Shown: piece by piece, positions 1-64,000 of the stretch | Numbering within the stretch: the first letter of the stretch is position 1 | Layout of the letters: every line of letters begins with the position of its first letter | Source of the DNA: a virus | DNA length: 64,000 nt | Direction: 5' to 3' (one strand) | IMG/VR virus record: IMGVR_UViG_3300032770_000005 | Coordinates: 32,001 to 96,000 of that record | Made by a program: the position numbers and the translations under genes | Notes under the pieces: generated by a model | Seen by the model: the letters and a program-made list of their open reading frames with translations, nothing else | What the model was told of the DNA's origin: nothing | Databases searched by the model: none

Positions 1-2
1 CG

Positions 3-1244
3 GCGGCGGTCAGCTATGGGTCCTGCTACGGCTACCTCGGCGCGACATTCGGGCGGGCCAACTCGTTCTCCGATGGCATGCGCACCGTGCTCGTGGCGAA
101 CGGCATCGCGGAGCAGTGGAATCTGAGCGCGACCGGCGCGGGCGTCGGGCTCTCGGCCTTCACGATCGGCGCGATGCTGCTCGGTCCGACAAACAACCAC
201 TTCGTCTTCGCGACGACGCAGAACGTGCTGTGCGATGGGACGCTCTACGGAGCGCCGACGTCGACGTTCATGAACAATGGTCTCTGTCTCGACAGGATCC
301 AGATCAACGACGCGCCGTCGCTGTCGGTCGTCTTCAAGTACGTCCGAACGGCCACGATTCAGGACTGCAACTTCGCTTCTGGTGCCATCTCTCTGACGGG
401 TGGTGCCACGACCATCATGCGAACGTTCGCCCGTGCGCTGCCGTGTACGATCATCGGTGACACGACGGATCCGCTGTCGCCTACCAACTTTCCGCAGCTG
501 TCCATTCTGATTGCCAGCATCGTCGGTGGATCTGGCGCCTCGGCGACGGTTACGTTCACCGGACAGAGCGCGCTCGTCGTCGACGACACGAGCAGCGTTG
601 GTGGTCTACGTAGTCAGAACTTGGCGGTCAACGGTGCGTTCGTGCCGTCGATGTCGTGTACAGGCAACATTGGAGGCGCAGGCGCAAGCGGGGGGTTCCA
701 GGCCGGCATCGACTTCAAGACGAGTGGACTACCGGATACGGCCACGGTGCTCACCTTCGACCTGCGGGGATCCAAGTGGATGGATCTTGGTGGCGCGGGC
801 ATCGGCGGCGTACCTGCGATTCGCGCCATCGTCACGGGGGCTGCTCCGGCGAACTTCCAGACGATCAAGTGTGACGACACCACGGCGCTTCCGGGTATCC
901 TCATCCTCGCTGACAGCAAGATTCACATCACCGGTCGCGGGGCCATCTGGCCGCAGATGGTGCTCCAGACCCCGGGGACGACGACCGCAGACGGCGACAT
1001 CATCCCGCCTGCGATCTCGGGCACCATCGACCTGCACGCCGGCGGCACCGTCGCGCAGACCTGGGTGGGCCTCGGCTACGCGGGCTTCGTTCGTGCGGGC
1101 GCGGCGCCCGACGTCGTGCTCCTCACGTCGAGCGCTCAGGGCGCCGACGCCGTCGTGAAGTCGCCTGCGACCACGGGCTTCACCACTGTCTCGACCGCGG
1201 TCGCGGGCAACACCGCAGCCAACTGGGAAGCGATCTGGAAATGA
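3..1244 (+). CDS. 5'-truncated Gly/Thr/Ala-rich beta-structured protein, probable virion fibre/structural protein
   Basis: Frame open from the window edge (ORF track starts at Met 78); composition typical of beta-helix/tail-fibre proteins; coupled to next gene by ATGA overlap. Confidence 0.5.
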   Translation, partial: AAVSYGSCYGYLGATFGRANSFSDGMRTVLVANGIAEQWNLSATGAGVGLSAFTIGAMLLGPTNNHFVFATTQNVLCDGTLYGAPTSTFMNNGLCLDRIQINDAPSLSVVFKYVRTATIQDCNFASGAISLTGGATTIMRTFARALPCTIIGDTTDPLSPTNFPQLSILIASIVGGSGASATVTFTGQSALVVDDTSSVGGLRSQNLAVNGAFVPSMSCTGNIGGAGASGGFQAGIDFKTSGLPDTATVLTFDLRGSKWMDLGGAGIGGVPAIRAIVTGAAPANFQTIKCDDTTALPGILILADSKIHITGRGAIWPQMVLQTPGTTTADGDIIPPAISGTIDLHAGGTVAQTWVGLGYAGFVRAGAAPDVVLLTSSAQGADAVVKSPATTGFTTVSTAVAGNTAANWEAIWK

Positions 1245-1861
1245 CGCCCACGCACGATCTCTTGCTCGCGAGCCGTGGTTGGTGCGCAACCATCCGGGAG
1301 CGGCACGCGCTCGACCAGCTCGCGCACAAGGAAGGCCGCGCTCATCAGAAGGTCGACCCCGAGGCGCATCCCGACCTCGTGCCCGGCATCGGCGAGAACG
1401 GCCAGGTGACGGCGTGGGTCACGAACTGGATCGCCTTCCGCATCCGGCGCGTGGCCATCGAGCAGTCGCAGGCCAAGAGCAACGCCGAGCGCGTCCTCGC
1501 CGAGCTGCCGGAAGAGCACGCTGCACGCGTGCGTGACGAGTGGGCCATGCGCGACTACGGCGCGACGCACGAGGTCACGCGTGCCCGTATCGCCGCACTG
1601 AGGGCCAAGGTCGAGGTCGACCCGAACCGCACCGAGGCAGATCGCGCGGAGATCCTCAAGATGCTCGACGAGCAGCAGTCGTTTCTCACGCGGCACGAGA
1701 CGACGGCGGTCGGACGGGCAGCGCTGGAGCGCAGCGAGGCGGAGCAGACGCTCGCTGATGCGAATGCGTACCTGAGCGTCGCGCAGAACGACCTCATCCT
1801 GCACTACCGGACGCAGCTCGAAGGAGAGCTGAAGGCCGCCGGCGCGACGAGCACGACATGA
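1241..1861 (+). CDS. hypothetical coiled-coil protein
   Basis: High-GC3 codon usage, ATGA overlaps at both ends. Confidence 0.7.
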   Translation: MTPTHDLLLASRGWCATIRERHALDQLAHKEGRAHQKVDPEAHPDLVPGIGENGQVTAWVTNWIAFRIRRVAIEQSQAKSNAERVLAELPEEHAARVRDEWAMRDYGATHEVTRARIAALRAKVEVDPNRTEADRAEILKMLDEQQSFLTRHETTAVGRAALERSEAEQTLADANAYLSVAQNDLILHYRTQLEGELKAAGATSTT

Positions 1862-3582
1862 GCACTACGACGGCCGGCGCCTACCAGAAGATCATCCAGT
1901 ACCACGCGTACTGGGGCCAGTACGTGTGGAACGCGGGCGCCGTGAACACGTTCGACGGTCGGACTTCCGACGTCGGCTCGACCAATCTGCCGAATGCGCC
2001 GGGCAACCCGCTGGCAGCGCCGTTCTTCCAGAAGCTCCAGTCGGGCGACACGGCTTCGACGACGGAGGCGAGCGCGGACGGGAGTCAGATCGGCCTCTGG
2101 GTCTGCATCTACCCGGGCGCAGCGCCTGGGGACGGGCTCGCGGTGTGGGCCCGCAGCGACAACGCGCACACGATTCGCGATGCTCACGTCATCGTGGTGG
2201 GCCAGAGCGGATGGCTCGCGGGGCTGGCGAATGCCGGGCAGCCGCCGCTCCCGGCCAACAACCTCGACCTTAGCCTCGCGACGGGCGACGTCGCCTCGGT
2301 GACGTGCGACTACCTCGACGCGGGCGACGGCGCGGAGTTCGAGCAGGCGCTGCTCGCGGCCGCGGCGTCGGGCTCTCCGATCGACGTGCGCTTGCGCCCG
2401 TGCGACATCGAGCTGACGGGAACGACGACGGTGCCGGTCACGCTGCCCGCCGGCTGCCGGCTCATCGGCGCTGGCATGCACGTGAGCACGATCGCGAGTC
2501 GCTCGGCCGTCGGAGACGACCAGAGCACGCTGATCGTCGAGGCCGAGGCCGAGTGCATCGACGTCGGGTTCGTGAGCCCGAAGGTGACGGGTGGCGCGCC
2601 CGGCGGCACGAACACGTTCGTCGTGAGCGCCGGCGGCGCGTACACGCGGTTCAAGAACTGCTACTTCGAGCTGGATGGTGCAGCGCGAGTCGCTTACGTC
2701 GCGCTCCTCGATGCGACGGCGACCGCGCTCGTGATGGACTGCTCGTTCCTCGGTGAGGACCAGACGAGCAACGCGACTCCGGGCACCGCGGTCTGGATGG
2801 GAGATCCGAGCGGCAGCTTCGTCACGCCCGACCACGACTTCGTGGTGCGCGGGTGCACGTTCGACACGTGGAACCGGCTGCTGTTCGTGTACGAGGCGAC
2901 CCGGGGCTCGATGTACGACTGCGAGGGCATCGTCGTGCGTCCGAACGACGGCGCCATCGGCGTGACGTGGACGGGGACTGGCGGCGGTGGGGGCGATCCT
3001 ACGGTGCGGGTCGACAACGTGCGCGTCTACGTCTCGCCCACCGAGGCCGGCGGCGACACGGCCTACTACGGCATCCTGCTCACGCAGAACCGTGGCAGCG
3101 ACACGATGGAGGCGCTCCAGTTCAGCGGCGTGCAGGTCATCTTCCTCGCGGGTGGCACGACTGTTCCTCGGTACGGCTACAGCATCAACGCCGGCTCCAG
3201 CGGCGTGCTCCAGGGCATGACGCTCGTCGGCGGCTCGGTGTTCGGGCACACGATCGGCATCGCCGTGAACGCGAACGGCGGCGGCACGGTCGAGGACGGT
3301 TCGATCGCCGCCGTGGCGCTCGGGACCCCGACCACGCTGGGCGGCGTCCCGGGGACGCAGATTCGCCTTCAGCAAGGCGGCGGCCTACTGTCGACGTTCG
3401 GCGTCTACAACTGCGCCGCACGCAACGCGCCTGCCGGCGGCTACGGCATCGACCTCGAAGCGGCTACGCCGTCGCTGCTCAAGAACACGATCGTCGTCGG
3501 CAACAACATCGTGCCCTCGGGCGGCACGGCGTTCCGCGACCAAGGGACCGGCACCGAGGCCGGCCACAACATCGAGTCGTGA
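1858..3582 (+). CDS. right-handed beta-helix (pectin-lyase-like) protein, probable tailspike/fibre
   Basis: Motifs LPAGCRLIGAG, FKNCYFE, VMDCSF, VRGCTF, IVVGNNI; ends in AGHNI as seen in beta-helix spike proteins. Confidence 0.6.
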   Translation: MSTTTAGAYQKIIQYHAYWGQYVWNAGAVNTFDGRTSDVGSTNLPNAPGNPLAAPFFQKLQSGDTASTTEASADGSQIGLWVCIYPGAAPGDGLAVWARSDNAHTIRDAHVIVVGQSGWLAGLANAGQPPLPANNLDLSLATGDVASVTCDYLDAGDGAEFEQALLAAAASGSPIDVRLRPCDIELTGTTTVPVTLPAGCRLIGAGMHVSTIASRSAVGDDQSTLIVEAEAECIDVGFVSPKVTGGAPGGTNTFVVSAGGAYTRFKNCYFELDGAARVAYVALLDATATALVMDCSFLGEDQTSNATPGTAVWMGDPSGSFVTPDHDFVVRGCTFDTWNRLLFVYEATRGSMYDCEGIVVRPNDGAIGVTWTGTGGGGGDPTVRVDNVRVYVSPTEAGGDTAYYGILLTQNRGSDTMEALQFSGVQVIFLAGGTTVPRYGYSINAGSSGVLQGMTLVGGSVFGHTIGIAVNANGGGTVEDGSIAAVALGTPTTLGGVPGTQIRLQQGGGLLSTFGVYNCAARNAPAGGYGIDLEAATPSLLKNTIVVGNNIVPSGGTAFRDQGTGTEAGHNIES

Positions 3583-3908
3583 TGCGCAGCCGACTCAGCG
3601 CCGCGGAGCGCGCAGCCACCTTGCGCCCGGTGCTCTTGAGCGGCATCGGCCGCGGCGGCGGCTACGTCGACCCGAAGACGCTCGCGGAAGTCGCAGAGCT
3701 GCTCGGCACGACCGAGGAAGACATCAGCGTGCTCCGCTACGGCCGCGCCTCGACGGCCGTGATGCTGATGTCGTTCACGCAGCAGCTCGATCGGGAACGC
3801 GGGCCGAACAAGAGCGCGACGCTCGTGCTCCAACGGTTCGCAGGCAAGCCGGTCACGGTGCGCGGCGACGTCGTCTGCTTTCCCGCAGGCGCTCCGTTCA
3901 GCTGCTGA
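3582..3908 (+). CDS. hypothetical protein
   Basis: TGATG-coupled start, good codon usage (C-terminal part of ORF 2853..3908). Confidence 0.6.
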   Translation: MRSRLSAAERAATLRPVLLSGIGRGGGYVDPKTLAEVAELLGTTEEDISVLRYGRASTAVMLMSFTQQLDRERGPNKSATLVLQRFAGKPVTVRGDVVCFPAGAPFSC

Positions 3909-3950
3909 ATGTGAGTTGCGTGTGTTGCGTATGTAGCGTACGCTCCGCGC

Positions 3951-4838
3951 ATGATGACTGGTGTCCCGATGCGCTCCGAGAGGTGGTTGGTGGCGTGCGG
4001 CGCGTTCTGCGCGGCAGCGTGCTGGGTGGCTGGGTGCGCGCCGACGCCTGACGTTCTGCTCGACGTGTCGCCCGCGGCAGACGCTGCGCCGACCGGCGAT
4101 GCCGGCTTCGTGGTCGACGCAGCGGATGCGGGCATGCTCGATGTCGACGGGGCCGTCGCGGGCGACGCGGATGCGCTCGGTGCGATCGACGCTGCCACGA
4201 GCGATGGTGACGGCGGCGCGACTGACGCCGCGAGTGCGAGCGATGCCGGCGTCGACGCGTCGTCGCCGGCGGTCGACGCCGCGAGTGCACTGTGCGGCAA
4301 CGGCTACATCGACCCGGGCGAGGTCTGTGACCCGGGCGAGGTCTATCCGGATGGCGGCACCATGCCGATCACCGACTCGCCGTGGTGCCACGGGTGCACT
4401 GTGATCGGATGTCCTGGCGGCGGCATCGATCCCGTCACGAACTGGTGCGTGGTGGTCGCCGAGGGCATGGCTCCAGATCCGTCCACGATCAGGCCCGCAA
4501 CGCGATGGCCGATGGTCTACTGGGACACCGCTGCCGAGCTGACGGGGCTGCTCACGGCGATCGCGGCGATTGGTCCGGACGAGCAGGGCCAGGTCGCGCT
4601 CAGGCGATTCGGCGGCGTGACGGGCACCTGGTACATGTACCGAGAGGACGGGACGTCGTTCGTTCCTACCGACATGCCCGCGTGGGTCGAGCGCTTTCCG
4701 CTGGCAGATCCGTCCTACTGCGCCGAGCTGCACCAGGCGGCTTCCGGCGCCCTGAGCCTCCAGCAGACGACGTGCGGGCGCGCCACTGACGTGAGCGCGC
4801 AGTTCGTGTTCTCGCCGCCGCCCGGCATCGCTCATTGA
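3951..4838 (+). CDS. lipoprotein with DAG-rich linker and Myxococcus Cys-rich repeat
   Basis: Lipobox-like VAGC, DAG/DAS low-complexity linker, CGNGYIDPGEVCD motif typical of myxobacterial Cys-rich repeats. Confidence 0.65.
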   Translation: MMTGVPMRSERWLVACGAFCAAACWVAGCAPTPDVLLDVSPAADAAPTGDAGFVVDAADAGMLDVDGAVAGDADALGAIDAATSDGDGGATDAASASDAGVDASSPAVDAASALCGNGYIDPGEVCDPGEVYPDGGTMPITDSPWCHGCTVIGCPGGGIDPVTNWCVVVAEGMAPDPSTIRPATRWPMVYWDTAAELTGLLTAIAAIGPDEQGQVALRRFGGVTGTWYMYREDGTSFVPTDMPAWVERFPLADPSYCAELHQAASGALSLQQTTCGRATDVSAQFVFSPPPGIAH

Positions 4839-4857
4839 AAAACAGAGAGGCCTGTGC

Positions 4858-5898
4858 GGCGCGAGGCCAGTGCGGGGGCTTCGTGCCTGCGACTACTGCG
4901 CCGCATGCCGCGCTGTGGTCCCAGCCGCCGCCGAGCGAGCCAGTGCGGGGGCCTCATGCCCGCGACATGCCAGCGCAGTGGCTTGGTGCCTGCGACGCTT
5001 GTCTCCTCGGCCGTCGGTGCCGTCAGTCGCGAGGCCAGCGCAGGGGCCTGATGCCTGCGGCCGTGTTGCGAAGCCTGCGCAGAGCCGAGTGCCTGCGACT
5101 GGCGCGTGACGAGATCGGCTCTACCTTAGGCGGTAAGCCGCGAGGCCGGCGCGGGGGCTTGGTGCTCGCGACGTGCGGTCCGAGCACGCACCGGCAACGC
5201 CTGTGTTTGCAGGGCCAGCGCGGGGGCCGAGTGCCCGCGACCCCACTTCTGCGATCCTTCGAGGCCAGCGCGAGGGCATCGTGCTCGCGACCGCGGATCC
5301 GTGCTCGCGACCGCGGATCGCGGTGAGGATCAACGAGCCCGGCCGCAGGGGGCATCGTGCCGTCGCGAAGCCAGCGCGGGGGCCGAGTGCTCGCGACGAG
5401 GTCGTGGGGTGCCCGTGCTCGTGGTCATGAAGCCAGGCCGGCGCGAGGGCTTAGTGCTTGCGACGAGAACTGTGAGCACCACGTCGGCTCAGCAGAAGGC
5501 CAGCGCGGGGGCCGTGTGCCTGCGACGGCGAGCCGGGCGCGCACCGACAGTGGACCGTCATCCGTCGCGAGAGGCCAGCGCGGGGGCCGAGTGCCCGCGA
5601 TTGTCTCGTCGCGGTCATGTTGTTGCGACGACATCATCGTTGCAGGGCCAGCGCGGGGGCCTGATGCCTGCGACTGGGCCGTTGCAGCGCGGTGCGAGTG
5701 CCTGTGTCGCGAGGCCAGCGCGAGGGCTTCGTGCTCGCGACGCAGGGTTCGCCTCCAGAAGCGCGCGGCGCGTGCTCCTCCTCGTCGCGAGGCCAGCGCA
5801 GGGGCCTGGTGCCTGCGACTGGAGATCTGCCATTGTCGTTGCCGGCGCCGTCGATGAGGCCGGAAATCACGCCAGCGCGAGGGTCTCGTGCTCGCGAC
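4858..5898 (+). CRISPR. orphan variant CRISPR array A, about 17 repeats of the Cas12m-associated family
   Basis: Repeats such as GTTGCAGGGCCAGCGCGGGGGCCTGATGCCTGCGAC (5639-5674) and GTCGCGAGGCCAGCGCGAGGGCTTCGTGCTCGCGAC (5706-5741); unique spacers from about 0 to 43 nt; local 20-nt duplication 5281-5319. Confidence 0.85.
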
Positions 5899-5956
5899 AT
5901 CACAGGAACGCGACCACGGCTTGGCGCCGAGGGGCCGGCCCGGTACGATGCGAGGC

Positions 5957-6727
5957 ATGACGACCCGCCGAGGCATGCTCTGGAAGACGCCGTGGAAGAG
6001 AGATCGCAACAAGGCGCCCCTGCCTCCCGGCGGCGAGATGGCCTTCTTCCAGAACTTCGACTCCGGCGCGAACAGTTCCGCGTACAAGAGCGTCGGCAAC
6101 ACGATGCTCGGGCAGTCGCTGCCGTTCTGGTTCGGCGCAGTGAGCGCGCAGCAGAACACGCTCACCAACTTCTTCGGCGCGGTCCCCGGCGCCGGCTTCG
6201 GCTTCTCAGCAGGGCTGCTCGGTGGCACGGCTGGCCTCGTCTCGGGCAATGCTGAGGCGGCTCCGAGCCTCGTCTCCAACGGCCAGCTCGCGGTCAGGCC
6301 TGCCGCCGGCACGATCGCGGTCGTCGCCATCCTGGCGATCGTCGAGCAGGCCGGCGCGGGCTACCGGCTCACGACGTACTTCTGTCGGCTCGGGCAGCCG
6401 ATCAAGCAGACCGTGACGCCCTACGCGCCGCCCGGCGCGACGCAGCTCGTTCTGTCCGCGAGCACCGGGCTGATCCACGGCGCAGCCGGCGGAGCCGGCG
6501 TGCCGACCGCCGCCCAGGTCCAGTCGTGGTTCCAGCAGCTGAAGCTGAACCGCGAGGTCGGGGAGATCCCCGGCCTCACGTCGCACCTCTACTCCGCTAC
6601 GAGCGTCTATCCGCTCGTGCCGGCCGTGCTACCGAACGGAGCGGGCGGCCAGAACATGGACTACACGGTGATCGCTGGCGCGCCGACACCGACCAACGTG
6701 CTGCTCGCCGTGTCGTTCCCCTGGTGA
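5957..6727 (+). CDS. hypothetical, possibly structural protein
   Basis: Strong codon usage; start at 5948 or 5957; annotated ORF start 5888 lies inside the array. Confidence 0.65.
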   Translation: MTTRRGMLWKTPWKRDRNKAPLPPGGEMAFFQNFDSGANSSAYKSVGNTMLGQSLPFWFGAVSAQQNTLTNFFGAVPGAGFGFSAGLLGGTAGLVSGNAEAAPSLVSNGQLAVRPAAGTIAVVAILAIVEQAGAGYRLTTYFCRLGQPIKQTVTPYAPPGATQLVLSASTGLIHGAAGGAGVPTAAQVQSWFQQLKLNREVGEIPGLTSHLYSATSVYPLVPAVLPNGAGGQNMDYTVIAGAPTPTNVLLAVSFPW

Positions 6728-6743
6728 ACGTGTCGGACACGTT
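6727..6743. promoter_or_regulatory. 17-bp palindrome AACGTGTC-G-GACACGTT (TGTCnGACA operator family)
   Basis: Perfect inverted repeat 15 nt upstream of the 6759 start; core recurs about 10 times in the window. Confidence 0.55.
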
Positions 6744-6758
6744 GTAGGCTGCTCGTCC

Positions 6759-7205
6759 ATGAGCAACGACGCCTTCAACCGCGGCATCTTCAGCGAGCAG
6801 AAGGGCGTGCTCGACGACGCCTTCCAGAACGCGACGGGCGTCGAGCACGCGACCGGCGATCTCAAGGAGGGCATCAGAGAGAACGTCGAGATGGGCGGCG
6901 TGCGCCTCATGAGCGACTGCAACTACTGCGGGCTCCAGTGGCGCGGCATCGTGAAGTGGCCCGAGATCGCCGGCTTCTTCACCGGTCAGCAGGTGCCGGG
7001 CACCCAAGCGATCAGACCCGGCGTGGCCAGCGCCTTCGGTTGCAGAAAATGCAACAGCGTCAACAAGTTCCTGATGCCGTGGGCGGACATCAACCGGTAC
7101 GTGGCGATGGGCGTGGAGATGGGTGCGCTGCCGCGAGACATCTACAAGGTCCGCGAGCAGATCATGGCGCAGCGCGCCGCGCAGAGATCTGCACGCGGCA
7201 GATGA
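6759..7205 (+). CDS. Zn-ribbon hypothetical protein
   Basis: CNYC...CRKC. Confidence 0.7.
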   Translation: MSNDAFNRGIFSEQKGVLDDAFQNATGVEHATGDLKEGIRENVEMGGVRLMSDCNYCGLQWRGIVKWPEIAGFFTGQQVPGTQAIRPGVASAFGCRKCNSVNKFLMPWADINRYVAMGVEMGALPRDIYKVREQIMAQRAAQRSARGR

Positions 7206-7362
7206 CCGACATGCCTGCGCAGGGCCTCGTGCCTGCGACGCACAGCGCCGTGCATCGGCCTCAATCGCGAGGCCAGCGCGAGGGCCTCATGCTCGCGACG
7301 ACCCACGCGTGCTCTACAGGCAGGGGCCGAGGCCTGCGACCAAGAAAAGCGAGGCGCATCCG

Positions 7363-7412
7363 AAAGTCTGTCCGCATGCAGAAGTCTGTCCGCATGCAGA
7401 AGTCCGTCCGCA
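7363..7412 (+). repeat. 18-nt tandem repeat (GAAGTCTGTCCGCATGCA, about 2.7 copies) inside a spacer
   Basis: Read directly. Confidence 0.85.
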
Positions 7413-7721
7413 GATCGGCAGTCGCCAGGCCAGCGCGGGGGCTTCGTGCCTGCGACTTGCAGTGGGAGATCATGTCCGCCGTTGCATGCCAGCGCAGGGG
7501 CTACCTGCCTGCGACGCCCAGGCTCCGCGCGTGTTTGAGGCCAGCACGAGGGCCTCGTGCTCGTGACTCCCGTGCGGCCAGTTCTTGCTCGCTCGCGAAC
7601 CGTCCGCTTGACGACGGACGCCCCAAGGCCAGCGCGGGGGCCGAGTGCCTGCGACTTGCAGTGTGAGCAGTGTGAGATCAGATGGCGGCGCGCATGTAGA
7701 GAGCGTGGCGGCAAACACGGC

Positions 7722-7869
7722 CGGCGAGGCCGGCCCGTGACCGAGCGAGCGGCAGCGAACGGTAGCTCATTGCATCTTCTTCCGGGGACGATGGGTGGCC
7801 GCGCTGTCGTGGCTGCGACGGAGTTGCTGCTCCGTGGTAGTCCGGCGAGATCACGGGTCGGCCTCACCG
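7722..7869 (+). ncRNA. candidate structured RNA, three-way junction on a long closing stem
   Basis: Manual pairing: 7722-7740/7851-7869, 7747-7756/7823-7832, 7761-7772/7789-7800, 7804-7810/7815-7821; G-U pairs favour the + strand. Confidence 0.45.
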
Positions 7870-8138
7870 ACCGACTGCCGATCCTGCGACGCAGATCTGA
7901 GAACGACGCGCATCACGCCAGCGCGAGGGCCGCATGCTCGCGACAAGCGCTCGAACTCTACTAAGCCAGCGCAGGGGCCGCATGCCTGCGACGAGCACGC
8001 TCGCGATGACGCTCGCCGTCGCTCGGCTCGAAAGGCCATCGCGGGGCATCGTGCCCGCGACATGTGGACGGACGAGTTTCTTTTACAAGGCCAGCGCAGG
8101 GGCCCGTGTACCTGCGACGTCTATGGAGGCTGGGCCTC

Positions 8139-8549
8139 CTAGTCGGTCCACCCAAGAGCGAGCAGGCGCCGACGCGCGACGTCTCGATACCCCTGGACCG
8201 CACCGATCGCGTAGATCAGCGTGCCGCGCTCCTTCAACGTGAGTCCGCGAGTGGCCGCGGCGGCATCCATCATCGATAGCCTGGTGATCCAGGCCTCGAA
8301 GAACACGACATCGCCTCTGCGGATGGCATCGTAGGCATCACGCTCGCTGGTGTCGTAGAGGTTCTTGCCCCAGAGAACCACGAACTGCGGCAGTCTGCTG
8401 TACGGCACCGTGTGGCCGGGGCCCCACATCGCGTCTCGCAGGTTGCGCCACTGCGACAGAAAGCCGTGTGCCGAGCGCGAGCGCTTGAGTGAGCGCGGAA
8501 CCGCGTCGATGACCTTGGGCAGGTGATAGACGCTGGGCCTGCCGCTCAT
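8139..8549 (-). CDS. hypothetical protein
   Basis: Start MSGRPSVY overlaps the stop of the phosphatase gene. Confidence 0.6.
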   Translation of the reverse strand: MSGRPSVYHLPKVIDAVPRSLKRSRSAHGFLSQWRNLRDAMWGPGHTVPYSRLPQFVVLWGKNLYDTSERDAYDAIRRGDVVFFEAWITRLSMMDAAAATRGLTLKERGTLIYAIGAVQGYRDVARRRLLALGWTD

Positions 8550-9028
8550 CGCTGGGCGAGAAGAAACTGCTCGAACATGGGGTTCGCGAGCGCCTCTTCT
8601 CCACCGCCGAGCTTGCGATGTCGGCGCACGACCGCGATCGCCTGCTGTGGCGTCCAGGTCGGGTAGAGCTGGAGCAGCGTCAGGGCGACGAGGAGGCCAG
8701 ATCTGTTCTTCCCTTGCATGCACGTCACGAGCACGCGCTTGCCGTGGCGCACAGCGCGGGCGATCTGCGCCGCGCTTTGCCAGAGCACGGGGATGACGTC
8801 GCGCGGGACGGGACGGTAGATGTCGTCGTCCATCGGCACGCGCAGGACCATCTTCCCGGCTGGCGCCACGAGCTTCGGCTGCGCTTCCATCGCCGAGTAG
8901 ACGATGACGTCGAAGAAGCTGAACAGCCGAGGGTCCGCGCCCGGGTACGCGCCCTGCGCGAGGTGATCGCGTACGATCCAGTTCCAGTCCCGGTAGCTCA
9001 CGAGCAGATGGTAGAACTTGTCCGACAC
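8546..9028 (-). CDS. dual-specificity/Cys-based protein phosphatase
   Basis: VLVTCMQGKNRS (Cx5R) plus PMDD acid loop and ANPMFEQFL. Confidence 0.88.
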   Translation of the reverse strand: MSDKFYHLLVSYRDWNWIVRDHLAQGAYPGADPRLFSFFDVIVYSAMEAQPKLVAPAGKMVLRVPMDDDIYRPVPRDVIPVLWQSAAQIARAVRHGKRVLVTCMQGKNRSGLLVALTLLQLYPTWTPQQAIAVVRRHRKLGGGEEALANPMFEQFLLAQR

Positions 9029-9052
9029 CGTCGCAACGGGTACGGTCGGGAC

Positions 9053-9352
9053 ATGCCCGTGTACTCAGACACCGAGAGCGTCGACGAAGACCTGATGCGA
9101 GTGCTGACTGGCATCCGTGACCGCCAGCTCGACCTCGTGATCCTCATCGGCGCTGCGTGCGTCGACCGTCCGAACGGCGGCGCACTCGCCGAGTACGTCG
9201 TCGCCCGACCTCGAACCGGCGAGCCCGAGGTGCCGCCCGACCGGCTCTACGCGATGCTCAAGTCGTCGGCCCAGCACCTGCGGGCGATGGCGGCGAGCAT
9301 GGACCAGATGGCCGACACGATCGCGTCTCCGCCGTCCGAAGACCTGAACTGA
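9053..9352 (+). CDS. hypothetical protein
   Basis: MPVYSDTES start, good codon usage. Confidence 0.6.
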   Translation: MPVYSDTESVDEDLMRVLTGIRDRQLDLVILIGAACVDRPNGGALAEYVVARPRTGEPEVPPDRLYAMLKSSAQHLRAMAASMDQMADTIASPPSEDLN

Positions 9353-9976
9353 TCACGCGCGGGCGCGTCGCCGGCGAACGACCGCGACCAGGACGAGCGC
9401 GAGCGCCCCGACCGCGGTAGCGCCGATGGCGATCGCGACGCCCATGCCGGCGCCTCCACGGGCCGCCTGGTCCATCACCGTCGCCATCGCCTGACCCCAG
9501 CCCTGCGCGGAGGTGGGCGTGAGGTGCCAGCCGAGCGAGTCGCGCGGCAGCGAGGTCGGCGTGCTCGGGTACGCGTCGATGTAGTTCGCGCCGAAGATCG
9601 CCTGGTTCTGCGTCCGCAGCGCATCTCCCACTTGCTGCGACGGCTGGCCGCTGCTCGTCGGCGAGGCGTCCGGCGGGTACTGCGGCGGACCGCTCATGTA
9701 GACGGGCGCGTGCACGCTGTCACGCATCTGGACGAGCGCGTTGCTCGTGGCCGTGCCGGCCGGGCTGTTGTGCCCGAAGATGAGCAGGACGAGATCGTTC
9801 TGAGCGGCCAGCGACGTGTACTGGTTCCAGAGCGACGGCGTGTTGACGTACGTGACGGGCGAGTCGCCGTCGTTGTGGATCTGCGTCACGGTGTGCCCAA
9901 GCGCGACGAGCGCGGCCTTCGCGGCGGCGCCGGGGTTGCCGGCCTGCGAGTCGCCGATGATCAGGATGTTCGCCAC
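9353..9976 (-). CDS. SGNH/GDSL hydrolase with C-terminal TM anchor and Arg tail
   Basis: ILIIGDS, FGHN, DSLGWH motifs; hydrophobic helix followed by RRRRARA. Confidence 0.8.
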   Translation of the reverse strand: MANILIIGDSQAGNPGAAAKAALVALGHTVTQIHNDGDSPVTYVNTPSLWNQYTSLAAQNDLVLLIFGHNSPAGTATSNALVQMRDSVHAPVYMSGPPQYPPDASPTSSGQPSQQVGDALRTQNQAIFGANYIDAYPSTPTSLPRDSLGWHLTPTSAQGWGQAMATVMDQAARGGAGMGVAIAIGATAVGALALVLVAVVRRRRARA

Positions 9977-9977
9977 G

Positions 9978-10268
9978 TCAGCGTCTCCGCTTGCTCGTCC
10001 GACGACCGCGAGGCGAGGACACGTTCTTCTGCACGACCGGCACGACGTACTGAGCTTCGAGCGCCGACAGTGTCGGCTTCGGCGCCGGCGACGGCGTGAC
10101 GTAGACCGCGTATGAGGTCTTGCTCGCTCGGCTCCGCGAGGGCAGCTCCTCGATCTTGCCGAACCAGTTGCCCACGCTCTGGAGCTTCCAGCCTATGAGC
10201 GCGTTGACCGCGTTCGCGGGCGTGGTCCAGCGTCCGATCTCCAGCCAGTTGTCGTCGTCCTTGCTCAT
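9978..10268 (-). CDS. hypothetical protein with basic tail
   Basis: MSKDDDNW start coupled to upstream stop. Confidence 0.55.
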   Translation of the reverse strand: MSKDDDNWLEIGRWTTPANAVNALIGWKLQSVGNWFGKIEELPSRSRASKTSYAVYVTPSPAPKPTLSALEAQYVVPVVQKNVSSPRGRRTSKRRR

Positions 10269-11464
10269 CCGAGTCTCCGTGGTCGCGACGGCCGCCCGCC
10301 GCAGCTGATGCACTGTACGTCGTTCACGCCGTACTCGATCGACCGACCGAACACGTGTTCGGCGATCTTGTCGGCGCGACGCTCGATGCTCTCGGGCAGC
10401 CGTCCGTAACGGCGCTCGACCGCGGCGCGTCCGAACCGGAACTCCACCGCGTGCCCGAACTCGTGCGCCACGAGGCCATCGATGTACGCCTGCGGCAGCT
10501 GCTCCGTCTTCGCGGCGAACGCGATGACGAGCGGGTCACCCTTCTTGCAGTAGCCGAACTGCCGCTCGGAGCCGTGGCCGTTGTCGCTGGCCGCATGCTC
10601 GTCGAGGTGCAGCTCTACGGTGCCGAGGTCCGGCCACTCGCGCGCCGCCGCATCGAAGTGCCGATCGAAAGATCGGCGCACGCGCTCCATCGAGCCGTTG
10701 TGGGCTAGTGGCACCTGGGGGCCACGGACTCGGCGCACGCGCTCGTGAACCGACGGCTCACCGAAGTCGATGATGACGGGCATGTCGCGCTGGATCGACC
10801 ACCTGACGTTCTCGATGTGCAGGTCTTCCGCGTGCACGCCACGCGCGGCCAGCCAATCGTAGCCCGCCAAGATGGTCCCCATCATGGCGTCAGCGTAGGC
10901 GCGCTCGCGCTCCCGAACGCGAGCCTCCTTGGGGTCGTTGCCAAGACGGGCTGTCCACTGCGGCACCACAGCATGGAGGCTCTTGATACCGCCGACACGG
11001 TCGAAGCACTGCCACTCGGACATCCGTTCGAGAGCTAGCTGGAGCAAGAGGAAGGCATGGGCGCGCTGCTCTTCTCCGGGTTGCTCGGCCGTGCCTTCGG
11101 CGAGGATCAGGTATCCGCTGGCACGACCCGGCATCCGCCAGACGCCGTAGACCTGAACGAGGCCCGGCACGGGTGCCTTGGCTCCGGCCACTAGCGCCGC
11201 GGCCCGGGCGTCGCTGACGTCGAACGTGTACTTGAGCACGCGACCGTTGGGTAGCCACCAGGCACGTGCGTACGCGCCTTTGCCAGCGAGGTGCTCGTCG
11301 TCCAGCCAGTCGGGCGGCACGTCCAGCTCGCGCAGCAGCCCGGTCATCGACCGCAGCTTGAGGGTCCAGTAGCCCTCGTCGGCCGGAGGCTGTCCGTTCG
11401 CGGTGACCCCCGCAGCGGCCTGGAGCGCTGGCGACAGGCTGACGATCTTCGGGTTCGACCGCAC
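10265..11464 (-). CDS. Ser/Thr kinase-like domain fused to HExxH metallopeptidase-like domain
   Basis: AGKGAYARA, VLKYT, DLHIENV, IIDFG; C-terminal LVAHEFGH...IERRAD. Confidence 0.75.
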   Translation of the reverse strand: MRSNPKIVSLSPALQAAAGVTANGQPPADEGYWTLKLRSMTGLLRELDVPPDWLDDEHLAGKGAYARAWWLPNGRVLKYTFDVSDARAAALVAGAKAPVPGLVQVYGVWRMPGRASGYLILAEGTAEQPGEEQRAHAFLLLQLALERMSEWQCFDRVGGIKSLHAVVPQWTARLGNDPKEARVRERERAYADAMMGTILAGYDWLAARGVHAEDLHIENVRWSIQRDMPVIIDFGEPSVHERVRRVRGPQVPLAHNGSMERVRRSFDRHFDAAAREWPDLGTVELHLDEHAASDNGHGSERQFGYCKKGDPLVIAFAAKTEQLPQAYIDGLVAHEFGHAVEFRFGRAAVERRYGRLPESIERRADKIAEHVFGRSIEYGVNDVQCISCGGRPSRPRRLG

Positions 11465-11473
11465 GAGGCGATC

Positions 11474-12301
11474 TTACCGCAGGGACATCGTGCCGTCCTT
11501 CTTGAACTCCACCATCGCGCCCGGGTGCAGATGCGTGAAGCCGACCTGCGCGAGCACCGTCATGCCGCTCGGGCTCGCGAGCAGCATGTCGAGGACCACG
11601 GCGTCCATCTGCATCTCGCGGTGCAGCGTCAAGATCAGCTCGGTCCAGTCGGCGGGACGCCAGCCGCGGTGATCCAGGATGTGCTCGCGCACGCGATCGA
11701 GCAGCTGGGGCGACTCCGCCGGCGGCCTCGTAGGCTCGCCATCGTCGGTCGTCTCGCCATCGTCGGGCTGCTTGCTGAACCAGAGGAGCGACTCGACGTC
11801 CAGATCTTCGGGGTCTTCCCCCGCGGCCAGCGCGTCGAGCGCTTCCTGGGGCCGCTGGATGCGCACGGGTGCACGCGGTGCGGGCGCCGGCGCCGGGGCC
11901 GCGATCGCGGGCTCGATCGCGCCAGCGGCGACGGCTTCCGCGAGCGTCGTAGGAGGATGCTCGACGGGCATGCGCGCGAGCCAGGGATGGTCGCGCATGC
12001 GCTCGGGGGCTGCGGTCAGCACCAGGTCTTCGGCTCGCGTGAGCGGCGTTGCCGCGTCCCGATAGAGGTCGAGGTGCACGGCGAGCGGCGACTTCTTGTG
12101 GTCGGCAGCCCCGGCAAGCGCCGCGGTCGCCATGCCCTGGCGAACGCCCTCGCTGAAGGCCCAGGTCTCCATCTTGGCGACGTTGCGGAGCACCTCGGAG
12201 ATCACCTGTGGCGATGCTCCGCAGGTTGCGAGGCGCAGGTACATCTCGACCTTGAGCGCCGAGTATCGCCGTTCGTCTTCTTCGAGTCGGAAGTTCGGCA
12301 T
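11474..12301 (-). CDS. hypothetical protein
   Basis: Codon usage, operon context. Confidence 0.65.
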   Translation of the reverse strand: MPNFRLEEDERRYSALKVEMYLRLATCGASPQVISEVLRNVAKMETWAFSEGVRQGMATAALAGAADHKKSPLAVHLDLYRDAATPLTRAEDLVLTAAPERMRDHPWLARMPVEHPPTTLAEAVAAGAIEPAIAAPAPAPAPRAPVRIQRPQEALDALAAGEDPEDLDVESLLWFSKQPDDGETTDDGEPTRPPAESPQLLDRVREHILDHRGWRPADWTELILTLHREMQMDAVVLDMLLASPSGMTVLAQVGFTHLHPGAMVEFKKDGTMSLR

Positions 12302-12323
12302 CAGCTGACCGCCGCCACGATGG

Positions 12324-12560
12324 TCACAGCTCTTCCTCGTCGAGCGCGTCGCCCAGGCCGCCGCTCTCGTCGTCGTCGTCGGGATCGAAGATCCCGGCCT
12401 TGCCCTTGTCCTCGCCGTACTCGGCAGCGCGCTCGCGCAGCGCTCGCGCGAACATGATCGACCACGCCTCGATGGTCTTCGGCTTCTGGTCGAGCCCCGC
12501 GATGATGTCGCCGGCGTTGGCTTCGAGCCACTCCTCGAACTCGTCGAATAGCACGCGCAT
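12324..12560 (-). CDS. small acidic hypothetical protein
   Basis: MRVLFDEFEEW start, preceded on the minus strand by TTGACC-N18-TACTCT. Confidence 0.6.
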   Translation of the reverse strand: MRVLFDEFEEWLEANAGDIIAGLDQKPKTIEAWSIMFARALRERAAEYGEDKGKAGIFDPDDDDESGGLGDALDEEEL

Positions 12561-12642
12561 GCGGCGAGAGTATGAAGAACGTGTCCGACAGGTCAAGTCC
12601 CAGATCTCGCCTCGCCTGTCCTCGCGGTGTAACCTCTCGGAC

Positions 12643-13479
12643 ATGAGCTACAGGGCCGTCCGACTCGTGCGTTCGGCGCCACGCCGCGTCTACGTGCGGC
12701 GCGGCCTTGGATTGCGGCGCGGCCTTGGGCAGTCGGTCCCAGCGACACCGGACCTCACGCAGTGGCGGCAGGACGTGTCGCTGGCCGCGCAAGCCGGCAT
12801 CCCGGTACTCGCGCTCAAGGCGATCCGCTCGAACGAGTCCGGCGGCGACCCGAGCGTCATCCGCTTCGAGTCGAGGATCTTCAACGACCTGACGAACAAC
12901 CAGTACGCCTCGCAGCCGGCGTTCTCGGGCGGTGCTGGCTACAGCGGGACGGGCACGTCGCTGCCGAACGCCTTTCAGCAGGCCTACCGGCTCGATCCGA
13001 CGAACGCCGTGAACGCTACGTCGTGGGGCGCCTACCAGGTGCTGCTGCGTGACGCGGGGCCGCAGATCTGGGCGCAGGCCGGCAACGACCCCGCCCGCTT
13101 CATCCAGATGTTCAACGCCGACCCCGCGAGCGTGAGCGAGCAGATCTTGGTGAGCTGGTTCAAGAACCCGCAGCACGCTGCGGCACAGCAGGCGGCGCAG
13201 CAGTACGACTGGGTCACCCTTGCGCATCACTACAACGGCTGCGCGCTGCCGTGCGACACGTACGCAGGCCGGCTGGAGGACGCCTACAACGCGTGGCTGC
13301 CGCAGTGGCAGATCGTGCAGCCCGAGCTGGCCCAGCAGGCCGCCTACATCGCGATCGGCGTGGGCGCGGTCGGCATCCTCGCGCTCGCGGGGCTCACCTA
13401 CGCGATCATGCGCCGCCGTCGTCAGCGAGCTGCGGCTGCGGCGGCACCCGCTCCAGCGGCGGCACCTGCCGCGGCCTGA
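12643..13479 (+). CDS. N-acetylmuramidase (DUF3380-like) with C-terminal TM anchor
   Basis: NESGG..IRFE, ATSWGAYQV, WVTLAHHYNG motifs; N-terminal MSY..RGLG x2; TM plus RRRR tail. Confidence 0.75.
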   Translation: MSYRAVRLVRSAPRRVYVRRGLGLRRGLGQSVPATPDLTQWRQDVSLAAQAGIPVLALKAIRSNESGGDPSVIRFESRIFNDLTNNQYASQPAFSGGAGYSGTGTSLPNAFQQAYRLDPTNAVNATSWGAYQVLLRDAGPQIWAQAGNDPARFIQMFNADPASVSEQILVSWFKNPQHAAAQQAAQQYDWVTLAHHYNGCALPCDTYAGRLEDAYNAWLPQWQIVQPELAQQAAYIAIGVGAVGILALAGLTYAIMRRRRQRAAAAAAPAPAAAPAAA

Positions 13480-13480
13480 C

Positions 13481-13669
13481 CTATCGGGGACCGAACACGA
13501 GAGCGCCGATCGCCGCGACCTCTCTTGGTCCGACGATGCCGCCTGCTTCCGAGGCGTTCGCGCGTTGCTCCCAGGTCTTACGTGACATCGCGAACGCCCG
13601 GCGCTCGGCATCGTCGAGAAGCGCGATGCGGCAGCGCTGCTTCAGCTCGTGGCGCTCCTCATCCGTCAT
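13481..13669 (-). CDS. small hypothetical protein
   Basis: Overlaps the end of the integrase gene. Confidence 0.4.
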   Translation of the reverse strand: MTDEERHELKQRCRIALLDDAERRAFAMSRKTWEQRANASEAGGIVGPREVAAIGALVFGPR

Positions 13670-14708
13670 CGATCGCGGCCGCCGCCTGCGCGGCAGCCTT
13701 CGCTCGGACCTGGTTCAAGAGGTCTTCGACGCTCTTCGGGGGGCCCTTCATCCGACCGAGGTAGATCGCGGTCGTGTTCGGGTTCTCCTGTCCGAGCTGC
13801 TGCTGGATGGACTGGATCACCTCGCCGGCCTCGTCGAGGTCGTGGGCGAAGGCGTGACGGATGCCGTGCGTGTGCACTCGGTCGGGCGAGATCCCCGCCG
13901 TGACGGCGGCGCGCTTCACGATCACTCCGATCTGGTTCGGGTTCATGCAGCGGTGCGGGTCGAGGTGCATGTAGGAGCCGGGCCGGATCATCGGGCCGAA
14001 GACAGCGGAGTCGGGTCTGAGCGAGGAGAGGCGGTTGCTCGTGATCCAGTGCTTGCGCATCGCGTTGTAGGCCACCGTGGGCAGGTGGAACTGCTTGACC
14101 TTGCCGCCCTTGACCTTGATCCGGTACGAGCGCGGCTCGGTCTCGATGTCGAGGTCGCGCACGCGTAGGTTTGCGGCTTCGGCACGCCGGCGTCCTGTGA
14201 AGGCCAGGAACACGAGCACGGCGTAGTCGCGGCGCCCGATGGGATCGGTCGGGAGCGCACGGAGCATCTTCTGGAGGTCGACACGGTCGACTGGTTTGCT
14301 GCGTCCGTACGGAGACGGCGTGATGTCCTTGCGTGGGACGAGGCGGAAAGGGTTCGACGTGAGGAGCGGCTTTCCGCTCGTGTCCGGGGGCCGAGCGAGG
14401 AAGTCGAAGAACGCGGTGCACGCGGCGAGTCTCGTGCTGATCGTGCCGTCACTGAGGTCACGGCTGCGGAGCCACTTCTTGTAGTAGGCGGCCTCGGCGA
14501 CCGTGATGTTCTCTGGGCAGCGCCAGTTCCACAGCTCGAAGAACTCGCGGATCGCAAAGCCGTAGGTCTTGGCGGTGTTGGGCGTCTTGCTCATCAAGAA
14601 GCCCGCGAGCGCGATCATGTAGAGCTTGGACGCTCCGGGGTCGCCACCTCCGAAGGCCAGCATGTCGGCCGCAGACCCGGGCGCCGTGCTTCGTACGACG
14701 ATGTCCAC
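13659..14708 (-). CDS. tyrosine recombinase/integrase
   Basis: N-terminal SAM-like domain; RDYA..TGRRRAE, KGGK, HGIRHAFA, QLGQ..TTAIY (second His replaced by Q). Confidence 0.92.
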   Translation of the reverse strand: MDIVVRSTAPGSAADMLAFGGGDPGASKLYMIALAGFLMSKTPNTAKTYGFAIREFFELWNWRCPENITVAEAAYYKKWLRSRDLSDGTISTRLAACTAFFDFLARPPDTSGKPLLTSNPFRLVPRKDITPSPYGRSKPVDRVDLQKMLRALPTDPIGRRDYAVLVFLAFTGRRRAEAANLRVRDLDIETEPRSYRIKVKGGKVKQFHLPTVAYNAMRKHWITSNRLSSLRPDSAVFGPMIRPGSYMHLDPHRCMNPNQIGVIVKRAAVTAGISPDRVHTHGIRHAFAHDLDEAGEVIQSIQQQLGQENPNTTAIYLGRMKGPPKSVEDLLNQVRAKAAAQAAAAIDDG

Positions 14709-14755
14709 TGTCCAAGGTTAGCATGCACTTGCAGGCCGAGAACCTGTCTGACACC

Positions 14756-15007
14756 ATGTCGCTGTCGTCGGAGAAGCTGAAGGAGCACATGAACATCGGC
14801 GAGCTGGTCGAGAGCGGACGCGTGAAGAGCGACCTGAAGCTCAAGGTACGGGTTCCGGCGCGACTCCAGGACAAGTACGGCGTGCACACGCGCGGCATCT
14901 ACGCGGGGCTCAAGCCGAAGGAGCCGGGCAGCCGCGTCCAGCTCGTGTACGTGCGCGTGAACGGCAGGCGCCTGACCTTCCGGCCGCAAGATCTCGAACT
15001 CGCATGA
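14756..15007 (+). CDS. small SH3-like hypothetical protein
   Basis: Codon usage; VYVRVNGRRLTFRPQDL. Confidence 0.6.
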   Translation: MSLSSEKLKEHMNIGELVESGRVKSDLKLKVRVPARLQDKYGVHTRGIYAGLKPKEPGSRVQLVYVRVNGRRLTFRPQDLELA

Positions 15008-15255
15008 CGGCCTCCGCGCTCGTCGTCGCGCTCGTCACGTTGGTGATGGTGCTCGGGACGGCCTGGGTCGTCGGTCAGGCGATGCTCGCGTATTGGATCG
15101 TGCGCGCGTCTCCGCCGCGGCCGGTCGCGGTAGCCGTGTGTTGGCGCTGGGACTCATGGGTTGCGACAGATGCGCCGCAGCAGCCTGGCCTGTGCGTAGT
15201 GCATGACGTGGGGCCCGTGCGCGTCTTCGTGCTCTACGGCGCGCCGAGCGAGTGA
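15004..15255 (+). CDS. small membrane protein
   Basis: N-terminal hydrophobic helix; ATGA overlap. Confidence 0.5.
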   Translation: MTASALVVALVTLVMVLGTAWVVGQAMLAYWIVRASPPRPVAVAVCWRWDSWVATDAPQQPGLCVVHDVGPVRVFVLYGAPSE

Positions 15256-15297
15256 GTTGAAAGAACGCTTGACGCTCCCGTCTGCGTAGGGTACGGC
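15248..15297 (+). promoter_or_regulatory. repeated promoter-like element, copy 1
   Basis: GCGAGTGAGTTGAAAGAAC identical to 23540-23558, followed by TTGACG-N17-TA. Confidence 0.55.
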
Positions 15298-15303
15298 GAC
15301 AGA

Positions 15304-15993
15304 GTGATCCCCACAGAGCGACTGGACGCGCTGGACCGGGCCATCGAGCGCGGGGAAGTGCTGCGCAACGACTGGGCCCGGGAACAGGATGGTCATCAGC
15401 TGGCGTGCCTGCTCGCACATCTTTCGCCAGAGGTGGCGGTGGAGAAGTCGGCGGACGCCTGCCCCGCCAAGACCCTCGACCCGTGGTTCGCGCACCTGTT
15501 GCCGTGGATCGATGACGCGTGCTCACTCGAACGACGCGACGAGTTCCTGCGTCGCACGGCGGCGGTCCTGCGGCGCTGGGACGCACTGTCAGCCGAGACG
15601 CGTTGCCGGCTCGACTACGAATGTCGCGCGATTGCGGTGCGAGAGTCGCGGCTACGTGTGTCCGCGAGCGAAGAGCAGGCGCTTGCGGCAGTCGACGGCA
15701 TGCTTGCGTTGCTAGACCGGGCGGCCGTGGGCGGTGAGGTCAGCGCGCAGGAGTGGTCGGCGGCGGCGGCGACGGCGCGGGCGGCGGCCGCACAGGAGTG
15801 GTCGGCGGCGGCGGCGGCGGCGGCCGCGCAAGTGCGGGCGGCGGCGGCGGGGGCGGCCGCGTGGGCGGCGCGGGCGGCACCGGCTTCGGCGCGGGCGGCA
15901 GCAGCGGCTTGGGCGCGGGCGGCGGCGTCCGATCGAATGATCGACCGCATGCTCACCGCCATGGAGCGCGAGTGCGCGAAGGTGACGCCATGA
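15304..15993 (+). CDS. paralog family 'MIPxERLDAL', copy 1 (Ala-rich variable segment)
   Basis: Near-identical to 15990, 20486 and 21579 copies. Confidence 0.8.
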   Translation: MIPTERLDALDRAIERGEVLRNDWAREQDGHQLACLLAHLSPEVAVEKSADACPAKTLDPWFAHLLPWIDDACSLERRDEFLRRTAAVLRRWDALSAETRCRLDYECRAIAVRESRLRVSASEEQALAAVDGMLALLDRAAVGGEVSAQEWSAAAATARAAAAQEWSAAAAAAAAQVRAAAAGAAAWAARAAPASARAAAAAWARAAASDRMIDRMLTAMERECAKVTP

Positions 15994-16673
15994 TCCCTAC
16001 GGAACGGTTGGACGCGCTGGACCGGGCCATCGAGCGCGGGGAGGTGCTGCGCAACGACTGGGCTCGGGAGCAGGACGGTCGCCAGCTCGCGTGCCTGCTC
16101 GCGCATCTTTCGCCAGAGGTGGCGGTGGAGAAGTCGGCGGACGCCTGTCCGACCAAGACGCTCGACCCGTGGTTCGCGCATCTGCTGCCGTGGATCGACG
16201 ATGCGTGCTCGCTGGAGCGCCGCGACGAGTTCTTGCGTCGCACGGCGGCAGTGCTGCGGCGCTGGGACGCGCTGTCGGCAGAGACTCGGCGGCGTCTCGA
16301 CTACGAGTGCAGGGCGATCGCGGTGCGAGAGGCGCGGCTGCACGTGTCTGCGAGCGAAGAGCAGGCGCTTGCGGCGATCGACAGCATGTTCGCGTTGCTC
16401 GACCGCGCGATCGCGGGCGGTGAGGTCAGCAAGCAGGAGTGGTCGGCGGCGGCGGCGTCGGCGCGGGCGGTGGTCGCACAGGAGTGGTCGGCGCCGGCGG
16501 CGGGGGCGGCAGCGGCCGCGCAAGTGCGGGCGGCGGCGGCGCGTGCGGCACAGCTGGCGACTGAGGCGGTGTTGGCGCCCGAGGTGGCGGCTCAGGCGAT
16601 GGCGTCCGATCGCATGATCGACCAGATGCTCTCCGCCATGGAGCGCGAGTGCGCGAAGGCGGCGGTGACATGA
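15990..16673 (+). CDS. paralog family 'MIPxERLDAL', copy 2
   Basis: Tandem duplicate of 15304-15993. Confidence 0.8.
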   Translation: MIPTERLDALDRAIERGEVLRNDWAREQDGRQLACLLAHLSPEVAVEKSADACPTKTLDPWFAHLLPWIDDACSLERRDEFLRRTAAVLRRWDALSAETRRRLDYECRAIAVREARLHVSASEEQALAAIDSMFALLDRAIAGGEVSKQEWSAAAASARAVVAQEWSAPAAGAAAAAQVRAAAARAAQLATEAVLAPEVAAQAMASDRMIDQMLSAMERECAKAAVT

Positions 16674-16882
16674 AGCTCGTGCATGCGATCAAGCTGGCGC
16701 GTCAGTGCAGCCTGAACGAGCCGCTCACGCCTGAGCAGATGATCGCGATCTTCGTACTAGCCGAGCTGGGCGACCGGGTCGCGAAGGCAAAGCCGACCGT
16801 GCGAGCGCTGTATCGTGCCATCGACACGGAAGACCTGAACCAGCAGGAGCTGTTGGTCGGGACCGAGAAGGTCGAGGAGTAG
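16670..16882 (+). CDS. hypothetical protein
   Basis: ATGA-coupled MKLVHAIKL. Confidence 0.6.
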   Translation: MKLVHAIKLARQCSLNEPLTPEQMIAIFVLAELGDRVAKAKPTVRALYRAIDTEDLNQQELLVGTEKVEE

Positions 16883-17104
16883 GTGGAGGAGTGCGAGCTG
16901 TGCGCTCAGCCGGTCTCCGTCGAGCGTGTGATCGAACGCCCGAGCGCGGGGGAGATCGCCTACCTGACGAAGTTCTTCTGGGTCATCGACCCGGCGCGGC
17001 TCGTGTTCTGCAACGCCATCTGCCGGCGCCGCTGGCACAGCTTGCGGCGGCGAGCTACATGGATGGCCCATTCGGCCGACTGCATGTGCGCTGAGTGTCT
17101 GTAG
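16883..17104 (+). CDS. Cys-rich small protein
   Basis: CELC, FCNAIC, HSADCMCAEC. Confidence 0.55.
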   Translation: MEECELCAQPVSVERVIERPSAGEIAYLTKFFWVIDPARLVFCNAICRRRWHSLRRRATWMAHSADCMCAECL

Positions 17105-17145
17105 GGTTCGAGAGGAGACAGGCTCCTCTCCTGATGGAGTGTGCG

Positions 17146-17532
17146 ATGGGTAAGAAGGTGTTCGTGGGCGGTCTGCCTTGGGCGATCGACGATCAAGAGC
17201 TGGCGAACGTGTTCAAGCAGGTCGGTGCGGTCGTCGAAGCGAAGGTCATCACCGACCGCGAGACCGGCCGGTCCCGTGGGTTCGGGTTCGTGACGTTCGC
17301 GAGCGAAGATGCGGTGCCGCTCGCCATCAAGGAGTTCGACGGCGCCGAGCTGCAAGGTCGCAGGATCAACGTCAACGAGGCGCAGGAGCGCTCGGGCGGT
17401 GGTGGCGGCCCACGGCACTCCGGCGGCGGGGGCGGCCATCAGCAGGCGCCGCGTGGCGGAAACAGCGGCGGCGGGCGCCGCGATCGCGACGAGGGTCGCC
17501 GCGGCCGACGGCGCGAGCACGACGACTGGTAG
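17146..17532 (+). CDS. RRM (RNP-1) RNA-binding protein with Gly-rich tail
   Basis: KVFVGGL (RNP2), RSRGFGFVTF (RNP1), GRRINVNEA. Confidence 0.95.
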   Translation: MGKKVFVGGLPWAIDDQELANVFKQVGAVVEAKVITDRETGRSRGFGFVTFASEDAVPLAIKEFDGAELQGRRINVNEAQERSGGGGGPRHSGGGGGHQQAPRGGNSGGGRRDRDEGRRGRRREHDDW

Positions 17533-17582
17533 TCCTGGGCTGCGCGACGGGAGAAGCGGACCGGCTGTAGTACAATCCGTCC

Positions 17583-18032
17583 ATGGCCCTCGACGCGCAG
17601 AAGGACTTGATCTGGCTCTGGGGACAGCTCTGGACGACGCTGGCCGTGTCGATGCTCATCTACGGCGGCGACGTGACGAGCGAGCGGCTGTGGCGCACCC
17701 TGGTCCCGGCGACGCGAGAGGTCTTCGGCGGCAAGGAACCGGACAGCCTGCCGATGTACTTTCGCGTCTGGTACGCGACCCGGGCCGCTCATCCGCTCGT
17801 CGCCGGCGCGCTCGCCAGTCTTCTCCCGATTCCGCATCCCGTCTGGGTAGCGAGCCCGGTCACGGCGATGATCTGGTTCGCGCTCGCCGGCATGGGCAAC
17901 GGTCAGGTGCACCTGCTGGTCGACGGCCTCACCGAGCAGACGCAGAAGATCGTGGGCCTGCTTGCGGACTGGGTGCGCCGTAGGCTGGGGCTCCGCTCGT
18001 CAGAGCCTCCGAGGGAAGACCGCGACCGATGA
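17583..18032 (+). CDS. membrane protein, holin-like
   Basis: 2-3 hydrophobic helices, charged C-terminus. Confidence 0.45.
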   Translation: MALDAQKDLIWLWGQLWTTLAVSMLIYGGDVTSERLWRTLVPATREVFGGKEPDSLPMYFRVWYATRAAHPLVAGALASLLPIPHPVWVASPVTAMIWFALAGMGNGQVHLLVDGLTEQTQKIVGLLADWVRRRLGLRSSEPPREDRDR

Positions 18033-18241
18033 CGACGCCCGAGACGTACGCCGCTCGCGTGAACAAGCTGCTCGACCAGCTCGACGTGCCGCTGGTGAAG
18101 CTGCACGTGTACCCGGAGGATGTGACCGTGGCGGGCGAGCAGGTCGTGATGTCGATGAGCGTGCTCGATGCCCGCTTGCGACTGGAGGTCAGCTGCTCAA
18201 CGCTCGAACTGGTCCTTGCGCTACTTGAGGAAGTACAGTGA
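18029..18241 (+). CDS. hypothetical protein
   Basis: Coupled ORF. Confidence 0.55.
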   Translation: MTTPETYAARVNKLLDQLDVPLVKLHVYPEDVTVAGEQVVMSMSVLDARLRLEVSCSTLELVLALLEEVQ

Positions 18242-18606
18242 CGCGTACCGAAGTGGCTCTGCTCGTGACCGCCGCCGTGATCCTCGTGGTCCTCGGCTTC
18301 GCAGCTGGTCACGGTTGCCGGCCGCCGCCCCCACCGCCGCCGTCCTCCACCGTCACCGGCATCGATGCGGGACCGGGCGAGCGCACGATCGACGACCGCC
18401 TCGATGGGTCGGTGCAGTACAACGAGCAGCTCATGCAGGGCATCGAGCACAAGTTCCAGGACGACATCGCTGCCTTCGACGACCAGCAGCGCGCTGACTA
18501 CCAGCGCTTGCGTGGGCAGGACCTCGAAGCCGCGGCGCGGAGCCTCAGCGACTGGAATCACCAGCGACGAGCCGATGCGGGCGCGTCGAGCACGACCTCG
18601 CCATGA
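18238..18606 (+). CDS. N-terminally anchored protein (spanin-like candidate)
   Basis: TM helix, GHGC, poly-Pro, helical C-terminus. Confidence 0.45.
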   Translation: MTRTEVALLVTAAVILVVLGFAAGHGCRPPPPPPPSSTVTGIDAGPGERTIDDRLDGSVQYNEQLMQGIEHKFQDDIAAFDDQQRADYQRLRGQDLEAAARSLSDWNHQRRADAGASSTTSP

Positions 18607-18851
18607 GGACGACGGGCATGCCTCCGTACGACGAACGAGAGCGGACGGAGCATCAGTACGTCTGCGAGCAGTGCGGGCGTGCCGGATACGAGTGGCCTAC
18701 GGAGCTTCTGGCGAACGAGGTCGAGTGCATGGCCTGCGTGGAGTTGCGTCGGCGCGTCGCGCGACGCGAGGCTGAGTGGATCTTGTGGAAGGCGATGGTG
18801 AAGCTCGGCCGTCTTCCGGATCCCTTTGCGCCAGCGATCGCCAGTCGGTAG
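18603..18851 (+). CDS. Zn-finger small protein
   Basis: CEQC..CMAC. Confidence 0.5.
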   Translation: MRTTGMPPYDERERTEHQYVCEQCGRAGYEWPTELLANEVECMACVELRRRVARREAEWILWKAMVKLGRLPDPFAPAIASR

Positions 18852-18883
18852 CCGCGCTCCGCGGAGCGCGTTACGCTGCGCCG

Positions 18884-19399
18884 ATGCGGTACGTCACCGT
18901 CGCGGTGCTGTTCTGGTTGGTCGCGCCTGTGATCTGCGCGCAGGCGCCTGCTGCGCCGCCGTCCGCTGCTTCAGCGGTCGCTGCGGTGTCGACCGACCAG
19001 TTCCAGCTGCCGGTCCCTGGCGACATCCTGCCGCTGCATCGTGGTCAACCGGCGCCGCAGGACGGCCTGCTCGTCGCTGAGGACGACATGCTGCACATCC
19101 GGCAGGAGTACGACCGGATGCGGTTCCTGCTCGGGCTCATGACCCAGCACGACAGCGAGGTCTGCGACGTGCGCGTGCAGACCGAGCAGGCACGCACGCA
19201 GGCGGCGACCGACCGCCTGACGCTGACCAATCAGCTGTGGACGGCGCGGCAGCAGGAGCTGCTCGCTTCGATCCAAGCCGCCCAGCATCAGGCGCAGCAG
19301 GCGGCGCAGCGCGAGTGGTACGAGTCGCCGGCGCTGTGGGCGGCCATCGGCGTGGTGCTTGCCACCGTCGTCTACGCCGCGGTCGTAGAGGTGCGCTGA
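18884..19399 (+). CDS. signal peptide, coiled coil and C-terminal TM protein (spanin-like candidate)
   Basis: GQPAPQDGLL motif, coiled coil, WYESPALWAAIGVV. Confidence 0.55.
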   Translation: MRYVTVAVLFWLVAPVICAQAPAAPPSAASAVAAVSTDQFQLPVPGDILPLHRGQPAPQDGLLVAEDDMLHIRQEYDRMRFLLGLMTQHDSEVCDVRVQTEQARTQAATDRLTLTNQLWTARQQELLASIQAAQHQAQQAAQREWYESPALWAAIGVVLATVVYAAVVEVR

Positions 19400-19400
19400 G

Positions 19401-19733
19401 GTGCGCCACGCCAGTGTTCAGGTCCCCGGGCGCGTGCTGTCAGTGCTGGTGCCCGAGACGTCCGCCGAGTTCCGCGACGGGGTGAACACGAGGGACTTCC
19501 GCGGCTACGACGGCATGCTGTTCGACTACCGCAGCCCGCAGCTCGTGGCGATCACCATGGAACAGACGCCCATCCCGCTTCAGCTGACGTTCTTCGGCGC
19601 GGACCGGCTCGCGCACACGGTCATTGCGGCCCCGCCCTTCAGCGGCATCTATCGGGCAAACTGGCCGTCGCGGTGGGTCATGGAGACGCGCACGCCCACG
19701 TACCGCGTCGGCGATGAGTTGCGTGTGTTGTGA
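19401..19733 (+). CDS. DUF192-family protein
   Basis: GMLFDY...MEQTPIPLQLTF...WVMET...VGDEL. Confidence 0.75.
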   Translation: MRHASVQVPGRVLSVLVPETSAEFRDGVNTRDFRGYDGMLFDYRSPQLVAITMEQTPIPLQLTFFGADRLAHTVIAAPPFSGIYRANWPSRWVMETRTPTYRVGDELRVL

Positions 19734-19776
19734 GAACCTTGACGCCGCTGCCACGGCAAGGTACACGCGTTCTCTT

Positions 19777-20235
19777 GTGAGCGACGTGCGCCCGGAGATC
19801 GTCTCGTTCGCCTGGCTGATGGAGCAGAAGCTCCGACAGAGCGACGTGGCGGACGCGGACGAGCGCGAGGCCGAGCAGATGGTGACGCGGCTGATGGCAT
19901 CGTCGCGTGAGCTGGTCTCGGCGATGCGCCGGAAGTCCGGAGTGGACGTCATTCGTCGCGAGGCCGCGGGGCTCGCCACCGACGCCATGAAGATCGCGTC
20001 GTTTGCAGAGCGCGTCGACGGCTACGACGGGCCGGACGTGTTCGAGCTGTTGAAGGGGAACAGCGCCGTCGTCTTCGACCGTGACGGGGAGGTCGTTGCG
20101 GCGGTGATCCCGGGCCCGCCTAGCGACGACATCGTCAGTCGCGGCGCGCTGATCGCTGCATGGCTGATGTGTGTGGACCGCGACAAGCTCGACGTGCTGG
20201 TGGCGGAGATCTTCCCGTCCGGAGCGAAGAGCTGA
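19777..20235 (+). CDS. hypothetical protein
   Basis: VRPEIVSFAWLMEQKLR; follows the third promoter-like copy (19733-19767). Confidence 0.6.
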   Translation: MSDVRPEIVSFAWLMEQKLRQSDVADADEREAEQMVTRLMASSRELVSAMRRKSGVDVIRREAAGLATDAMKIASFAERVDGYDGPDVFELLKGNSAVVFDRDGEVVAAVIPGPPSDDIVSRGALIAAWLMCVDRDKLDVLVAEIFPSGAKS

Positions 20236-20489
20236 TGGCGATGTCTCTCGTCGAGCGCGTTCGCAGGTTCAAGAACACGACCGGCACGTGCTCGTGGGGC
20301 GGCGCGCACGCAGGGCTCCATCCGGATGCGTGCGTCTGCAATCGAGAACCGGATGCGTATCCGGGGACGCCGCACACGCACTACGATGAGCCGCCGCACG
20401 AGTGTGCGCGCTGCGGGTGCACGGCGTACCAGCCGTGGCTCACGCTCGACTTCGTCATCCCGGGTCTGACCGTGGAGCCTACGACATGA
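20235..20489 (+). CDS. Cys/His-rich small protein
   Basis: HECARCGCTAY. Confidence 0.55.
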   Translation: MAMSLVERVRRFKNTTGTCSWGGAHAGLHPDACVCNREPDAYPGTPHTHYDEPPHECARCGCTAYQPWLTLDFVIPGLTVEPTT

Positions 20490-21265
20490 TTCCGCTCGAA
20501 CGCCTCGATGCCCTTGATGCCGCGATCGAGCGCGGGGAAGTGCTGCGTGGTGAGTGGACTTGCGAGGAGGACGGGCGCCAGCTGGCGTGTCTGCTCGCGC
20601 ATGTCTCGCCTGAGGTGGCGACGGCGAAGTCGGTGTCCGCCTGCCCCGCCAAAACGCTCGACCCGTGGTTCGCGCATCTGCTGCTGTACATCGACGATGA
20701 GTGCTCGCTCGAACGTCGCGACGAGTTCCTGCGACGCACGGCAGCAGTGCTACGGCAGTGGCACCGGCTATCCACGGAGACGCGCCGGCGGCTCGACTAC
20801 GAATGCAGAGCGGTTGCGGTCCGTGAGGTGAGGCCACACGTGCCGCTGAGCGAGGCGCAGATGATTGTGGCGATCGACAGCGCCCTCTTGCTGATTGCCA
20901 GAGCATGCGCAGGCGAGGTACTCAGCGAGCAGGAAGGGGAGGCGGTGCGCTGTTCGTTGTTCGCCGTAGACGAGGCGATGCAGTTGGCAGCGACGGCGGC
21001 GGTCCGGTCGGTGGCAGCTAGCGCGTTGCCGTGGGCAGAGCGAGCGGTGTGGTCGTCGTCGTCGACGGTGGATCCCGCGGCAGCTGCGAATGCTGCGCGA
21101 GCGGCAACGCGAGCGGTGGTGGCATTCGCGTTCGATGTGCTGGAGCCGGCAGGCTCGGCGGCGGCGGTCGCGGCGTGGACTGCGTCCGCAGAGGCGTCCG
21201 CAGATCGAATGATCAACCAGATGCTCTCCGCCATGGAGCGGGAGTGCGCGAAGGTGGCGGCGTGA
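20486..21265 (+). CDS. paralog family 'MIPxERLDAL', copy 3
   Basis: Conserved N-half and DRMINQMLSAMERECAKV end. Confidence 0.8.
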   Translation: MIPLERLDALDAAIERGEVLRGEWTCEEDGRQLACLLAHVSPEVATAKSVSACPAKTLDPWFAHLLLYIDDECSLERRDEFLRRTAAVLRQWHRLSTETRRRLDYECRAVAVREVRPHVPLSEAQMIVAIDSALLLIARACAGEVLSEQEGEAVRCSLFAVDEAMQLAATAAVRSVAASALPWAERAVWSSSSTVDPAAAANAARAATRAVVAFAFDVLEPAGSAAAVAAWTASAEASADRMINQMLSAMERECAKVAA

Positions 21266-21582
21266 TCTCCGTGGTCGACGTCGCAACGGAGAAGGAGTTC
21301 CTCGACCGCGCGACGGCCGCCGGCACTACGGTCCACGTTCTTCGGACCACCGCGGTTGCTCCTGTGCCGCTCGGAGGCGGGACAGTGCTCCTGCGTTCTG
21401 CCATCGCGCTCCAGTACTCGTTCGAGACCCATTCCGAGAACGGTGATACGCGGTGGGTGTATCGCGAGCGCTGCGTCGCGGATGAGCATGGCATCGTGGA
21501 CCTCTCGAACGTTTTGCTCACGCGGATCGCGGACGCAGGCGTTCCTACGGTCGTGTTCACGCAGCGCAGCGGGTCGCTATGA
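21262..21582 (+). CDS. hypothetical protein
   Basis: Coupled at both ends. Confidence 0.6.
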   Translation: MISVVDVATEKEFLDRATAAGTTVHVLRTTAVAPVPLGGGTVLLRSAIALQYSFETHSENGDTRWVYRERCVADEHGIVDLSNVLLTRIADAGVPTVVFTQRSGSL

Positions 21583-22385
21583 TTCCGGTCGAACGCCTCG
21601 ACGCCCTTGATGCCGCGATCGAGCGCGATGAGGTGCCGCTTGCATGGAAGAAAGAGCAGGGCGGACGGGTACTCTTGTCCTTCCTCGCTCACCTTTCTCC
21701 GGTGTTTGCGGCGCAACCGTCTTGGGGGCTCCTGACGAGCCGACCCGGCGACTCGTTCTACTACGGCTTGGTCGAGGGGACGCTCGACCCGTGGCTTGCT
21801 GAGCTACTTGAGTGGATCACGCGTACCGGCTCGCCTGAGCGGCGCGACCGCGTTCTGCGTCGCACGGCGGCAGTGCTGCGGCGCTGGGACGCGCTGTCGG
21901 CAGAGACGCGACGCCAGCTCGACTACGAGTGCAGGGCGATCGTGGTGCGCGAGGCTAGACAGCACGTACCGGAGAGTGAAGAGCGCTCGCTCGCGGCGAT
22001 CGACAACGTGCTCGCGTTGCTCGATCGCGCGATCGCTGGTGGCGAGGTCGGCGAGCGGGAGTGGTCGGCGGTGGAGGCGAGCGGGATTGCAGAGGCGCAG
22101 GCATTGAGCGCACGAGGGGGGAGCGTTCGCGCGCGAGGAGGGGACATTCATGACATTCGCGTAGCGTGGCAGGCTACACAGGCCGCATACGTTGCGTGCG
22201 AGCGGTTGCCAAGGGCCGCCAAGTACGCAGTGTATCGTGCAGTAGATGCGGCGCCGTTGACACTGGTACCGCGGCCGCCTGACGGGACACATTGGTACTT
22301 TTATGCACAATGTGTAGTTGCCGACCGGATCATAGACCAGATGCTCACCGCCATGGAGCGCGAATGCGCGAAGGTGACGACATGA
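21579..22385 (+). CDS. paralog family 'MIPxERLDAL', copy 4 (divergent lower-GC variable segment)
   Basis: Same framework; segment about 22090-22320 is AT-richer. Confidence 0.75.
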   Translation: MIPVERLDALDAAIERDEVPLAWKKEQGGRVLLSFLAHLSPVFAAQPSWGLLTSRPGDSFYYGLVEGTLDPWLAELLEWITRTGSPERRDRVLRRTAAVLRRWDALSAETRRQLDYECRAIVVREARQHVPESEERSLAAIDNVLALLDRAIAGGEVGEREWSAVEASGIAEAQALSARGGSVRARGGDIHDIRVAWQATQAAYVACERLPRAAKYAVYRAVDAAPLTLVPRPPDGTHWYFYAQCVVADRIIDQMLTAMERECAKVTT

Positions 22386-23275
22386 GTCAGCCCGTGTGGC
22401 GTGAGTTCCGTGGGTACTCCGGATGTCTGGTCGCAGGCAGCCTGCGCGTGCTCGATCCACGTCATCCGAGCGAGCACTTCTCGTGCGCGGCGTACCTGAC
22501 GGCGCAGGTCGAAGCTCCCTACTACGGCATGGTGCAGTCCTACGACGGTGCCGGCATCAGCGCTGGGCTCTTGCACAGCATCCTCATCTATCCCGCCACC
22601 ATGGAGCAGGGTGAACTGGGGCCGGTGACGGCATCGCTGCTCGACGCGCTCGGGCCAAGCGGCACCTCGCTCACGAGCCTGCTCGCGGCACAGGGCTGGC
22701 ACCTCGACCAGGGCGGCGTCTTCCGTGACGCGTCCGGCGCGGCGGTATCTGGACAAGCGCTCCGCAACTGGGCCGCGCCGCCTGACGGCAAGGTGCCGCA
22801 GTCGGGGCCCGAGTGGGATCAGGCATGCCAGGTCGCCTCCGCGTTCCATGCCTGCTTTTCGGACCCTGTCGGATTCGACGTCCAGGAGCAGCAGGCCGTG
22901 AAGTGGCTGCTCGCACGCTGCGGGCACGGCGTCGCGCTGAGCGCGTATCAGCACTTCCTGCCGGCCGGCAAAGCGCTGGACGGTCTCGCCGTCGCGGACC
23001 TGCCGCCGCCGGTGCACGTCGCCATGTGCGTCTTCAACAGTTTTCTCGTGAACAGTCCGGCAGTCGCGCTGCGCTGCTTGTCGGTGACGAGCCTGAACCA
23101 AGACCCGTCGTCGTTCGCGCACCAGCTGATCCGACGGCTCGGGACCGAGGGGCGCGACGTCTGGCACGACCAGCCGGGCGACGGGAACGACCGCTACGAT
23201 CGCACGCGCGTCGCGGCGTGGATGCGGCCAGATCTGTTCCCCGGCTGCCACGACCTGATGCCGCAGGACCTGTAG
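22382..23275 (+). CDS. possible peptidoglycan hydrolase (lysozyme-like)
   Basis: VE..YG.VQSYDGAGISAGLLH resembles the E..(F/Y)..V..YD...S.G motif of phage lysozyme-like proteins. Confidence 0.45.
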   Translation: MSQPVWREFRGYSGCLVAGSLRVLDPRHPSEHFSCAAYLTAQVEAPYYGMVQSYDGAGISAGLLHSILIYPATMEQGELGPVTASLLDALGPSGTSLTSLLAAQGWHLDQGGVFRDASGAAVSGQALRNWAAPPDGKVPQSGPEWDQACQVASAFHACFSDPVGFDVQEQQAVKWLLARCGHGVALSAYQHFLPAGKALDGLAVADLPPPVHVAMCVFNSFLVNSPAVALRCLSVTSLNQDPSSFAHQLIRRLGTEGRDVWHDQPGDGNDRYDRTRVAAWMRPDLFPGCHDLMPQDL

Positions 23276-23533
23276 GTGAGCGAGCCGGTCCCCGTGTTTC
23301 TGGGTCCCGTGCTCCTCGGCCGTCGCGTCGAGCTGGTGCTGGCCGGCAGCTACAAGGAGGAGCGTGGCGTCGTGATCGGGCTGTCGCCGCACAGGTCCAT
23401 CCGGCTCGTGCCGGAGCATGCTGCGCGATACGACGCGAAGATCGGCGCCTGGCTGCCGACGAGGCCGCTGTCGGGCGAGTGGGTCCGCCATCGAAACGAG
23501 CTGCTGCGTGTCACCGTGCTCGACGTTCCGTGA
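23276..23533 (+). CDS. hypothetical protein
   Basis: Codon usage. Confidence 0.5.
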   Translation: MSEPVPVFLGPVLLGRRVELVLAGSYKEERGVVIGLSPHRSIRLVPEHAARYDAKIGAWLPTRPLSGEWVRHRNELLRVTVLDVP

Positions 23534-23539
23534 GCCGAC

Positions 23540-23588
23540 GCGAGTGAGTTGAAAGAACCTTGACGCCGCGCCCGCGACTACGTAGAGT
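23540..23588 (+). promoter_or_regulatory. sigma70-like promoter TTGACG-N17-TAGAGT heading the operon that ends in cas12 and the array
   Basis: -35 at 23560-23565, -10 at 23583-23588; upstream 19 nt identical to 15248-15266. Confidence 0.6.
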
Positions 23589-23606
23589 CGGCGTTGCGGA
23601 GTCAAG

Positions 23607-23813
23607 GTGAAGTCCGAGCACGACATGGATGAGGCGAAGGAGGCGGAGCACGCGCGCCGGTCCTTGGCACTCGCTGCTGGCGTGTGGCTCACCATCGGCG
23701 TCGTCACGATCGTCCTCCTTTCTGCCAGCATCGATCCACCGTGGCCGCGGTGGCTGGTTGGCGGATCATTCTTCGTGGCCGGCTGCTGGGCGCAGTGGAA
23801 GTCGCTGCCGTGA
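23607..23813 (+). CDS. small 2-TM protein
   Basis: Two hydrophobic helices. Confidence 0.55.
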   Translation: MKSEHDMDEAKEAEHARRSLALAAGVWLTIGVVTIVLLSASIDPPWPRWLVGGSFFVAGCWAQWKSLP

Positions 23814-24577
23814 CGCCGGAACGCAAGGCCGAGTGCTACCGCATCGTCAGCGAGCGGTTCGCCGCGGGCGAGTACGACTACGTGAGCCGAGATCTGCTCG
23901 ACGCCCTCGACGAGGCGCTCGCGGTGCAGGTGAGCATCGCGGAGGCCATGGGCCGCGAACCTTCGGACGGCAGCGACCTCGTGGAAGCCGTGCGACGGCT
24001 GGTGCGAGAGCGAGGCGAAGCGCTCGAAGACGCCACGCTGTGGCGGCAAGAGCAGGCGGAGATCGACGCAGATCAGAGCGCGGTTGACGACTGGCTCGCC
24101 GAGAACGCGCGCATCCGCGCCATGCCGGAGGCCGAGCGAACCGCCGCCGTCGCCGATGCGGTTGCCCGCGGCGTGTTCGAGGACGAGTCAGATCCGTCCC
24201 GGTACGTCGACATCGAGAACCACACGAAGCAGATCGCGGCGGCGATGCCTGCGTTTGTTCGCGCGCTCACGGCCGAGAAGGAGCAGCGTCGTCGGGCGGA
24301 GAAGGCCGAGCGCGAGCGCGATGAGGCGCGGCAAGCGGCCGAGACGTGGGAGCGTAACGAGACGCAGGCTCTCGTCGACGGGGCACGGATGCAGGAGCGC
24401 GCAGAGCGAGCCGAAGCCGCACTGCGCGACACGTGCGTCCGGGTCGCGGACGCGGTGCGGTTCGCCGTGATCCTGCGAGGGGCCGCGCCGCCCTCCGACG
24501 AGGACCTTGCGGCGATCGTGGACAACGTGCTCCGAGGTCAGCGGGGGACGACGACGACGCGTGGAGGTGGTCAGTGA
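23810..24577 (+). CDS. coiled-coil hypothetical protein
   Basis: GTGA-coupled; AERERDEAR and RAERAEA phage-type coiled coil. Confidence 0.65.
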   Translation: MTPERKAECYRIVSERFAAGEYDYVSRDLLDALDEALAVQVSIAEAMGREPSDGSDLVEAVRRLVRERGEALEDATLWRQEQAEIDADQSAVDDWLAENARIRAMPEAERTAAVADAVARGVFEDESDPSRYVDIENHTKQIAAAMPAFVRALTAEKEQRRRAEKAERERDEARQAAETWERNETQALVDGARMQERAERAEAALRDTCVRVADAVRFAVILRGAAPPSDEDLAAIVDNVLRGQRGTTTTRGGGQ

Positions 24578-24921
24578 CCTCGGAAGAACGTGAAGCCAGC
24601 ATTCGAGACATGTGCACGCTCGTGCTCGCGGGCGAGCGCGTGCCAGCGGCGTGGGGAGACGTGGCGTTCTTGCTCACTCTGCTCGACGCCGCCCGGAAGC
24701 AGTCGGTCGTCACCGAGCAAGGCCCGGCGGGCGCGTGGAGCGAGACCGGAACCGTCATCGAGCGCGCCCATCAGGCGGGCAAGGTAGGCGACTTCGCGGC
24801 ACTCGTGAGGCTGTGCCTGGACCGCGGGACGGATGCGCTCTTCTACGCAGTGTCCGAGGGCGGCAGCGTGTTCTGCTTCGCCGAGAGCGACATCGTCGAC
24901 CTGCTGGCGGCGGATGACTGA
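24574..24921 (+). CDS. hypothetical protein
   Basis: RBS GGAGG, coupled. Confidence 0.55.
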   Translation: MTSEEREASIRDMCTLVLAGERVPAAWGDVAFLLTLLDAARKQSVVTEQGPAGAWSETGTVIERAHQAGKVGDFAALVRLCLDRGTDALFYAVSEGGSVFCFAESDIVDLLAADD

Positions 24922-25352
24922 TGAACGCGCCCGACATGACGTCCCTCTCGCGCCGAGATCGCGCCGCCATCTTGCTGGCGTTGACGTGGATTCGCGTCAC
25001 GCCTGGTCGCGGTGGCGGTCCGCTGCTGGCGCGGGAGCAGGCGTGCGAAGCGCTGCGGATGGGAGGCAAGGGGGCGAAGGCGATCGCTGAGGCCGTGGCC
25101 AGCGCGAACTCGGAACTGGCGTCCGAGATGGCACGCAACGGCGACTTGTCATCGGAGGCACGCTATCTGGACGTGCTCGCCACGAACCGGCGGCTGGTCC
25201 GCGCCCGCCTCGCGCTCTTCCTGCGGACCGTCGTGCGCGTTGACGACGACGATTACGGATGTTGGGACGGAGACCGCGGTGGATGGTTGCCGCGGCCGTA
25301 TCATGCTCTCTGGGAATCCGCACCACCGCATCGAAAGAAGGTCAGCCAATGA
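24921..25352 (+). CDS. hypothetical protein directly upstream of cas12
   Basis: TGATG start; stop overlaps the cas12 ATG. Confidence 0.6.
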   Translation: MNAPDMTSLSRRDRAAILLALTWIRVTPGRGGGPLLAREQACEALRMGGKGAKAIAEAVASANSELASEMARNGDLSSEARYLDVLATNRRLVRARLALFLRTVVRVDDDDYGCWDGDRGGWLPRPYHALWESAPPHRKKVSQ

Positions 25353-27214
25353 GCGTCAAGGTCTATCGCTATGGTTTGGGCGCACCGGTCGAGAACGAAG
25401 CGTTGGTGCGGGCGCAGCTGCGTGCGGCGCATCACTACCGCAACGCGCTCGTCGAGGTCGAGCGGTGGCGCCGCGCCGAGCACCGACGACTGCTCGGTGC
25501 GCATCCGGGCGTCGGGCCGGCGGAGGCCGCGGTGACGCTCGCCCATGCGGTGCTCGACGAGGCGTTGACCGCCGTCAAGCGCGTGAAGGGGGCGAGTCGC
25601 AGCGGTGCGGTGCCGTCGGAGTTGCGCGCTGCGCTCCATGTGGCGCGCTCCCGCAAGGCCGATGCCGTGCGAGCGTTCCGAGAGGCGCGAGCGGCGCTGC
25701 GCGGAGACGAAGCGCTGAACGCCGAGCGGGCGCGCGTCGACGAGACGGCTGCTCAGCGGCGGAAGGCCCTCCGAGCGTCCTGCGGCGTCTACTGGGGCAC
25801 GTACCTCGGGATCGAAGCGGCGGATGAGCAGTCGCGCAAGCAGCCGCTCTACGACGGCGCGGAGCCGCTCGACCCGCGGTTCATGCCGTGGACGGGCGAA
25901 GGACGTGTCGGCGTTCAGTTCCAGGGCGGCCTCGCGGTCGACCAGGTGGTGGACGACACGCGCATGAGGATCGAGGACGCGCAGCCGGTGCGCGTCTCAA
26001 AGCTCGGGCGCGTGCTGCCTCAGCGTGATCCGTCGAGCAAGCGATCCGCCCTCCGCCGCTACGCGACGCTCGCGCTGCGCGTCGGGTCCGACGACGATCG
26101 TGGGCCCGTGTGGGCTCGCTGGCCGCTCGTGCTGCACCGGCCGCTCCCCGAGGGCGGCGTCCTCAAGTGGGCACACGTCTCGCTCCGGCGGATCGGTCCG
26201 CGCGAGGAGTGGTCGCTGCTTTGCACCGTCGAGAGCGAGGACCGTCGCCCGCTGCCGCCGCTCGAAGCCGGAGCGGTCGCGGTCGATCTCGGGTGGCGGC
26301 AGATGGACGACGGCTCCGTGCGCGTCGCCTACTGGCTGGGCCAGGACGGGCAGGAGGGCGAACTGCGGCTCTCGCCGCGCGACCTCTCCGGGCTCTCGAA
26401 GGCGGACGAGGTGCGGGCTGTCCGCGACCGCGCCTTCGATGCCGCGCGCCGCGAGCTGCGTGAGTGGCTCGCCACGAACCCTGGTCGACCGTGGCTGAGG
26501 ACGAGGTGCGAGTGGATCGACCGGTGGAAGGCGCCGGGCCGGCTCGCCGCGACGGTCGTGCAGTGGCGCGCGGACGGCTTCCGCTTCGAGGGCGACAAGG
26601 AGATCTTCGTGAAGCTCGAAGCGTGGCGCAAGCAGGACAAGCACCTCTGGTGCTGGGAGACGTCGCAGCGCACGGGCGCGCTGCGAGCGAGGAAGGATCT
26701 GTACCGCCGCTTCGCGTGTGACCTGGCGCGTCGCTACCGCACGCTCGTGATCGAAGACTTCGACATGCGCGAGGTGTCGCGCCGACCTGCCGCGGACGAA
26801 GCGGCCGGCAACGCTGCCGCGCGGTCGATGAGGCAGCGGGCAGCGCCGAGCGAGGCTCGTCTCGCGCTCGTGCACGCGTTCCGCGACGTGTCGAAGCAGG
26901 ACCCCGCCGACACGACCCACGACTGCCACTCGTGCGGGTCGCGCGAGCAGTTCGATCAGGCGGCCGAGCTGGTCCATCGCTGCGGAGCGTGCGGCACCGA
27001 GTGGGACCAGGACCGGAACGCGGCTATCAACCTGATGCGTCGCGCGAGCGATGCCGGTGCTCTCGGAGAAGGCGGGGTCGCTCGCGAGCCGCGAGAGGCC
27101 AACGATTTCGAGGCGAAGCCCGCGGGCCGATGGGCGCGAGCGAAGGCGAAGAAGGCCGCTCGCATCGCGCAACAGGCGACCGCTCGCGAAGCGGCGCCCA
27201 GTGACGCGGAATGA
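25349..27214 (+). CDS. cas12m: compact type V CRISPR effector, Cas12m/V-U1 (C2c4)-like, 621 aa
   Basis: VYRYGL..QLRAAHHYRNALVE; YWGTY; GEGRVGVQ; LHRPLP; RuvC-I VAVDLGWR (D313); WKAPGRLA; RKDLYRRFA; RuvC-II LVIED (E469); Zn finger CHSC/CGAC; RuvC-III WDQDRNAA (D555); adjacent array. Subtype recognised from memory of the family, not by search. Confidence 0.85.
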   Translation: MSVKVYRYGLGAPVENEALVRAQLRAAHHYRNALVEVERWRRAEHRRLLGAHPGVGPAEAAVTLAHAVLDEALTAVKRVKGASRSGAVPSELRAALHVARSRKADAVRAFREARAALRGDEALNAERARVDETAAQRRKALRASCGVYWGTYLGIEAADEQSRKQPLYDGAEPLDPRFMPWTGEGRVGVQFQGGLAVDQVVDDTRMRIEDAQPVRVSKLGRVLPQRDPSSKRSALRRYATLALRVGSDDDRGPVWARWPLVLHRPLPEGGVLKWAHVSLRRIGPREEWSLLCTVESEDRRPLPPLEAGAVAVDLGWRQMDDGSVRVAYWLGQDGQEGELRLSPRDLSGLSKADEVRAVRDRAFDAARRELREWLATNPGRPWLRTRCEWIDRWKAPGRLAATVVQWRADGFRFEGDKEIFVKLEAWRKQDKHLWCWETSQRTGALRARKDLYRRFACDLARRYRTLVIEDFDMREVSRRPAADEAAGNAAARSMRQRAAPSEARLALVHAFRDVSKQDPADTTHDCHSCGSREQFDQAAELVHRCGACGTEWDQDRNAAINLMRRASDAGALGEGGVAREPREANDFEAKPAGRWARAKAKKAARIAQQATAREAAPSDAE

Positions 27215-27233
27215 TGGCGGATGCGAGCGGTCA

Positions 27234-28206
27234 GTTGCAGGGCCAGCGCGGGGGCCGAGTGCCTGCGACGCGTCCGCGAGCCCAACGACGCGATCCGCCT
27301 GCGCTGGCGTTGCAGGGCCAGCGCGGGGGCCGAGTGCCTGCGACGGGCGATCTCCGCGGCGTTCCGTCGCCGCTAAATCAGCGGGTTGCAGGGCCAGCGC
27401 GGGGGCCGAGTGCCTGCGACACGCCTGCGGACCTTCGAGTTCGGCTGCATGTCGCGAAGTTGCAGGGCCAGCGCGGGGGCCGAGTGCCTGCGACGTTGAG
27501 CAGATTGAAGGTGTTCACCCGCTTCGTCGCGGTTGCAGGGCCAGCGCGGGGGCCGAGTGCCTGCGACGTGGAGGCGGCGAAGACGAGCCGCCGGGGAATC
27601 TTTAGTTTGCAGGGCCAGCGCAGGGGCCTGGTGCTTGCGACTTCTGTCCGTGCTGCGGGCACAAGCCTGCGGAGTAGAGGTGCGAGGCCGGCGCGGGGGC
27701 CTGGTGCTCGCGACCCTCGGTAGCAATCGACCTTCGCGAGCGCGAGCGCCCAGTTGCATGGCCAGCGCGGGGGCCGAGTGCCCGCGACACCTCGGTGATG
27801 TAGCGCTTAGCGCCCGCGTCGCAGGGCCAGCGCGGGGGCCGAGTACCTGCGACCTCTCCAACTGCTCTTGCTCGGTCACGGTGATCTCCTGTTGCAGGGC
27901 CAGCGCGGGGGCCGTGTGCCTGCGACAAACCCCGCGTCGATGAGATCGTACTCGCCCACTCCGGTCGCGAAGCCAGCGCAGGGGCTTTGTGCCTGCGACG
28001 CCAGGCTCGCGAAGGTTGGGCGTGTCGATAGGCCGGCGCGGGGGCCTTGTGCCTGCGACCGTAGGTAGTCCTTCGTGACGCCCAGCATCTGGGCGACGTT
28101 GCAGGGCCAGCGCGAGGGCTTGGTGCTCGCGACAGCCGCTTCACGATCTCGAAGACCCTCTTCTCGTTGTGTGGCGAGGCCTGCGCAGGGGCCTTGTGCC
28201 TGCGAC
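27234..28206 (+). CRISPR. main CRISPR array, 14 repeats and 13 spacers, repeat GTTGCAGGGCCAGCGCGGGGGCCGAGTGCCTGCGAC (36 nt)
   Basis: Repeats start at 27234, 27309, 27385, 27459, 27532 (identical), then variants at 27606, 27679, 27753, 27818, 27891, 27964, 28024, 28098, 28171; spacers mostly 37-40 nt (two of 29 and 24). Confidence 0.97.
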
Positions 28207-28236
28207 CTCACGCCGCAGGGTGCATGCCTCGCCCAC

Positions 28237-28527
28237 TCAGAAGCCGTTGCGCATGAGCCAGAGCGCGCAGGCGCGGTCGGGATCACCGTACAGATCTGGC
28301 GTCGTGCACGGGTTCACGTCGTAGTAGTAGCCGTCGCTGTACCAGGGCCCGGTTCCCCACCACGGACCTCCCCACCATCCGCCCCCGCCGCCATAGAAAC
28401 GGCGCCCCCTGCGTCCGCGTCCGCGACCTCCGCCGCCATGCCAGCCCCCGCCGCCGTGGCCGCCCCCGCCACCTCCATGGCCACCGCCTCCGCCGCCCTT
28501 GCCGAGCCCGCGGTCGTGGTAGCTCAT
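28237..28527 (-). CDS. Gly-rich small protein (MSY/GLG family)
   Basis: MSYHDRGLGKGGG...LMRNGF. Confidence 0.6.
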   Translation of the reverse strand: MSYHDRGLGKGGGGGGHGGGGGGHGGGGWHGGGGRGRGRRGRRFYGGGGGWWGGPWWGTGPWYSDGYYYDVNPCTTPDLYGDPDRACALWLMRNGF

Positions 28528-28769
28528 CGACGCGCCCGTCGACGGTTCGACGACATGTGGCGCGCAAGCCCGCGGCCCCACCAGCCGAGCCCGAAGCCGA
28601 CGAGGCCGGCGGCTGCGATGCCGAAGCCGGCACCGAAGGACAGCACCGAGGTCGTGACGTCTTGCCCGAGACCGGCGACCGCTGGCGGAGCGGCTGCCTG
28701 GCAACCGCAGCCGAGGCCGGCGAATGGGTAGCGGGCAGATCGCATCGCGCTCACGGAGGCGTAGGCCAT
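28524..28769 (-). CDS. small TM protein (GLG family)
   Basis: AGLGCG..AGLGQ, TM, MSSNRRRARR. Confidence 0.6.
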   Translation of the reverse strand: MAYASVSAMRSARYPFAGLGCGCQAAAPPAVAGLGQDVTTSVLSFGAGFGIAAAGLVGFGLGWWGRGLARHMSSNRRRARR

Positions 28770-28792
28770 GGCGAGCATGGTAGCTCAGGACC

Positions 28793-29722
28793 GTGTACGC
28801 TTCCAAGCGCGTGCACCCGCTGGCAAAAGTAGCGCTGGGGATCCTCGGCACAGCGTACGCGCACGAGGTGATCGTCAAGCCGGGGCAGTATGCACGGCTC
28901 GCACGCTCGTACGCCGATCGCCGTGGCAAGCCGATGCTGGCCTTCGTTCCGCCGCGAGGTCACACGATCCAGTCGATCGTGTCTGCGCCCCTCGCGCTCG
29001 GAGACGTGAACCTGCATCCGGCAGCAGCAGCGGGACCGACAGGTCGCGGCCGAGTCGCGCGAGGCAACCCCTACGACATGCGCGGCGTGCCGAACAAGCA
29101 CTTCGCCTCGATCTTCAGCCACGGCCTTCTGGAGAACCTCGACCGACCAGACCTCGTGCTCGCTGAGTGGCACCGCGTGGCCGAGCGGCTCTTCATCGTC
29201 GTGCCGTCGTGGTGGACGCCGAACGCGTGGACCGCGAAGTGGAGGATCGATCCTCGGCTTCAAAGCGCGACGCCCGTCTGGGCGAAGTCGCCGCGATCTG
29301 TGCGGTTGCCGCAGCCGGCGCCGCGTGGCTATGCTCTTCCGACAACATGTCCGACACCTTCTCGTCCGACCCCGAAGACAGCTCCGGCCGCACGCCGGCC
29401 GCCGCGCCTGCCGGCGGTGAGACCTCAGGCCTCGGCGTCTCCGAGCCAGAGCCCGCCGTTCGACAGCGGGCCGTCTCCAGCATCGCCAGCGATGACGATG
29501 CCTCTTCTGCCGGAGGCCGCCCCTGGCCCCGGAACGGAAGTGCCGAGGATGTCGTCGGCGACCCAGCAGGACCTGGAGGAGCTGGCGCAAGCGAGCCGGA
29601 TGAACCAAGCGTCGCCGTCGATGGACGAGGAGCCGTTCCTGCCCGATCTGGTTACGCCCTCGTCCGAGTCGGTGGTCTCCTCGATGATGGTCGTGAGTGG
29701 GTCCGACGACACGGACTACTGA
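28793..29722 (+). CDS. degenerate SAM-methyltransferase-like domain with Pro/Ser-rich tail
   Basis: VPNKHFASIFSHGLLENL..EWHRVA..IVVP. Confidence 0.5.
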   Translation: MYASKRVHPLAKVALGILGTAYAHEVIVKPGQYARLARSYADRRGKPMLAFVPPRGHTIQSIVSAPLALGDVNLHPAAAAGPTGRGRVARGNPYDMRGVPNKHFASIFSHGLLENLDRPDLVLAEWHRVAERLFIVVPSWWTPNAWTAKWRIDPRLQSATPVWAKSPRSVRLPQPAPRGYALPTTCPTPSRPTPKTAPAARRPPRLPAVRPQASASPSQSPPFDSGPSPASPAMTMPLLPEAAPGPGTEVPRMSSATQQDLEELAQASRMNQASPSMDEEPFLPDLVTPSSESVVSSMMVVSGSDDTDY

Positions 29723-29965
29723 GCGATCAGATCTTCACGCGGTCCGTCGCCGTGAAGTACGCGCAGCAGAAGGCGCGGGAGGAGCAGGACGGGTACCTGA
29801 CCGTGATCGATCCGCACGGCCGTTGCGCCGCGATCTTCACGCGCACCGGCAGCGCTCCGACATCCGACACGGCGCGCTACATCAAGCGCGTGCTCGCGCG
29901 GAGCGGCCTGTTGGTGAAGCGCACGAGCCGTCCGAACCGCGCGAAGAGACGCACGAGCCGACGGT

Positions 29966-30247
29966 ATGACGATGCTGGAGAGCAGGGTCAACGCGGTCGA
30001 AGCGCGACGCGTGCTGGGCGTCACGCAAGAAGCGTTCGCTGGCATCCTCGGCGTGTCGTTCGTGACCGTGAACCGGTGGGAGAACGGTCACGCGGTTCCT
30101 CTGCGGCCGGTGCAAGATCTCCTCGACGCCCTGCTTGCCGCCTCGTGTCGCGTCAGCCGCGAGAAGCTCAGGTCCGTGTGCACCCTCGATCGTCCCTCGT
30201 TTCTGCGAGAGCTGTACGCGCTGGCGTACCCGAGGCGGCGCAGGTGA
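29966..30247 (+). CDS. XRE-family HTH regulator
   Basis: LGVTQEAFAGILGVSFVTVNRWENG. Confidence 0.88.
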   Translation: MTMLESRVNAVEARRVLGVTQEAFAGILGVSFVTVNRWENGHAVPLRPVQDLLDALLAASCRVSREKLRSVCTLDRPSFLRELYALAYPRRRR

Positions 30248-30311
30248 CACAGCACCCGCGTTCGGTCGGACCACCTTGCTTCGACCACTGTTTCCAGCGA
30301 AACTGCTCGAC

Positions 30312-30659
30312 ATGATGGCCAGAGGCTCGGCCGCGCTGCCTTCCTACACGCCCTCGCTGTACCTGCCCGGCTCGATGGGCCGCTACCGGCAGTACCCGCG
30401 CACCGTCGTCACACGCATCCCCGGCGCCGGCTACAAGGTCGGAAAGCTGGTCTGGGGCGAGCAGGTCCTGAACCTCGACGGCGCCGCGGTCGCGCCGTTC
30501 AACTACGCGTCCGTGCCTCTGCTCGGCCTGGGGCAGATCTTGCCGGCCGCGATGACGGCGAGCCCGCTGCTCGTGGCTGGCGCGCTCATCCTCATCTCGA
30601 ATCTCGCAAAGTCACGCGGCTCGGTCGCGAGCAACGCGCGCCGCCGGAGCCGACGATGA
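30312..30659 (+). CDS. small TM protein (GLG family)
   Basis: LLGLGQ, TM, VASNARRRSRR. Confidence 0.65.
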   Translation: MMARGSAALPSYTPSLYLPGSMGRYRQYPRTVVTRIPGAGYKVGKLVWGEQVLNLDGAAVAPFNYASVPLLGLGQILPAAMTASPLLVAGALILISNLAKSRGSVASNARRRSRR

Positions 30660-31147
30660 GCTACGCGAAGGTGCTCACGGCCGCGCAGGCGAACGCTCAG
30701 ATGGGCTGGACGCCGGCGAAGATGCAGAGCTACTGGCGCCAGCGGGCGCAGCGATGCAGGGGCTTCGCCGACGAGGGCGCCTGCCTCGCTCGTGTCGCGC
30801 GCCATGCGCCGGTCACGATCGTGCCCGCAGGGCTTGGTCAGACGACCGCAGCTGACGTCGGCACGACGATCGCCGACGTCACGTCGGTCGTCGCCGGTCT
30901 GCTCGCGAACCCGGACCAGACGCTCCAGCAGCGGGGGCCGGCGATCGTGACCGCGCTCGACTCGTACGTCGTCGGCCCGCTCGTCGACGCGGCGGCGGCG
31001 CGTGCGACGCCCTATCTGGTCGGCTACCTGGGCCCGCCGGTCGTCGCGATGTACGTCATGGTCGCGCTGAGCACCTGGTTCTCGTACCAGGTCTTCGTTC
31101 AGAACCGCGACCGAGGTGTCGCGAAGAACAGGCGACGACGACGCTGA
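30656..31147 (+). CDS. TM protein (MSY/GLG family)
   Basis: MSYAK..AGLGQ..TM..VAKNRRRRR. Confidence 0.7.
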   Translation: MSYAKVLTAAQANAQMGWTPAKMQSYWRQRAQRCRGFADEGACLARVARHAPVTIVPAGLGQTTAADVGTTIADVTSVVAGLLANPDQTLQQRGPAIVTALDSYVVGPLVDAAAARATPYLVGYLGPPVVAMYVMVALSTWFSYQVFVQNRDRGVAKNRRRRR

Positions 31148-31170
31148 GGGAAGGAGAGTCGGGGCACGCC

Positions 31171-31782
31171 ATGGCGATCAATCAGATCTCGAAGCAGGAC
31201 ATCATGCAGCTCGACCCGGTGCGTGCACGCGCAGGGCAGCGCTGGTGGCAGGAGACGGAACAGCGCGGCCGCATCGGCCGGCAGTCGGTGAACGCCGAGG
31301 AGGCAGCGCCGAAGACGTGGCTGCTCTGGAAGAACGCCTGGCAAGGCGAGGTCGAGGCGGTCATCGAGTGCGAGATCTACATCCAGCCGCGGGCGTCGGA
31401 CCCGCGTGAGATGGTCGGCGTCCTGCACGGGATGTGTCCGAAGTGCGGCGAGACGTTCCTCGTGCGTGAGGACAACAAGGAGATGGCGCTCGACTGGGTG
31501 ATCTATCGCGAGAGCAAGGGGCACCTCAGGGCATCGTGGGCGCAGTTCTGCCGCGAGCGAGGTCGATCGCCGCGGCAGGAGGACAAGATCGCAGTCGTGT
31601 CGTCGCCCGAGCGATGGCAGTGCGACTACTGCAAGAGCTGGTGCGTGCGTGTGACGGACTCCATCGCCATCACCGACATGACCGGCGCTACGCAGCTGTA
31701 CGTGACGGGCTCTCTCCGCAAGCGAGAGGACGGCACGGACGAGCTGGTGGTGGCGACGAAGGAGTCCGAGATCCTCCTCTGA
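31171..31782 (+). CDS. Zn-ribbon hypothetical protein
   Basis: CPKC...CDYC. Confidence 0.7.
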   Translation: MAINQISKQDIMQLDPVRARAGQRWWQETEQRGRIGRQSVNAEEAAPKTWLLWKNAWQGEVEAVIECEIYIQPRASDPREMVGVLHGMCPKCGETFLVREDNKEMALDWVIYRESKGHLRASWAQFCRERGRSPRQEDKIAVVSSPERWQCDYCKSWCVRVTDSIAITDMTGATQLYVTGSLRKREDGTDELVVATKESEILL

Positions 31783-31794
31783 CCGGAGAGCCGC

Positions 31795-32166
31795 ATGTCC
31801 TACCAGATTCAGTCGCGCACGTATCCCATCGGTCCCGGCTACTACCGGGAGCCGCAGACCTATCCGCTGTCGTACGGCATGCGGGGCATGGGCCAGCTCG
31901 CGCCGGCGCCGCCCGTGGCCACCGGCATCGGGGGCGCGGGCATCACGGTGCAGCAGATCGTGATCGGGGTCGTCGTGGTGATCATCGCGATCGTGGCGCT
32001 CTGGTACATGACCAAGGCGGCGAAGGCCGGTCGCAAGGTCGAGCGGAACGCCGTGGTGCAGCGCATCAGCACGAAGGAGCTGGCGCAGCGGCTCTTCGAG
32101 CGGCTGGAGAAGCGCGGCTACACGAACAAGGACACGCTCCGCTCGCTCGACCGTCTCGCGCGATGA
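31795..32166 (+). CDS. TM protein (MSY/GMG family)
   Basis: MSYQIQ..MRGMGQ..TM..VERNA. Confidence 0.7.
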   Translation: MSYQIQSRTYPIGPGYYREPQTYPLSYGMRGMGQLAPAPPVATGIGGAGITVQQIVIGVVVVIIAIVALWYMTKAAKAGRKVERNAVVQRISTKELAQRLFERLEKRGYTNKDTLRSLDRLAR

Positions 32167-32567
32167 GCGTTGTGGTCGCAGTGCTGTTGTCGGGTGTCGG
32201 CATCGTCTTTGCGGCCGTCATGGGGTACTCGTTTGGCCGCGTCGACCGCGAGGCTGAGCGCGAGGCCCGCGTCTCGCCTGCTGCGCCTCCGGAGCGCCCC
32301 GATGTGTTCGAGATCGGACAGCCGGTGTTGGTGCGCATGAGCAAGGACAACGTGTGGGTCGAGGGCGTGCTCCTTGGGTTCAGGTCGAGCGATGGCGCTA
32401 ACACGGCTGCGGTGCGCCTGAAGATGGCTGAGCGGCCTGTCGCCAACGTCGTTACCGACTGGGACGCGCCCCTCGACAGGATCCGCCGGGTCGGTCGCAC
32501 GCGCGTGGAGATCGACGAAGATGCGGGCTATCGCGAGAACGCTCGCAAGGAAAGGACGCTCTCATGA
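32163..32567 (+). CDS. N-terminal TM and SH3-like protein
   Basis: FEIGQPVLVR..WVEGV. Confidence 0.6.
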   Translation: MSVVVAVLLSGVGIVFAAVMGYSFGRVDREAEREARVSPAAPPERPDVFEIGQPVLVRMSKDNVWVEGVLLGFRSSDGANTAAVRLKMAERPVANVVTDWDAPLDRIRRVGRTRVEIDEDAGYRENARKERTLS

Positions 32568-33121
32568 TCCTGTGGAAGTGCGACGTGTGCTCGAAAGTGG
32601 CCGACAGTCCCACGTCCCTCGCACAATGGCGCATCATGCCCAAGCACTGGCGCCGTCGCGCCGGGTTCGTGAAGAAGGGCAGCGAACGCTACGAGGTCGA
32701 CGTCCACGTGTGCTCTGAGTCGTGCGCGAAGGCGTATGACCGGCTGGAGATCGAAAGCGGCGAAGCGTTTTCGTGGTGGAGGTCAGAAGAGACGGCGGAT
32801 CAGGTGTTCCCCCTCAAGTCTACGAGCGCCGCTGCGTCCGTGAACGTCCGTGTTGCCAAGGAGTCGGAGCGCTTTCACAAGGCGCTGCCGAAGCTCATGA
32901 AGTCTCGCGCGATGAGGGGCAAGGCGGTCGTGTTCCTTGGCGGCCGCGTGCGCTCGACGCATGACACGATGGAGCAAGCGTATGCCTCGGCGCTGAACGA
33001 GTTCGGCATCGACGGCGGCTACGTGATCGGCGTGGTTGACCAGTTCAACGTGCCGCGCGTGGTCGATGTGAGTGGCATGCGCGATCGTGCACGGAGGCGG
33101 GCTCGCGGCGCTGGCTCTTGA
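32564..33121 (+). CDS. Zn-finger plus DUF5678-like hypothetical protein
   Basis: CDVC..CSESC; GKAVVFLGGRV...AY..A..EFG. Confidence 0.55.
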   Translation: MILWKCDVCSKVADSPTSLAQWRIMPKHWRRRAGFVKKGSERYEVDVHVCSESCAKAYDRLEIESGEAFSWWRSEETADQVFPLKSTSAAASVNVRVAKESERFHKALPKLMKSRAMRGKAVVFLGGRVRSTHDTMEQAYASALNEFGIDGGYVIGVVDQFNVPRVVDVSGMRDRARRRARGAGS

Positions 33122-33142
33122 CCGCGCGGCCGGCTTGCGGCA

Positions 33143-34552
33143 GTGTCCGACACCATGTCCGACACAGTGTCCGACACCAAGTCACCGCCCGAGACCGCTC
33201 AGGCAGATCTGACCGCAGCAGCGGAAGCGTTCGAGGGCCCGCAGAAGGGCGCCGCGGCGGTGAGCGAGGTCATCGGCGAGCGGATTGCCGGCTACTCCTA
33301 CGTCGCGCCGCCGGCCCCGGGCTCCGACGTGCACGGGCTGTGGCACTACTTCCCCTGCCACGACCGGTCGGGCTACGCCGCGCACGCAATCGCCATGCAC
33401 GCGATGATGCAAGACCGGCTGAAGGTCCCCGTGTCGCTCGTGCCGACGCGCTCCGCAGCGATCGACATCGACTACTTCCCGCGCGACCGCTTCGACATGC
33501 TGCTCCGGTGGAACAAGGACACGTGCGGTCATCCCGAGGCGATGATCGTGTCGCTGCCGCCGTCGCGCGAGTCGTTCCGCGAGTGGGACCGCACGCGTGC
33601 GTTCGTCATGTACTGCGCCTACGAGGCCACCGCGGTCAGCGAGTTCGCCGTGCAGATCTGCAACGACGACCGCGTGACCGCGCTCTGGTGCGTCAGCCCC
33701 TTCACGGCTCGGGCGTTCATCGACTCCGGCGTCGAGCCCGGCAAGGTGTTCGTCCTGCCGCCGCCCATCTGCGATGGGCCGTGGCTCGACATGCTCGACG
33801 ACACGGGGCCTGCGTCCGAGCCCGAGGGCATCTTCCGGTTCACGACCATGGGGACGTGGCACGAGCGCAAGGGGTTCCACGATCTGATCCGCGCCTACTT
33901 CTCCACGTTCAAGCGCGAGGAGCCGGTCGAGCTGGCCATCCGCACGTCGAGCCTCGGTGACGGCGACACGCTGCGGAAGTTCAAGGAGCGGGTCATCGAC
34001 GAGATCGCGAGCATCGCTCGCGCGTACGGCGACGCTCGCTACCCGCACTCGATGAAGATGCCGCGCATCCGCATGCTGCTCGGCACGGACCTGACCGACC
34101 GCGAGGTCATGAGCTGGCTCTGCAAGTTCAGCGACTGCTTCGTCAACGCGTCCTACGGCGAGGGGCTTGGGATTCCGGCGATGTGGGCCGCGGCGCACGG
34201 CATCCCGATCGTGTCGTCGGACTTCGGCGCGGTCGGGGAGTTCCTCGCGGACGCTCAGGTGGCGGCGCCAGTCGGCGACGTGCTGCACATGTTCCCGGCG
34301 AAGGTGGCGCCGGTGCCGACGACGATGCTGCGCTTCAACAGCCTCTTCGATCCGAACGCGCAGTGGGGCTCGTACGACGTTCCCGAGCTGGGCGCGGCCA
34401 TGCGCCGGGCATTCAGTGCTGGCCGCCGGCGCAACGACGCGCTCGCTCGGTACACGCGCTCGCGGTTCTCCTACGACAGGTGCGAGCATCCTGCGGCCGT
34501 GGCGCTGAAGTTCATCAGTCGCCCCGAGACGCTCGCGCGGTGGGGCTTGTGA
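33143..34552 (+). CDS. GT4-family glycosyltransferase
   Basis: SGYAAHA, WHERKG, DCFVNASYGEGLGIP. Confidence 0.85.
   Translation: MSDTMSDTVSDTKSPPETAQADLTAAAEAFEGPQKGAAAVSEVIGERIAGYSYVAPPAPGSDVHGLWHYFPCHDRSGYAAHAIAMHAMMQDRLKVPVSLVPTRSAAIDIDYFPRDRFDMLLRWNKDTCGHPEAMIVSLPPSRESFREWDRTRAFVMYCAYEATAVSEFAVQICNDDRVTALWCVSPFTARAFIDSGVEPGKVFVLPPPICDGPWLDMLDDTGPASEPEGIFRFTTMGTWHERKGFHDLIRAYFSTFKREEPVELAIRTSSLGDGDTLRKFKERVIDEIASIARAYGDARYPHSMKMPRIRMLLGTDLTDREVMSWLCKFSDCFVNASYGEGLGIPAMWAAAHGIPIVSSDFGAVGEFLADAQVAAPVGDVLHMFPAKVAPVPTTMLRFNSLFDPNAQWGSYDVPELGAAMRRAFSAGRRRNDALARYTRSRFSYDRCEHPAAVALKFISRPETLARWGL
33144..33176. promoter_or_regulatory. three tandem TGTCCGACA boxes at 12-bp period
   Basis: 33144, 33156, 33168; directly after TTGACC-N17-CAGTGT (33118-33146). 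Confidence 0.55.
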
Positions 34553-35667
34553 TCGACCTGGTCGGCCACTTCGGGTCGCGCTTCAGCTACGCGACCGTGT
34601 CGTACCAGCTCATGCTCGGGCTCCGAGAGCTGTTTGTGCTGGGTTCGGTGACGAACCTCGATGCCGACACCGTCTACGACGACGTCCGCTCGGAGGCGAA
34701 GTCCGCTGGGCATGCGGTCATCGTGGTGTCAGACCCACAAGCGCACGTGGTCGATCCCCTCTTCGAGCTGTACGGCGAGACCGGCGTGGCGCTGTTCCTG
34801 TCGCCCAACACCACCAACCTCGACCAGAAGCGCACGGAGATCTGCGGGCGCGCTGGGCGCATCTACGTGCCGTCGCGGTACTGCGAACGCACCGTCCAGC
34901 GCGCTCTCGTGCACGGCCATCATGTCAGCGCGGACGTGGTCGTGATGCCGCTCGGTGTTGCGAGCGCATTCCTTAGAAGCGAGCGCCGCGTCGAGCGGGA
35001 CTGGTCCTTGTCCAACCTCTCCGGCCTACGCATGTTGCACCTCAGTACCGACGGCTACTGGCCCGGGCGCAAGGGCACGGACGAACTGCTGGTCGCTTGG
35101 AAGCTATGGGAGAAGCAGGTGCGATCTCCCGTCCGCGGATTCTCTCTCACCGTGCACGTGACGCCGTCGCTGGCCGACGTGGTGACCCGGCGGATCGGCG
35201 ATCTGGCTCTGGAGAACGTGCGCGTCGAGGTGGGACCGGAGCGCGGCATGCAAGATTACGCGCTTCGTGCGTTGTTCGACGCGCATGACGTGCTGGTGCA
35301 GCCGTCGCGGTGCGAGGGGTTCGGCATCATGCCGCTCTCCGCGCTCTGCTTTGGTCTGCTCGTGTACACGACGGCGGACACGGGGCAGGCAGAGTATCTC
35401 TTCCCGGAGGCGGAGCCCCGTGGAGAGACGCAGGGCGTCACCGCCTGCTCGCCCTGGAGCAACTGGGTGCAGATCCCCACGCTGGCTCCTGCGCCGCTTG
35501 CGGGAGAGTTCGGCGAGGCGCCCGAGATCGACCCGGAGCAGCTCGGCGGCGTTCTCGTGCGCGACCAGGTGCGCCCGCCACAGCGGCGTCCTGACGTTCA
35601 CGAGTGGTCGTGGGAGACCAGGCGGAGGCGATGGGCCAGTTCGCTGGCAGAATGGAGCATGAGATGA
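34549..35667 (+). CDS. GT4-family glycosyltransferase
   Basis: IYVPSRY, RKGTDELL, DVLVQPSRCEGFG. Confidence 0.85.
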   Translation: MIDLVGHFGSRFSYATVSYQLMLGLRELFVLGSVTNLDADTVYDDVRSEAKSAGHAVIVVSDPQAHVVDPLFELYGETGVALFLSPNTTNLDQKRTEICGRAGRIYVPSRYCERTVQRALVHGHHVSADVVVMPLGVASAFLRSERRVERDWSLSNLSGLRMLHLSTDGYWPGRKGTDELLVAWKLWEKQVRSPVRGFSLTVHVTPSLADVVTRRIGDLALENVRVEVGPERGMQDYALRALFDAHDVLVQPSRCEGFGIMPLSALCFGLLVYTTADTGQAEYLFPEAEPRGETQGVTACSPWSNWVQIPTLAPAPLAGEFGEAPEIDPEQLGGVLVRDQVRPPQRRPDVHEWSWETRRRRWASSLAEWSMR

Positions 35668-35975
35668 GCGAGATGGACGAGGTGCTGGAAGAGATCGGCG
35701 GCGGGCAGGTCGAGGTGGTGCTGCGGGCGCAGGAGTTCGTGATGCGCCCGGTCCCCAACCTCCAGCGTCCGGGCGAAGCCGCTGGCATCGCCACGGGGCA
35801 GGACAACGTGCGCTTCACCGCGCGGTCCTATCGTCGCGTGCGCACCGCTTGGGCGTTCTTCCTCGAAGAGGACGTGATGGACCCGCAGACCCGGGCGCCG
35901 CGCAAGGTGCGCTCCACCGTCTACATCCAGGCGAGCGACATCCTGTACCTGAACGTGGTCTCTTCGCTCGCCTGA
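35664..35975 (+). CDS. hypothetical protein
   Basis: Coupled start MSEMDEV. Confidence 0.6.
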   Translation: MSEMDEVLEEIGGGQVEVVLRAQEFVMRPVPNLQRPGEAAGIATGQDNVRFTARSYRRVRTAWAFFLEEDVMDPQTRAPRKVRSTVYIQASDILYLNVVSSLA

Positions 35976-36001
35976 GGGCAGCTCGGGAGGTCCGACGCAA
36001 C

Positions 36002-36259
36002 GTGATCGACTGGGAAGACAAGCTGGGCTCGACCAACGTTCGGATCACCTTCCGGACCTACAAGGTCTACGTCCAGAAGCTGACCGTCGTGGCGCGAGCG
36101 CACGGCTTCCGTCTGGGCGCTAGGCTATCGCTCGGCGCTGCGTTGAACCACATCATCGGCAGGTACGACGACACGGAAGAGACGGCGAAGGTGGCGTCCA
36201 TGCCTCCGGAGCCAGAACCGGTGCGGCGGCGCAAGAAGCGCCCGAGGAGGAGATCATGA
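36002..36259 (+). CDS. small basic, possibly DNA-binding protein
   Basis: GTG start after GGGAGG; basic tail. Confidence 0.5.
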   Translation: MIDWEDKLGSTNVRITFRTYKVYVQKLTVVARAHGFRLGARLSLGAALNHIIGRYDDTEETAKVASMPPEPEPVRRRKKRPRRRS

Positions 36260-36819
36260 GCGACCAGAAGCCCCCCAACATGACCGACGAGCAGCTCGCG
36301 GAGTACATCCGGCAGCGCAAGCAGGAGGAGTTCGATCCCAACGCGCCGCTGCCGCCATCGACCGGCGTCGCGCCTCTCGCGCGCGTCACGGGTGACGGCC
36401 GAGCGCTCGCGCGCCGAGCCGCTGGCGAGATCCCGCCGAACGAGCTGCGGTTCCACTGCGGCAGCTGCGGGCAGGACAAGCAGCTTCAGTTCGACGAGGA
36501 CGAGATCGCGGCGCTGGGCGGTGACATCCGCGAGTACACCGGGCCGTGCTGGAACTGCGGCACGATGATGCTGCGTCCCTACAACGACTACTGGGGCAAG
36601 GACTTCCCCTCGATGTCGGACATGGCGAGCAAGGCGCGGCGCGAGGAGTACCGCGAGCAGGCGCAGGTCTTCGCGGACACGATCGCCGACAAGGCCGCCT
36701 CCATGCTCGTGCCGAAGCCGTCGCCCGCGGCCACCGCCGATGCTGCGCCCGCGCCGGCGGATGCGCCCGAGGACGATCTGCCCGAGGACGTCGACGTCAG
36801 CGAGCTGAAGCCGAGGTGA
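36256..36819 (+). CDS. Zn-ribbon hypothetical protein
   Basis: CGSC...CWNC. Confidence 0.7.
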   Translation: MSDQKPPNMTDEQLAEYIRQRKQEEFDPNAPLPPSTGVAPLARVTGDGRALARRAAGEIPPNELRFHCGSCGQDKQLQFDEDEIAALGGDIREYTGPCWNCGTMMLRPYNDYWGKDFPSMSDMASKARREEYREQAQVFADTIADKAASMLVPKPSPAATADAAPAPADAPEDDLPEDVDVSELKPR

Positions 36820-37346
36820 CCCTCGAAGCGCGCTACCGAGATGCTTGCGTCGCGCCGAGCGACATCAACGAGCATCTGCCCACGCTACGGCGGCTCGCGG
36901 CGACATGCGGCGGCCACGTGACGGAGATGGGCGTCAGGCACGGGGTGAGCACGATCGCCCTGCTCGCCGCGCAGCCGCGCGTGCTGCGCTGCTACGACAT
37001 CCTCCAGTACGACTGGTCGAGCATCATGCCGCTGCGTGGGGCGACCGATCTGCTCTTCACGGTCGCGGACTCGCGCGCCATCGACATCGAGGAGACGGAC
37101 CTGCTCTTCATCGACACGTGGCACGTGTACGACCAGCTCAAGGTCGAGCTGAGTCGTCACTCGCCGCGGGTCCGGCGGTGGATCGCGATGCACGACACGG
37201 TGACCTTCGGGGCCAGGGGCGAGGACCCGAAGTATGGCGGCCTCTGGGCAGCGGTACAGGAGTTCGTCGCGGGTGGCTGGTGGAAGATCATCGAGCACCA
37301 TCCGAACAACAACGGCCTCACGGTCGTCGAGCGTTGTGGGAAGTAG
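36816..37346 (+). CDS. class I SAM methyltransferase (Methyltransf_24-like)
   Basis: SDINEHL, VTEMGVRHGVST, DLLFIDTWHVY, HDT, NNNGL. Confidence 0.85.
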   Translation: MTLEARYRDACVAPSDINEHLPTLRRLAATCGGHVTEMGVRHGVSTIALLAAQPRVLRCYDILQYDWSSIMPLRGATDLLFTVADSRAIDIEETDLLFIDTWHVYDQLKVELSRHSPRVRRWIAMHDTVTFGARGEDPKYGGLWAAVQEFVAGGWWKIIEHHPNNNGLTVVERCGK

Positions 37347-37350
37347 CAGT

Positions 37351-38041
37351 CATGCTTATCCGGTTGGACGCGCAAAGAAGGAGGCGCGAACCGATGACTA
37401 ACGATGACTACGAGGAGTTCGTGGACGGTCTGGCGCTGATTGGTATCACGCCACAGCCGGTGTCGCCGGAGACATTGCTGCGCGCGCTGCTCGATCAGAA
37501 TGGCCACTACGTTTCGGACAAGATCGTCGAGTTGATGGAAGTGGTTGGGTGCAGCCCGCGCACTGGCTGGGCCGTCGTCATTCCGCAGGTCGAGGCGGGC
37601 CAGCGCTGCATCCTGCCACCCGGCTTTTCCTATCGCGAGAGCGGTGAGAGATACGGCGCTTTCTTTTACGAGGAATCGCATGGCAAAAACCATGGGCCGT
37701 GGGTCATCGATCCACGCAAGGACCGCGATGCGTTCTATGCAGCGGCCAAGGACCCGCTACTCGTAGATGTCTGCCGAATCGCGTGCGCGCGGTGGGGCGA
37801 GCCGAGCGAGAGCACCAACTCGCGCGGCCAACGCCTGACGTATTTCCCATGGGGACTGGCACATCCGACAGAGTCGGTACCTGACGCCGGTGTCCAGCAT
37901 GCGCGCTGGTTTGTAGAGGGGGAGCCGGCCGCCGCTGTGGCTGTGGCAGCAGGTCGTCTAGGACACGATGCTCTTGCGATCGTCGGTGCACGCTGGATGT
38001 TCAACAATGGGCGAAAACCGGATAGCAGTCATGACGGGTGA
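37351..38041 (+). CDS. hypothetical protein (lower-GC insert)
   Basis: C-terminal part of ORF 36845..38041; start 37351 or 37393. Confidence 0.5.
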
Positions 38042-38348
38042 GGAGCTTCCGCCGCTGTCGAAAGGAGAGACCGTGTTTCTCCTTTGCGGCCGCATCGATC
38101 ACGACGGACTCTCTTTGGATCCGGACAACGACGATCAGCCGGTTCTGGACCCGCGGAGCTTTTCGTGGCTCTCCGCAGAGGTGCGTGGCCGCGAGAGTTT
38201 CGATTCCTACGAGATCGTCTTTCCGGACGGTAGCGTTACGGAATACGAGCGCCGATTTCTTTTGACCCGCACCGAGGCGACGCGGTTCGCTGAAGTCGGC
38301 CTGGTGGAGTTGAAGTCAGTGGAAGCGCGCGAGCGAACTGCGCGATGA
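38031..38348 (+). CDS. hypothetical protein (lower-GC insert)
   Basis: MTGEELPPL; stop overlaps the GT17 start. Confidence 0.5.
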   Translation: MTGEELPPLSKGETVFLLCGRIDHDGLSLDPDNDDQPVLDPRSFSWLSAEVRGRESFDSYEIVFPDGSVTEYERRFLLTRTEATRFAEVGLVELKSVEARERTAR

Positions 38349-39112
38349 TCTACGACGGGTTCATGTTCTTCAACGAGCTGGACCTGCTGGAGATCCGCCT
38401 CCACGAGCTGAAGGACGTCGTCGACCGCTTCATCCTCGTCGAGTCGACCCTGACGCACTCGGGCAAGCAGAAGCCGCTCTACTTCGCCAACGCGAAGCAC
38501 GAGGCGCGCTTCGCGCCATTCGTGGACCGCATCGAGCACGTCGTGGCCGAGCTGCCTACTGGCGCGGGCCACGAACCGTCCTGGCGTCGCGAGAACGAGC
38601 AGCGACGCGCCATAGGTCGCGGGTTCACGAGGTTCGGGCACGGAGACCTGCTGCTCGTCAGCGATGCCGATGAGATCCCCTCGGCCGAGGCAGTCCGCCG
38701 GTACGTGCCGGGTACGGGGGTCGCGGGGCTAGAGCAGGTGTTGAGCTACTTCTACGCGAACGCTCTTGGTGGCGGGTGGATCGGAACGCGCATCGTGCCG
38801 TACGAGGAGTACATCCGCCGCCCCGACATCCAGGTCTACCGCACGCATCTCGACTGCTCGATCCCCCGCGGCGGATGGCACTGGTCGTACCTCGGCGGCG
38901 CGGACCGTGTGCGAGAGAAGCTCGCGAGCTTCGCTCACACCGAACTCGACACGCCGGCCTTCATGTCACGTGTCGACGAGTCCGTGCGCGATGCCAAGCT
39001 CATCTGGGACGCGGCACAGCGGTGCCGCGTGGTGCCCGTCGACGACAGCTTCCCGTCGTACCTGATCGCGAACCAGGAACGCTTCGCCCATCTACTGAAG
39101 GCGGTCGCATGA
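38345..39112 (+). CDS. GT17-family glycosyltransferase (GnT-III-like)
   Basis: IYDGFMFFNELDLLEIRL, T.SG..KPLYF, RENEQR, SDADEIP, GGWHWSY, KLASFAH. Confidence 0.9.
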   Translation: MIYDGFMFFNELDLLEIRLHELKDVVDRFILVESTLTHSGKQKPLYFANAKHEARFAPFVDRIEHVVAELPTGAGHEPSWRRENEQRRAIGRGFTRFGHGDLLLVSDADEIPSAEAVRRYVPGTGVAGLEQVLSYFYANALGGGWIGTRIVPYEEYIRRPDIQVYRTHLDCSIPRGGWHWSYLGGADRVREKLASFAHTELDTPAFMSRVDESVRDAKLIWDAAQRCRVVPVDDSFPSYLIANQERFAHLLKAVA

Positions 39113-39699
39113 GCTTCACGGAGAACTGGTACTCGGAGCAGCAGCTGGTCGAACTGCAACGCGCGGTGCGTCGCGTGCGAGCGCTCAGCGGCGAGATCAT
39201 CGAGCTGGGCTGCTGGGAGGGCAAGAGCACCTGCGCGCTTGCCGTGGCCGCCGAGCCCGAGCCCGTGATCGCGGTCGACAACTGGACCGGGAGCCACTCC
39301 GAAGGCGAGGGTCATCCGACCGTGCAGATCGCCAAGCAGCGCGACGTTCTGGCCGTGTTCAGGGAGAACGTGGCGATGTACACGCGTGGCAACGTCGTGA
39401 TCGTGAGGTTGGACCACGACGCGTTCATCGGGTCGCTGGGTTTCCCGTCGCTGGAGTTTCCCGTGGCGAACGCGGTGGTGAAGTTCGTGCACATCGACGG
39501 CGCGCATGACTATGCGTCGGTGCGCCGGCAGATCCTGGGCCTGAAGCCGCACATGGTCCCGGGCGGCATCATCTGCGGGGACGACTTCCTCACGGCGAGC
39601 GCGCAGAGGCACGACCTGGGCGGCGGCGTCGAGCGCGCTGTCCGCGAGTGCTGCCCGAACTTCGAGCTGCACGGAAACCTCTGGCTCTGGGTGCGGTGA
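39109..39699 (+). CDS. class I SAM methyltransferase (Methyltransf_24/TylF-like)
   Basis: IELGCWEGKST, VHIDGAHDY, GGIICGDD. Confidence 0.88.
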   Translation: MSFTENWYSEQQLVELQRAVRRVRALSGEIIELGCWEGKSTCALAVAAEPEPVIAVDNWTGSHSEGEGHPTVQIAKQRDVLAVFRENVAMYTRGNVVIVRLDHDAFIGSLGFPSLEFPVANAVVKFVHIDGAHDYASVRRQILGLKPHMVPGGIICGDDFLTASAQRHDLGGGVERAVRECCPNFELHGNLWLWVR

Positions 39700-40343
39700 T
39701 GCGTGTCGTGCTCGGCGTGCCTACGCTCAATCGCTACGACCTGCTGGCCGACCTGGTCGCGTCCGCACGAGCGAGTTCGCGGCCGCCGGATGAGATCGTG
39801 ATCGTCGACAACGGCGGCACGCTCGCGATGGAGCAGGTGACCATCATGCGGCCGGGTCGCAACGTCGGCGTGGGGCCTGCGTGGAACATGATCGCGCGAG
39901 CCGCCTTCCACGGGCGTGACGACAGGCTGCTGCTCGTGGGCGACGACGTGCGGCTTGCCACGGATGCGATCGAGGTACTGCTGCGCACGCACGAGCAGAC
40001 CGGCGCGGACATGGTCTATCCGGGACATCTAGCGGGGAACATCTTCTCCTGCTTCATGTGCACGCCGATGCTCTTCGGTCGGGTCGGCTACTTCGACGAG
40101 GACTTCGCGCCGGCGTACTTCGAGGACAACGACTTCCACTACCGCATGCGCCTGTGCGGCGTGAAAGACGCGGCGGCGCCATGCGTCGTGGCACACCAGG
40201 GGAGCGCGACGTTGGCTCGGTTCTCAGCTGCGCAGCTGGAAGAGCATCACCGTAACTTCGAGCGACTGCGGCAGCTGTACGTGCGCAAGTGGGGCGGCGT
40301 CCCGGGCTCCGAGGCGTACATCACGCCCTACAACAAGGGTTGA
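39699..40343 (+). CDS. GT2-family glycosyltransferase
   Basis: VPTLNR, IVDNG, GDD, GYFDEDFAPAYFEDNDF. Confidence 0.88.
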   Translation: MRVVLGVPTLNRYDLLADLVASARASSRPPDEIVIVDNGGTLAMEQVTIMRPGRNVGVGPAWNMIARAAFHGRDDRLLLVGDDVRLATDAIEVLLRTHEQTGADMVYPGHLAGNIFSCFMCTPMLFGRVGYFDEDFAPAYFEDNDFHYRMRLCGVKDAAAPCVVAHQGSATLARFSAAQLEEHHRNFERLRQLYVRKWGGVPGSEAYITPYNKG

Positions 40344-40354
40344 AGGAGATCGCG

Positions 40355-40618
40355 ATGAAGAAGGTCAAGAAGAGTCAGAAGGTCACGACGAAGGACGAGG
40401 GGGACGAGAACCCGGTGTTCGAGTACGCAGCGACCGAAGACGACCGCGCTATGCTGCTGAAGTCAGACGCGTTGCCGAGCGGCACCGCGGCAGAGCGGGC
40501 CTGGACGAGTTTCGCGTGCGCGGCGATCGCCGGAAGGTTGACCTTCAACGCTCTGGGCGCTGCCGAAGCGGCGGACAGCATGCTTGCCGAATGGCGGAGG
40601 CGATGGGGGCCGGAGTGA
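40355..40618 (+). CDS. small phage-type hypothetical protein
   Basis: RBS AAGGAG; FACAAIAG..AAEAADSMLAE. Confidence 0.6.
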   Translation: MKKVKKSQKVTTKDEGDENPVFEYAATEDDRAMLLKSDALPSGTAAERAWTSFACAAIAGRLTFNALGAAEAADSMLAEWRRRWGPE

Positions 40619-40623
40619 GCGAC

Positions 40624-40937
40624 CACGGCGCGCCGGCGCGAGGGCTTCGTACTCGCAACTCGGAGGAGGATAGTGCGAAGCCAGCGCGGGGGCCGAGTGC
40701 CTGCGAGCGAGCGCGTCCGGTCTCGTCGTCGCGAGGCCTGCGCGGGGGCCTGATGCCTGCGACCGGTCCATCGGAGTCTCCTTTTGCTGTTGTGCGAGGT
40801 CGCAGGGCCAGCGCGGGGGCCTTGCGCTCGCGACACAATGAACCGGACGCTCGTCCGGTAGCCAGCGCAGAGGCTTCATGTCTGCGACCGCATCGCTGGT
40901 AGGCGAAAGGCCAGCGCAGGGGCCGAATGCCTGCGAC
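40624..40937 (+). CRISPR. orphan variant CRISPR array C, 6 repeats
   Basis: Repeat ends at 40659, 40707, 40763, 40834, 40888, 40937; spacers about 12-35 nt. Confidence 0.8.
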
Positions 40938-40963
40938 GCGATCGCCTCGCATGAAGGCTGGCT

Positions 40964-41374
40964 TCAGACGCGGTACGGCGCAGTCCAGACGGCGTAGCAG
41001 CCGTACCCCACGCCGGCTCCGATTAGTCCGCCGGCGATCGGGTTCTTGGTCACGGCGCCGATGATCCCAGCGACCAGGCCGCCCACGCCAGAGGCGAGGC
41101 TGCCGGCATTGATCAAGCTCTGCGTCTGCGTCGTCCACTGCTGGTTGAGCGCACTGTCGGAGCACGCGATGCTCGTCAGCAGCCCCTGGCCGAGCCCGCG
41201 GTACGGGTCGCGCCCGAACAGATAGATGTCGGGCTCGCCGGTCACGTCCGATCCGTACTGGATGTAGCCCGGCATCGGCAGCCCAGGCATGCGCGTACGG
41301 CCCGGCGGCAGCGTCGCGAAGTTGACCTGGCCAGGCACCACGACCTGTCCAAGCGCACGGCGGCGGTAGCTCAT
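40964..41374 (-). CDS. TM protein (MSY/GLG family)
   Basis: MSYRRRALGQ..YRGLGQ..Gly-rich TM hairpin. Confidence 0.7.
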   Translation of the reverse strand: MSYRRRALGQVVVPGQVNFATLPPGRTRMPGLPMPGYIQYGSDVTGEPDIYLFGRDPYRGLGQGLLTSIACSDSALNQQWTTQTQSLINAGSLASGVGGLVAGIIGAVTKNPIAGGLIGAGVGYGCYAVWTAPYRV

Positions 41375-41411
41375 GCAGCGATGGTAGCAGGGGCATGGCG
41401 CTCAGTGTAGG

Positions 41412-42182
41412 ATGGCGGTCATGCTCCAGGGGTACGGCCAAGATCTGCATTCGGGCGCGGGCACGGAATGGGACGAGCTGACCAAGCGCGTCCACTGGCC
41501 GCTCGGCGCCGTGATGACGTCCGCCTACGCCGAGCCGCTTCGAGCGCTGCGGCTGCACGACCCTGTCGAGCAGCGACTCGGGTACGGCGGCTTCGGTGCC
41601 GCGTACCGCGTGCGGCTACGCGGCATCGATAGCGTGCTGAAGCTGACGCGAGACCCGTACGAGGTCATCGCGGCCTGGAACCTGAAGCGCAAGCACACCA
41701 AGCGCGTGGTCCCGGTGTACGAGGTCTGGTCGCTCCCGAAGCTCCAGCAGTACGACCACTGGGCGTCGTGGTGGGTGGTCCATCGTGGCTACCTCGCGCC
41801 GCTGTCGAAGGCCGACCTCGACCTCACCGAGCTGATCTTCGACCTCTGGGACGACGACGACCTCGACCTGAGCGTGCCGCGGCACGGCGAGGTCGGGCGC
41901 AGCATGCGCTCGAAGTGGAAGATCGTGCTCGATCAGGAGACAGATCTGAACGGCCAGGAGAAGGCACGCCTGCTGCTGCTGCTCGACCAGATCGCATTCG
42001 GCATCCGCGAGATGGGCCAGCACGGCATCGACTGGACGGACATCATGCCCGACAACCTGCTCCGGGCTCCCGACGGCGGCATGATGATCGCGGACTTCGG
42101 GTTCGGTCGCCCCAAGAAGGACTCGGACGTCAACCCGCCAGAGCTGACCGTGCAGCTCGCTCGCGAGTACGCTGGTGGCTGA
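41412..42182 (+). CDS. Ser/Thr protein kinase-like
   Basis: LGYGGFGAAY, VLKLT, DIMPDNLL, IADFG. Confidence 0.82.
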   Translation: MAVMLQGYGQDLHSGAGTEWDELTKRVHWPLGAVMTSAYAEPLRALRLHDPVEQRLGYGGFGAAYRVRLRGIDSVLKLTRDPYEVIAAWNLKRKHTKRVVPVYEVWSLPKLQQYDHWASWWVVHRGYLAPLSKADLDLTELIFDLWDDDDLDLSVPRHGEVGRSMRSKWKIVLDQETDLNGQEKARLLLLLDQIAFGIREMGQHGIDWTDIMPDNLLRAPDGGMMIADFGFGRPKKDSDVNPPELTVQLAREYAGG

Positions 42183-42598
42183 TGCGCTGGGGCGCAGCCG
42201 GCGCTGGGCTACTGCTGGTCGCTTCTGACACGCGCCGAGTTCTGCTGCTGCTGAGGAGCGCGGGCGTCACGGAGCCAGGCACGTGGGGCGTGCCAGGCGG
42301 CCGTCTCGAACCCGGCGAGGCTCCGCTCGATGGCGCCATGCGCGAGGCGGCCGAGGAGATCGACTTCCGCGGCCCGGTCGCGATCGTCGGCAGCTACGTG
42401 TACCGCGAGAGCGGCTTCGAGTTCACGACCTTCGTCGGGATGGTGGAATCGGAGTTCCGACCGCGCCTGAACTGGGAGAGCGATGACGCGCGGTGGTTCA
42501 TGCCGGACGAGTGGCCGGACAATCTTCACTTCGGCGTGCGGCACGTGCTTCAGACCATGCTTATCCGGTTGTCGCCCACGCCAAGTAGACAGAGATAG
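42182..42598 (+). CDS. Nudix hydrolase
   Basis: PGGRLEPGEAPLDGAMREAAEE Nudix box; LNWESDDARW, LHFG. Confidence 0.9.
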   Translation: MRWGAAGAGLLLVASDTRRVLLLLRSAGVTEPGTWGVPGGRLEPGEAPLDGAMREAAEEIDFRGPVAIVGSYVYRESGFEFTTFVGMVESEFRPRLNWESDDARWFMPDEWPDNLHFGVRHVLQTMLIRLSPTPSRQR

Positions 42599-42636
42599 CG
42601 ATGTTCTGTAGGATTCTTTCGCAAGGGAGCGTTTCC

Positions 42637-42987
42637 ATGAGGAAAAAAACCAAGCGAACGACACGGAACACAGCGCAGGTGTGGGATTACGATGATATCC
42701 GCGACCCGACAGACAAGACGTACATGCTGACATTCCAACCGTACTTGGAAACGCCAGACGGTCAGAAGGCGGAACTGACGATCGGCTACCTACCGCGTCG
42801 TCGTGGCTACGGCTACGGAAGGTGGGAAGAGTTCTTCCTCACTCTGCCAGAAGCGAGGCGTCGCATGGACTTTCTTGCATCCGCAAGGGCGATCGAGGAC
42901 GCCGAGATCCGAAAGGAAATCCCAGGCGGCGGGATGATGACCACACTCGTGGACGCATGGCGCGACGAAGAGGGCGACGAAGACTGA
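42637..42987 (+). CDS. hypothetical protein (lower GC)
   Basis: MRKKTKR start after GGGAG. Confidence 0.55.
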   Translation: MRKKTKRTTRNTAQVWDYDDIRDPTDKTYMLTFQPYLETPDGQKAELTIGYLPRRRGYGYGRWEEFFLTLPEARRRMDFLASARAIEDAEIRKEIPGGGMMTTLVDAWRDEEGDED

Positions 42988-43183
42988 GACATTCGCCGGG
43001 GCTTGGAGCGCTGTTTTTGGGCAAAAACCGGATGAGCATGCTTCAGACGAGCCGGCCGGCCGCTGCTGCGCCGGTCCGCGCCTGCGTGTGGTGCAGCGGC
43101 ACCGGCACGATCCCCGCGACGCGGATGATCTGTCGGACGTGCGGGGGGGACTGGCTTCGGCGTCTGAAGAGCAGCTGCGCGAG

Positions 43184-45244
43184 TCAGATTAGGGACAGCT
43201 GACCGGCGGGCGCGGCGACCCTTTTGCCGACCTCTTCGGTTGGCGTCACGCCGAACTCGGGCAGGTAGGGCGAGACGGTCACCTCGTCGACCGTCGCGTC
43301 ATCGGCGTAGGCGTGCGAGTAGAACCACAGCTCTTGCGCGGCGCGAGTCACCGCGACGTACAGCAGCCTGCGCTCGTCGGTCGGATTGCCCCAGGGCACG
43401 GGCCAGATCTTGCTCGTCATGCCGGGCATGTACACGACCTGCCACTCGGCGCCCTTCACGCGGTGCACGGTGCTGATGGTCACCGCGTTGCGTGAGGCCG
43501 CCGCACGACGCTGCGCGACGTGTAGCTCGTCGACGGTGTCGAGCAGCTCGGCGAGCGTGTTGAACGCGCTCATGAAGTCGACGACGCGGTCGAAGTTCAT
43601 GCCGGCGTCGACGTCGGGCTCGGCCTCGCTGGCACTCGCGATCCAGCGCCCGAAGTCGGTCACCTTGCAGATCTTCTCGAAGAGCTGCCGCGGCGTGGCG
43701 TTCTTCGCGAGCGACGTGCGCCAGTCGCGCACCTTCCACATGAAGTCGTGAGCGTTGCCCGTGTACCGGCGATCGTGGACGACGGACAGCCCCTCCATCA
43801 GGTCGATCCAGTCGAAGCCGTTGGTGGTCTCCTGAGGAGCAGCCTTCGTCACGGCGTCGGTGAACACGCGTCCGAGATAGCGCGTGGGCGACAGGATGGC
43901 CTCGGTGAAGTCGCTGTGGTCTGCCCGGTTCGCGATCACGCGCATGTACGCGAGGACGACCTTGGTCGCCTTGGCCGCGAAGAAGCTAGCGCCGGCAGCG
44001 ACGCGGCACGGGATCTTGGCCTTGAGCAGCTCCAGCTCGATCGGAGCGCTCTGAGCGTTGACGCGAAGGAGGATCGCCTGATCGCGCCACTCGATGCCGG
44101 ACTCGTGGTGCGCGTTGATGTTGCGCGCCAGATCGACCGCCTCGGCCGACGGAGCGTCATGCACGCGATAGCCCAGGAAGCCGACGTCCGATCGTGTGCC
44201 GATCATCTTCATCGGCAGGCGTGCGCTGAGCGGGATGCCCGCGAGCGCGATGTTGCCGCTCTCGATGATCTTGCTGGCGCTCCGGAAGTTGTGCTCCATG
44301 TACACGACGCGGACGTTCGGGCGCTTGGCGAACGCGAGGAAGTGCTCGGGGCGAGCGCCGCGAAAGCTGTAGATGCACTGGCCTGGGTCGCCGACGATCG
44401 TCAGGTTGCGCGTGCGTCGAGCGAGCGCGTCCACGATGCGCCACTGCGCTTCGCAGAGGTCCTGCGCCTCGTCGACGACGACGTAGTCGAACTGCTCCTG
44501 CCAGCGAGCGAGCAGGCCAGGATCGCGGTCGAACGCGCGCACCGACTCGACGAGCAGATCGTCGAAGCCCACGAACCGCGCCCGCGTCGCGTTGTCGTGG
44601 AGCAGCACGCCCTGCGTGTCGCGTACCGTCTCGGCAGCGAAGAAGATGGCGATCAGGTCGTCGGGATGCTGCGCGCAGTCACGCTTCGCTCGGATCACCG
44701 CCTCCGCCGCGTCGAGCAGCTGCGGCGCGGTGAGTCCGAGCAGCCGCTGGTCGACGACCTCGTCGGTCACGAGCATGTCGTTCTTCACTCGCGACGAGAA
44801 GCGTCGGACCACGTCGAGGTCGAAGGTCCCCTGCCGGATGCCGAGCGTGTTGACCGCCTCGCGGATCGCGCGGTTCTGGAGGCTGCCGTTCTTGTCGAGC
44901 GTGAACCCCCTGGCACCCGACGTATCGGACCAGATCGAATGCGCGAGCGAATGGAGCGTGCGCGCGACGGTGACGTCGCCCTTGAGGCCGAGACGCTTCT
45001 TGAGCTTGCGGTTGAGCTGCGTGGCCGCGTCGACGTTGAAGGCCAAGAGGCAGATCTTGTCCAGCGGGACGCCGCTCTGCGCGAGCCGCGCCGTGCGCTC
45101 GATGAGCGTCGTGGACTTGCCGCTGCCGGCGACGGCGCCGACGAGCATGAGCCCGAGGTTGTGCTCGATCACGACCTGCTGCGCCGGCGTGAACGTGGGT
45201 CCCGCCGCCGGCGCCTCGGCCTTCTTCTTCCGCTTCGCACTCAC
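43184..45244 (-). CDS. UvrD/Rep/PcrA SF1 helicase
   Basis: AVAGSGKS, VDEAQD, VGDPGQCIYSFRGA, NFRS, STVHRVKGAEW, DERRLLYVAVTRA. Confidence 0.95.
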   Translation of the reverse strand: MSAKRKKKAEAPAAGPTFTPAQQVVIEHNLGLMLVGAVAGSGKSTTLIERTARLAQSGVPLDKICLLAFNVDAATQLNRKLKKRLGLKGDVTVARTLHSLAHSIWSDTSGARGFTLDKNGSLQNRAIREAVNTLGIRQGTFDLDVVRRFSSRVKNDMLVTDEVVDQRLLGLTAPQLLDAAEAVIRAKRDCAQHPDDLIAIFFAAETVRDTQGVLLHDNATRARFVGFDDLLVESVRAFDRDPGLLARWQEQFDYVVVDEAQDLCEAQWRIVDALARRTRNLTIVGDPGQCIYSFRGARPEHFLAFAKRPNVRVVYMEHNFRSASKIIESGNIALAGIPLSARLPMKMIGTRSDVGFLGYRVHDAPSAEAVDLARNINAHHESGIEWRDQAILLRVNAQSAPIELELLKAKIPCRVAAGASFFAAKATKVVLAYMRVIANRADHSDFTEAILSPTRYLGRVFTDAVTKAAPQETTNGFDWIDLMEGLSVVHDRRYTGNAHDFMWKVRDWRTSLAKNATPRQLFEKICKVTDFGRWIASASEAEPDVDAGMNFDRVVDFMSAFNTLAELLDTVDELHVAQRRAAASRNAVTISTVHRVKGAEWQVVYMPGMTSKIWPVPWGNPTDERRLLYVAVTRAAQELWFYSHAYADDATVDEVTVSPYLPEFGVTPTEEVGKRVAAPAGQLSLI

Positions 45245-45924
45245 TCGCGTAGGGCTGGCCTCACGTACCCGGTGTTGGCCGTGAAGCCGTCGCAGTGAAC
45301 CTCGATGAGGCCCACAGCGTCTGCGTGTCGGTGATCGATGCGGCCGCCCCAGTCGGTGATCGGCTCGTCGCACAGGTAGAGCGCGGTGGGACCGGGCGCG
45401 AAGTCGTCGAGCGTCATGCGTGCGATCCCGCTCGCGAGACGCCATGCGTGCGTCCAGGCCCGCACGGCGTGATGCCACGGCACGGACCCGCGCCAGTGGA
45501 GCGGCGTCGCCGAGAACGGCGCGTCACCGACGTACATGGTCCACGCGTTGATGTCGCCGGGGGACGGCTCCATGAGGCGCCCGTGGGAGTAGGCGAGCGC
45601 GAACGCGAGGTAGCGCTGTGCGAACGACAGCGCGGTGCCTGCCTGACGCATGCGCTCGGCCCCGCGCAGCAGCACCTGATGCAGCAGGTAGCAGTCGTCG
45701 CCCCAGAGGACCCCGTGGTCTCGCTGCTGCACCCATCGGTCGACGGTCCCGTCCTCGTCCTCGTCGAGGCCGTAGGGCAGAGACGCCTCGTGCACGCACA
45801 GCGACGTGAGCACGCGTACGGGCGTCCATGGCTGACCACCCGGCGATCGCGTGGGCAGCTGAGCAGCCGCGTGGCCGCACATGAGCCCGAGAACGAGAAC
45901 AGCTACGATGATGTTGGTACGCAT
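45241..45924 (-). CDS. secreted hypothetical protein
   Basis: Signal peptide ending AAA-Q. Confidence 0.65.
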   Translation of the reverse strand: MRTNIIVAVLVLGLMCGHAAAQLPTRSPGGQPWTPVRVLTSLCVHEASLPYGLDEDEDGTVDRWVQQRDHGVLWGDDCYLLHQVLLRGAERMRQAGTALSFAQRYLAFALAYSHGRLMEPSPGDINAWTMYVGDAPFSATPLHWRGSVPWHHAVRAWTHAWRLASGIARMTLDDFAPGPTALYLCDEPITDWGGRIDHRHADAVGLIEVHCDGFTANTGYVRPALRE

Positions 45925-46000
45925 CGGCTCGTCTTAGACCGAGTCACAGAACGGCGCCAAGCGGGCATCATGCAACATGCCCGCTTGGCACACGATCTGC

Positions 46001-46921
46001 CTACTCCGCGTCGCTCAGCACGCCGGCGTCGCGCAGCGCCTTGCGGAGCCCGGGCACCTTGCGGTCCCAGGAGCCGTCTTCGCCGATGATCCACGCGAGC
46101 AGCGCACGCGCGGAGTGGTCGAGGCCGCCGACGAACTCCTCGTTCGCGTGGACCTTGCGGAGCACGCTGACGCTGATGCCCTTGCCGCGCAGCGAGGGCC
46201 CGTTCTTGCTCTGCCCGCGCTTCACGCGCCCGCGCTCCGCACGCTGCCGCCTGGCCTCGGGCACGGAGATCACCACGCCGGCCTCGATCGCCGCCGCGAT
46301 CTTCGCGTCCTGCTCCTCCTGCGACATGTCCGCGTACGTCGCCGCCGCGGTCGCCGTGATCAGCCCCTTCTCGACGAGCCCCTGCATCTTGGGGGACAGC
46401 TCCAGCACGCGCAGATGGTTCTTCAGGACCTCCAGCGTCATGCCCATCTTGCGCGCCACGACCTCCTCGGACTCGCCGCGCGACAGCAGCCGGCGCGCGT
46501 TCCTCGCGCTCGTGAGCATGTCGTCGTCGTGACGGATGCGGTTCTCCGCCTCGATCGCGCCGGTGAGCCCGCTCTCGTCGTTGTCCTTGCGCAAGACCGA
46601 GCGAAGGAAGAACGAGGGGGCGTCGCCCGCAGCGCGGAGCTGCTTCTTCACCTCGCGTCCCGCCAGCACGCGGTTGCGCCCAACCACGCACTCCACCTTG
46701 TCGCCGTTCTTGCGGACGACGATGTTCTGCTGCTGTCCCTCGGCGATGAGCGAGGCGACCAGCCCGGGGCGCGAGAAGCCCTCGCGCTTGAGCTTCATCA
46801 CCCGCTCGTTCACGAGCGGATGCTCCAGCCCGTCCTTCGTGTCGTACCCGACGATCACGATCTCGTCGGGGTCCAGCAGCCACAGGTTCTCTCGCGACGC
46901 ATCCAACGCGGTCTTCGCCAT
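46001..46921 (-). CDS. ParB/RepB-like protein
   Basis: LVASLIAEGQQQNIVV, VVGRNRV, ENRIR, HTH VARKMGMT. Confidence 0.8.
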   Translation of the reverse strand: MAKTALDASRENLWLLDPDEIVIVGYDTKDGLEHPLVNERVMKLKREGFSRPGLVASLIAEGQQQNIVVRKNGDKVECVVGRNRVLAGREVKKQLRAAGDAPSFFLRSVLRKDNDESGLTGAIEAENRIRHDDDMLTSARNARRLLSRGESEEVVARKMGMTLEVLKNHLRVLELSPKMQGLVEKGLITATAAATYADMSQEEQDAKIAAAIEAGVVISVPEARRQRAERGRVKRGQSKNGPSLRGKGISVSVLRKVHANEEFVGGLDHSARALLAWIIGEDGSWDRKVPGLRKALRDAGVLSDAE

Positions 46922-46948
46922 CTCACACGCTCCTTTCAGTTCGCACCA

Positions 46949-47251
46949 CTACCACTTCAGAACGAGCTGCGCGCTGACGTCGACCACGATCGGGTCGGCG
47001 CGCAGCAGCATGATCTCGGGCATGTTCGTCGCGTCGAGCTTCAGCGACGCGAGCGTCTTGCTCACGTCGGCCTTGCTGTCGCAGCGGTGCCGCGTGAACA
47101 GCCGCTCCTCGATGAGCTTGCCGTCGGGCAGCTCGATGTGCCGCACACCGGCCGCGATCAGCAGCCACAGCGGCTTGCGCACCGGCGCCTTCCGCTTCGG
47201 TTGCGCATCCGCGCTCTCGCCTCCGTCGACCTCGGTCTCGTCGTCGCTCAT
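46949..47251 (-). CDS. hypothetical protein
   Basis: GGAGG RBS, codon usage. Confidence 0.6.
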   Translation of the reverse strand: MSDDETEVDGGESADAQPKRKAPVRKPLWLLIAAGVRHIELPDGKLIEERLFTRHRCDSKADVSKTLASLKLDATNMPEIMLLRADPIVVDVSAQLVLKW

Positions 47252-47426
47252 GCCGGCCTCCGTGCCCAAGATTGCCGACCTGTACCGCATCACGATCTGT
47301 CCGACAAGTTCTTTCGACATACCCGTCCACAAAAAGTGACGCGCCTTGCGGACAGCCATTGCGGAGCCCGACGGAGGCGCGTACGTTCGTCTGCGTAAAC
47401 CGACTGTTCCAGTGAGGAGGCCCGCG

Positions 47427-47834
47427 ATGTCCGATTCGATCCCGCTGCACGAGAAGCTCTACGAGGCGTGCGCGCGTGCGGCACACGAGGTGAACCGCGC
47501 CTACTGCCGCTCGCTCGGCGACGACTCGCAGCCGGCGTGGGAAAACGCGCCCGAGTGGCAGAAGACGAGCGCTCGCAAGGGCGTGGAGGGCGCGCTAGCC
47601 GGCAACACGCCCGAGCAGTCGCACGAGTCCTGGCTCGCAGAAAAGCGAGCGACCGGATGGAGGTACGGCCCCGTCAAGAACCCGGACACGAAAGAGCATC
47701 CGTGCTTCGTGCCCTATGCGGAACTTCCGCCCGCTCAGCAGACGAAGGACGCGCTGTACCTCGCGACGGTGCGCGCGACCGCGCTCGCGTTCGAGGCTGG
47801 TCTTGCGGCGCAGGCGGCCCTTCGGCTGGAGTAA
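47427..47834 (+). CDS. phage RyR-domain protein
   Basis: ARAAHEVNRAYC, PEQSHESW, GWRYGPVKN...KEHPCFVPYAELP. Confidence 0.85.
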   Translation: MSDSIPLHEKLYEACARAAHEVNRAYCRSLGDDSQPAWENAPEWQKTSARKGVEGALAGNTPEQSHESWLAEKRATGWRYGPVKNPDTKEHPCFVPYAELPPAQQTKDALYLATVRATALAFEAGLAAQAALRLE

Positions 47835-47891
47835 AGTCCGGCGCAGAGACTCGTGTCTGCCGTCGCTACTCGTCCTTCATCTCGACACGGC

Positions 47892-48107
47892 GTCGCAGGC
47901 ACCCCTGCGGTTCGCGGGCACATTCGGAAGCGGGCTGGTCACCATGTCGCGAGCACGAGGCCCCCGCGCTGGCCAGACGCGCGCCGCGCCGGGCGTCACG
48001 TAGTCGACGTGTCGCGAGTACCAAGCCCTCGCGCTGGCTTCCGACCACGAGAGACGGGTCCACTACGTCCTCGACGCGAGCACGAAGCCCTCGCGCTGGC
48101 TTCGCCC
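47892..48107 (-). CRISPR. orphan mini-array D in reverse orientation, 3 repeats plus 2 remnants
   Basis: Reverse-complement repeats at 47946-47974, 48011-48045, 48073-48107; remnants at 47892 and 47912. Confidence 0.75.
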
Positions 48108-48108
48108 C

Positions 48109-48580
48109 GAGCCGCCGTCTCGACTACGAGTGCCGCACGATCGTGGTGCGAGAGGCGCGGCTACACGTGCCCGCGAGCGAAGAGCAGGCCCTCGCGGCGA
48201 TCGACAACATGCTCGCGTTGCTCGACCGGGCGGCTGCGGGTGGCGAAGTCAGCGCACAGGAGTGGTCGGCCGCGATGGGCGCATCGCGCCGCGTGCAAGC
48301 GGTGACGTATGCGGCAGCGACGTATGCGGTAGCGGCGGCGGCGGAGACCGCGGACTGGTCGTGGTCGTGGTCGTCGAGGTCGTGGTCGTCGACGGAGGTA
48401 GTGGCGCCGCCGTGGGGGGCGTGGTGGGCGGCGATGCGGGAAGCGGCGTGGGCGGCGTGGGCGGCGCGACCGGCGCGGGCGACCGCGGAGGCGGCGGTGA
48501 AGCGGGCACCTGAGGACCGGATGATCGACCAGATGCTCTCGGCGATGGAGCGCGAAGTGCGCGCGCATGTGAGGCCCTAG
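48109..48580 (+). pseudogene. 5'-truncated fifth copy of the 'MIPxERLDAL' family
   Basis: RRLDYECRTIVVREARLHVPASEEQ...DRMIDQMLSAMERE; N-half replaced by array D. Confidence 0.7.
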
Positions 48581-48654
48581 ACCAGCGGGTATAAGGGGTC
48601 TTACCCGTTGTCTACTTGACAAGCCTGCAACAGGCTGCGAAGATGGGGGCCGAC

Positions 48655-49392
48655 ATGGGCGAAGAGAAGAAGAATCCCGACCTCGGCAGCGACGTGCGCG
48701 GGCTCGTGCAGGCCGTGCTCGACGATCGCCGTCTGCAAGACCTCCATCATCACGCGGTAGCTGCGGGCGTGCACGACGGGCGTGGCGACCAACGGCTCCG
48801 CAAGACGGAGAGCGCTCGCGTCAATGCGCTCCTGTGGGAGTTTGGCTTCGTCTCGGGCCTCGCGATCCTCGACGAGCATGACTCCGCGCGACTGCCCGAC
48901 CGCCTTCTCGCTCTTCTCGACATCGAGCTGCCGACGTGGCGCGACCGTGCCTGGGGCCAGCTGCTCGCGACGCATGTCGCTGGCGCGCAGCAGTTCGTGT
49001 TCTGGGTCGGGTCGGTCGACGTCATCATCGGCGACCTGCTTCCGCCGGAACCGTGGGAGCGCGCCGTGTGGCTCACGCGTGCCGCCGTCTATCGCGGCGA
49101 GGTGCGGCCGGAGCTGGGGCGCCGACTCTGGGAGGCGTGCACGCGCGAACCGCAGGGCGCGGGCGGGTCGCAAGAACTCGCTCGCTGTGCGGAGCTGGAG
49201 ATCGAACGCGCCAAGCTGGCCGCGCAGCTGGACGCGCTGCGCAAGGGCCGCAAGGCGATCGAAGCCGCGCTTGCTCTACTGCCTCAAGCCATGGTGAAGG
49301 TCTGGGAGACGTATCTGGGCGTCGCCGCCGCCGTGGATTGGGGCGCGAGCCCGGAGGCGAGCGGCACGCCCGACATCGAAGGCAAGCCGTGA
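48655..49392 (+). CDS. hypothetical protein with 'LDxELPTWR..AWG..EPWERA' domain
   Basis: Domain repeated twice in 49850-50839; upstream TTGACA (48616) and palindrome AGCCTG-CAA-CAGGCT. Confidence 0.65.
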   Translation: MGEEKKNPDLGSDVRGLVQAVLDDRRLQDLHHHAVAAGVHDGRGDQRLRKTESARVNALLWEFGFVSGLAILDEHDSARLPDRLLALLDIELPTWRDRAWGQLLATHVAGAQQFVFWVGSVDVIIGDLLPPEPWERAVWLTRAAVYRGEVRPELGRRLWEACTREPQGAGGSQELARCAELEIERAKLAAQLDALRKGRKAIEAALALLPQAMVKVWETYLGVAAAVDWGASPEASGTPDIEGKP

Positions 49393-49835
49393 CGCGAGAG
49401 AAGAAGGCGCCGAAGATCGGCGACGGAGGGGCGGACTGCACTTGCGACGGATGCGTCGCCGCGTGCAAGCACAAGCCCGGCTGGCTCGCGCCGGGGGACG
49501 CGGAGAAGATCGCGGCGCACCTCGACGTCCCGGTCGAGCGCCTGTTCCGCGAGAGGCTCGCGATCGACTGGTGGGTCGGCGGGGTCGACGGTGACGAGGA
49601 CGTGCTCGTCCTCTCGCCGGTCGCGGTGGGGCGCGAGCCCGGAGGCGAGTACGGCGAGGACCCCGGCGGCTGGTGCACGTTCCTCGTGAACGACCGCTGT
49701 TCGATCCACGCCGTGAAGCCGCGGGAGTGCCGCCTCGTCGGCCATCCGACGCCGCCAGATCTGCACCGGGAGATGGCGCGCATGTGGGAGACGGCGCAGG
49801 ACCAGATCGTCGAGCTGCGGAAGAACGCTCGCTAG
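49389..49835 (+). CDS. YkgJ-like Cys-cluster protein
   Basis: CTCDGCVAAC, CTFLVNDRCSIHAVKPREC. Confidence 0.75.
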   Translation: MTREKKAPKIGDGGADCTCDGCVAACKHKPGWLAPGDAEKIAAHLDVPVERLFRERLAIDWWVGGVDGDEDVLVLSPVAVGREPGGEYGEDPGGWCTFLVNDRCSIHAVKPRECRLVGHPTPPDLHREMARMWETAQDQIVELRKNAR

Positions 49836-49849
49836 AGGAGAGGCTGAAC

Positions 49850-50839
49850 ATGGACGAGCAGAAGAACACGTACGACGATGACTGCCCGCAGGCTCGCGTG
49901 GCCAAGGATGGCGTGCCCATCCGGGTCGACCTCGACCTCGTGTTCCATCGACTCGACATCGAGTTTCCTCGGTGGCGTACATGCGGATGGGGAGAAACGA
50001 TTGCGACGCACACCGACGAGCGCGGAGCGATCGTGTTCTACGTGGCTTCGCCACGCCTCCACGACTACATCTACAATCCTCCGCCAGACGAGCCCTGGGA
50101 GCGCGCCGTGTGGCTGGTGCGCACCAGGGTTCCGGTCCCGCCGCCTCTTCGGCCTGGGCTCAGCTCCTCCCTATGGGACACGTGGAGGTTCTCGGGTGCG
50201 CGCCAGCGCGAAGGACCGGCGCCGCAGCACGAAGCCTCCGTCCAGAACCGATCGGATGTGGGGCGACGAGAGCCGATGGACGAGCTGCCGGCGGGCGAGC
50301 CGGTGATGCTCGGCGGTGGACTGCTCGCCATTCTCGACGCCGAGCTGCCGACGTGGCGAACGCGTGCGTGGGGCGAGACGTTTGCGACGCACGCTCATGA
50401 GCGCGGGACGGCCGTGTTCTACGTGAACACGGCCGCTCAGAGCATCGAGCCGTGGGTGCGCGCCGGCATCGCGCCGGCCGAGCCGTGGGTGCGCGCGGCG
50501 TGGGTGGTACTCAGGAACGCGTACTTCCTGCCTTCGCTTCGGCCGGAGCTTGGGCGCCGGCTCTGGGACGCGCTCCATACGCGCGAGCCCGACGAGCGGG
50601 AGTTCACTCGCGACGAACTGCTGGCGCAGCTGAAGGAGGAGGGCGCGAGGAGCGCGGATCGACTGCGCGCCTGTGTCGGATGGGAGAACGAATGCCTCAA
50701 GCTGACGCGCAAGTGTGCCGCGCTGGAGGCGGAACTGGACGCCATGCGCGCACGGTGCGGTAAGGCGGAAGCGGCGATCGCTGCGCTGTATCGGGCGTAT
50801 CAGCAGGTCCACGACGTGGGCGACGCTCTGGGCCTCTGA
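49850..50839 (+). CDS. hypothetical protein with two 'LDxExPxWR' domains and a coiled coil
   Basis: Internal repeat; RBS GAGGAG. Confidence 0.65.
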   Translation: MDEQKNTYDDDCPQARVAKDGVPIRVDLDLVFHRLDIEFPRWRTCGWGETIATHTDERGAIVFYVASPRLHDYIYNPPPDEPWERAVWLVRTRVPVPPPLRPGLSSSLWDTWRFSGARQREGPAPQHEASVQNRSDVGRREPMDELPAGEPVMLGGGLLAILDAELPTWRTRAWGETFATHAHERGTAVFYVNTAAQSIEPWVRAGIAPAEPWVRAAWVVLRNAYFLPSLRPELGRRLWDALHTREPDEREFTRDELLAQLKEEGARSADRLRACVGWENECLKLTRKCAALEAELDAMRARCGKAEAAIAALYRAYQQVHDVGDALGL

Positions 50840-51225
50840 TGCGTCGAACGGCGGAGCAAGCCATGAAGGTGATCGACGATCTCGAAGCGAAGCTCGCGGC
50901 GGCAACGCCCGGGCCGTGGCTGGCGGACGTGACGACGCCCGACGACGTGGTCATCTGGGGGCCCGAAGGAAGCGCCGGCGACGGCGACAGCACATTCATC
51001 TTGAACGTGGGCTCTACGCGCGTCAGTCGCGTCGGCGTGGCGTTCGATGCGGACGCCCGGAACGCTGTTCTGATCGCCGCCGCCGTCAACGCGCTGCCAG
51101 CGTTGCTCGCGGTCGTGAAGGCGGCGCAACGCGTGCAAGATGCGTGGATCCGATTCGGGCGCGATGCCGAGGCCGAGAACCACCTCTTCGATTGCCTCGC
51201 GGTGCTTGAGCGGCGCGACCAGTGA
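50839..51225 (+). CDS. Ead/Ea22-like phage protein
   Basis: AATPGPW...NAVLIAAAVNALPALL. Confidence 0.7.
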   Translation: MRRTAEQAMKVIDDLEAKLAAATPGPWLADVTTPDDVVIWGPEGSAGDGDSTFILNVGSTRVSRVGVAFDADARNAVLIAAAVNALPALLAVVKAAQRVQDAWIRFGRDAEAENHLFDCLAVLERRDQ

Positions 51226-51743
51226 TGACGGCCAGCGAGGCGCGGGGCCAGGAGAAAACGATGGAACACGACGAGCAAGAGCTGAGGAAGATGTGGGTGG
51301 CGCGTGCGCGCGACAGGTCGATGACCATGGAGACGCTGCCGGCCTTCCTGAAGGAGCTGGCGGACTTCGAGCACGACTACGGCTCGATCTGCGTCGCCAT
51401 CGGCGCCGCGGCGCTCGCGGCCGCTCACGTCATCGACCGCAGTCCTCGCGGCGGCATCACCGGGTTCCAGGCCGGCGCGGTCGGGTGGGAGTTCCTCCGC
51501 GGCTGGCACCAGTGGCCGGAGGACGGTGTGGGGCACCAGTTGATCGACTTCGATCACCTGCTCTATCCGCAGTACGAGGCGACCTTCACCACGATGTCAC
51601 GCGACGTGTTCGGACGGCTGCAAGAAGCCGCACGCAAGCATCTCGCGGAAGCGGACGCGCACATGCACCCCAACGTGCGCTCGCACCTGCAAAAGATCGT
51701 CAAGGGCCGGGTTCCGTTCGGCCTTGGGCTCAGGGAGCGATGA
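51222..51743 (+). CDS. conserved phage hypothetical protein
   Basis: HDYGSIC, GGITGFQAG, LLYPQY, VPFG. Confidence 0.7.
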   Translation: MMTASEARGQEKTMEHDEQELRKMWVARARDRSMTMETLPAFLKELADFEHDYGSICVAIGAAALAAAHVIDRSPRGGITGFQAGAVGWEFLRGWHQWPEDGVGHQLIDFDHLLYPQYEATFTTMSRDVFGRLQEAARKHLAEADAHMHPNVRSHLQKIVKGRVPFGLGLRER

Positions 51744-52423
51744 TGGGCACGCGGATGGAAGGAGCAATGATGATGGGCACGCAGATGGGGTTCGCTCGGG
51801 CGCTCGTGCTGCTGAAGGACGGGGGTCGCGTTGCCAGGTCCGGATGGGGCAGCAGCATGTGGAGCATGTGGCTCGTGTTGGTACGTGATCGTTATGGAGG
51901 GCCTGGCTTCTCCTACGAGGTTACGTGCAATCATCAGACGCTTGCGGCGGATGATCTGCCACTGCGTCCGCTTCCGTGGATCGGCATGAAGACCGCGGAC
52001 AATGGCTTGGTGCCATGGGCATGTTCGTCGGCCGACCTCCTCGCTGAGGACTGGGAACAGGTGGGCGAGACATACGCGGAAGTGCTTGAGCGCAGCGGTC
52101 GCGATCACGCCGCGGCGCTCGGGCGCGACCGGGCCGAACCTGCGCCGGCCGCCGCGGTGGGTGAGACGGCAGCGAGGCCCGGTGCGTCCCTTCAGGAACC
52201 GGCGCCCGATATCCTGTCGATGCGGGACGCCGAGTACGGCGACGGTGTCGCGGCGAAGATCGAGCGTCAGGTGGCCGGCGGCGACCCGAAGCTGGCCCGC
52301 TACGCAGCTGGCTACGCGCGAGCGGTGCGACCGCTGCTCCTGCGCCTGGCGGAGTCAGAGCGCAGCCGCCTTGCGCTCGCCGAACGACTGTTGACGGCCG
52401 AGCGAAAGGGCGGCGCACGGTGA
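51740..52423 (+). CDS. DUF2829 (Tad2-like) domain protein with C-terminal extension
   Basis: FARAL..LKDGGRVARSGW, PWIGMKTADN.LVPW..S.ADLLAEDW. Confidence 0.78.
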   Translation: MMGTRMEGAMMMGTQMGFARALVLLKDGGRVARSGWGSSMWSMWLVLVRDRYGGPGFSYEVTCNHQTLAADDLPLRPLPWIGMKTADNGLVPWACSSADLLAEDWEQVGETYAEVLERSGRDHAAALGRDRAEPAPAAAVGETAARPGASLQEPAPDILSMRDAEYGDGVAAKIERQVAGGDPKLARYAAGYARAVRPLLLRLAESERSRLALAERLLTAERKGGAR

Positions 52424-52833
52424 CGCGCGAAGCGGCCGAGAAGCCGACTGGGCTGCGGGAAGCCGCGGCCGCAGTCGCAGAGTACCTCGCCGACCCGGTG
52501 CGCTTCGCGGGACCAGAAGTCTTGGAGCAACGCCGCCGGGCGCTCGTCGCTGCACTCGCCGCGACGCATCCGCGCCCCGAGCCCGTGCCGAGCGCGTTGG
52601 AGTCGGCGTGTGCCTGGCTGGACCGAGAGCACACGCCGGGACGCTGGCTCGCGACCATCAGCGGCAAGCGCGACGAGACGTTGGCACATGCGATCGAGCG
52701 CATCGCTCGCGAGTGCGGCTGGATGCCGCCGGCAGAGCTTGCTCGCGTGTCGCAGTTGCGGACGAGGGCGGAGCAAGAGCTTGCGGCGCACTTCGGCCAG
52801 CGTTCCGACGAGCGCGAGGAGGGCGGGCGATGA
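52420..52833 (+). CDS. hypothetical protein (EPVPSALESAC module)
   Basis: Module shared with 53209-54423. Confidence 0.6.
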   Translation: MTREAAEKPTGLREAAAAVAEYLADPVRFAGPEVLEQRRRALVAALAATHPRPEPVPSALESACAWLDREHTPGRWLATISGKRDETLAHAIERIARECGWMPPAELARVSQLRTRAEQELAAHFGQRSDEREEGGR

Positions 52834-53051
52834 CGTGCAGGACTCCCGAGACGTTCGAGGATCTGATGCGACGAGCGCGCAGGTTCATCGACAGGCGGCC
52901 TGTCGAACTGCCGCGGCCCAAGCCGTGGGCCTCGGAACAGGTGCCGCGGCCGACGCCATGGGCCTCGGAACAGGTGCCGCGGCCCAAGCCGTGGGCCGCG
53001 GAGCACTGCGACTGTGGTCGACGACGAGAGCACGACGAGGGCGGACGATGA
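52830..53051 (+). CDS. small protein with 11-aa tandem repeat PRPKPWASEQV
   Basis: 33-nt tandem repeat about 52909-52997. Confidence 0.5.
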   Translation: MTCRTPETFEDLMRRARRFIDRRPVELPRPKPWASEQVPRPTPWASEQVPRPKPWAAEHCDCGRRREHDEGGR

Positions 53052-53208
53052 GCGCACGTACTCAATGGAGGTACATCGCCTGGACGCGCTCTCTGCACTA
53101 TGGAGAGCCATTCCGCGCGTGGCTGCTACGCACGTCGAACCGGCTCGATCGACAGGAAGGCCCGCCATCGCTCGTATGCCGTGTGCTCGATCGTCTCGCG
53201 GGGTGGCC

Positions 53209-54423
53209 ATGACCGCTCGTACCCTCATCGACCGTGACGCGGTGGTCGCGAGGCTTCGACAGCGTGCCGAGGCCGCCGAGCGCGCAGGCCGGCACCAGTC
53301 CGGGCCACACATGATGCCGGAGCACTGGCTCCGCGAAGAGGCCGCCGCTATCGAGCGCGAGCCAGCCGCGTCGGTGCCACCAGCGAGCATCCCGGAGCGC
53401 GAGCGAGCGCTGGTGCGGGAGATGTTCAACGAAGTAGTCGAATTCTGCGCGGAGCTGTACGGCGCGTCGCCAGACGGCTTGAGCGACGAAGATGTTGCGC
53501 GAATCGTCGCTCGGGTGGACGCCACACATCCGCACTCCGAACCAAGGCCAGCGCGGGGGCTTGGTGCCTGCGACGGAGCATCTCCGGCCGCCGCGCCGAA
53601 GGTGTCGTGCAGCAAGTGCCTCGGAACGCGGCGCGTGCTCGACTGTCGAGGTAACGACGACGATCGGTGCCCATGGTGCGCCGACCCGAAGCCCGTGCCG
53701 AGCGGGTTGCGGGAGTGGTTCTCGCGCGTGCTGGACGCTGCTGCCGAGCGTGGGCTCGTCGTCTCGTCGGATGAGCGTGGCATCACCGAGGCGCTCGCCA
53801 GCGTCGGCCTGCCGCCCACCGAGCCCGTGCCGAGCGCGTTGGAGTCGGCGTGCGCGTTCTTGCAAGAGCACAGGCAACAGGTGCGCGAGATCGCATCTGC
53901 CGGCGACGGCACATCGTGGTCCGCTGAGGTTGGTGCGACCAGCTACGGACGGGCGCCGACGCTCACGGGATGCCTGTTCGCCACGGCGCGCTCCCTCGGT
54001 TGGATGCCACCCACGGAACCCAGCCAGAACCCGTTGGAGCGCGCGATGGTGCGTCACGACGCCATCGCACATCAGGCTGACGTGCTCATCGCTCGGTACG
54101 ATGAGCGAGAGCGGTGCGCGAAGGCGTGCGATGAAGCGGCCGACAGGCGCGAAGGAACGTCGCAGGATTTCTGCGTCTCCGCTCTGCGCAATCTCGCCGC
54201 CTGCATCCGCTCGCTCGGTCCCGCCGCGCCGGCGCCGCGCGCGGAAGAGGTGGCGAACATCATGACGAAGCTGATCGTGAAGAAGCTGCGCGAAGAAGTG
54301 CGCGTGCTCCGCGAGCACGAGCGCACGACGCCGAACGAACACCATGCGCTCAAGGCATGTGGTGCAGCGGATGCGTTCGAAGAACTGGCCGCCCGCATCG
54401 AGCGCGAAGGGAGCTGGCGATGA
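53209..54423 (+). CDS. mosaic hypothetical protein containing an in-frame CRISPR repeat
   Basis: Modules shared with neighbours; CSKC/CPWC finger; repeat at 53546-53574. Confidence 0.6.
   Translation: MTARTLIDRDAVVARLRQRAEAAERAGRHQSGPHMMPEHWLREEAAAIEREPAASVPPASIPERERALVREMFNEVVEFCAELYGASPDGLSDEDVARIVARVDATHPHSEPRPARGLGACDGASPAAAPKVSCSKCLGTRRVLDCRGNDDDRCPWCADPKPVPSGLREWFSRVLDAAAERGLVVSSDERGITEALASVGLPPTEPVPSALESACAFLQEHRQQVREIASAGDGTSWSAEVGATSYGRAPTLTGCLFATARSLGWMPPTEPSQNPLERAMVRHDAIAHQADVLIARYDERERCAKACDEAADRREGTSQDFCVSALRNLAACIRSLGPAAPAPRAEEVANIMTKLIVKKLREEVRVLREHERTTPNEHHALKACGAADAFEELAARIEREGSWR
53546..53574 (+). repeat. solo CRISPR repeat core inside a CDS
   Basis: GGCCAGCGCGGGGGCTTGGTGCCTGCGAC. 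Confidence 0.85.
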
Positions 54424-55631
54424 CGCCCGAAGAGCAGGTGCGGCTCGAACCGCGCCAGGTGGTTCTCGATCTCGTACTTGCATACTGCGCGACGATGCCG
54501 ACGTTCGGCCATGCCGCAGTACTGCACGGCAGCCTCGTGTTCGCGGCATGCAACCATCGCGGGCAGTACGTGCACATGTCGCTCCCCGTGCACTTCGATG
54601 GTGAGCCGTTCGGTGGCGACGAGTCGCGGCCGCCTCACTGGGTGCTACGCCAGCTCGGGCCGACCGTGTGGAAGCTGTCGCCGTCAGTGCTCGACGCGCA
54701 GATCCACGCGTACATCACGATCGTGAACGTCCCCGAGGGGGCGTGGACGTCAGGAGGTGTGGTGACCATCGTCGACCGAATCGCGCAACTGCGGGAGGCC
54801 GTATCGAGCCGTGTGCCCGGCCATGGACTCTCGCCTACGGAAGCGAAGCGCGTCTACGACGAAGTACGGCAGCTCGCTGACGCCATCGAGCGCGATGCGG
54901 GCGCGGAGCGCGCCGCCATGCGCGCGATCGTCGCTGCGCTGTTCCCGAAAGAGCCCGACGCGGAGCCGCCGCTCGGCGACATGCTCATGGAGATCGAAGG
55001 GCTGCGGCTCACCAGCGCTACCGCGCCGCGCCCTGGGCGCGCCATCATCGACCGAGACGCGCTGGTGGCCCAACTGCGTGAGACGGCTGCGAAGTACGAC
55101 GGCGACGGTCAGGGCATGGCTGCGCGGGCCTTCGACCTCTACGCCGACCACTTGGAGCGCAACGTAGGGGCTCATGCGGTGCACGACGCGATCTACGTCG
55201 CGTCTTCCTGGAAGAACGAGGAGCAGCCGCGTGTGGTCGAGGCACTGCGGGCCGACGGCTTCGACGTGTACGACTTCCGCAACGACGAGAGCGGCTTCCG
55301 CTGGGTCGATGTGGCGGGTCCGAAGCCGTGGAGCGCCGAGACGCTGACGCAGGCGCTGCTGCACCCGATGGCGGCACGTGCATTCTCATCCGATTTCGGC
55401 GGCATGCTCCGTGCGGCGGCGTGCGTGCTCGTGCTTCCGTGCGGCAAGAGCGCGCACCTGGAGGCCGGATGGTTCGCGGGCCAGAGCCGCCCGCTGGTCG
55501 TGTACATGCCCGAAGCGAGCGAGCCCGAGCTGATGTATCGTCTCGCGCCGCAGCTGCGGGTCGTCTCGTCGCTCGCAGACATCGGCCCGGCGCTGCGAGC
55601 AGTGCTGAAGCGAGAGGAGAGCGGACGATGA
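54420..55631 (+). CDS. fusion ending in a nucleoside 2-deoxyribosyltransferase-like domain
   Basis: IYVASSWKN, GFDVYDF, VLVLPCGKSAHLEAGW, EPELMY; internal AGGAGG plus GTG near 54759-54762. Confidence 0.7.
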   Translation: MTPEEQVRLEPRQVVLDLVLAYCATMPTFGHAAVLHGSLVFAACNHRGQYVHMSLPVHFDGEPFGGDESRPPHWVLRQLGPTVWKLSPSVLDAQIHAYITIVNVPEGAWTSGGVVTIVDRIAQLREAVSSRVPGHGLSPTEAKRVYDEVRQLADAIERDAGAERAAMRAIVAALFPKEPDAEPPLGDMLMEIEGLRLTSATAPRPGRAIIDRDALVAQLRETAAKYDGDGQGMAARAFDLYADHLERNVGAHAVHDAIYVASSWKNEEQPRVVEALRADGFDVYDFRNDESGFRWVDVAGPKPWSAETLTQALLHPMAARAFSSDFGGMLRAAACVLVLPCGKSAHLEAGWFAGQSRPLVVYMPEASEPELMYRLAPQLRVVSSLADIGPALRAVLKREESGR

Positions 55632-56182
55632 AGCGCACACCCAAGAAGAAGACGCGGAAGCCGCTCTCCGGTGACATCTTCGGGATCGGACTACCGCGTG
55701 CGACGAGCGGTAACTTCCGAGTCTACGGAGACGATCCGATCGGCGTGAACCGCGACCGTTGGTTCGCTCGCAAGCGTGATGCTGAGACGGCGGCACGAAA
55801 GCGCTCGCTGCTACGACCAGGCGTCGTCTATGTCATGCACGCTCCGACGGGGTACTGGTCTAAGTACATCGGGGGCACTCGTCGCGTCATCGCGAGCGGC
55901 ACGCGCCGCACACGCCGCAACCAGCCCGTTAGGGTTGTGCTCGTCTCGTACCACGCTGATGGCAGTACTCCATATACCGGCATGCTTCACGACGAGGCCG
56001 ACAACAGTCTTGGACAGGCGGCGCGCGGCTCGCCGCTGCGTCGCGCGATTGCGGCGTCCGGAGCAGCGGATGGCGACGAGATCGAGGTTCGTGTCGTCCG
56101 CACCGGACGGCGTCCATTCGGAGATCGGAAGGTCAGGCTGGTGGCGCCCCACAAGTACGAGCGCGAGGAGAGCGGACGGTGA
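55628..56182 (+). CDS. hypothetical protein (lower GC)
   Basis: Coupled at both ends. Confidence 0.55.
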   Translation: MKRTPKKKTRKPLSGDIFGIGLPRATSGNFRVYGDDPIGVNRDRWFARKRDAETAARKRSLLRPGVVYVMHAPTGYWSKYIGGTRRVIASGTRRTRRNQPVRVVLVSYHADGSTPYTGMLHDEADNSLGQAARGSPLRRAIAASGAADGDEIEVRVVRTGRRPFGDRKVRLVAPHKYEREESGR

Positions 56183-57033
56183 CGCGTGACGAAGCAAGCC
56201 GCTTGCGTGAACTGGTCCAGGCGGCGCACGAGTTCGGCGTTCGCTCGCGCGACGTCGCGCAGGGACAGTGCGGCCCCGAGACATGGGCCGCTTCTCAGCG
56301 GCGCCTGCAATTCGCTGCCGTGGCGCTCTCGCTCGACGACCTGCCCCCGGAGCCGGCGGCCGGGAGCCCGGAAGCTCTCGCGCCAGTATGGGCGCTCGTC
56401 CGCGTGGTCGAGGAGGCGTGCGGCAACGACGCGGGCAAGGTTCTATCGAACATCGACGAGATGGTGCGCAAGACCATCGCCACGGCCCTCGCGATGGAGC
56501 GAGAGCGGTGCGCGAAGGTGTGCGACGAGCGCGCGGACGAGTTCGCCAAGATGCTCAGCGAGTTCCTCGCGCAGGGCGGCTTGAAGGGCGACGCTTGGGT
56601 AAGGACGCAGATGTATTGTGAGCAGGCGTGCACCGGCGACGCGCATCGCATCCGTACTCTGGGTCCTGCTGCGCCTGCATCGCAAGAGCCGTTGCACGCC
56701 GTTGCGGCGGAGCGCGAGCGGATCCTCGCGCTCTGCGCAAAGCATTACAATGCCGCAGTCCAACTGCGACAGCGGCTCGGCGCCGGTGGTGAGCCGCTGC
56801 TGATCGCGAAAGCGAACGCCGCGACTGACGCGGTGGGCTCGCTGTCGGACGAGATCCGCGCTCTCGGCCCCGCCGCGCCGCCCTCGTCTCACGCCGAGGT
56901 GGTGGCGAGGATCGTGGCGAACCTGCGGGAACGAGCAGAGGAATGGAGCCGTGCCCAGAGCGAGAGCGGGTACATCGCGCTTGTTGCTGCGGCAGACGCC
57001 ATCGAGCGCGAGGAGAGCGGGCGGAAGCCGTGA
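56179..57033 (+). CDS. hypothetical protein with repeated ERERCA...LGPAAP modules
   Basis: Internal repeats shared with 53209 gene. Confidence 0.6.
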   Translation: MTRDEASRLRELVQAAHEFGVRSRDVAQGQCGPETWAASQRRLQFAAVALSLDDLPPEPAAGSPEALAPVWALVRVVEEACGNDAGKVLSNIDEMVRKTIATALAMERERCAKVCDERADEFAKMLSEFLAQGGLKGDAWVRTQMYCEQACTGDAHRIRTLGPAAPASQEPLHAVAAERERILALCAKHYNAAVQLRQRLGAGGEPLLIAKANAATDAVGSLSDEIRALGPAAPPSSHAEVVARIVANLRERAEEWSRAQSESGYIALVAAADAIEREESGRKP

Positions 57034-57293
57034 GCCCGTACCGAGAACCAGCGCCGAAGGAGAAGGCCAAGATGTGGAGCAAGGTCAGTGTGTTCTGGCG
57101 CATCACCGGCGCCGCGTGGATGGCGTGGCTCTCGTTCGGCGTCGCGTTCGACTCGCTCCCGACGCTGGACGAGGTGGTGCGCTGGATCGCCATCGGCATG
57201 GCCGTGACTTGGTCGTGCGTCGTATTCGCGCTGGTGGCACGCTGGATCGCCGCGGAGGCGGACAAGCATGGGCGGCACGGAGACGGCACATGA
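57030..57293 (+). CDS. small 2-TM protein
   Basis: SPYREP start, two hydrophobic helices. Confidence 0.55.
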   Translation: MSPYREPAPKEKAKMWSKVSVFWRITGAAWMAWLSFGVAFDSLPTLDEVVRWIAIGMAVTWSCVVFALVARWIAAEADKHGRHGDGT

Positions 57294-57820
57294 CTGATCT
57301 CAGGGAGATCGCCCAACGTTCGGGGCGCACCGCCATCGACCGCGGCTTCGAGCCGCCTTCGTGGACGAACTACCCCGTGAAGATGATGGGCGTGGTGACC
57401 GAGATCGAAGAGGCCATCGCGGCGCTGGAGGCCGAGAGCCTCACGGATGCAGGCGAAGAACTCGCCGACATCGTGCTGCGCGCCACCGACATGCTCGAAA
57501 CGGTCTGGGGTGCCGACTGGAGCGCGTCGCGCATCGAAGATCGTGAGCCCATGACCAGGCTGCTCATGTGCGAGCCGCGCATGGCCTTCGCGCCGCACAT
57601 GAAGATGGTGTGGAAGAGCATCCAGTACTGGCGGCAGACGCTCGATCCGCGAGATCCGGCTCGCGGCGTGGACACGCGCATCGCGCTGGAGCTGATCGTA
57701 CTGGAGACGTTCCGTCTCGCAGACCGGCTCGGCGTCGACCTCATGCTCGTGATGTCCGCGAAGCTCGACTACAATGCGCAGCGGCCGAAGCTGCACGGCA
57801 AGGTCCAGGCGTCGTTCTAG
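57290..57820 (+). CDS. MazG-like NTP pyrophosphohydrolase
   Basis: TEIEEA..EELADIVLR, AKLDYNAQRPKLHGK. Confidence 0.75.
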   Translation: MTDLREIAQRSGRTAIDRGFEPPSWTNYPVKMMGVVTEIEEAIAALEAESLTDAGEELADIVLRATDMLETVWGADWSASRIEDREPMTRLLMCEPRMAFAPHMKMVWKSIQYWRQTLDPRDPARGVDTRIALELIVLETFRLADRLGVDLMLVMSAKLDYNAQRPKLHGKVQASF

Positions 57821-57837
57821 CATCCAGAGAGGCGATC

Positions 57838-58923
57838 GTGACCAAGCTCTCCAAGAAGCCCACGTATCTAGGATGTAAACAGGGTCCCACACTCAGTCAC
57901 GTTCGTACGGAGCCATGGGTATGCCGGCGGTGTGGAAAACAGGCATGCGCGCGCTGTGTCAAGCACTTTTGGAAGAGTTTAGGCGGTCACACCGAGCCAG
58001 AAGCCTCCGGGGGTTGGAGATTCGTGGGCCAACGAGTGGCCACATGCGCAACGTGTTCGCATGAGCTTGCGCAGACCAAGAAGACGATACGTAGCAACGT
58101 GCTCCTCGCCAAGCCGCCGAGAGTCGTCCATCGCCTCATCGACACGCGCGGCTTCCGACGTCTGTTCGGCCGAGCACCACGCGACTCCGACTACGAGGGC
58201 GTGCACACGACGGGCAGTCGGCTGATCGCCGGCGCGTACGCGATGAGCAGCTGGCACGACCCCCGCAGCTATCCCCGCGGCTACCCAGTCATCGTCACGC
58301 TCGACGTGAGCGGGCTCAAGCCGCTGCCCGACGTCGACGCCCTGCTCTTCGGCGCCCAGGCCGTCGCCGACCTCTTGCCGCAGTACCGCGAACGCGCCGC
58401 CGCCGGTGAGACCTTCTACGCGATGCTGAACGACGACGACTTCTCCGAGGCCGAGGTCCAGGTCGGCGACGATCCCGCCGCCTTCATCTTCGAGGACGTC
58501 GGTACGCATGTGCTGAACGCTATCGATGGGGAGCGAGACCCAGAAGCGGTGTTCCGGGAGTTCCTCAAGACCGGCGCGCTGCCCGACAGCGTGCTCACGC
58601 GTCTGGTCGATCAGCAGCGCTATCTCGACGACTTCGACCTCGACCGCGTCGTACGCGTCGAAGCGCTGCGTCCGTGGTGGCACGAGGTGCTGCACGCTGA
58701 TGACGAGATGATTCCGGCGATCGAACGGAGCGGCTACACGGTCTTCACGATCGATGACTGGCCGTTCACCGCTGTCGGCCCGACCAAGACGGTGTGGCAG
58801 GCGCCGGACGCCGAGGCGCGCGAGGACGTCGAGTACCACGGAACGACGAGCATCGTGATCTCGCTGGCGTTCCCTGGGCTCATCCCCGAGAAGTCGCCGT
58901 TTCCGATCGAGCAAGACGAATGA
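57838..58923 (+). CDS. Cys-rich N-terminal domain plus putative circularly permuted ART-fold domain
   Basis: CRRC/CARC/CATC; GVHTT..AGAYA..PVIVTLDV near the start, YHGTT..GLIP at the end. Confidence 0.55.
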   Translation: MTKLSKKPTYLGCKQGPTLSHVRTEPWVCRRCGKQACARCVKHFWKSLGGHTEPEASGGWRFVGQRVATCATCSHELAQTKKTIRSNVLLAKPPRVVHRLIDTRGFRRLFGRAPRDSDYEGVHTTGSRLIAGAYAMSSWHDPRSYPRGYPVIVTLDVSGLKPLPDVDALLFGAQAVADLLPQYRERAAAGETFYAMLNDDDFSEAEVQVGDDPAAFIFEDVGTHVLNAIDGERDPEAVFREFLKTGALPDSVLTRLVDQQRYLDDFDLDRVVRVEALRPWWHEVLHADDEMIPAIERSGYTVFTIDDWPFTAVGPTKTVWQAPDAEAREDVEYHGTTSIVISLAFPGLIPEKSPFPIEQDE

Positions 58924-59480
58924 CCGGGCGACGAGGCGACCCGTCGTACACGCCGCCGACCGACGAGGAGCGACGCCTCGGCTACTACCTCGACTGCGTC
59001 AGCTGCGGCCGCCCGTGGGCGCTGCGCAGCTGCGTGCCGCACTTGCATCGCTGCCGCTCCTGCGCTCGCTCGTGGTGGCGCGACTACCGCCAGGCGGCGC
59101 GCCAAGGGCTGCCGCGGCCGAGCCTGCTAGGGCAGATCGCGCCGCATCCCTTCGCCTCGAAGGCGCTGAACCGCACGGTCGATCTGAACGCTCCGGGGCT
59201 CCTCGACCTGGTCGAGCAGGACCCGAAGTTCGCGAAGGAGCTGGACGCGTACATCGCCAGCCTGCGGCACGCCGACAGCAGCAAGCCGCCGCTGCGCGGC
59301 GCGGCCCTGAGCCTATCGGGACGGCCGCGTCGCCGCGCCGTGCGCGTGCCGCTCGATGAAGACCCTACGCCCGAGCCGCCCATCTCCCGAGCGGCAGCCA
59401 AGGAGGTCGAGCGCCTGGTCGACGAGGTGCTCGTCGGCGACGTGATCGATGCCGGAGCGGTGCCGCGTCGGCGCGCGTGA
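58920..59480 (+). CDS. Zn-finger hypothetical protein
   Basis: CVSC..CRSC. Confidence 0.6.
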   Translation: MTGRRGDPSYTPPTDEERRLGYYLDCVSCGRPWALRSCVPHLHRCRSCARSWWRDYRQAARQGLPRPSLLGQIAPHPFASKALNRTVDLNAPGLLDLVEQDPKFAKELDAYIASLRHADSSKPPLRGAALSLSGRPRRRAVRVPLDEDPTPEPPISRAAAKEVERLVDEVLVGDVIDAGAVPRRRA

Positions 59481-59705
59481 GAGGCCTGCGCGGGGGCATG
59501 GTGCTCGCGACGCGCTCGCGACGAACCACGAGAGCCGGCGACGCGCCCATCCCGAAGCCAGCGCGGGGGCTTCGTGCCTGCGACTCGTGACGGAAGTTTC
59601 TCGTGGCTGACCTGTTGCATTCTGTCGAAAGGCCAGCGCGGAGGCTCTCATGTCCGCGACATGCAGTTCCACGACTGAGCCAGCGCGAGGGCTTGTGCTC
59701 GCGAC
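59476..59705 (+). CRISPR. orphan mini-array E, 4 repeats
   Basis: Repeat ends at 59511, 59584, 59660, 59705. Confidence 0.78.
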
Positions 59706-59778
59706 GGTGTCACGTTCACTGGCGCTTCTGCGACGCGATGCCCGCTAGCCGACGTCCGGCGCCCATGCGACGATCGCG

Positions 59779-60192
59779 GTGATGTTGTCCAACGGCAGCA
59801 GCTCCTCCTACGGGTCCAACGCGTACAACACCGCGTCCAACGCGCCGTACACGACTGGCACATGGTCCCGGTTCTACGACAACGGCGGCACGACCTGGTC
59901 TCGACAGCCGCCTCGCGTGGCCGACCGCAGGCTGAGCAAGGTCGGCGAGCGCATCCACCAGCGCCTCACGGAGATGGCCCGCCAGCTCGACCTGACCATC
60001 GACGAAACCGCCGTGCTCATGGAGGCCGAGGTCGCACGTCAGCATCGCGCGCTCCAGCTCCGCACGCTCGGCGTCGAGTGCCAGAGCACGCAGGCCCGGG
60101 CGACCGCTCGCCGACACCAGCGCCCAGCCGCGCCCACGGCCCAGGCACAGGCCGCGCTCTCCGTCAGGCGGTTCGCGCAGAGGGTGCGCTGA
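59779..60192 (+). CDS. hypothetical protein
   Basis: Codon usage. Confidence 0.55.
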   Translation: MMLSNGSSSSYGSNAYNTASNAPYTTGTWSRFYDNGGTTWSRQPPRVADRRLSKVGERIHQRLTEMARQLDLTIDETAVLMEAEVARQHRALQLRTLGVECQSTQARATARRHQRPAAPTAQAQAALSVRRFAQRVR

Positions 60193-61133
60193 TGCGCAAG
60201 AACCCGCGGCCGCCCCTCGCTCCCGACTTCGACGAGCTGGTGCGCATCTGGTTGCAGCGCCGCGACGACTTCAAGCTGTGCGCCGAGCTGTCGAACGTCG
60301 CGCCGCCACACTTGAGGATCTGGCCCGAGAAGCGCGGCTACGGATGCTTCGCAGAGGTCAGCCCGACACACAAGCGCGTCGTCATGTACCGGCGCGGCTT
60401 CCTCGACCGGCCCACCGACATCGCGGCGATGGCCTTGGTCGCCGAGACGGGGCTGCTGGACGACTACGAGATCTTCGAGACCGACGAGGTGACCAACGAG
60501 CTGGTGCCCGTAGGGCTCACGATGCGCTCGCTGCTCTCTGCGATCCACGAGGTGCAGGAAGAGAGCATCGTCCGACACGATCCTCGAAGCGATCTGCCCG
60601 ACGAGCCGCGCACGTTCAAGTACCTCGCGCGGTACAGCCCGCAGGAGATGGAGTGGTACCACGCGACGCTCGCCTCCCGCGTGCCTTCAATCTTGAAGCA
60701 CGGCCTGTTGCCGTCCTCGCTCCAGGAAGGGCGGGTCGAAGGCTGGTCGCCTAGCTGGAACTTCGGCCTCCAGCCGGCCGTGTACCTCACGGCCTACGAG
60801 GACCGAGCCGCGAGGATTGCCGAGACGCTGGCGCTGCGCAACGCGGAGCCCGCGACCCTGCTGGTCGTCGACGGTGCGGGCCTGATCGACACCAAGCTCC
60901 TCACCTACGACGAAGATGCTCTACGCAACGAGTTCTCGTCGTACCCGTACTACGAGCACTACGACCAAGCCTTCCCGCAGTGGGTCACGAGCGCCGAGCA
61001 TCGCGGCACCGAGTCCATCGCCTACCTCGGCCGCATCGGGCCTTCCGCAATCCACCCGCTCGCCACCGTGCGCCTGGTCGAGCACGATGGCGAGGTCGAT
61101 CTGGAGTGGGACGATGAGCAAGACCGAGACTGA
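60192..61133 (+). CDS. Tpt1/KptA-like ADP-ribosyltransferase-fold protein
   Basis: WYHAT...SILKHGLLP, AVYLT...A, LLVVD, YLGRIGPSAI. Confidence 0.72.
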   Translation: MRKNPRPPLAPDFDELVRIWLQRRDDFKLCAELSNVAPPHLRIWPEKRGYGCFAEVSPTHKRVVMYRRGFLDRPTDIAAMALVAETGLLDDYEIFETDEVTNELVPVGLTMRSLLSAIHEVQEESIVRHDPRSDLPDEPRTFKYLARYSPQEMEWYHATLASRVPSILKHGLLPSSLQEGRVEGWSPSWNFGLQPAVYLTAYEDRAARIAETLALRNAEPATLLVVDGAGLIDTKLLTYDEDALRNEFSSYPYYEHYDQAFPQWVTSAEHRGTESIAYLGRIGPSAIHPLATVRLVEHDGEVDLEWDDEQDRD

Positions 61134-62454
61134 GGACGCGCAGCTGCAACTCGTGGGCGATGCCCTCCTCCGGTTCGCGGCGGAGTTCCCTGGTCGCGTC
61201 TTCACGAACGCGTACACATGGGTCTGGGGCGCCGGCAGATACGTCTCCATCCATGGCGCGCTCGTGGGCAGCGCACGCAAGGTCGCCGCCTACTTCGGTC
61301 ACATGGCGACCATGAACGAGGAGCACGAGTTCGGCATGAGCGGCCAGGTGCTCGATCACATCGCTCGCCGCGTGTTCGGCGCCGACGCCGACATCTTCCG
61401 GTACGAGCGCCGTGTGCACCTAGCAGAGTTCCTCCAGCGCCTGGCGAACCTGATGCCGGAGGAGGCGACGCTGACCTTCATCCCCGACGGCGGCTACCCG
61501 TGGCCCGTCGATCGGTACTGGAACGCACGGCTTGAGCGGTTCGTGCGGCCCAAGGAGCCCGCGGGGCTGATCCACGTGCCGTCGCGCGAAAACCCGACCA
61601 AGACCGAGCTGGGGCTCGATCCGTGCACGGTGTTCGAGGCAGATCGCGATACGCCGGTCTCTCCGTACGACCCGGTGATGGGCAGCCTTGGCGGCGATCC
61701 TCTCATGGCCGCGCACTCGATGGACCTCCACGAAGGGCCCACCATGGCCAACGCACCGAAGATTCGGCAATGCGGTGGTCTGCTGTTCCCGTCGCTCTCG
61801 GTCGGTCCGGTCCCGGCCTCGAACTTCGGCCACGCATGCCTCGTGGCTCGCCTCAGCCTGGTGCTCGACGGCCTCAAGCCCTACCGCAAGCGCGGGACTG
61901 AAGAGCAGGTCTGGATCTACCCGACCGACGTGTGGACTGGCACCGTGACGCAGTTCATGACCTCGATGGCCAGCGACCTGTTCGACGAGCTGCACGGTCA
62001 CGCCGACTACGTCTACGGGCATGGCCTGACGGTGCTGGGGATCCCGGCGGTCGAGTACGGCGGTCCTTCCGGCGGTGCGGAGGCGTTCGACTCGACGAGC
62101 CAGCTCAAGCGGACCCTCAAGAAGCGCATGGTGCGATGGATGCGGGTCTGCAACGAGCGCGAGTTCGAGGAACTGGCGCACGAACTCGGCGGCACGGGGG
62201 CGTACTACGCCTACTGCGAGGCGAAGGGGCGAACGGTCGTCTCGCTGAGCGAGTTCCCGTACCTGATCGTACCGGACTGGATGCGCGACAAGGCGGAGCA
62301 CTGGGCGCAAGCGGCGGGGTTCGAGGGGCAGATCGTAGCGCCGCAGTGGCCGTACACGCTCGACAGGGGCGGCGGAAGCTGGGACATGTGGCAGTGGGCT
62401 CTGAAGGTGAGCGAGACCGTCGCCGGTCTACGCCCGGTCGTGGAGGTGCGCTGA
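61114..62454 (+). CDS. hypothetical protein with a module reminiscent of large polyvalent proteins
   Basis: GGLLFPSLSV..FG..LV..IY..DVWT and YCEAK.R.V..SEF motifs (recalled similarity only). Confidence 0.5.
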   Translation: MSKTETEDAQLQLVGDALLRFAAEFPGRVFTNAYTWVWGAGRYVSIHGALVGSARKVAAYFGHMATMNEEHEFGMSGQVLDHIARRVFGADADIFRYERRVHLAEFLQRLANLMPEEATLTFIPDGGYPWPVDRYWNARLERFVRPKEPAGLIHVPSRENPTKTELGLDPCTVFEADRDTPVSPYDPVMGSLGGDPLMAAHSMDLHEGPTMANAPKIRQCGGLLFPSLSVGPVPASNFGHACLVARLSLVLDGLKPYRKRGTEEQVWIYPTDVWTGTVTQFMTSMASDLFDELHGHADYVYGHGLTVLGIPAVEYGGPSGGAEAFDSTSQLKRTLKKRMVRWMRVCNEREFEELAHELGGTGAYYAYCEAKGRTVVSLSEFPYLIVPDWMRDKAEHWAQAAGFEGQIVAPQWPYTLDRGGGSWDMWQWALKVSETVAGLRPVVEVR

Positions 62455-63890
62455 TGTTGCTGCAAGACGCTACGTCGGAACGGGAGGTCGAGGAAGTGCT
62501 GGCCGGCGCGCGTGGCGACGAGGAAGCCGCCGAGCTGCGGACCGACATCGAGACCGAGCTGGACTACGCCATGCGGCGGTTCGACGAGCACTTCTACAAG
62601 TACGTCGAGCCATCTGAGCCGACGGAGCTGCGGGACTTCGTGCAAGACAACGATGGATTCATCGACGAGCTAATCAGCGACAGCGCGCAGACCACGTACG
62701 ACCTATCGATCGTCCCGCGTGAGGACGTGGTCACCGCGGTGCGCTGGGAGGTGACGTCGCGACGGTCCTCATACAAGCATAGGTTTGGGATCTTCGAGTT
62801 GGGCGAGCCGCGAGACGTCGACGCATCGGGCTTCAGCTACGACATGCCCACCGAAGCGAACGTCGTCTTTCCCGACAGGCTCCTGCCGACCAACTACGAG
62901 TTCGTGCCACGCGAGATGGCGACGGAGTTCTGGAAGGGCATTGCGCATGACCACGACATCGAGTGGTACGGCGACACGGACCGGTTGGGTGACAACCAGG
63001 GCTCGATGCCGGGCGAGCCGCTCCGTATCGGCGTCGCGGAAGATCGCTTCGAGGAGTGGTGCCGCGACCTGATCGCCGAGCACGCGAACAAGATCGCAGA
63101 GCAGCATCCGGACCAGCTCATCGAGATGTTCTGGACTCGGCTCCGTCAATCCGATGTCCGGATGGCAGCCGAGTTCAAGGCGATGCAGCCGCGGCGGGAG
63201 GACGTGCTCGACCTGGCCGTGCAGTGGATCAGCGGCAACCACGACGATGTCGCCGAGGAGATCGCGCAGTACCTCGACTCGGCCAAGGAGCGCGGGGAGG
63301 CAGAGAAAGCGGAGTACGAGCCCGTCGACTCGCTCCTGACCGGCGAGCCCATCGTGCTCAACGACGACGTGCTGCGGCAGCTGGGCGTCACGAGCGGCGT
63401 GTTCTGGGAGGAGCGCCCGTGGCACCTCGTGAGGCTCGAAGCGCGTGACCTAGGTCGCGAGGGCCGGCAGATGCGGCACTGCGTCGGCGACAAGGGCATG
63501 GGCTACATCCGTGCGCTCAACAACGGCGAGATCGAAGTCTGGTCTCTGCGCTCCCGCGACGACAAGCCGCGGTTCACGCTCCAGGTCGACGCGTCGTTCT
63601 TCGCGAAGGGCGCGACGCCAGAGACGCGCGGCAAGGCGATCCAACAGGTCAAGGGCAAGGCGAACCGGGTGCCGGGCTATGCCGACGCGTACGGCCGCTC
63701 GGGGAACGTGAAGTTCCCGGAGGAGATCGTCATCTGGAGCTGGATCTTCGAGCAGCTCATGGTCGATCCGCTCGTCGTCGAAGACTTCAAGGGCTACAAG
63801 GCGCTTCCCTCGCGTGCTACGCCGCTCGCGTCGAACATGACTGGCCAGCAGTGCGTGGGCTTCGATCTGCCGTACCGACCGCTGCGATGA
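62454..63890 (+). CDS. acidic protein with C-terminal PcfJ-like domain
   Basis: LGREGRQMRHCVG, VWSLR...PRFTLQV, QVKGKAN. Confidence 0.75.
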   Translation: MLLQDATSEREVEEVLAGARGDEEAAELRTDIETELDYAMRRFDEHFYKYVEPSEPTELRDFVQDNDGFIDELISDSAQTTYDLSIVPREDVVTAVRWEVTSRRSSYKHRFGIFELGEPRDVDASGFSYDMPTEANVVFPDRLLPTNYEFVPREMATEFWKGIAHDHDIEWYGDTDRLGDNQGSMPGEPLRIGVAEDRFEEWCRDLIAEHANKIAEQHPDQLIEMFWTRLRQSDVRMAAEFKAMQPRREDVLDLAVQWISGNHDDVAEEIAQYLDSAKERGEAEKAEYEPVDSLLTGEPIVLNDDVLRQLGVTSGVFWEERPWHLVRLEARDLGREGRQMRHCVGDKGMGYIRALNNGEIEVWSLRSRDDKPRFTLQVDASFFAKGATPETRGKAIQQVKGKANRVPGYADAYGRSGNVKFPEEIVIWSWIFEQLMVDPLVVEDFKGYKALPSRATPLASNMTGQQCVGFDLPYRPLR

Positions 63891-63925
63891 CGGCCGTTGG
63901 CATGTGAGCAGTGCAGGTGCTATCG

Positions 63926-64000
63926 CAGCATGCGCCAGCGCGAGGGCCTGGTGCTCGCGACCAGGCCTGAAGAGCCCTGCGGTCACGAAGCCTGCGCAGG
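63926..64000 (+). CRISPR. start of orphan array F (cut by the window end)
   Basis: GCCAGCGCGAGGGCCTGGTGCTCGCGAC ending at 63961, second repeat from about 63982. Confidence 0.7.

Follow-up and report, generated by a model that had tools for sequence, protein, structure and literature searches.

The window analysed here is a 64,000-nt stretch (positions 32,001–96,000) of the virus record IMGVR_UViG_3300032770_000005, whose total length is 152,857 bp; coordinates marked "genome" refer to the whole record and all others to the window. Contigs from the source samples are in ENA (ERZ27256499) and SRA (SRR8881745). The gene cas12m-B (25349–27214, a gene call of 621 aa with the longest frame starting at 25259), which closes a long plus-strand operon in the window, encodes a true Cas12m protein, as the original prediction of a Cas12m-like effector had proposed. 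Its product aligns with the PDB Cas12m structure 23vw across residues 37–598 (E 1.2e-67) and with Cas12m2 (8hhl, E 2.6e-27), and it bears a Cas12f1-like TNB domain scoring above the Pfam cut-off. With about 600 aa, a RuvC domain, and a TNB zinc finger, the protein has the features of the Cas12m clade. Within the window, cas12m-B is indeed the only cas gene. The notion of a single effector holds for the window but not for the genome, which has two paralogs with two repeat families: cas12m-A, located outside the window (genome 8790–10550), encodes a protein of 586 aa, 46% identical to that of cas12m-B, and is accompanied by three family-A repeats (genome 10551–10585, 11124–11159, and 11211–11246), each paralog thus being adjoined by a repeat family of its own (A or B). 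The RuvC D-E-D residues are present in both proteins; the D-E-D Cas12m proteins assayed in PMC11013384 nevertheless left DNA uncut. The adaptation genes cas1 and cas2 were looked for, and none were found. Beyond the window, a hybrid cluster on the minus strand (genome 100441–100588) is composed of family-A, family-B, and family-A repeats, in that order.

A regular CRISPR array (27234–28206, plus strand) directly follows cas12m-B, with the first repeat located 20 nt past the stop codon. It comprises 14 repeats with a period of 73–76 nt; the five leader-proximal repeats are identical, while the distal ones have diverged. An array of about 36-nt repeats adjoining the effector gene is the type V-M arrangement. 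A sister array of 20 repeats lies on the minus strand outside the window (genome 105824–107209, corresponding to 73824–75209 on the window scale).

The 36-nt repeat forms one family, of which covariance model R1 detects 88 copies in 13 clusters across the whole 152,857-bp record and none in shuffled sequence. Inside the window, 56 of the 88 copies are found at eight sites, which agrees with the 55–60 copies at eight sites reported initially, and the observation of scattered repeats is thereby confirmed. A gapless weight matrix gives 79 copies in the genome against 0–1 in shuffled sequence, and this count stays at 79 for each threshold from 8 to 15 bits, the lowest real score being 21; with the covariance model, a small tail of indel-bearing copies blurs the otherwise clean separation of scores. 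Extension of the scan to the full replicon, together with a hunt for paralogs, added to the initial picture five further clusters beyond the window, the second cas12m gene, and the second repeat family. Two clusters are regular arrays with the usual leader polarity; the 11 others, which consist of the same repeat, hold about 60% of the copies and lie at distances from the effector gene that reach about 48 kb. The clusters occupy gaps between genes at thirteen places, with the exception of some copies located in frame within genes.

The orphan cluster S1 (4858–5898, plus strand) lies between two plus-strand genes, begins 20 nt past the stop codon at 4838, and contains 16 copies with irregular spacing (30–111). 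It also carries a 20-nt tandem duplication. S2 (7205–8118, plus strand, 10 copies) begins at the stop codon of the gene 6759–7205 and has a convergent gene downstream. S4 (40624–40937, plus strand) is a compact cluster of six copies with core-to-core distances of 48–71, beginning 5 nt past the stop codon at 40618. S5 (47892–48108, minus strand), which includes three copies (47946–48108) and remnants extending to about 47892, is anti-oriented to its plus-strand neighbours. S6 is a single plus-strand copy (53539–53574) lying in frame, as 12 codons, within the open frame 53014–54423. In S7 (59476–59705, plus strand, four copies), the stop codon of the gene 58794–59480 falls inside the 5′ part of the first repeat. 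S8a starts at 63926 on the plus strand, 35 nt past the stop codon of the PcfJ-like gene directly upstream (61932–63890, plus strand), and continues past the window end at 64000 to genome 96167, two of its four copies being located before the window end. Beyond the window, there are a single minus-strand copy (genome 96197–96232) situated 21 nt past the stop codon of a convergent gene and two clusters, S10 (genome 103761–104022, five copies) and S11 (genome 104365–104552, three copies), that flank a gene encoding a 94-aa protein (genome 104082–104366).

Six arrays had been described as starting close behind the stop codon of a co-oriented gene, and all six do so within 36 nt, the gaps being 20, 0, 20, 5, −5, and 35 nt. 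Repeats share the orientation of the flanking genes at 17 of the 19 informative tandem junctions, and copies placed 0–40 nt behind stop codons occur both in this record and in unrelated viruses. Some single repeats are directly followed by a ribosome-binding site and a start codon. A scan of the region 3800–8700 for sigma-70 promoters and terminators gave nothing above shuffles. PHROG searches with 20 proteins matched only helicases, an ATPase, an HNH protein, and a glycosyltransferase, and no close relatives of the virus were found via the protein encoded at 5957–6727. A related scaffold of 166 kb is present in ENA.

The observation that orphan copies lose 7–8 nt at the 5′ end of the repeat and keep about 28 nt at the 3′ end is borne out by the alignment: agreement with the consensus is 54% at positions 1–8 and 96% at the non-covarying positions 9–36 of the core, whose conservation is partly by construction since the copies were found via a core match. 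Within the core, columns 14–19 and 29–34 form a 6-bp stem in which pairing holds for 98.6% of cells; double-sided changes number 33 and G-U cells 34, and none of 500 shuffles reaches this level. G-U pairs function solely in RNA of the given strand. An outer helix between positions 1–8 and 29–36 was rejected, its pairing being no better than in shuffles. Folding energies of single repeats are no better than those of GC-matched shuffles, and thus only covariation counts as structural evidence. Because the divergence is position-dependent and compensatory, it differs from the neutral, position-independent decay that the original prediction had named as its counter-case.

The Cas12m2 structure has a disordered crRNA segment at positions −36 to −30, places the 3′ arm of the stem at −8 to −3, and shows 17 bp of the guide being read (PMC10442227), while GoCas12m reads 18 bp; Cas12m proteins process their own pre-crRNA without tracrRNA (PMC11013384). 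Set against the text of PMC10442227, the viral repeat has the type V-M scaffold, with a 6-bp stem in the 3′ part and a dispensable 5′ stretch of 7 nt. What the orphan copies keep is exactly the 28-nt scaffold that Cas12m binds in the solved Cas12m2 complex, and what they lose is the segment without order in that complex.

Shortened spacers, also noted at the outset, are common outside the two regular arrays, where they measure 12–31 nt between the 36-nt frames. The spacing is bimodal, with modes at about 73 and about 48 nt, and 3 of about 118 spacings fall between 28 and 44. Units are not shortened below about 48 nt, equal to a 28-nt handle plus a guide of about 20 nt, and guide lengths stop at about 18–20 nt, matching the length read by Cas12m. 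The spacing minimum fits a floor set by guide length.

The spacers carry the periodicity of captured coding DNA. In the regular arrays, codon periodicity amounts to 0.43 versus 0.24 in shuffled sequence (p 8e-10), and the orphan spacers are intermediate (0.33 versus 0.27, p 0.02). The only target-like match overall concerns the S1 spacer 5312–5346 (plus strand), which agrees at 31 of 35 positions with genome 104248–104282, inside the virus's own 94-aa gene outside the window. The match begins at the first base past the repeat end; positions 1 and 6 are among the four mismatches, of which three alter the encoded residue. No homologs of the 94-aa gene were found among 5.8 billion proteins. Within the virus, 18-nt guides with up to two mismatches yielded three non-repeat matches versus two in the control, and the lack of an excess of self-matches leaves regulation of the element's own genes without support. 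The proposal that host or competitor genes are targeted found no backing in the searches made: for the spacers tried, there were no targets in G001–G004 (four other records with the same repeat family), none in GenBank phages or IMG/VR, and none in JGI metagenomes for codon-degenerate patterns of two spacers. With no protospacer found, no PAM is inferable. Moreover, setting repression against classical immunity draws no real contrast, since Cas12m immunity already consists of silencing by binding.

Model R1 proved too specific for use across other Cas12m viruses (matches in only 8 of 50 other Cas12m virus records) and was replaced by per-genome cores for eight complete genomes. IMG/VR contains 79 Cas12m contigs. 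Scattering, that is, the presence of cognate repeats at more than one locus, was observed in 8 of the 13 Cas12m viruses examined, mostly unrelated, which marks it as a trait of the system rather than of a single genome. The same repeat layout is seen in unrelated viruses whose only common gene with the studied virus is cas12m.

The scattered layout suggests that guide RNAs are supplied by many viral operons. The reading that we prefer, with a probability of roughly 45%, is a distributed type V-M guide system, a function deduced from sequence features; the guide network proposed in the original prediction is thus partly supported, while its stage specificity is purely speculative. According to this reading, every cluster would be co-transcribed with its upstream gene, and the conserved 28-nt hairpin module would be recognised by Cas12m, which would cut just 5′ of the module and retain the handle plus about 18–38 nt of the following sequence as a guide. 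Matching PAM-flanked DNA would then be silenced by Cas12m binding without cutting, the likeliest targets being related viruses that act as competitors, or mobile elements of other kinds. Older units would be trimmed to the smallest working unit, a 28-nt handle with a guide of about 20 nt, and the hybrid A-B-A cluster may serve both effectors. Several points count against such a guide system: the searches made for protospacers found none, the core conservation partly reflects how copies were ascertained, some copies would make poor guide genes (a repeat followed by a ribosome-binding site and start codon, as well as in-frame copies), and S5 is anti-oriented; in addition, abutment to stop codons may simply mark the places where a packed genome tolerates insertions.

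If the scattered units are working guides, surveys limited to cas-adjacent arrays miss most virus-borne Cas12m guides. The virus would then possess a natural, compact, non-cutting RNA-guided repressor fed by many operons, with two orthogonal effector/repeat pairs in one genome, a layout that is the goal of synthetic-biology work on Cas12m circuits, and the 48-nt units would represent a natural minimal crRNA gene. An integrated element in a cultured strain, Actinomadura sp. K4S16 (NBRC 110471), carries repeats of the same family in 48-nt units and is suited to testing scattered guides. A wider scenario is rather tentative: Cas12m viruses may have an operon-embedded guide programme in which minimal crRNA genes behind many viral genes let every transcription unit supply guides of its own, in the studied virus for two orthogonal effectors and with one mixed cassette. 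This programme may exist together with, or be replaced by, cutting or masking of viral messages by Cas12m at single repeats, with the repeat acting as a general RNA address tag throughout the viral genome and the arrays being compacted to the size of a mature crRNA.

It is also conceivable, although unlikely, that the scattered repeats are docking or cutting sites for Cas12m on viral mRNAs, where the protein would divide polycistronic transcripts, stabilise them, or govern how the next gene is translated, with the downstream sequence not being a DNA guide. The single copies in G003 and G004 that follow a stop codon and precede the ribosome-binding site or the start of the gene downstream, the family-A copy in the same position behind cas12m-A, the in-frame copies within genes, and the guides without targets in the searches made would all be in keeping with such a role. 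However, the sharp lower limit of about 18–20 nt between cores is not predicted by it, clusters of up to 16 units exceed the needs of a processing site, the spacers have the periodicity of captured coding DNA, and one of them nearly matches a gene elsewhere.

Even less probable is that the orphan clusters are non-functional debris, that is, fragments of old arrays spread by repeat recombination, decaying, and tolerated only in intergenic gaps. Several observations fit such an origin. Ahead of the largest array, that of 20 repeats, lies a remnant (genome 107210–107398) made up of the 3′ end of cas12m-B, frame-shifted, and the leader; the remnant and the first repeat make up a 227-nt stretch that is 83% identical to genome 59044–59269. 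One compact cassette is common to two loci, S7 59636–59706 being identical at 69 of 71 positions to genome 106239–106309 (minus strand) in the 20-repeat array. The tandem duplication in S1, the diverged repeats and shortened spacers, the failure of the searches made to find targets, and the ascertainment of copies via the core are likewise what debris would give. Debris would not be expected to show compensatory stem changes via G-U pairs with unpaired combinations almost absent, matrix scores that stand cleanly apart from the background except for the small indel tail, or deletions that halt at about 48 nt; nor would it explain co-orientation at 17/19 junctions or the recurrence of the layout in unrelated viruses that have only cas12m in common.

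The weakest alternative, that the repeats are RNA decoys or hijacking guides of the Racr or Cracr type titrating or reprogramming the Cas12m of a host or a rival element, draws on the establishment of viral solitary repeat units as RNA anti-CRISPRs (PMC10651486), on reports that multiplexed crRNA-like arrays of viruses reprogram the Cas proteins of hosts (bioRxiv 10.1101/2024.10.29.618823), and on the presence of the same repeat core in Cas12m loci of several bacterial phyla, but is quite improbable since the virus encodes its own cognate Cas12m in two versions, each beside its own repeat family, so that decoys would titrate the virus's own protein instead of mimicking a host system and relying on host Cas, and since the Actinomadura element, which had seemed effector-less, has a Cas12m-like frame and an array just outside the provirus call.

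Among known systems, the distributed guide system preferred here shares with type V-M Cas12m (MmCas12m2, GoCas12m, and MsCas12m; PMC10442227, PMC11013384) an effector of roughly 600 aa that is similar in sequence over its full length, a 36-nt repeat in which the 6-bp stem has its 3′ arm at −8 to −3, an array directly behind the gene, and the absence of adaptation genes. The dispensable 7–8 nt at the 5′ end of the repeat match the 5′ portion of the crRNA that is disordered in the bound state. Self-processing and PAM-dependent silencing by DNA binding without cleavage are predicted for the viral Cas12m. Unlike in Cas12m2, the 5′ arm of the stem is shifted by one position, and unlike the type V-M systems described, the present one is virus-encoded, has two paralogs in a single genome, each with a separate repeat family, and keeps most of its repeats dispersed, with many units compacted to about 48 nt. 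A second likeness is to viral solitary repeat units, mini-arrays, and crRNA-like RNAs, which comprise a few degenerate repeats away from cas genes, are sometimes multiplexed, and have short guides that repress rather than cleave (PMC10651486; bioRxiv 10.1101/2024.10.29.618823; bioRxiv 10.1101/2023.03.03.530964). They make use of an effector supplied by the host, and their targets are cas, toxin, or defence promoters. The studied virus encodes the effector itself and has about ninety copies, and the searches made gave no target of this kind.

REP/BIME elements and in-frame Rickettsia palindromic elements, which are intergenic hairpin repeats of bacteria, are short GC-rich hairpins that follow stop codons in operons, are oriented with transcription, form clusters, and occasionally lie in frame within genes. 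Y1 transposases mobilise them, and they lack a cognate RNA-guided protein beside a regular array. The viral repeats are similar to them as short GC-rich hairpins and in their placement after stop codons, orientation with transcription, clustering, and occasional in-frame copies, but their clusters are direct repeats with CRISPR-like spacing, and a cognate protein adjoins the regular array. No match to PF01797, indicative of a Y1 (HUH) transposase of the TnpA or RAYT type, was found in the 152,857-bp record, while the same search was positive in 6 of 14 control genomes; such an enzyme might be encoded by the host.

The MV-1 myxophage has been reported to encode a Cas12m of 610 aa with D-E-D residues and an adjacent array, with cas1/2/4 absent and no spacer targets found; a single effector and a single array with eight spacers are described (bioRxiv 10.64898/2026.09.14.751636). 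Scattered copies, a second paralog, and compact units, all present in the studied virus, are not mentioned for MV-1. Record G001, which shares only cas12m with the studied virus and has a 610-aa frame and an array of about ten repeats with the same repeat core, looks like the MV-1 Cas12m locus.

The effector gene of the window, cas12m-B (25349-27214), is a 621-aa frame in the public gene call and carries a TNB zinc-finger domain; it matches a solved Cas12m over nearly the full length (E 1.2e-67) as well as Cas12m2 (E 2.6e-27). A second Cas12m paralog, cas12m-A, lies upstream of the window (genome 8790-10550, as numbered on the whole record), and its 586-aa product is 46% identical to cas12m-B. 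Both paralogs retain the RuvC-site residues D, E and D, and Cas12m proteins with D-E-D still bind DNA without cutting it (PMC11013384). Profiles of Cas1, Cas2 and the Y1 transposase have no match in the whole virus record. cas12m-A has its own repeat family (A), distinct from family B, the main 36-nt repeat with a 28-nt 3′ core: one copy lies after the cas12m-A stop codon, ahead of the ribosome-binding site of the gene that follows, and another two lie behind that gene. At a distance of 90 kb from these repeats, a hybrid cluster (genome 100441-100588, minus strand) sits directly behind a stop codon in one intergenic gap, with two family-A copies flanking one of family B.

A covariance model (R1), which includes indel-bearing copies, detects 88 repeat copies genome-wide, all within genome 36.8-107.2 kb as 13 clusters, and none in the left replication block or the long right minus-strand block. 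The original prediction that one repeat family occupies eight sites holds, as 56 of the 88 copies fall in the window, all at those eight places. Two clusters are regular arrays, one of 14 repeats (27234-28206) and the largest, of 20 repeats, outside the window (genome 105824-107209, minus strand); in both, the leader-end repeats are near-identical and the far-end ones diverged. The rest are orphan clusters. Ahead of the largest array, a 227-nt stretch with a frame shift has 83% identity to the final 170 nt of cas12m-B plus the 20-nt leader and first repeat; this array is thus a copy of the effector-array junction from which the gene has been lost. A compact cassette of two cores separated by 18 nt, at 59636-59706, shares 69 of 71 positions with the large array on the opposite strand, the differences being confined to a loop. 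Repeat units thus do move from one locus to another. Inside the orphan array S1 (4858-5898), a perfect 20-nt tandem duplication covers a repeat end and the first spacer bases (5281-5320).

A 6-bp stem joins columns 14-19 to columns 29-34; over 78 aligned copies, 69 of them distinct, 98.6% of its cells are paired. Changes on both sides are found in four of the six pairs (33 cells), with G-U intermediates in the two variable ones; these pairing values were reached by none of 500 shuffles, and slid registers collapse. Because G-U pairs form only in RNA of the repeat strand, the constraint acts on the transcript of that strand. An alternative helix joining the two repeat ends is unsupported by the pairing analysis. 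Outside the two regular arrays, the consensus is matched at 54% for positions 1-8 against 96% for non-covarying core positions, a contrast partly built in by the use of the core to find copies; the loop is free to vary in orphan copies. This anatomy maps onto the crRNA of the Cas12m2 complex, where the 3′ arm of a 6-bp stem lies at -8 to -3, 17 bp of the guide are read, and positions -36 to -30 are disordered (PMC10442227). Orphan copies thus retain the part that is held by the protein and lose the unheld part.

The same repeat core is present in four other IMG/VR records (G001-G004), which have essentially only cas12m in common with this virus; three of the four bear scattered copies. One of these three is integrated in Actinomadura sp. 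K4S16, whose genome has a Cas12m-like frame, divergent and interrupted by one in-frame TAG, together with an adjacent array of 48-nt units, about 5 kb beyond the IMG/VR provirus boundary (NZ_BDDE01000028, G005:C28:92347-96511); the provirus call probably truncates the element. Sequence anatomy, selection on the RNA stem, placement and recurrence are matters of observation, and a distributed type V-M guide system is their best-supported explanation, with a probability of roughly 0.45. In such a system the clusters would be transcribed, processed and loaded, presumably with targets and a timing.

Core-to-core distances in this genome and three of G001-G004 (G004 has single copies only) are bimodal, with modes at ~73 nt (36-nt repeat and 37-nt spacer) and ~48 nt (28-nt core and ~20 nt); only 3 of ~118 fall in the range of 28 to 44 nt. 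Units of 48 nt, each with a unique 20-nt insert, make up almost all of the Actinomadura element. GoCas12m reads an 18-bp guide (PMC11013384). We infer that deletions trim the dispensable spacer tail and the start of the repeat that follows, halting where any further loss would destroy a working guide. Cas12m sites on viral messages that act independently of any guide are a rival reading, which we consider unlikely beside units trimmed to guide length.

As had been noted from the sequence alone, six window clusters start -5 to 35 nt from the stop codon of the upstream gene. Clusters at convergent gene ends are necessarily co-oriented with that gene, which leaves tandem junctions and intragenic copies as the informative cases: five are co-oriented in this virus and one is not (S5, 47946-48108, minus strand), and with the other viruses added the count is 17 against 2 (one-sided binomial ~4e-4, our own count). 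S5 adjoins, in anti-orientation, a fragment of a multi-copy gene family (15304-16673, 20486-22385, 48113-48580) that also has four full tandem or near-tandem paralogs, and occupies the place of the fragment's 5′ part. Stop-codon abutment may just show where a packed genome tolerates insertions. That the orphan clusters are non-functional debris is rather doubtful: a weight matrix of the 28-nt core finds 79 copies genome-wide versus 0-1 in shuffled sequence at all thresholds of 8-15 bits, and real scores so clearly set apart from background speak against a graded series of decaying copies. A single copy at 53539-53574 lies in phase with a larger open frame, of which it forms 12 codons, and an 865-aa frame of G004 holds two copies in that same reading phase (41250-41285, 42939-42974), both within a repeated peptide motif of the protein.

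Regular-array spacers have a three-base periodicity of 0.43, equal to that of coding fragments (0.24 when shuffled, p 8e-10); those of the orphan clusters fall in between (0.33 vs. 0.27, p 0.02). In one S1 spacer, 31 of the first 35 nt, beginning at the repeat end, match a 94-aa gene of the virus itself (genome 104082-104366), and three of the four differences alter the amino acid, suggesting that the spacer was captured from a diverged homolog; no homolog of this gene occurs in a collection of 5.8 billion proteins. The other spacers tried had no target in G001-G004, GenBank phages, IMG/VR or, for two spacers, JGI metagenomes, and showed no excess of matches to the virus itself; no PAM was inferable.

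Cas12m relatives are encoded on 79 IMG/VR contigs (loci L049-L127). When eight complete Cas12m viruses, selected for completeness alone, were each scanned with their own repeat core, cognate copies appeared at more than one locus in four (up to 38 copies, four sites), with no hits in shuffled sequences. Decoys or hijackers directed at another Cas12m are an improbable account of the scattered repeats of the present virus. A Cas12m carried by a phage next to its array has been described before, MV-1 being presented as the first phage Cas12m (2026 preprint, 10.64898/2026.09.14.751636), as are viral solitary repeats and mini-arrays (PMC10651486; bioRxiv 10.1101/2024.10.29.618823). The literature searched holds no description of scattering on this scale or its recurrence across unrelated Cas12m viruses, of a single genome with two orthogonal effector/repeat pairs and a mixed cassette, of unit compaction to ~48 nt, or of in-frame repeat copies within genes.

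The window corresponds to bases 32001-96000 of one IMG/VR virus record. This 152,857-bp record (G+C 68%) is rated complete by CheckV; an ENA assembly contains the same contig, and a Logan assembly a part of it. Identifiable virus genes include those for helicases, an ATPase, an HNH protein and glycosyltransferases; no tailed-phage hallmark among the queries used was recognised, and ten large proteins encoded in the minus-strand block to the right of the window (genome 108-146 kb) had no match in a PHROG search. The long plus-strand operon with cas12m-B as its last gene also encodes a 128-aa protein with RRM_1/RRM_7 domains (17146-17532, public gene call), an RNA-binding protein unusual for a bacterial virus, which could be relevant to RNA handling here. 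At the left extremity of the record (genome 1-428), ~17 tandem copies of a 24-nt unit may represent a terminal structure or an assembly artefact.

What the first reader, a model, noticed from the sequence alone, without database searches (positions are those of the whole stretch)
4858..63961. 'Degenerate' repeats keep a 6-bp helix by compensatory substitutions
Seen: the loop hexamer of the GGCC/GGCC stem pairs with the hexamer before the terminal AC, and the two covary. Consensus CGCGGG/CCTGCG; CGCAGG/CCTGCG (e.g. 5784, 27964, 28171); CGCGAG/CTCGCG (e.g. 5706, 7264, 28098, 63926); CGCGGG/CCCGCG (5206, 27753); CACGAG/CTCGTG (7545/7560); CGCAGA/TCTGCG (40866/40881); CGCGGA/TCCGCG (59637/59653). 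A few copies break it (e.g. CTCGCA near 40655). The outer stem also covaries in some copies (CGAAGCC/GGCTTCG near 59553). Inference: a pseudoknotted crRNA handle under purifying selection. The variants are either functional alleles or come from several sister Cas12m loci, not random decay.
Basis: partly seen in the sequence, partly recalled or inferred. Interest (0 to 1): 0.88.

Follow-up and report, generated by a model that had tools for sequence, protein, structure and literature searches.

The report
Cas12m guide-RNA pseudoknot kept by compensatory changes
A 153-kb virus with its own Cas12m CRISPR enzymes carries about 87 diverged copies of the CRISPR repeat in 11 arrays, and these copies keep the small RNA pseudoknot that Cas12m is known to grip by paired (compensatory) mutations, so most are probably still working guide-RNA handles, not debris.

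Summary
Observation confirmed. In all 87 copies of the 36-nt repeat (58 in the window), the 6-bp helix (repeat positions 14-19 with 29-34) is paired in 98% of cells. Four of its six pairs show changes on both sides. The signal survives column shuffles (0/500) and a crude tree-aware null (7 unpaired cells against 81±39 expected, 0/2000). Two rival helices show no covariation.

The helix is not new. It is the pseudoknot (PK) helix of the Cas12m crRNA scaffold, solved for Cas12m2 and GoCas12m. A Cas12m gene (PDB 23vw, E=1e-67) lies directly upstream of the regular array in the window.

The setting is less ordinary:
- a complete virus record with two Cas12m paralogs, a stump of a third, and no Cas1;
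- 11 intergenic arrays, most with irregular spacers.

G·U outnumbers A·C 49:5, which points to selection on RNA of the repeat-sense strand. The distance between successive scaffolds rarely falls below 17 nt, the length of the Cas12m2 guide-target duplex. A relative (30-repeat array, 48% identical Cas12m) shows the same pattern.

Function of the variants, their targets and their expression are untested. Unchecked notes of this scan report similar scattered Cas12m repeats in other large phages.

The parts
25259..27214 (+). cas12m gene (651-aa ORF; the database protein P0001 is 621 aa and aligns at 100% identity over 95% of the ORF, so its start is probably about 30 codons further in, near 25349)
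   Evidence: PDB 23vw Cas12m E=1.2e-67, Cas12m2 8hhl E=2.6e-27, GoCas12m 8pm4 E=1.4e-26; Pfam Cas12f1-like TNB; P0001
27234..28206 (+). Regular type V-M array: 14 repeats of 36 nt, spacers mostly 37-40 nt. The first five repeats are identical and the distal nine are variants that keep the PK helix.
4858..5898 (+). Irregular array 1: 16 diverged repeat units with spacers of -6 to 70 nt, intergenic in a + strand gene row
7205..8118 (+). Irregular array 2: 10 diverged units, including the CACGAG/CTCGTG copy at 7532-7567
40624..40937 (+). Irregular array: 6 units, including CGCAGA/TCTGCG (40853-40888) and the broken CTCGCA copy (40624-40659)
47946..48108 (-). Three units on the minus strand
53539..53574 (+). 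Solitary unit. It lies in frame inside a long ORF (53014-54423) with a weakly coding composition.
59476..59705 (+). Four units, including CGCGGA/TCCGCG (59624-59660, 1-nt insertion) and a copy with a 1-nt loop deletion (59671-59705)
63926..64000 (+). Start of a five-unit cluster that runs past the window end (to 64232 in window numbering; four + units and one - unit)

Best explanation
The repeat is the 36-nt repeat of a virus-encoded type V-M (Cas12m) CRISPR system. Transcribed in the repeat-sense direction, positions 8-36 fold into the Cas12m crRNA scaffold:
- a 4-bp stem, GGCC (8-11) with GGCC (20-23);
- a 6-bp pseudoknot helix (14-19 with 29-34);
- a likely G13:A35 pair and the 3'-terminal AC, followed by the guide.

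Cas12m needs this shape, so copies that lose pairing are removed. Copies drift along a neutral network of transitions through G·U intermediates:
- G17·U31 to A-U or G-C;
- G18-C30 to G·U to A-U;
- rarer changes at 15-33 and 19-29.

The virus has no adaptation genes. Its 11 arrays are therefore old and evolve by duplication, deletion and point mutation. Selection keeps the scaffold and, apparently, at least about 17 nt of guide.

Shown here:
- the Cas12m identity of the protein;
- the architecture of the repeat;
- the covariation and its strand bias;
- the match between the conservation profile and the solved scaffold;
- the same pattern in a relative.

Inferred, not shown:
- that the irregular units are transcribed;
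- that Cas12m processes and loads them;
- that they guide DNA binding.
For: - Cas12m gene directly upstream of the regular array.
- PK helix paired in 513/522 cells, with pair types GC/GU/AU/CG at 17-31, GC/GU/AU at 18-30, and AU at 15-33 and 19-29.
- Column shuffles never reach the observed values (0/500). The tree-aware null never does either (0/2000).
- The rival terminal helix 1-7/30-36 shows no covariation (264/500), although nested folding predicts it as the minimum-energy helix in 35 of 82 copies.
- G·U against A·C in PK cells is 49:5, or 16:5 without the consensus G17·U31. This is expected for RNA of this strand, not for duplex DNA or the other strand.
- Positions 1-7 are the least conserved (commonest base in 44-71% of the irregular copies) and the core is at least 93% conserved. 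This matches the disordered G(-36)-U(-30) and the ordered scaffold of Cas12m2 (PMC10442227).
- Across five repeat families or arrays, the same register gives 96% pairing. Seven pairs have double changes, including all four stem pairs.
- A relative's 30-repeat degenerate array (L014; its Cas12m is 48% identical) has the PK helix 96.7% paired. It includes a G-C to U-A change at 18-30, and 4/500 shuffles reach its covariation score.
- Scaffold-to-scaffold distances sort as 1, 10, 17, 18, 19, 19, 19, 20, 21, 23.... Only 2 of 29 shortened distances fall below 17 nt (P=4e-5 against a uniform spread). None of 10 does in L014. Cas12m2 forms a 17-bp guide-target duplex (PMC10442227).
- All clusters are intergenic by crude gene calls, and most face the same way as the upstream gene.
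Against:
- No protospacer was found in the virus itself, in the phage collection, or in IMG/VR for three spacers.
- Spacer lengths in the irregular arrays range from -6 to 342 nt. Several copies carry indels or mismatches in the helix, so part of the set is dead.
- The tree for the phylogenetic null was built from the same 36 columns and is poorly resolved. In a blind all-pairs test no single pair reaches E<0.05 (best E=1.3 over 630 pairs).
- Many double-change cells share a few haplotypes, which may have spread by recombination between arrays.
- The uniform null for spacing is arbitrary.
Confidence: 0.7

Rival explanations
1. The irregular clusters are dead relics of old arrays. Compensated pairs arose while the ancestors sat in working arrays and were then copied about by duplication and recombination. 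The pattern would then record past selection, not present selection.
For: - Irregular spacers, indel-bearing copies, repeat fragments (for example the 20-bp tandem duplication at 5280-5319) and a cas12m stump beside the second regular array.
- A few haplotypes account for most double-change cells.
- No targets were found.
Against: - The private double changes (CACGAG/CTCGTG, CGCAGA/TCTGCG, CGCGGA/TCCGCG, CGCCGG/CCGGCG) all sit in irregular clusters.
- Positions 1-7 and the loop have drifted far (15-24 inferred events per column at positions 1-6 and 25), whereas stem columns 9-11 and 20-21 have none.
- The spacing floor near 17 nt is seen in two viruses.
Confidence: 0.15
2. The scattered handles are kept for Cas12m binding but not as guides. 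They could be RNA processing or protection sites in viral transcripts, regulators of the virus's own Cas12m paralogs, or decoys for a host or rival Cas12m (RNA anti-CRISPR style).
For: - The clusters lie at gene boundaries and mostly face the way of the upstream gene.
- A mixed A-B-A mini-array combines the repeats of both paralogs.
- A family-A repeat sits directly after the stop of the paralog gene, and a 179-aa ORF lies between two family-A repeats.
- Unchecked notes of this scan describe lone Cas12m repeats at gene boundaries in other big phages.
- SRUs and mini-arrays with regulatory or inhibitory roles are known (bioRxiv 10.1101/2023.03.03.530964).
Against: - Most units sit in arrays with spacer-like gaps, and the modal spacing is the canonical 44-45 nt core to core.
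- The floor of about 17 nt suggests that a guide is needed.
- The cognate Cas12m is encoded by the same virus, so a pure decoy would inhibit it.
- No partial self-matches in a PAM-proximal position were seen.
Confidence: 0.12
3. The pairing is kept at DNA level, by quasi-palindrome correction through template switching or by selection on a DNA hairpin or cruciform, without any RNA role.
For: The two commonest variants at 17-31 (A-T and G-C) are what correction of the imperfect G/T arm would give.
Against: - The uncorrected G·T state remains in 33 copies.
- G·U outnumbers A·C 49:5, a strand-specific, RNA-like bias.
- The helix overlaps a second helix in pseudoknot topology that matches a solved RNA-protein structure (PMC10442227).
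- The more palindromic terminal helix 1-7/30-36 is not maintained.
Confidence: 0.03

Closest known systems
Cas12m2 (Mycolicibacterium mucogenicum) crRNA scaffold, PDB 8HHL/8HHM (Omura et al. 2023, PMC10442227)
   Same: - 36-nt repeat-derived scaffold.
- 6-bp Watson-Crick PK helix ending 2 nt before the guide.
- A G:A pair extending that helix.
- A short coaxial stem.
- A disordered 5' heptamer.
- A 17-bp guide-target duplex.
   Different: - The protein is only distantly similar (E=2.6e-27).
- The 5' strand of the PK helix is shifted by one nucleotide (-23..-18 here, -22..-17 there).
- The helix sequences differ.
- That system is bacterial with a regular array, whereas this one is viral with 11 mostly irregular arrays.
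GoCas12m and other characterised Cas12m orthologs (Bigelyte et al. 2024, PMC11013384); closest solved protein PDB 23vw
   Same: - A crRNA of about 50 nt with a triplex-PK core.
[quoted passage not shown]
- No tracrRNA.
- Self-processing within the repeat.
   Different: That conservation was described between orthologs. Within-genome divergence of repeats with compensatory changes was not described there.
Myxophage MV-1 type V-M locus (bioRxiv 10.64898/2026.09.14.751636) and Virus Rctr197k (KX853510)
   Same: Virus-encoded Cas12m with an adjacent array and no cas1/cas2/cas4, and no protospacers found. Rctr197k has two Cas12m-like genes, each with an array.
   Different: MV-1 is reported with one consensus repeat and eight spacers. 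In Rctr197k, copies within 3 mismatches are confined to one array. Here there are 87 copies in 11 loci and a second repeat family.
Viral mini-arrays, solitary repeat units and repeat-like regulatory RNAs (Shmakov et al., bioRxiv 10.1101/2023.03.03.530964)
   Same: CRISPR repeats outside the main array in intergenic regions of mobile elements, sometimes with a diverged distal repeat.
   Different: Those are one or two repeats, usually near-identical to a host repeat and often without a cognate effector in the element. Here the arrays are multi-unit, next to or in trans to the virus's own effector, and the repeats are much diverged.

Membership tests
Type V-M CRISPR-Cas (Cas12m) locus | Cas12m effector of about 600 aa (WED/REC/RuvC/TNB) next to the array | tested here: met
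   PDB 23vw Cas12m E=1.2e-67 over residues 37-598; 8hhl, 8hio and 8pm4 at about 1e-27; Pfam TNB domain; 19 nt between the stop codon and repeat 1
Type V-M CRISPR-Cas (Cas12m) locus | Regular array of 36-nt direct repeats with unique spacers | tested here: met
   14 repeats at 27234-28206 with spacers mostly 37-40 nt. A second regular array lies outside the window, at window numbering 73824-75209 on the minus strand. Spacers are not similar to each other or to the virus.
Type V-M CRISPR-Cas (Cas12m) locus | No adaptation module and no tracrRNA | tested here: inconclusive
   There is no Cas1 (PF01867) match in the whole record, which CheckV rates 100% complete. tracrRNA was not searched for.
Cas12m crRNA scaffold (stem plus pseudoknot) | 6-bp PK helix ending 2 nt before the guide, a G:A extension and a 3'-terminal AC | tested here: met
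   14-19/29-34 is 98% paired with compensatory changes. G13 with A35 occurs in 81/87 copies. Positions 35-36 (AC) are about 96% conserved. The register was compared with the text of PMC10442227 and differs by a 1-nt offset.
Cas12m crRNA scaffold (stem plus pseudoknot) | Short stem whose 3' strand lies between the two PK strands (H-type topology) | tested here: met
   Pairs 9-22, 10-21 and 11-20 are invariant within this genome, so they give no covariation there. Between five repeat families or arrays, all four stem pairs change on both sides.
Cas12m crRNA scaffold (stem plus pseudoknot) | RNA is expressed, processed upstream of the scaffold and bound by Cas12m | not testable with these tools
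Solitary repeat units / RNA anti-CRISPR decoys | Single repeats that mimic a host repeat, in an element that lacks the cognate effector | tested here: not met
   The cognate cas12m is in the same virus. Nine of the 11 loci hold 3 to 19 units. The host repeat is unknown.
REP/BIME-type intergenic palindromes | Simple imperfect palindrome unrelated to a CRISPR array, often with a RAYT transposase | tested here: not met
   The unit is the repeat of the cas12m-adjacent array. The simple terminal palindrome 1-7/30-36 is not maintained. RAYT was not searched for.

The most novel reading that the evidence does not exclude
The virus runs a genome-wide network of Cas12m handles. Dozens of diverged scaffolds sit at operon boundaries, are read through from viral genes, and serve two Cas12m paralogs (mixed A-B-A arrays exist). 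They would do so not only as anti-competitor guides but as built-in RNA elements that time or process the virus's own transcripts, or that titrate Cas12m. That would be a use of a class 2 effector beyond defence. Unchecked notes of this scan on other large phages point the same way.
Probability: 0.15. Interest if true: 0.85.

Novelty: new variant of a known kind. Interest (0 to 1): 0.5.

Why it matters
The helix itself is already solved. What is new is a natural mutational scan of the Cas12m handle.

About 70 distinct natural variants show which positions may change and how:
- free to vary: positions 1-8, 12, 23-26, and the pair identities at 17-31 and 18-30;
- fixed: positions 9-11, 13-16, 19-22, 27-29 and 32-36.

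This is directly useful for engineering compact Cas12m repressors and base editors.

It also shows that virus-borne type V-M arrays without adaptation genes can persist as many old, irregular arrays in which only the scaffold and a minimal guide length seem to be kept. That raises the question of what such a virus does with some 80 guides whose targets are unknown.

Tried and rejected
- Rfam gathering scan of the window: no family.
- Rival helices: terminal 1-7/30-36 and extended outer stem 5-11/20-26. Neither covaries.
- Nested thermodynamic folding does not single out the PK helix. It appears in the minimum-energy fold in 24 of 82 copies, against 35 for the terminal helix. Energy alone cannot decide.
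- Self-targeting: only 14-16-nt matches, none starting at the PAM-proximal end of the spacer, at about chance level.
- Targets elsewhere: the array against the phage collection and three spacer 5' parts against IMG/VR. Nothing found.
- The same repeat elsewhere, searched by pattern scan. Viral contigs gave 0 hits. Genome contigs gave 3 and metagenome contigs gave 2, all single chance hits and not arrays.
- Close Cas12m relatives in IMG/VR by peptide patterns: none.
- PHROGs on 20 large ORFs gave only replication-type, lysis and integration hits. These were helicase, HNH, ATPase, integrase, ParB, endolysin, glycosyltransferase and nucleoside deoxyribosyltransferase. No structural hallmark was found.
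- Possible base triple U12 with A17-U31: tree-aware p=0.009 uncorrected, and A12 also occurs with A17-U31 (11 copies here, and the Rctr197k repeat). Left open.
Full report
WHAT IS THERE. The window is bases 32001-96000 of a single 152,857-bp record at 68% G+C. The tools identify it as an IMG/VR virus record that CheckV rates 100% complete.

A 36-nt unit, GTTGCAG-GGCC-AG-CGCGGG-GGCC-GAGTG-CCTGCG-AC, occurs 87 times between 36.8 and 107.2 kb of the record (nhmmer E<0.01). Fifty-eight copies start in the window. There are 77 distinct 36-mers.

The copies form 11 clusters. Two are regular CRISPR arrays:
- window 27234-28206, with 14 repeats and spacers mostly 37-40 nt;
- a 19-repeat array on the minus strand just outside the window.

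The other clusters have 1 to 16 units, with gaps from -6 to 342 nt. By a crude GC3-based gene call all clusters are intergenic, and most face the same way as the upstream gene.

THE EFFECTOR. The ORF 25259-27214 ends 19 nt before the first repeat. It matches solved Cas12m proteins: 23vw E=1.2e-67, Cas12m2 8hhl E=2.6e-27, GoCas12m 8pm4 E=1.4e-26. It also carries the TNB domain.

The record holds a second Cas12m at 8790-10550, 46% identical. It has its own repeat family at 10553, 11127 and 11214. A Cas12m C-terminal stump lies at 107232-107410, beside the second regular array. No Cas1 was found.

THE OBSERVATION. Over the 87 copies the six pairs 14-34 to 19-29 are standard pairs in 513 of 522 cells. 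The pair types are:

| Pair | Types (copies) |
|---|---|
| 17-31 | G-C 34, G·U 33, A-U 19, C-G 1 |
| 18-30 | G-C 57, A-U 17, G·U 11, A·C 1, U·C 1 |
| 19-29 | G-C 81, A-U 2, 4 others |
| 15-33 | G-C 86, A-U 1 |

On alignment A1 the full pseudoknot gives 96.3% paired cells, five pairs with changes on both sides and 45 such cells. None of 500 column shuffles reaches the observed value on four of five measures. Sliding the partner by 1-3 columns drops pairing to 36-55%. MI with APC correction places 18-30, 17-31, 19-29 and 15-33 among the five best non-adjacent column pairs.

PHYLOGENETIC CORRECTION. I built a tree of the 77 distinct units and placed the substitutions of each column by parsimony. 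I then re-dealt the same number of events at random on the branches, each column on its own.
- PK cells left unpaired: 7 observed, 81±39 expected (0/2000).
- Cells with double changes: 39 observed, 4.9 expected (0/2000).
- Pairs with a double change: 4 observed, 1.8 expected (P=0.038).
- With a G-test/APC statistic the per-pair p values are 0.002, 0.002, 0.017 and 0.03. Two pairs pass a test restricted to the ten proposed pairs. None passes a blind test over all 630 pairs.

The tree is weak, because it rests on 36 columns that include the tested ones. This is a rough correction, but the signal survives it. Ascertainment works against the signal, because compensated copies have more mismatches to the search model.

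WHICH HELIX, WHICH STRAND. The 3' hexamer could also pair with the 5' heptamer (1-7 with 30-36). Nested folding prefers that helix in 35 of 82 copies and the PK hairpin in 24. But 1-7/30-36 is paired in only 64% of cells and shows no covariation (264/500).

G·U or U·G cells outnumber A·C or C·A cells 49 to 5 in the PK helix, or 16 to 5 without the consensus G17·U31. On the other strand these G·U pairs would be mismatches. The constraint therefore acts on RNA of the repeat-sense strand, which is the strand read from cas12m into the array.

WHAT IT IS. The Cas12m2-crRNA-DNA structure has a 36-nt repeat-derived scaffold with these features (PMC10442227):
- the first seven nucleotides are disordered;
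- a 6-bp Watson-Crick PK helix joins C(-22)-C(-17) with G(-8)-G(-3);
- the helix is extended by G(-23):A(-2) and stacks on a short stem;
- C(-1) is read by the protein;
- the guide pairs over 17 bp.

GoCas12m has the same triplex-PK core, and predicted stems I and II are conserved among orthologs (PMC11013384).

The unit here has the same plan with a one-nucleotide offset of the 5' strand: stem 8-11/20-23, helix 14-19/29-34, G13 with A35 in 81/87 copies, and AC at 35-36.

The conservation profile of the 72 irregular copies mirrors that structure:
- positions 1-7 are the least conserved (commonest base in 44-71% of copies);
- positions 8, 12, 23-26 and the covarying columns 17, 18, 30 and 31 also vary;
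- positions 9-11, 13-16, 19-22, 27-29 and 32-36 are 93-100% conserved.

The stem does not vary within this genome. It does covary between repeat families. Alignment A2 holds this family's two regular arrays, the paralog's repeat, a relative (L012) and Virus Rctr197k. It is 96% paired in the same register, and seven pairs have double changes, including all four stem pairs.

ARE THE IRREGULAR UNITS ALIVE? Four lines suggest that most are.
1. The private double changes (CACGAG/CTCGTG, CGCAGA/TCTGCG, CGCGGA/TCCGCG, CGCCGG/CCGGCG) lie in irregular clusters.
2. The variants follow the neutral network expected for an RNA helix, that is, transitions through G·U. The variant types are interleaved in every array, including the cas-adjacent one. 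They are therefore not alleles of separate loci.
3. The distance from the end of one scaffold to position 8 of the next sorts as 1, 10, 17, 18, 19, 19, 19, 20, 21, 23 and upward, with the mode at 44-45. Only 2 of 29 shortened distances are below 17 nt (P=4e-5 against an admittedly arbitrary uniform spread). Seventeen is the length of the Cas12m2 heteroduplex.
4. A relative repeats the pattern. The contig behind L014/L015 encodes a Cas12m 48% identical to this one. Downstream of it lie 30 progressively diverged repeats with gaps of 21-148 nt. The PK helix there is 96.7% paired (174/180) and includes a G-C to U-A change at 18-30. Its covariation score is reached by 4/500 shuffles, and no gap is below 21 nt.

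Against this, some copies are clearly broken, with 1-nt deletions in the 5' strand at 5065, 7205 and 8027, C·A at 14-34, and fragments at 5280-5360. No targets were found. No RNA data could be had.

COMPARISON AND NOVELTY. The structure is known. Virus-encoded Cas12m with an adjacent array and no adaptation genes has been reported in a 2026 preprint for myxophage MV-1 (10.64898/2026.09.14.751636). It is also visible in Virus Rctr197k.

Compensatory changes between CRISPR repeat families are long known (my own knowledge: Kunin et al. 2007). My literature searches found no description of either of these:
- a single virus with about 87 diverged handles in 11 arrays serving two paralogs;
- the within-genome compensatory pattern with a guide-length floor.

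Unchecked notes of this scan report scattered Cas12m-type repeats in three other large phages. The phenomenon may therefore be general for big phages. I did not test those notes.

VERDICT. The helix is the known Cas12m pseudoknot. The interest lies in the natural variant series and in the dispersed, long-lived arrays of a virus. Function of the variants remains to be shown.

Noticed in passing
L002:4440-4590 (minus strand; window numbering about 68440-68590): Mixed mini-array: a degenerate copy of the paralog's repeat family (A), then a family-B unit, then a 16-nt gap, then another family-A-like unit. Handles for both Cas12m paralogs sit in one intergenic spot.
   Followed up: partly
L001:10553-11246: A family-A repeat starts 3 nt after the stop of the paralog cas12m (8790-10550). 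A 179-aa ORF (10572-11111 by a crude call) lies between the first and second family-A repeats, like a 541-nt 'spacer'. A third repeat starts 87 nt after the second.
   Followed up: no
L002:11232-11410 (minus strand): Cas12m C-terminal stump (66% identical to residues 592-638 of the window's Cas12m) directly upstream of the second regular array. The rest of that cas12m gene is gone, yet the array keeps 10 or more near-identical repeats.
   Followed up: partly
window repeat positions 12, 17 and 31 in all copies: U at loop position 12 goes with A17-U31 (7 of 10 U12 copies, against 11 of 66 A12 copies; tree-aware p=0.009, uncorrected). The relative L012 has U12 with A17-U31, but Rctr197k has A12. 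This could be a base triple of the triplex-PK core, or it could be shared ancestry.
   Followed up: partly
window 53539-53574: A solitary unit lies in frame inside a 469-aa ORF (53014-54423; GC1/2/3 = 0.71/0.56/0.77) and is followed at once by GGAG. Either the ORF is two genes split by the unit, or the unit is translated.
   Followed up: partly
window 59671-59705 (+) and L002:10240-10274 (-): Two units with the same 1-nt loop deletion are identical over 35 nt, including the 7 nt upstream, but lie on opposite strands 14.5 kb apart. This suggests inverted duplication or recombination between arrays.
   Followed up: no
window 5280-5319 and 7364-7412: Inside the irregular arrays there is a perfect 20-bp tandem duplication of a repeat 3' end plus spacer start, and 2.7 copies of an 18-bp unit (AAGTCTGTCCGCATGCAG) within a 121-nt gap.
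   Followed up: no
record ends (G000:C1:1-60 and 152798-152857): Both ends of the record lie in the same short G+C-rich tandem repeat (GCCACGGCCGGCTACGCGGGCACG-like). The 'linear' record may be a circular or terminally redundant genome that the assembly broke in a repeat.
   Followed up: no
L014:8144-9959: In the relative's contig, the source's gene caller placed two minus-strand 'genes' (283 and 325 aa) over what is a 30-repeat degenerate Cas12m array. Such arrays are easily mis-annotated as genes.
   Followed up: yes

Follow-up and report, generated by a model that had tools for sequence, protein, structure and literature searches.

A D-E-D Cas12m on a virus-like element of about 153 kb, probably an RNA-guided DNA binder

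Why a canonical RuvC triad is kept by most Cas12m proteins, when no tested ortholog has shown DNase activity, is a real question, yet not a new one. It is raised again by P0001, a 621-aa protein encoded in the 64,000-nt stretch of DNA analysed here (the window, whose numbering is used throughout), which belongs to a 152,857-bp IMG/VR virus record. The first-pass annotation had described P0001 as Cas12m-like, array-associated and without adaptation genes, and had taken its apparently intact triad as a sign that it might cut DNA or stand between TnpB and Cas12m. The descriptive part of this reading holds: the translation contains D313, E469 and D555 as well as a CxxC/CxxC finger (C526/C529, C545/C548), homology to Cas12m extends over the full length, and a CRISPR array begins 19 nt past the stop codon. 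HMMER alignments place D313/E469/D555 opposite D/E/D of PDB 23vw and H/D/D of Cas12m2, bearing out the contrast that had been drawn with the prototype. What the triad means is another matter, and here the two interpretations of the annotation gained no support.

The 621-aa ORF runs without an internal stop, and its coordinates are given in Table 1 together with those of the repeat loci. The start at 25349 is supported by an ATGA overlap between the stop of a 143-aa upstream ORF and the cas12m ATG, by a GAAGG 8–12 nt 5' of that ATG, and by homologs whose alignments to P0001 begin at residue 1–5; the overlap also suggests that the upstream ORF and cas12m form one operon with translational coupling. 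A GC3 of 0.85 and at least 172 homologs at E<=1e-5 argue that the gene is real. Known Cas12m proteins range in size from 536 to 628 aa, and P0001 falls within this range.

Table 1. Features of the cas12m locus and repeat loci in the window
Feature	Position	Strand	Remarks
Dispersed cluster, 16 copies of the cas12m-B repeat	4858..5898	+	irregular spacing
Dispersed cluster, 10 repeat copies	7205..8118	+	
Upstream 143-aa ORF	24921..25352	+	no Pfam family
cas12m CDS (effector 'B', P0001, 621 aa)	25349..27214	+	WED, REC coiled coil, RuvC, TNB zinc finger, C-terminal basic helix (residues 594-613)
H263 and R264 codons	26135..26140	+	invariant in family; aligned with Cas12m2 H269/R270, readers of last repeat nucleotide C(-1)
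RuvC-I Asp313 codon (D313, VAVDLGWR)	26285..26287	+	translation, alignment
RuvC-II Glu469 codon (E469, LVIEDFD)	26753..26755	+	translation, alignment
TNB zinc finger C526-x2-C529 ... C545-x2-C548	26924..26992	+	Pfam PF07282
RuvC-III Asp555 codon (D555, WDQDRNAA; WDQD motif)	27011..27013	+	D553 and D555 invariant in family
Main CRISPR array	27234..28206	+	14 repeats of 36 nt; begins 19 nt past cas12m stop
Mini-array, 6 repeat copies	40624..40937	+	gaps 12-35 nt
Three repeat copies	47946..48108	-	
Solitary repeat copy	53539..53574	+	
Four repeat copies	59476..59705	+	
Start of further repeat cluster	63926..64000	+	continues past window end to ~64232 (window numbering)

P0001 is a full Cas12m (type V-M, formerly V-U1) and no TnpB-like intermediate. 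When it was compared with PDB chains by phmmer, the best match was 23vw_A, 'DNA-binding protein Cas12m' (E 1.5e-67, residues 7–568), followed by Cas12m2 (3e-27) and GoCas12m (2e-26), with TnpB reaching merely 7e-4. Judged by its residues, which agree with the sequence given for T. fracticalcis in the supplement of Bigelyte et al., 23vw is TfCas12m. A family profile gave the same order (6.5e-151 for 23vw, 3e-79 for Cas12m2 and 2e-76 for GoCas12m, against 1.4e-10 at best for TnpB-like proteins, Fanzor or Cas12f). Alignments with Cas12m chains span residues ~5–568 of P0001, while sequence matches to TnpB are restricted to the C-terminal ~130 residues; Pfam PF07282 covers residues 513–562. The first-pass annotation had named structure prediction as a check, and the AF2 model (pLDDT 89.9, pTM 0.83) speaks against a TnpB-like intermediate: the model has the bilobed fold of full-size Cas12m (WED, REC1, coiled-coil REC2, RuvC and TNB), including the REC coiled-coil insertion and four long N-terminal helices (17–144), and in Foldseek it reached TM 0.76/0.79 with Cas12m2 (8hhl) and 0.74/0.76 with GoCas12m (8pm4), compared with 0.38 (query-normalised) for TnpB 8h1j and 0.34–0.39 for Cas12f. 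With a full-size architecture and TM 0.76 to Cas12m2 as against at most 0.39 to Cas12f/TnpB, the proposed place as a transitional member between TnpB and Cas12m is not supported.

As a separate class assignment, Cas12f (type V-F, 400–550 aa, dimeric, with tracrRNA) was ruled out by profile matches confined to the TNB region (E ~1e-8), by its TM of 0.34–0.39, and by the lack of an anti-repeat within 10 kb of the gene.

The repeats point in the same direction as the protein. Eleven of the main-array spacers are 37–40 nt long and the other two 24 and 29 nt, and the first five repeats share one and the same sequence. Over the 152.9-kb record the effector-B repeat occurs in 86 copies at ~12 loci, and a comparison of the 70 unique copies revealed a conserved block from -28 to -1, preceded by variable positions from -36 to -29, with GCC(9-11) and GGC(20-22) invariant and G:C pairs covarying to A:U in the stem C14-G19/C29-G34. 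The crRNAs of PmCas12m and Cas12m2 have been described as pairing in this way, and what the 86 guide units conserve is exactly those 28 nt that are ordered in structures of Cas12m crRNA. On the protein side, H263 and R264 are invariant in the family and are the alignment counterparts of H269 and R270, by which Cas12m2 reads C(-1), the final nucleotide of the repeat (PMC10442227). Since no reverse-strand repeat match (anti-repeat) was found within 10 kb of cas12m, the effector probably uses no tracrRNA; Rfam matched neither CRISPR-DR nor any other family at the locus. Linkage between gene and array is common among relatives, with the array beginning -60 to +400 nt from the stop in 59 of 80 IMG/VR homolog loci. 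The suggestion that P0001 cuts with long spacers and only binds with short ones found no basis, as the heteroduplex in Cas12m complexes with solved structure is only 17 bp and in nearly all repeat units of this element 17 nt or more are available as guide.

Six-frame Pfam searches of the whole 152,857-bp record, in which the positive controls responded, found no Cas1, Cas2 or Cas4, in agreement with the annotation, and without cas1, cas2 and cas4 the element cannot acquire spacers itself. It carries a second Cas12m paralog (586 aa, D-E-D, with its own repeat type) and the remnant of a third Cas12m locus. Pfam returned nothing for 8 of the 10 ORFs around cas12m and sub-threshold matches only for one; a 469-aa ORF at 33143–34552 matched Pfam glycosyltransferase group 1. 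Among 20 large proteins searched with PHROGs and Pfam were two helicases, a MoxR-type ATPase, a VWA metallopeptidase and a DUF932 protein, and six-frame searches of the element for Terminase_6N, HK97 capsid, ParB and VirB4 were negative. Type V-M systems are enriched on plasmids and present in some prophages (review PMC11656645). For this element, related Cas12m-bearing records with direct terminal repeats tentatively favour a virus over a plasmid. In a related 166-kb element, cas12m lies at a conserved syntenic position.

How unusual, then, is the triad? The D-E-D site of P0001 is the normal, majority state of the family: D-E-D was found in 102 of the 120 nearest homologs, in 58 of 82 sequences of a viral-locus alignment (80 IMG/VR loci and both paralogs of this element), and in 165 of the 210 relatives (79%) placed in a tree that was rooted on an H-D-D mycobacterial protein and contained MsCas12m, PpCas12m, MkCas12m and one Cas12m2-like protein as references from plasmid records. 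D-E-D is the ancestral TnpB/Cas12 state, kept by most of the family, and its clades 3 and 4 of Cas12m had been defined by Wu et al. 2022, as related in PMC10442227. On the tree the triad changed state in at least 27 independent switches, and an array persists at 15 of the 24 viral loci that lack D-E-D. In alignment A1, D313 and E469 are each less than 90% conserved, and H263, R264, G315, W316, D553 and D555 are invariant; the residues that read the RNA handle are thus more conserved in the Cas12m family than the first two catalytic residues. At the same time, retention of D-E-D in ~79–85% of relatives at 25–50% identity implies selection, which catalysis would also explain.

Our preferred reading, which we consider likely, is that P0001, carried by a ~153-kb virus-like mobile element, binds DNA under RNA guidance and thereby silences its targets. 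Its place in the family and its fold, the linked array, the structure of the repeats and the lack of adaptation genes were observed here; binding without cleavage, guide length and silencing are expectations drawn from characterised relatives. In such a scheme, cas12m would be co-transcribed with the array that follows its stop, and P0001 would bind each 36-nt repeat by its 3'-terminal 28 nt, predicted to fold into a small pseudoknot with a GAC end. The next ~17–20 nt would then serve as guide to PAM-flanked double-stranded DNA, where an R-loop would form, and P0001 would stay in place as an obstacle to transcription or replication of the target, with no cutting. The most likely role of the D313-E469-D555 site is to hold Mg2+ and the displaced DNA strand, which has been shown for Cas12m2.

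The first alternative is that the D-E-D RuvC cuts or nicks target DNA, maybe only under special conditions, which might include a host cofactor, Mn2+, single-stranded or supercoiled substrates, or slow nicking of the non-target strand. The full triad and zinc finger in P0001 and the retention of the triad in 165 of 210 relatives are consistent with it, as is the suggestion by Omura et al. of possible DNA hydrolysis by clades 3 and 4 (PMC10442227). Another phage-encoded miniature Cas12 is reportedly enhanced by host thioredoxin (10.1101/2025.01.20.633832; compare the Cas12p-TrxA structure 9jfs), and negatives obtained in vitro can therefore miss cofactor-dependent activity. Moreover, only 6 of the 8 variants in Bigelyte et al. 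showed binding (PMC11013384), so inactive preparations may account for part of the 'no cleavage' results. The D-E-D orthologs tested elsewhere are also distant from P0001, with 37% identity to MsCas12m and to L023 (the probable UnCas12m locus) and a tree distance of ~3 substitutions per site. Against cleavage, however, four D-E-D orthologs (Ms, Tf, Ap and Un), including TfCas12m, the closest solved relative, showed no cleavage of dsDNA in a study that did find PAM-dependent binding (Bigelyte 2024, PMC11013384); TfCas12m gave plasmid interference at ori, and RNPs of MsCas12m and GoCas12m put together from purified components left both DNA and RNA uncut and had no collateral activity (PMC11013384). 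Cas12m2 did not regain cleavage when its HDD site was changed to DED (PMC10442227), the first two catalytic residues have been lost repeatedly while the array stays, and the depositors of 23vw named it a DNA-binding protein. We therefore consider a nuclease-competent P0001 unlikely, and the idea that the triad marks nuclease competence is not supported, D-E-D being the commonest state. Somewhat apart from this, we think it rather improbable that the D-E-D site of the virus-borne clade serves to nick or cleave the displaced strand under certain conditions, set for example by a host factor or the substrate; if true, it would make P0001 a 621-aa, tracrRNA-free, self-processing nuclease, and a large virus would be deploying two orthogonal effector/repeat sets with more than 80 dispersed guide units against its host or rivals.

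A second alternative accepts binding and changes its purpose: P0001 with its 86 dispersed guide units would be a CRISPRi-like, guide-programmed regulator and not a defence effector, tuning host genes or timing the element's own programme as TnpB-derived TldR transcription factors do. The 86 copies of the crRNA-handle core at ~12 loci, the binding-only mechanism of the family, and the shared position of cas12m in the 166-kb relative would all suit regulation. When the 86 downstream guides were compared with the 152.9-kb record, only repeat artefacts and one duplicated repeat-spacer unit appeared, and with no significant match of any guide to its genome the element is unlikely to regulate itself through perfect pairing. 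Nor was a host target found, and the V-M systems on mobile elements studied so far target rival plasmids and phages (PMC11013384, PMC11656645). Exact 24–28-nt searches with four main-array spacers in IMG/VR, and with one in JGI metagenome contigs, were empty. Candidate matches of the guides to 1.2 Mb of related loci (20/21 in L014 and 17/17 in L113, both beginning at guide position 3–4) were at noise level for 86 queries and were set aside, so that the searches yielded no protospacer and no PAM. We consider regulation in place of defence unlikely.

Finally, that P0001 is a transposon-type TnpB, or a TnpB-to-Cas12 intermediate, merely adjoining repeats is extremely improbable: Pfam and NCBIfam recognise only its TnpB/Cas12f-type C-terminal part and several database copies are labelled 'transposase', but TnpB of the IS200/IS605 kind (~400 aa without a REC2 insertion) is ruled out by the 621 aa, the query-normalised TM of 0.38, the 14-repeat array and a record without Y1 transposase (TnpA), and the full-length alignment and fold match to Cas12m with its REC insertion, the array linkage at 59 of 80 viral homolog loci, and the co-conservation of the repeat handle and its reader residues speak against both versions.

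P0001 is one more uncharacterised D-E-D member of a family in use for CRISPRi, base editing and epigenome editing. The inference drawn from the triad is not new: D-E-D clades were described in 2022, and viral D-E-D cases were reported in 2024 and 2026. The census given above (79% D-E-D among 210, at least 27 switches, arrays outlasting the triad, and reader residues more conserved) sharpens the question of why the triad is retained. The genomic context is more unusual than the protein, with two diverged Cas12m paralogs, different repeat types, a third-locus remnant and 86 guide units on one element.

Among solved structures, the best sequence match is TfCas12m of Thermanaerosceptrum fracticalcis (PDB 23vw, E 1.5e-67), which shares with P0001 the D-E-D triad (its own D306/E459/D550), the WDQD motif, the zinc finger, a single crRNA, 36-nt-class repeats with a GAC end and the lack of adaptation genes. 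TfCas12m is chromosomal in a Firmicute, whereas P0001 lies on a virus-like element; the alignment stops at P0001 residue 568, leaving the C-terminal tail with its basic helix (594–613) uncovered; and the absence of cleavage and the interference at a plasmid ori come from assays for TfCas12m, while P0001 is known from sequence and a model. Cas12m2 of Mycolicibacterium mucogenicum (PDB 8hhl/8hio; Wu 2022, Omura 2023) resembles P0001 in fold (TM 0.76/0.79), in the REC coiled-coil insertion, in the HR motif reading C(-1), in the pseudoknot architecture of the crRNA, and in being borne by a mobile element without cas1/cas2, but its RuvC is H-D-D and not D-E-D, and identity in the structural alignment is ~24%.

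Other Cas12m proteins of viral origin have been described. UnCas12m (IMG/VR contig; Bigelyte 2024 Table S2, PMC11013384) is probably from a viral contig, and locus L023 is its probable source, since a 22-residue offset brings the L023 triad to the positions of UnCas12m and the sample number is a neighbouring one; the CHOOSER study (PMC11576732) lists 21 viral Cas12m homologs, 9 of them D-E-D. These proteins belong to other sub-clades, and none is more than 50% identical to P0001. MvCas12m of myxophage MV-1 (bioRxiv 10.64898/2026.09.14.751636) is likewise virus-borne, with ~610 aa, D305/E463/D555 and an adjoining array, and it lacks cas1/2/4, a tracrRNA and identified targets. Our homolog P0082 (610 aa), with the triad at exactly the same positions, is probably MvCas12m, and it is only ~42% identical to P0001. 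While MV-1 is reported to have one effector and an 8-spacer array, the element described here has two intact paralogs, the remnant of a third, and 86 repeat copies.

The gene for P0001, the Cas12m-like protein of this virus record (152,857 bp, rated complete by CheckV), starts at an ATG at 25349 that overlaps the stop of an upstream 143-aa ORF (ATGA) and is preceded by GAAGG, and alignments of its homologs begin at its first residues. The window covers bases 32001-96000 of this IMG/VR record. The residues named in the first-pass annotation are all there: the RuvC triad D313 (VAVDLGWR), E469 (LVIEDFD) and D555 (WDQDRNAA), and the zinc-finger cysteines C526/C529 and C545/C548. Its observation that adaptation genes are missing extends to the entire record, where a six-frame Pfam search, positive on control genomes, found no Cas1, Cas2, Cas4 or IS200-type TnpA. 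Eleven spacers of the main array are 37–40 nt long, and the remaining two are 24 and 29 nt.

Pfam and NCBIfam recognised only the TnpB/Cas12f-type C-terminal zinc-ribbon region of P0001. Among PDB sequences, Cas12m chains aligned with it end to end (23vw_A, E 1.5e-67; Cas12m2, 3e-27; GoCas12m, 2e-26; UnCas12m4a, 5e-24), and TnpB matched with E 7e-4 over the last ~60 residues only. The aligned 23vw sequence and that of T. fracticalcis in the Bigelyte supplement are identical, so 23vw is TfCas12m. With a 60-homolog profile the Cas12m chains scored 6.5e-151, 3e-79, 2e-76 and 9e-58. The family alignment gave a confident AlphaFold2 model (pLDDT 89.9, pTM 0.83) with four long helices at the N-terminal end, a WED rich in beta structure, RuvC and a zinc finger. 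In Foldseek this model reached TM 0.76/0.79 to Cas12m2 and 0.74/0.76 to GoCas12m but only 0.33–0.39 (query-normalised) to Cas12f and TnpB, so P0001 is a full Cas12m and no short intermediate form. The Cas12m-like assignment thus stood, while the proposed transitional form between TnpB and Cas12m did not.

P0001 is also tied to its repeats. At 59 of the 80 fetched IMG/VR homolog loci an array starts -60 to +400 nt from the cas12m stop, and the repeats of these arrays belong to the same 36-nt class, ending in GAC. An nhmmer model of the P0001 (B-type) repeat found 86 copies at about 12 loci in the record; 70 unique copies are conserved at positions -28 to -1 and not at -36 to -29, with a stem (C14-G19/C29-G34) paired in 66–70 of the 70, G:C-to-A:U covariation in two of its pairs, and invariant GCC(9-11) and GGC(20-22). 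The same pairing scheme is given for the PmCas12m crRNA (-28..-26 with -15..-17; -23..-20 with -3..-6), and it resembles that of Cas12m2, where the stretch -36 to -30 is disordered and H269/R270 read C(-1) (PMC10442227). The aligned H263/R264 of P0001 are invariant across the family. Clustering with IS-associated TnpB and indifference to the repeats, named as a refutation in the first-pass annotation, are therefore not what these data show.

D-E-D is the commonest triad state in the Cas12m family, being present in 102/120 nearest homologs, 165/210 members of the tree set and 58/82 sequences of the viral-locus alignment (80 IMG/VR loci plus the two paralogs of the element). The state switches at least 27 times on the 210-member tree, and 15 of the 24 non-D-E-D viral loci retain an array. 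In a 60-sequence alignment D553, D555, G315, W316, H263 and R264 are invariant, with D313 and E469 below 90%. The intact triad had been read as a possible sign of nuclease competence, and real nuclease activity of P0001 seems to us unlikely: Cas12m2 restored to DED was still inactive (PMC10442227), and Bigelyte et al., whose selection included four variants with D-E-D (Ms, Ap, Un, Tf), saw dsDNA cleavage by none of the Cas12m tested and binding in 6/8 variants (PMC11013384). In the same study, purified components were assembled into MsCas12m and GoCas12m RNPs, which left DNA and RNA uncut and gave no collateral cleavage either, and TfCas12m gave plasmid interference at ori. The mechanism that we favour with some confidence, by analogy, is RNA-guided binding and silencing with no cleavage.

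Nothing suggests the length switch proposed earlier, with long spacers cutting and short ones binding. Cas12m2 forms a 17-bp heteroduplex, the remaining guide staying unpaired, and PmCas12m appears to use about 17 nt likewise. Gaps between 36-nt repeat matches in the dispersed clusters are mostly 11–43 nt; because conservation is confined to the 3' 28 nt of each repeat, 8 nt can be added to each gap as usable guide, which gives at least 19 nt in nearly all dispersed units. These 28 nt coincide exactly with what is ordered in Cas12m crRNA structures, so that units which stand alone or are irregular may still be able to be loaded as guides. No protospacers were found in the element itself, IMG/VR, one metagenome scan or the fetched relatives. 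One repeat-spacer-repeat unit is duplicated, inverted, between two arrays (40/40 nt identical).

Features of the P0001 system and of the record
Feature	Coordinates	Strand	Details
P0001 cas12m ORF	window 25349-27214	+	621 aa
Main array	19 nt past P0001 stop		14 repeats, 36 nt each
B-type repeat copies	window 4858-64000 and beyond		86 record-wide
P0002, second intact Cas12m paralog	record 8790-10550		586 aa, D-E-D
P0002 and its repeats	record 8790-11245 (L002:1501-3957)		outside window
B-type repeat array	record 105824-107209	-	19 repeats, outside window
Array with cas12m remnant (L003)	record 105824-107410	-
Duplicated unit	record 91624-91705 and 106240-106285		inverted
24-nt tandem repeats	record 1-323, 152509-152857		13-14 copies each
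300-nt-scale direct repeats	window 15305-16673, 20487-22380, 48113-48555		4-5 copies, 70-89% identity

P0002 is 46–47% identical to P0001 and its sister on the tree (support 0.997). A different repeat core (GGCTGCGCGGCGCCTTGAAGACCGCGA) occurs in three copies directly after P0002 and at no other place in the record; about 540 nt separate the first two copies and contain a whole ORF. Moreover, 5' of the 19-repeat array lies a nucleotide-level remnant of a cas12m 3' end (the last ~150 nt; 60% aa identity to residues 562-613), and the two together look like a third cas12m-array module that has lost its gene.

The viral nature of the element is that of its IMG/VR classification. Helicases were found among its large proteins, most of which are without a Pfam or PHROG family, and six-frame searches of the whole record gave no Terminase_6N, HK97-type capsid, ParB or VirB4. 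Both record ends are made up of the same 24-nt tandem repeat, suggesting that the genome is circular or has terminal repeats and that its assembly broke within this repeat. The family of 300-nt-scale direct repeats includes (CGG)n-rich tracts and probably reflects paralogous genes with Gly/Ala-rich linkers. Five related viral records have one cas12m copy each, two of them with direct terminal repeats. Because a 165,978-base ENA scaffold (L124) carries a 47%-identical homolog (P0007), eight neighbour genes common to the P0001 locus (L124 1-21917; 44–64% aa identity) and an array of about 13 similar repeats, cas12m is a stable resident in a lineage of large elements. On a Brocadiaceae MAG contig (L092:2851-3245) an array adjoins a 44%-identical Cas12m, and its repeats match the B-type core at 25–27 of 28–30 aligned positions, much closer than the proteins. 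The 197-kb virus record GenBank KX853510.1 (Virus Rctr197k), which comes from a DAMO/AAA enrichment culture, encodes at 112507-114171 a 33%-identical Cas12m homolog whose only annotation is 'similar to transposase'.

P0001 adds a member to the known Cas12m family, with the D-E-D triad that is common there, and such proteins, viral ones included, are already covered in the literature. D-E-D clades 3 and 4 go back to Wu et al. 2022 (cited in PMC10442227), and D-E-D was reported in 9/21 viral Cas12m proteins (PMC11576732). A 2026 myxophage preprint (bioRxiv 10.64898/2026.09.14.751636) describes MvCas12m with D305/E463/D555, without cas1/2/4 and with no targets found; its length and triad positions are exactly those of P0082, a homolog 42% identical to P0001. 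Similarly, the triad positions of UnCas12m equal, after a 22-residue offset, those of the homolog at L023, 37% identical to P0001.
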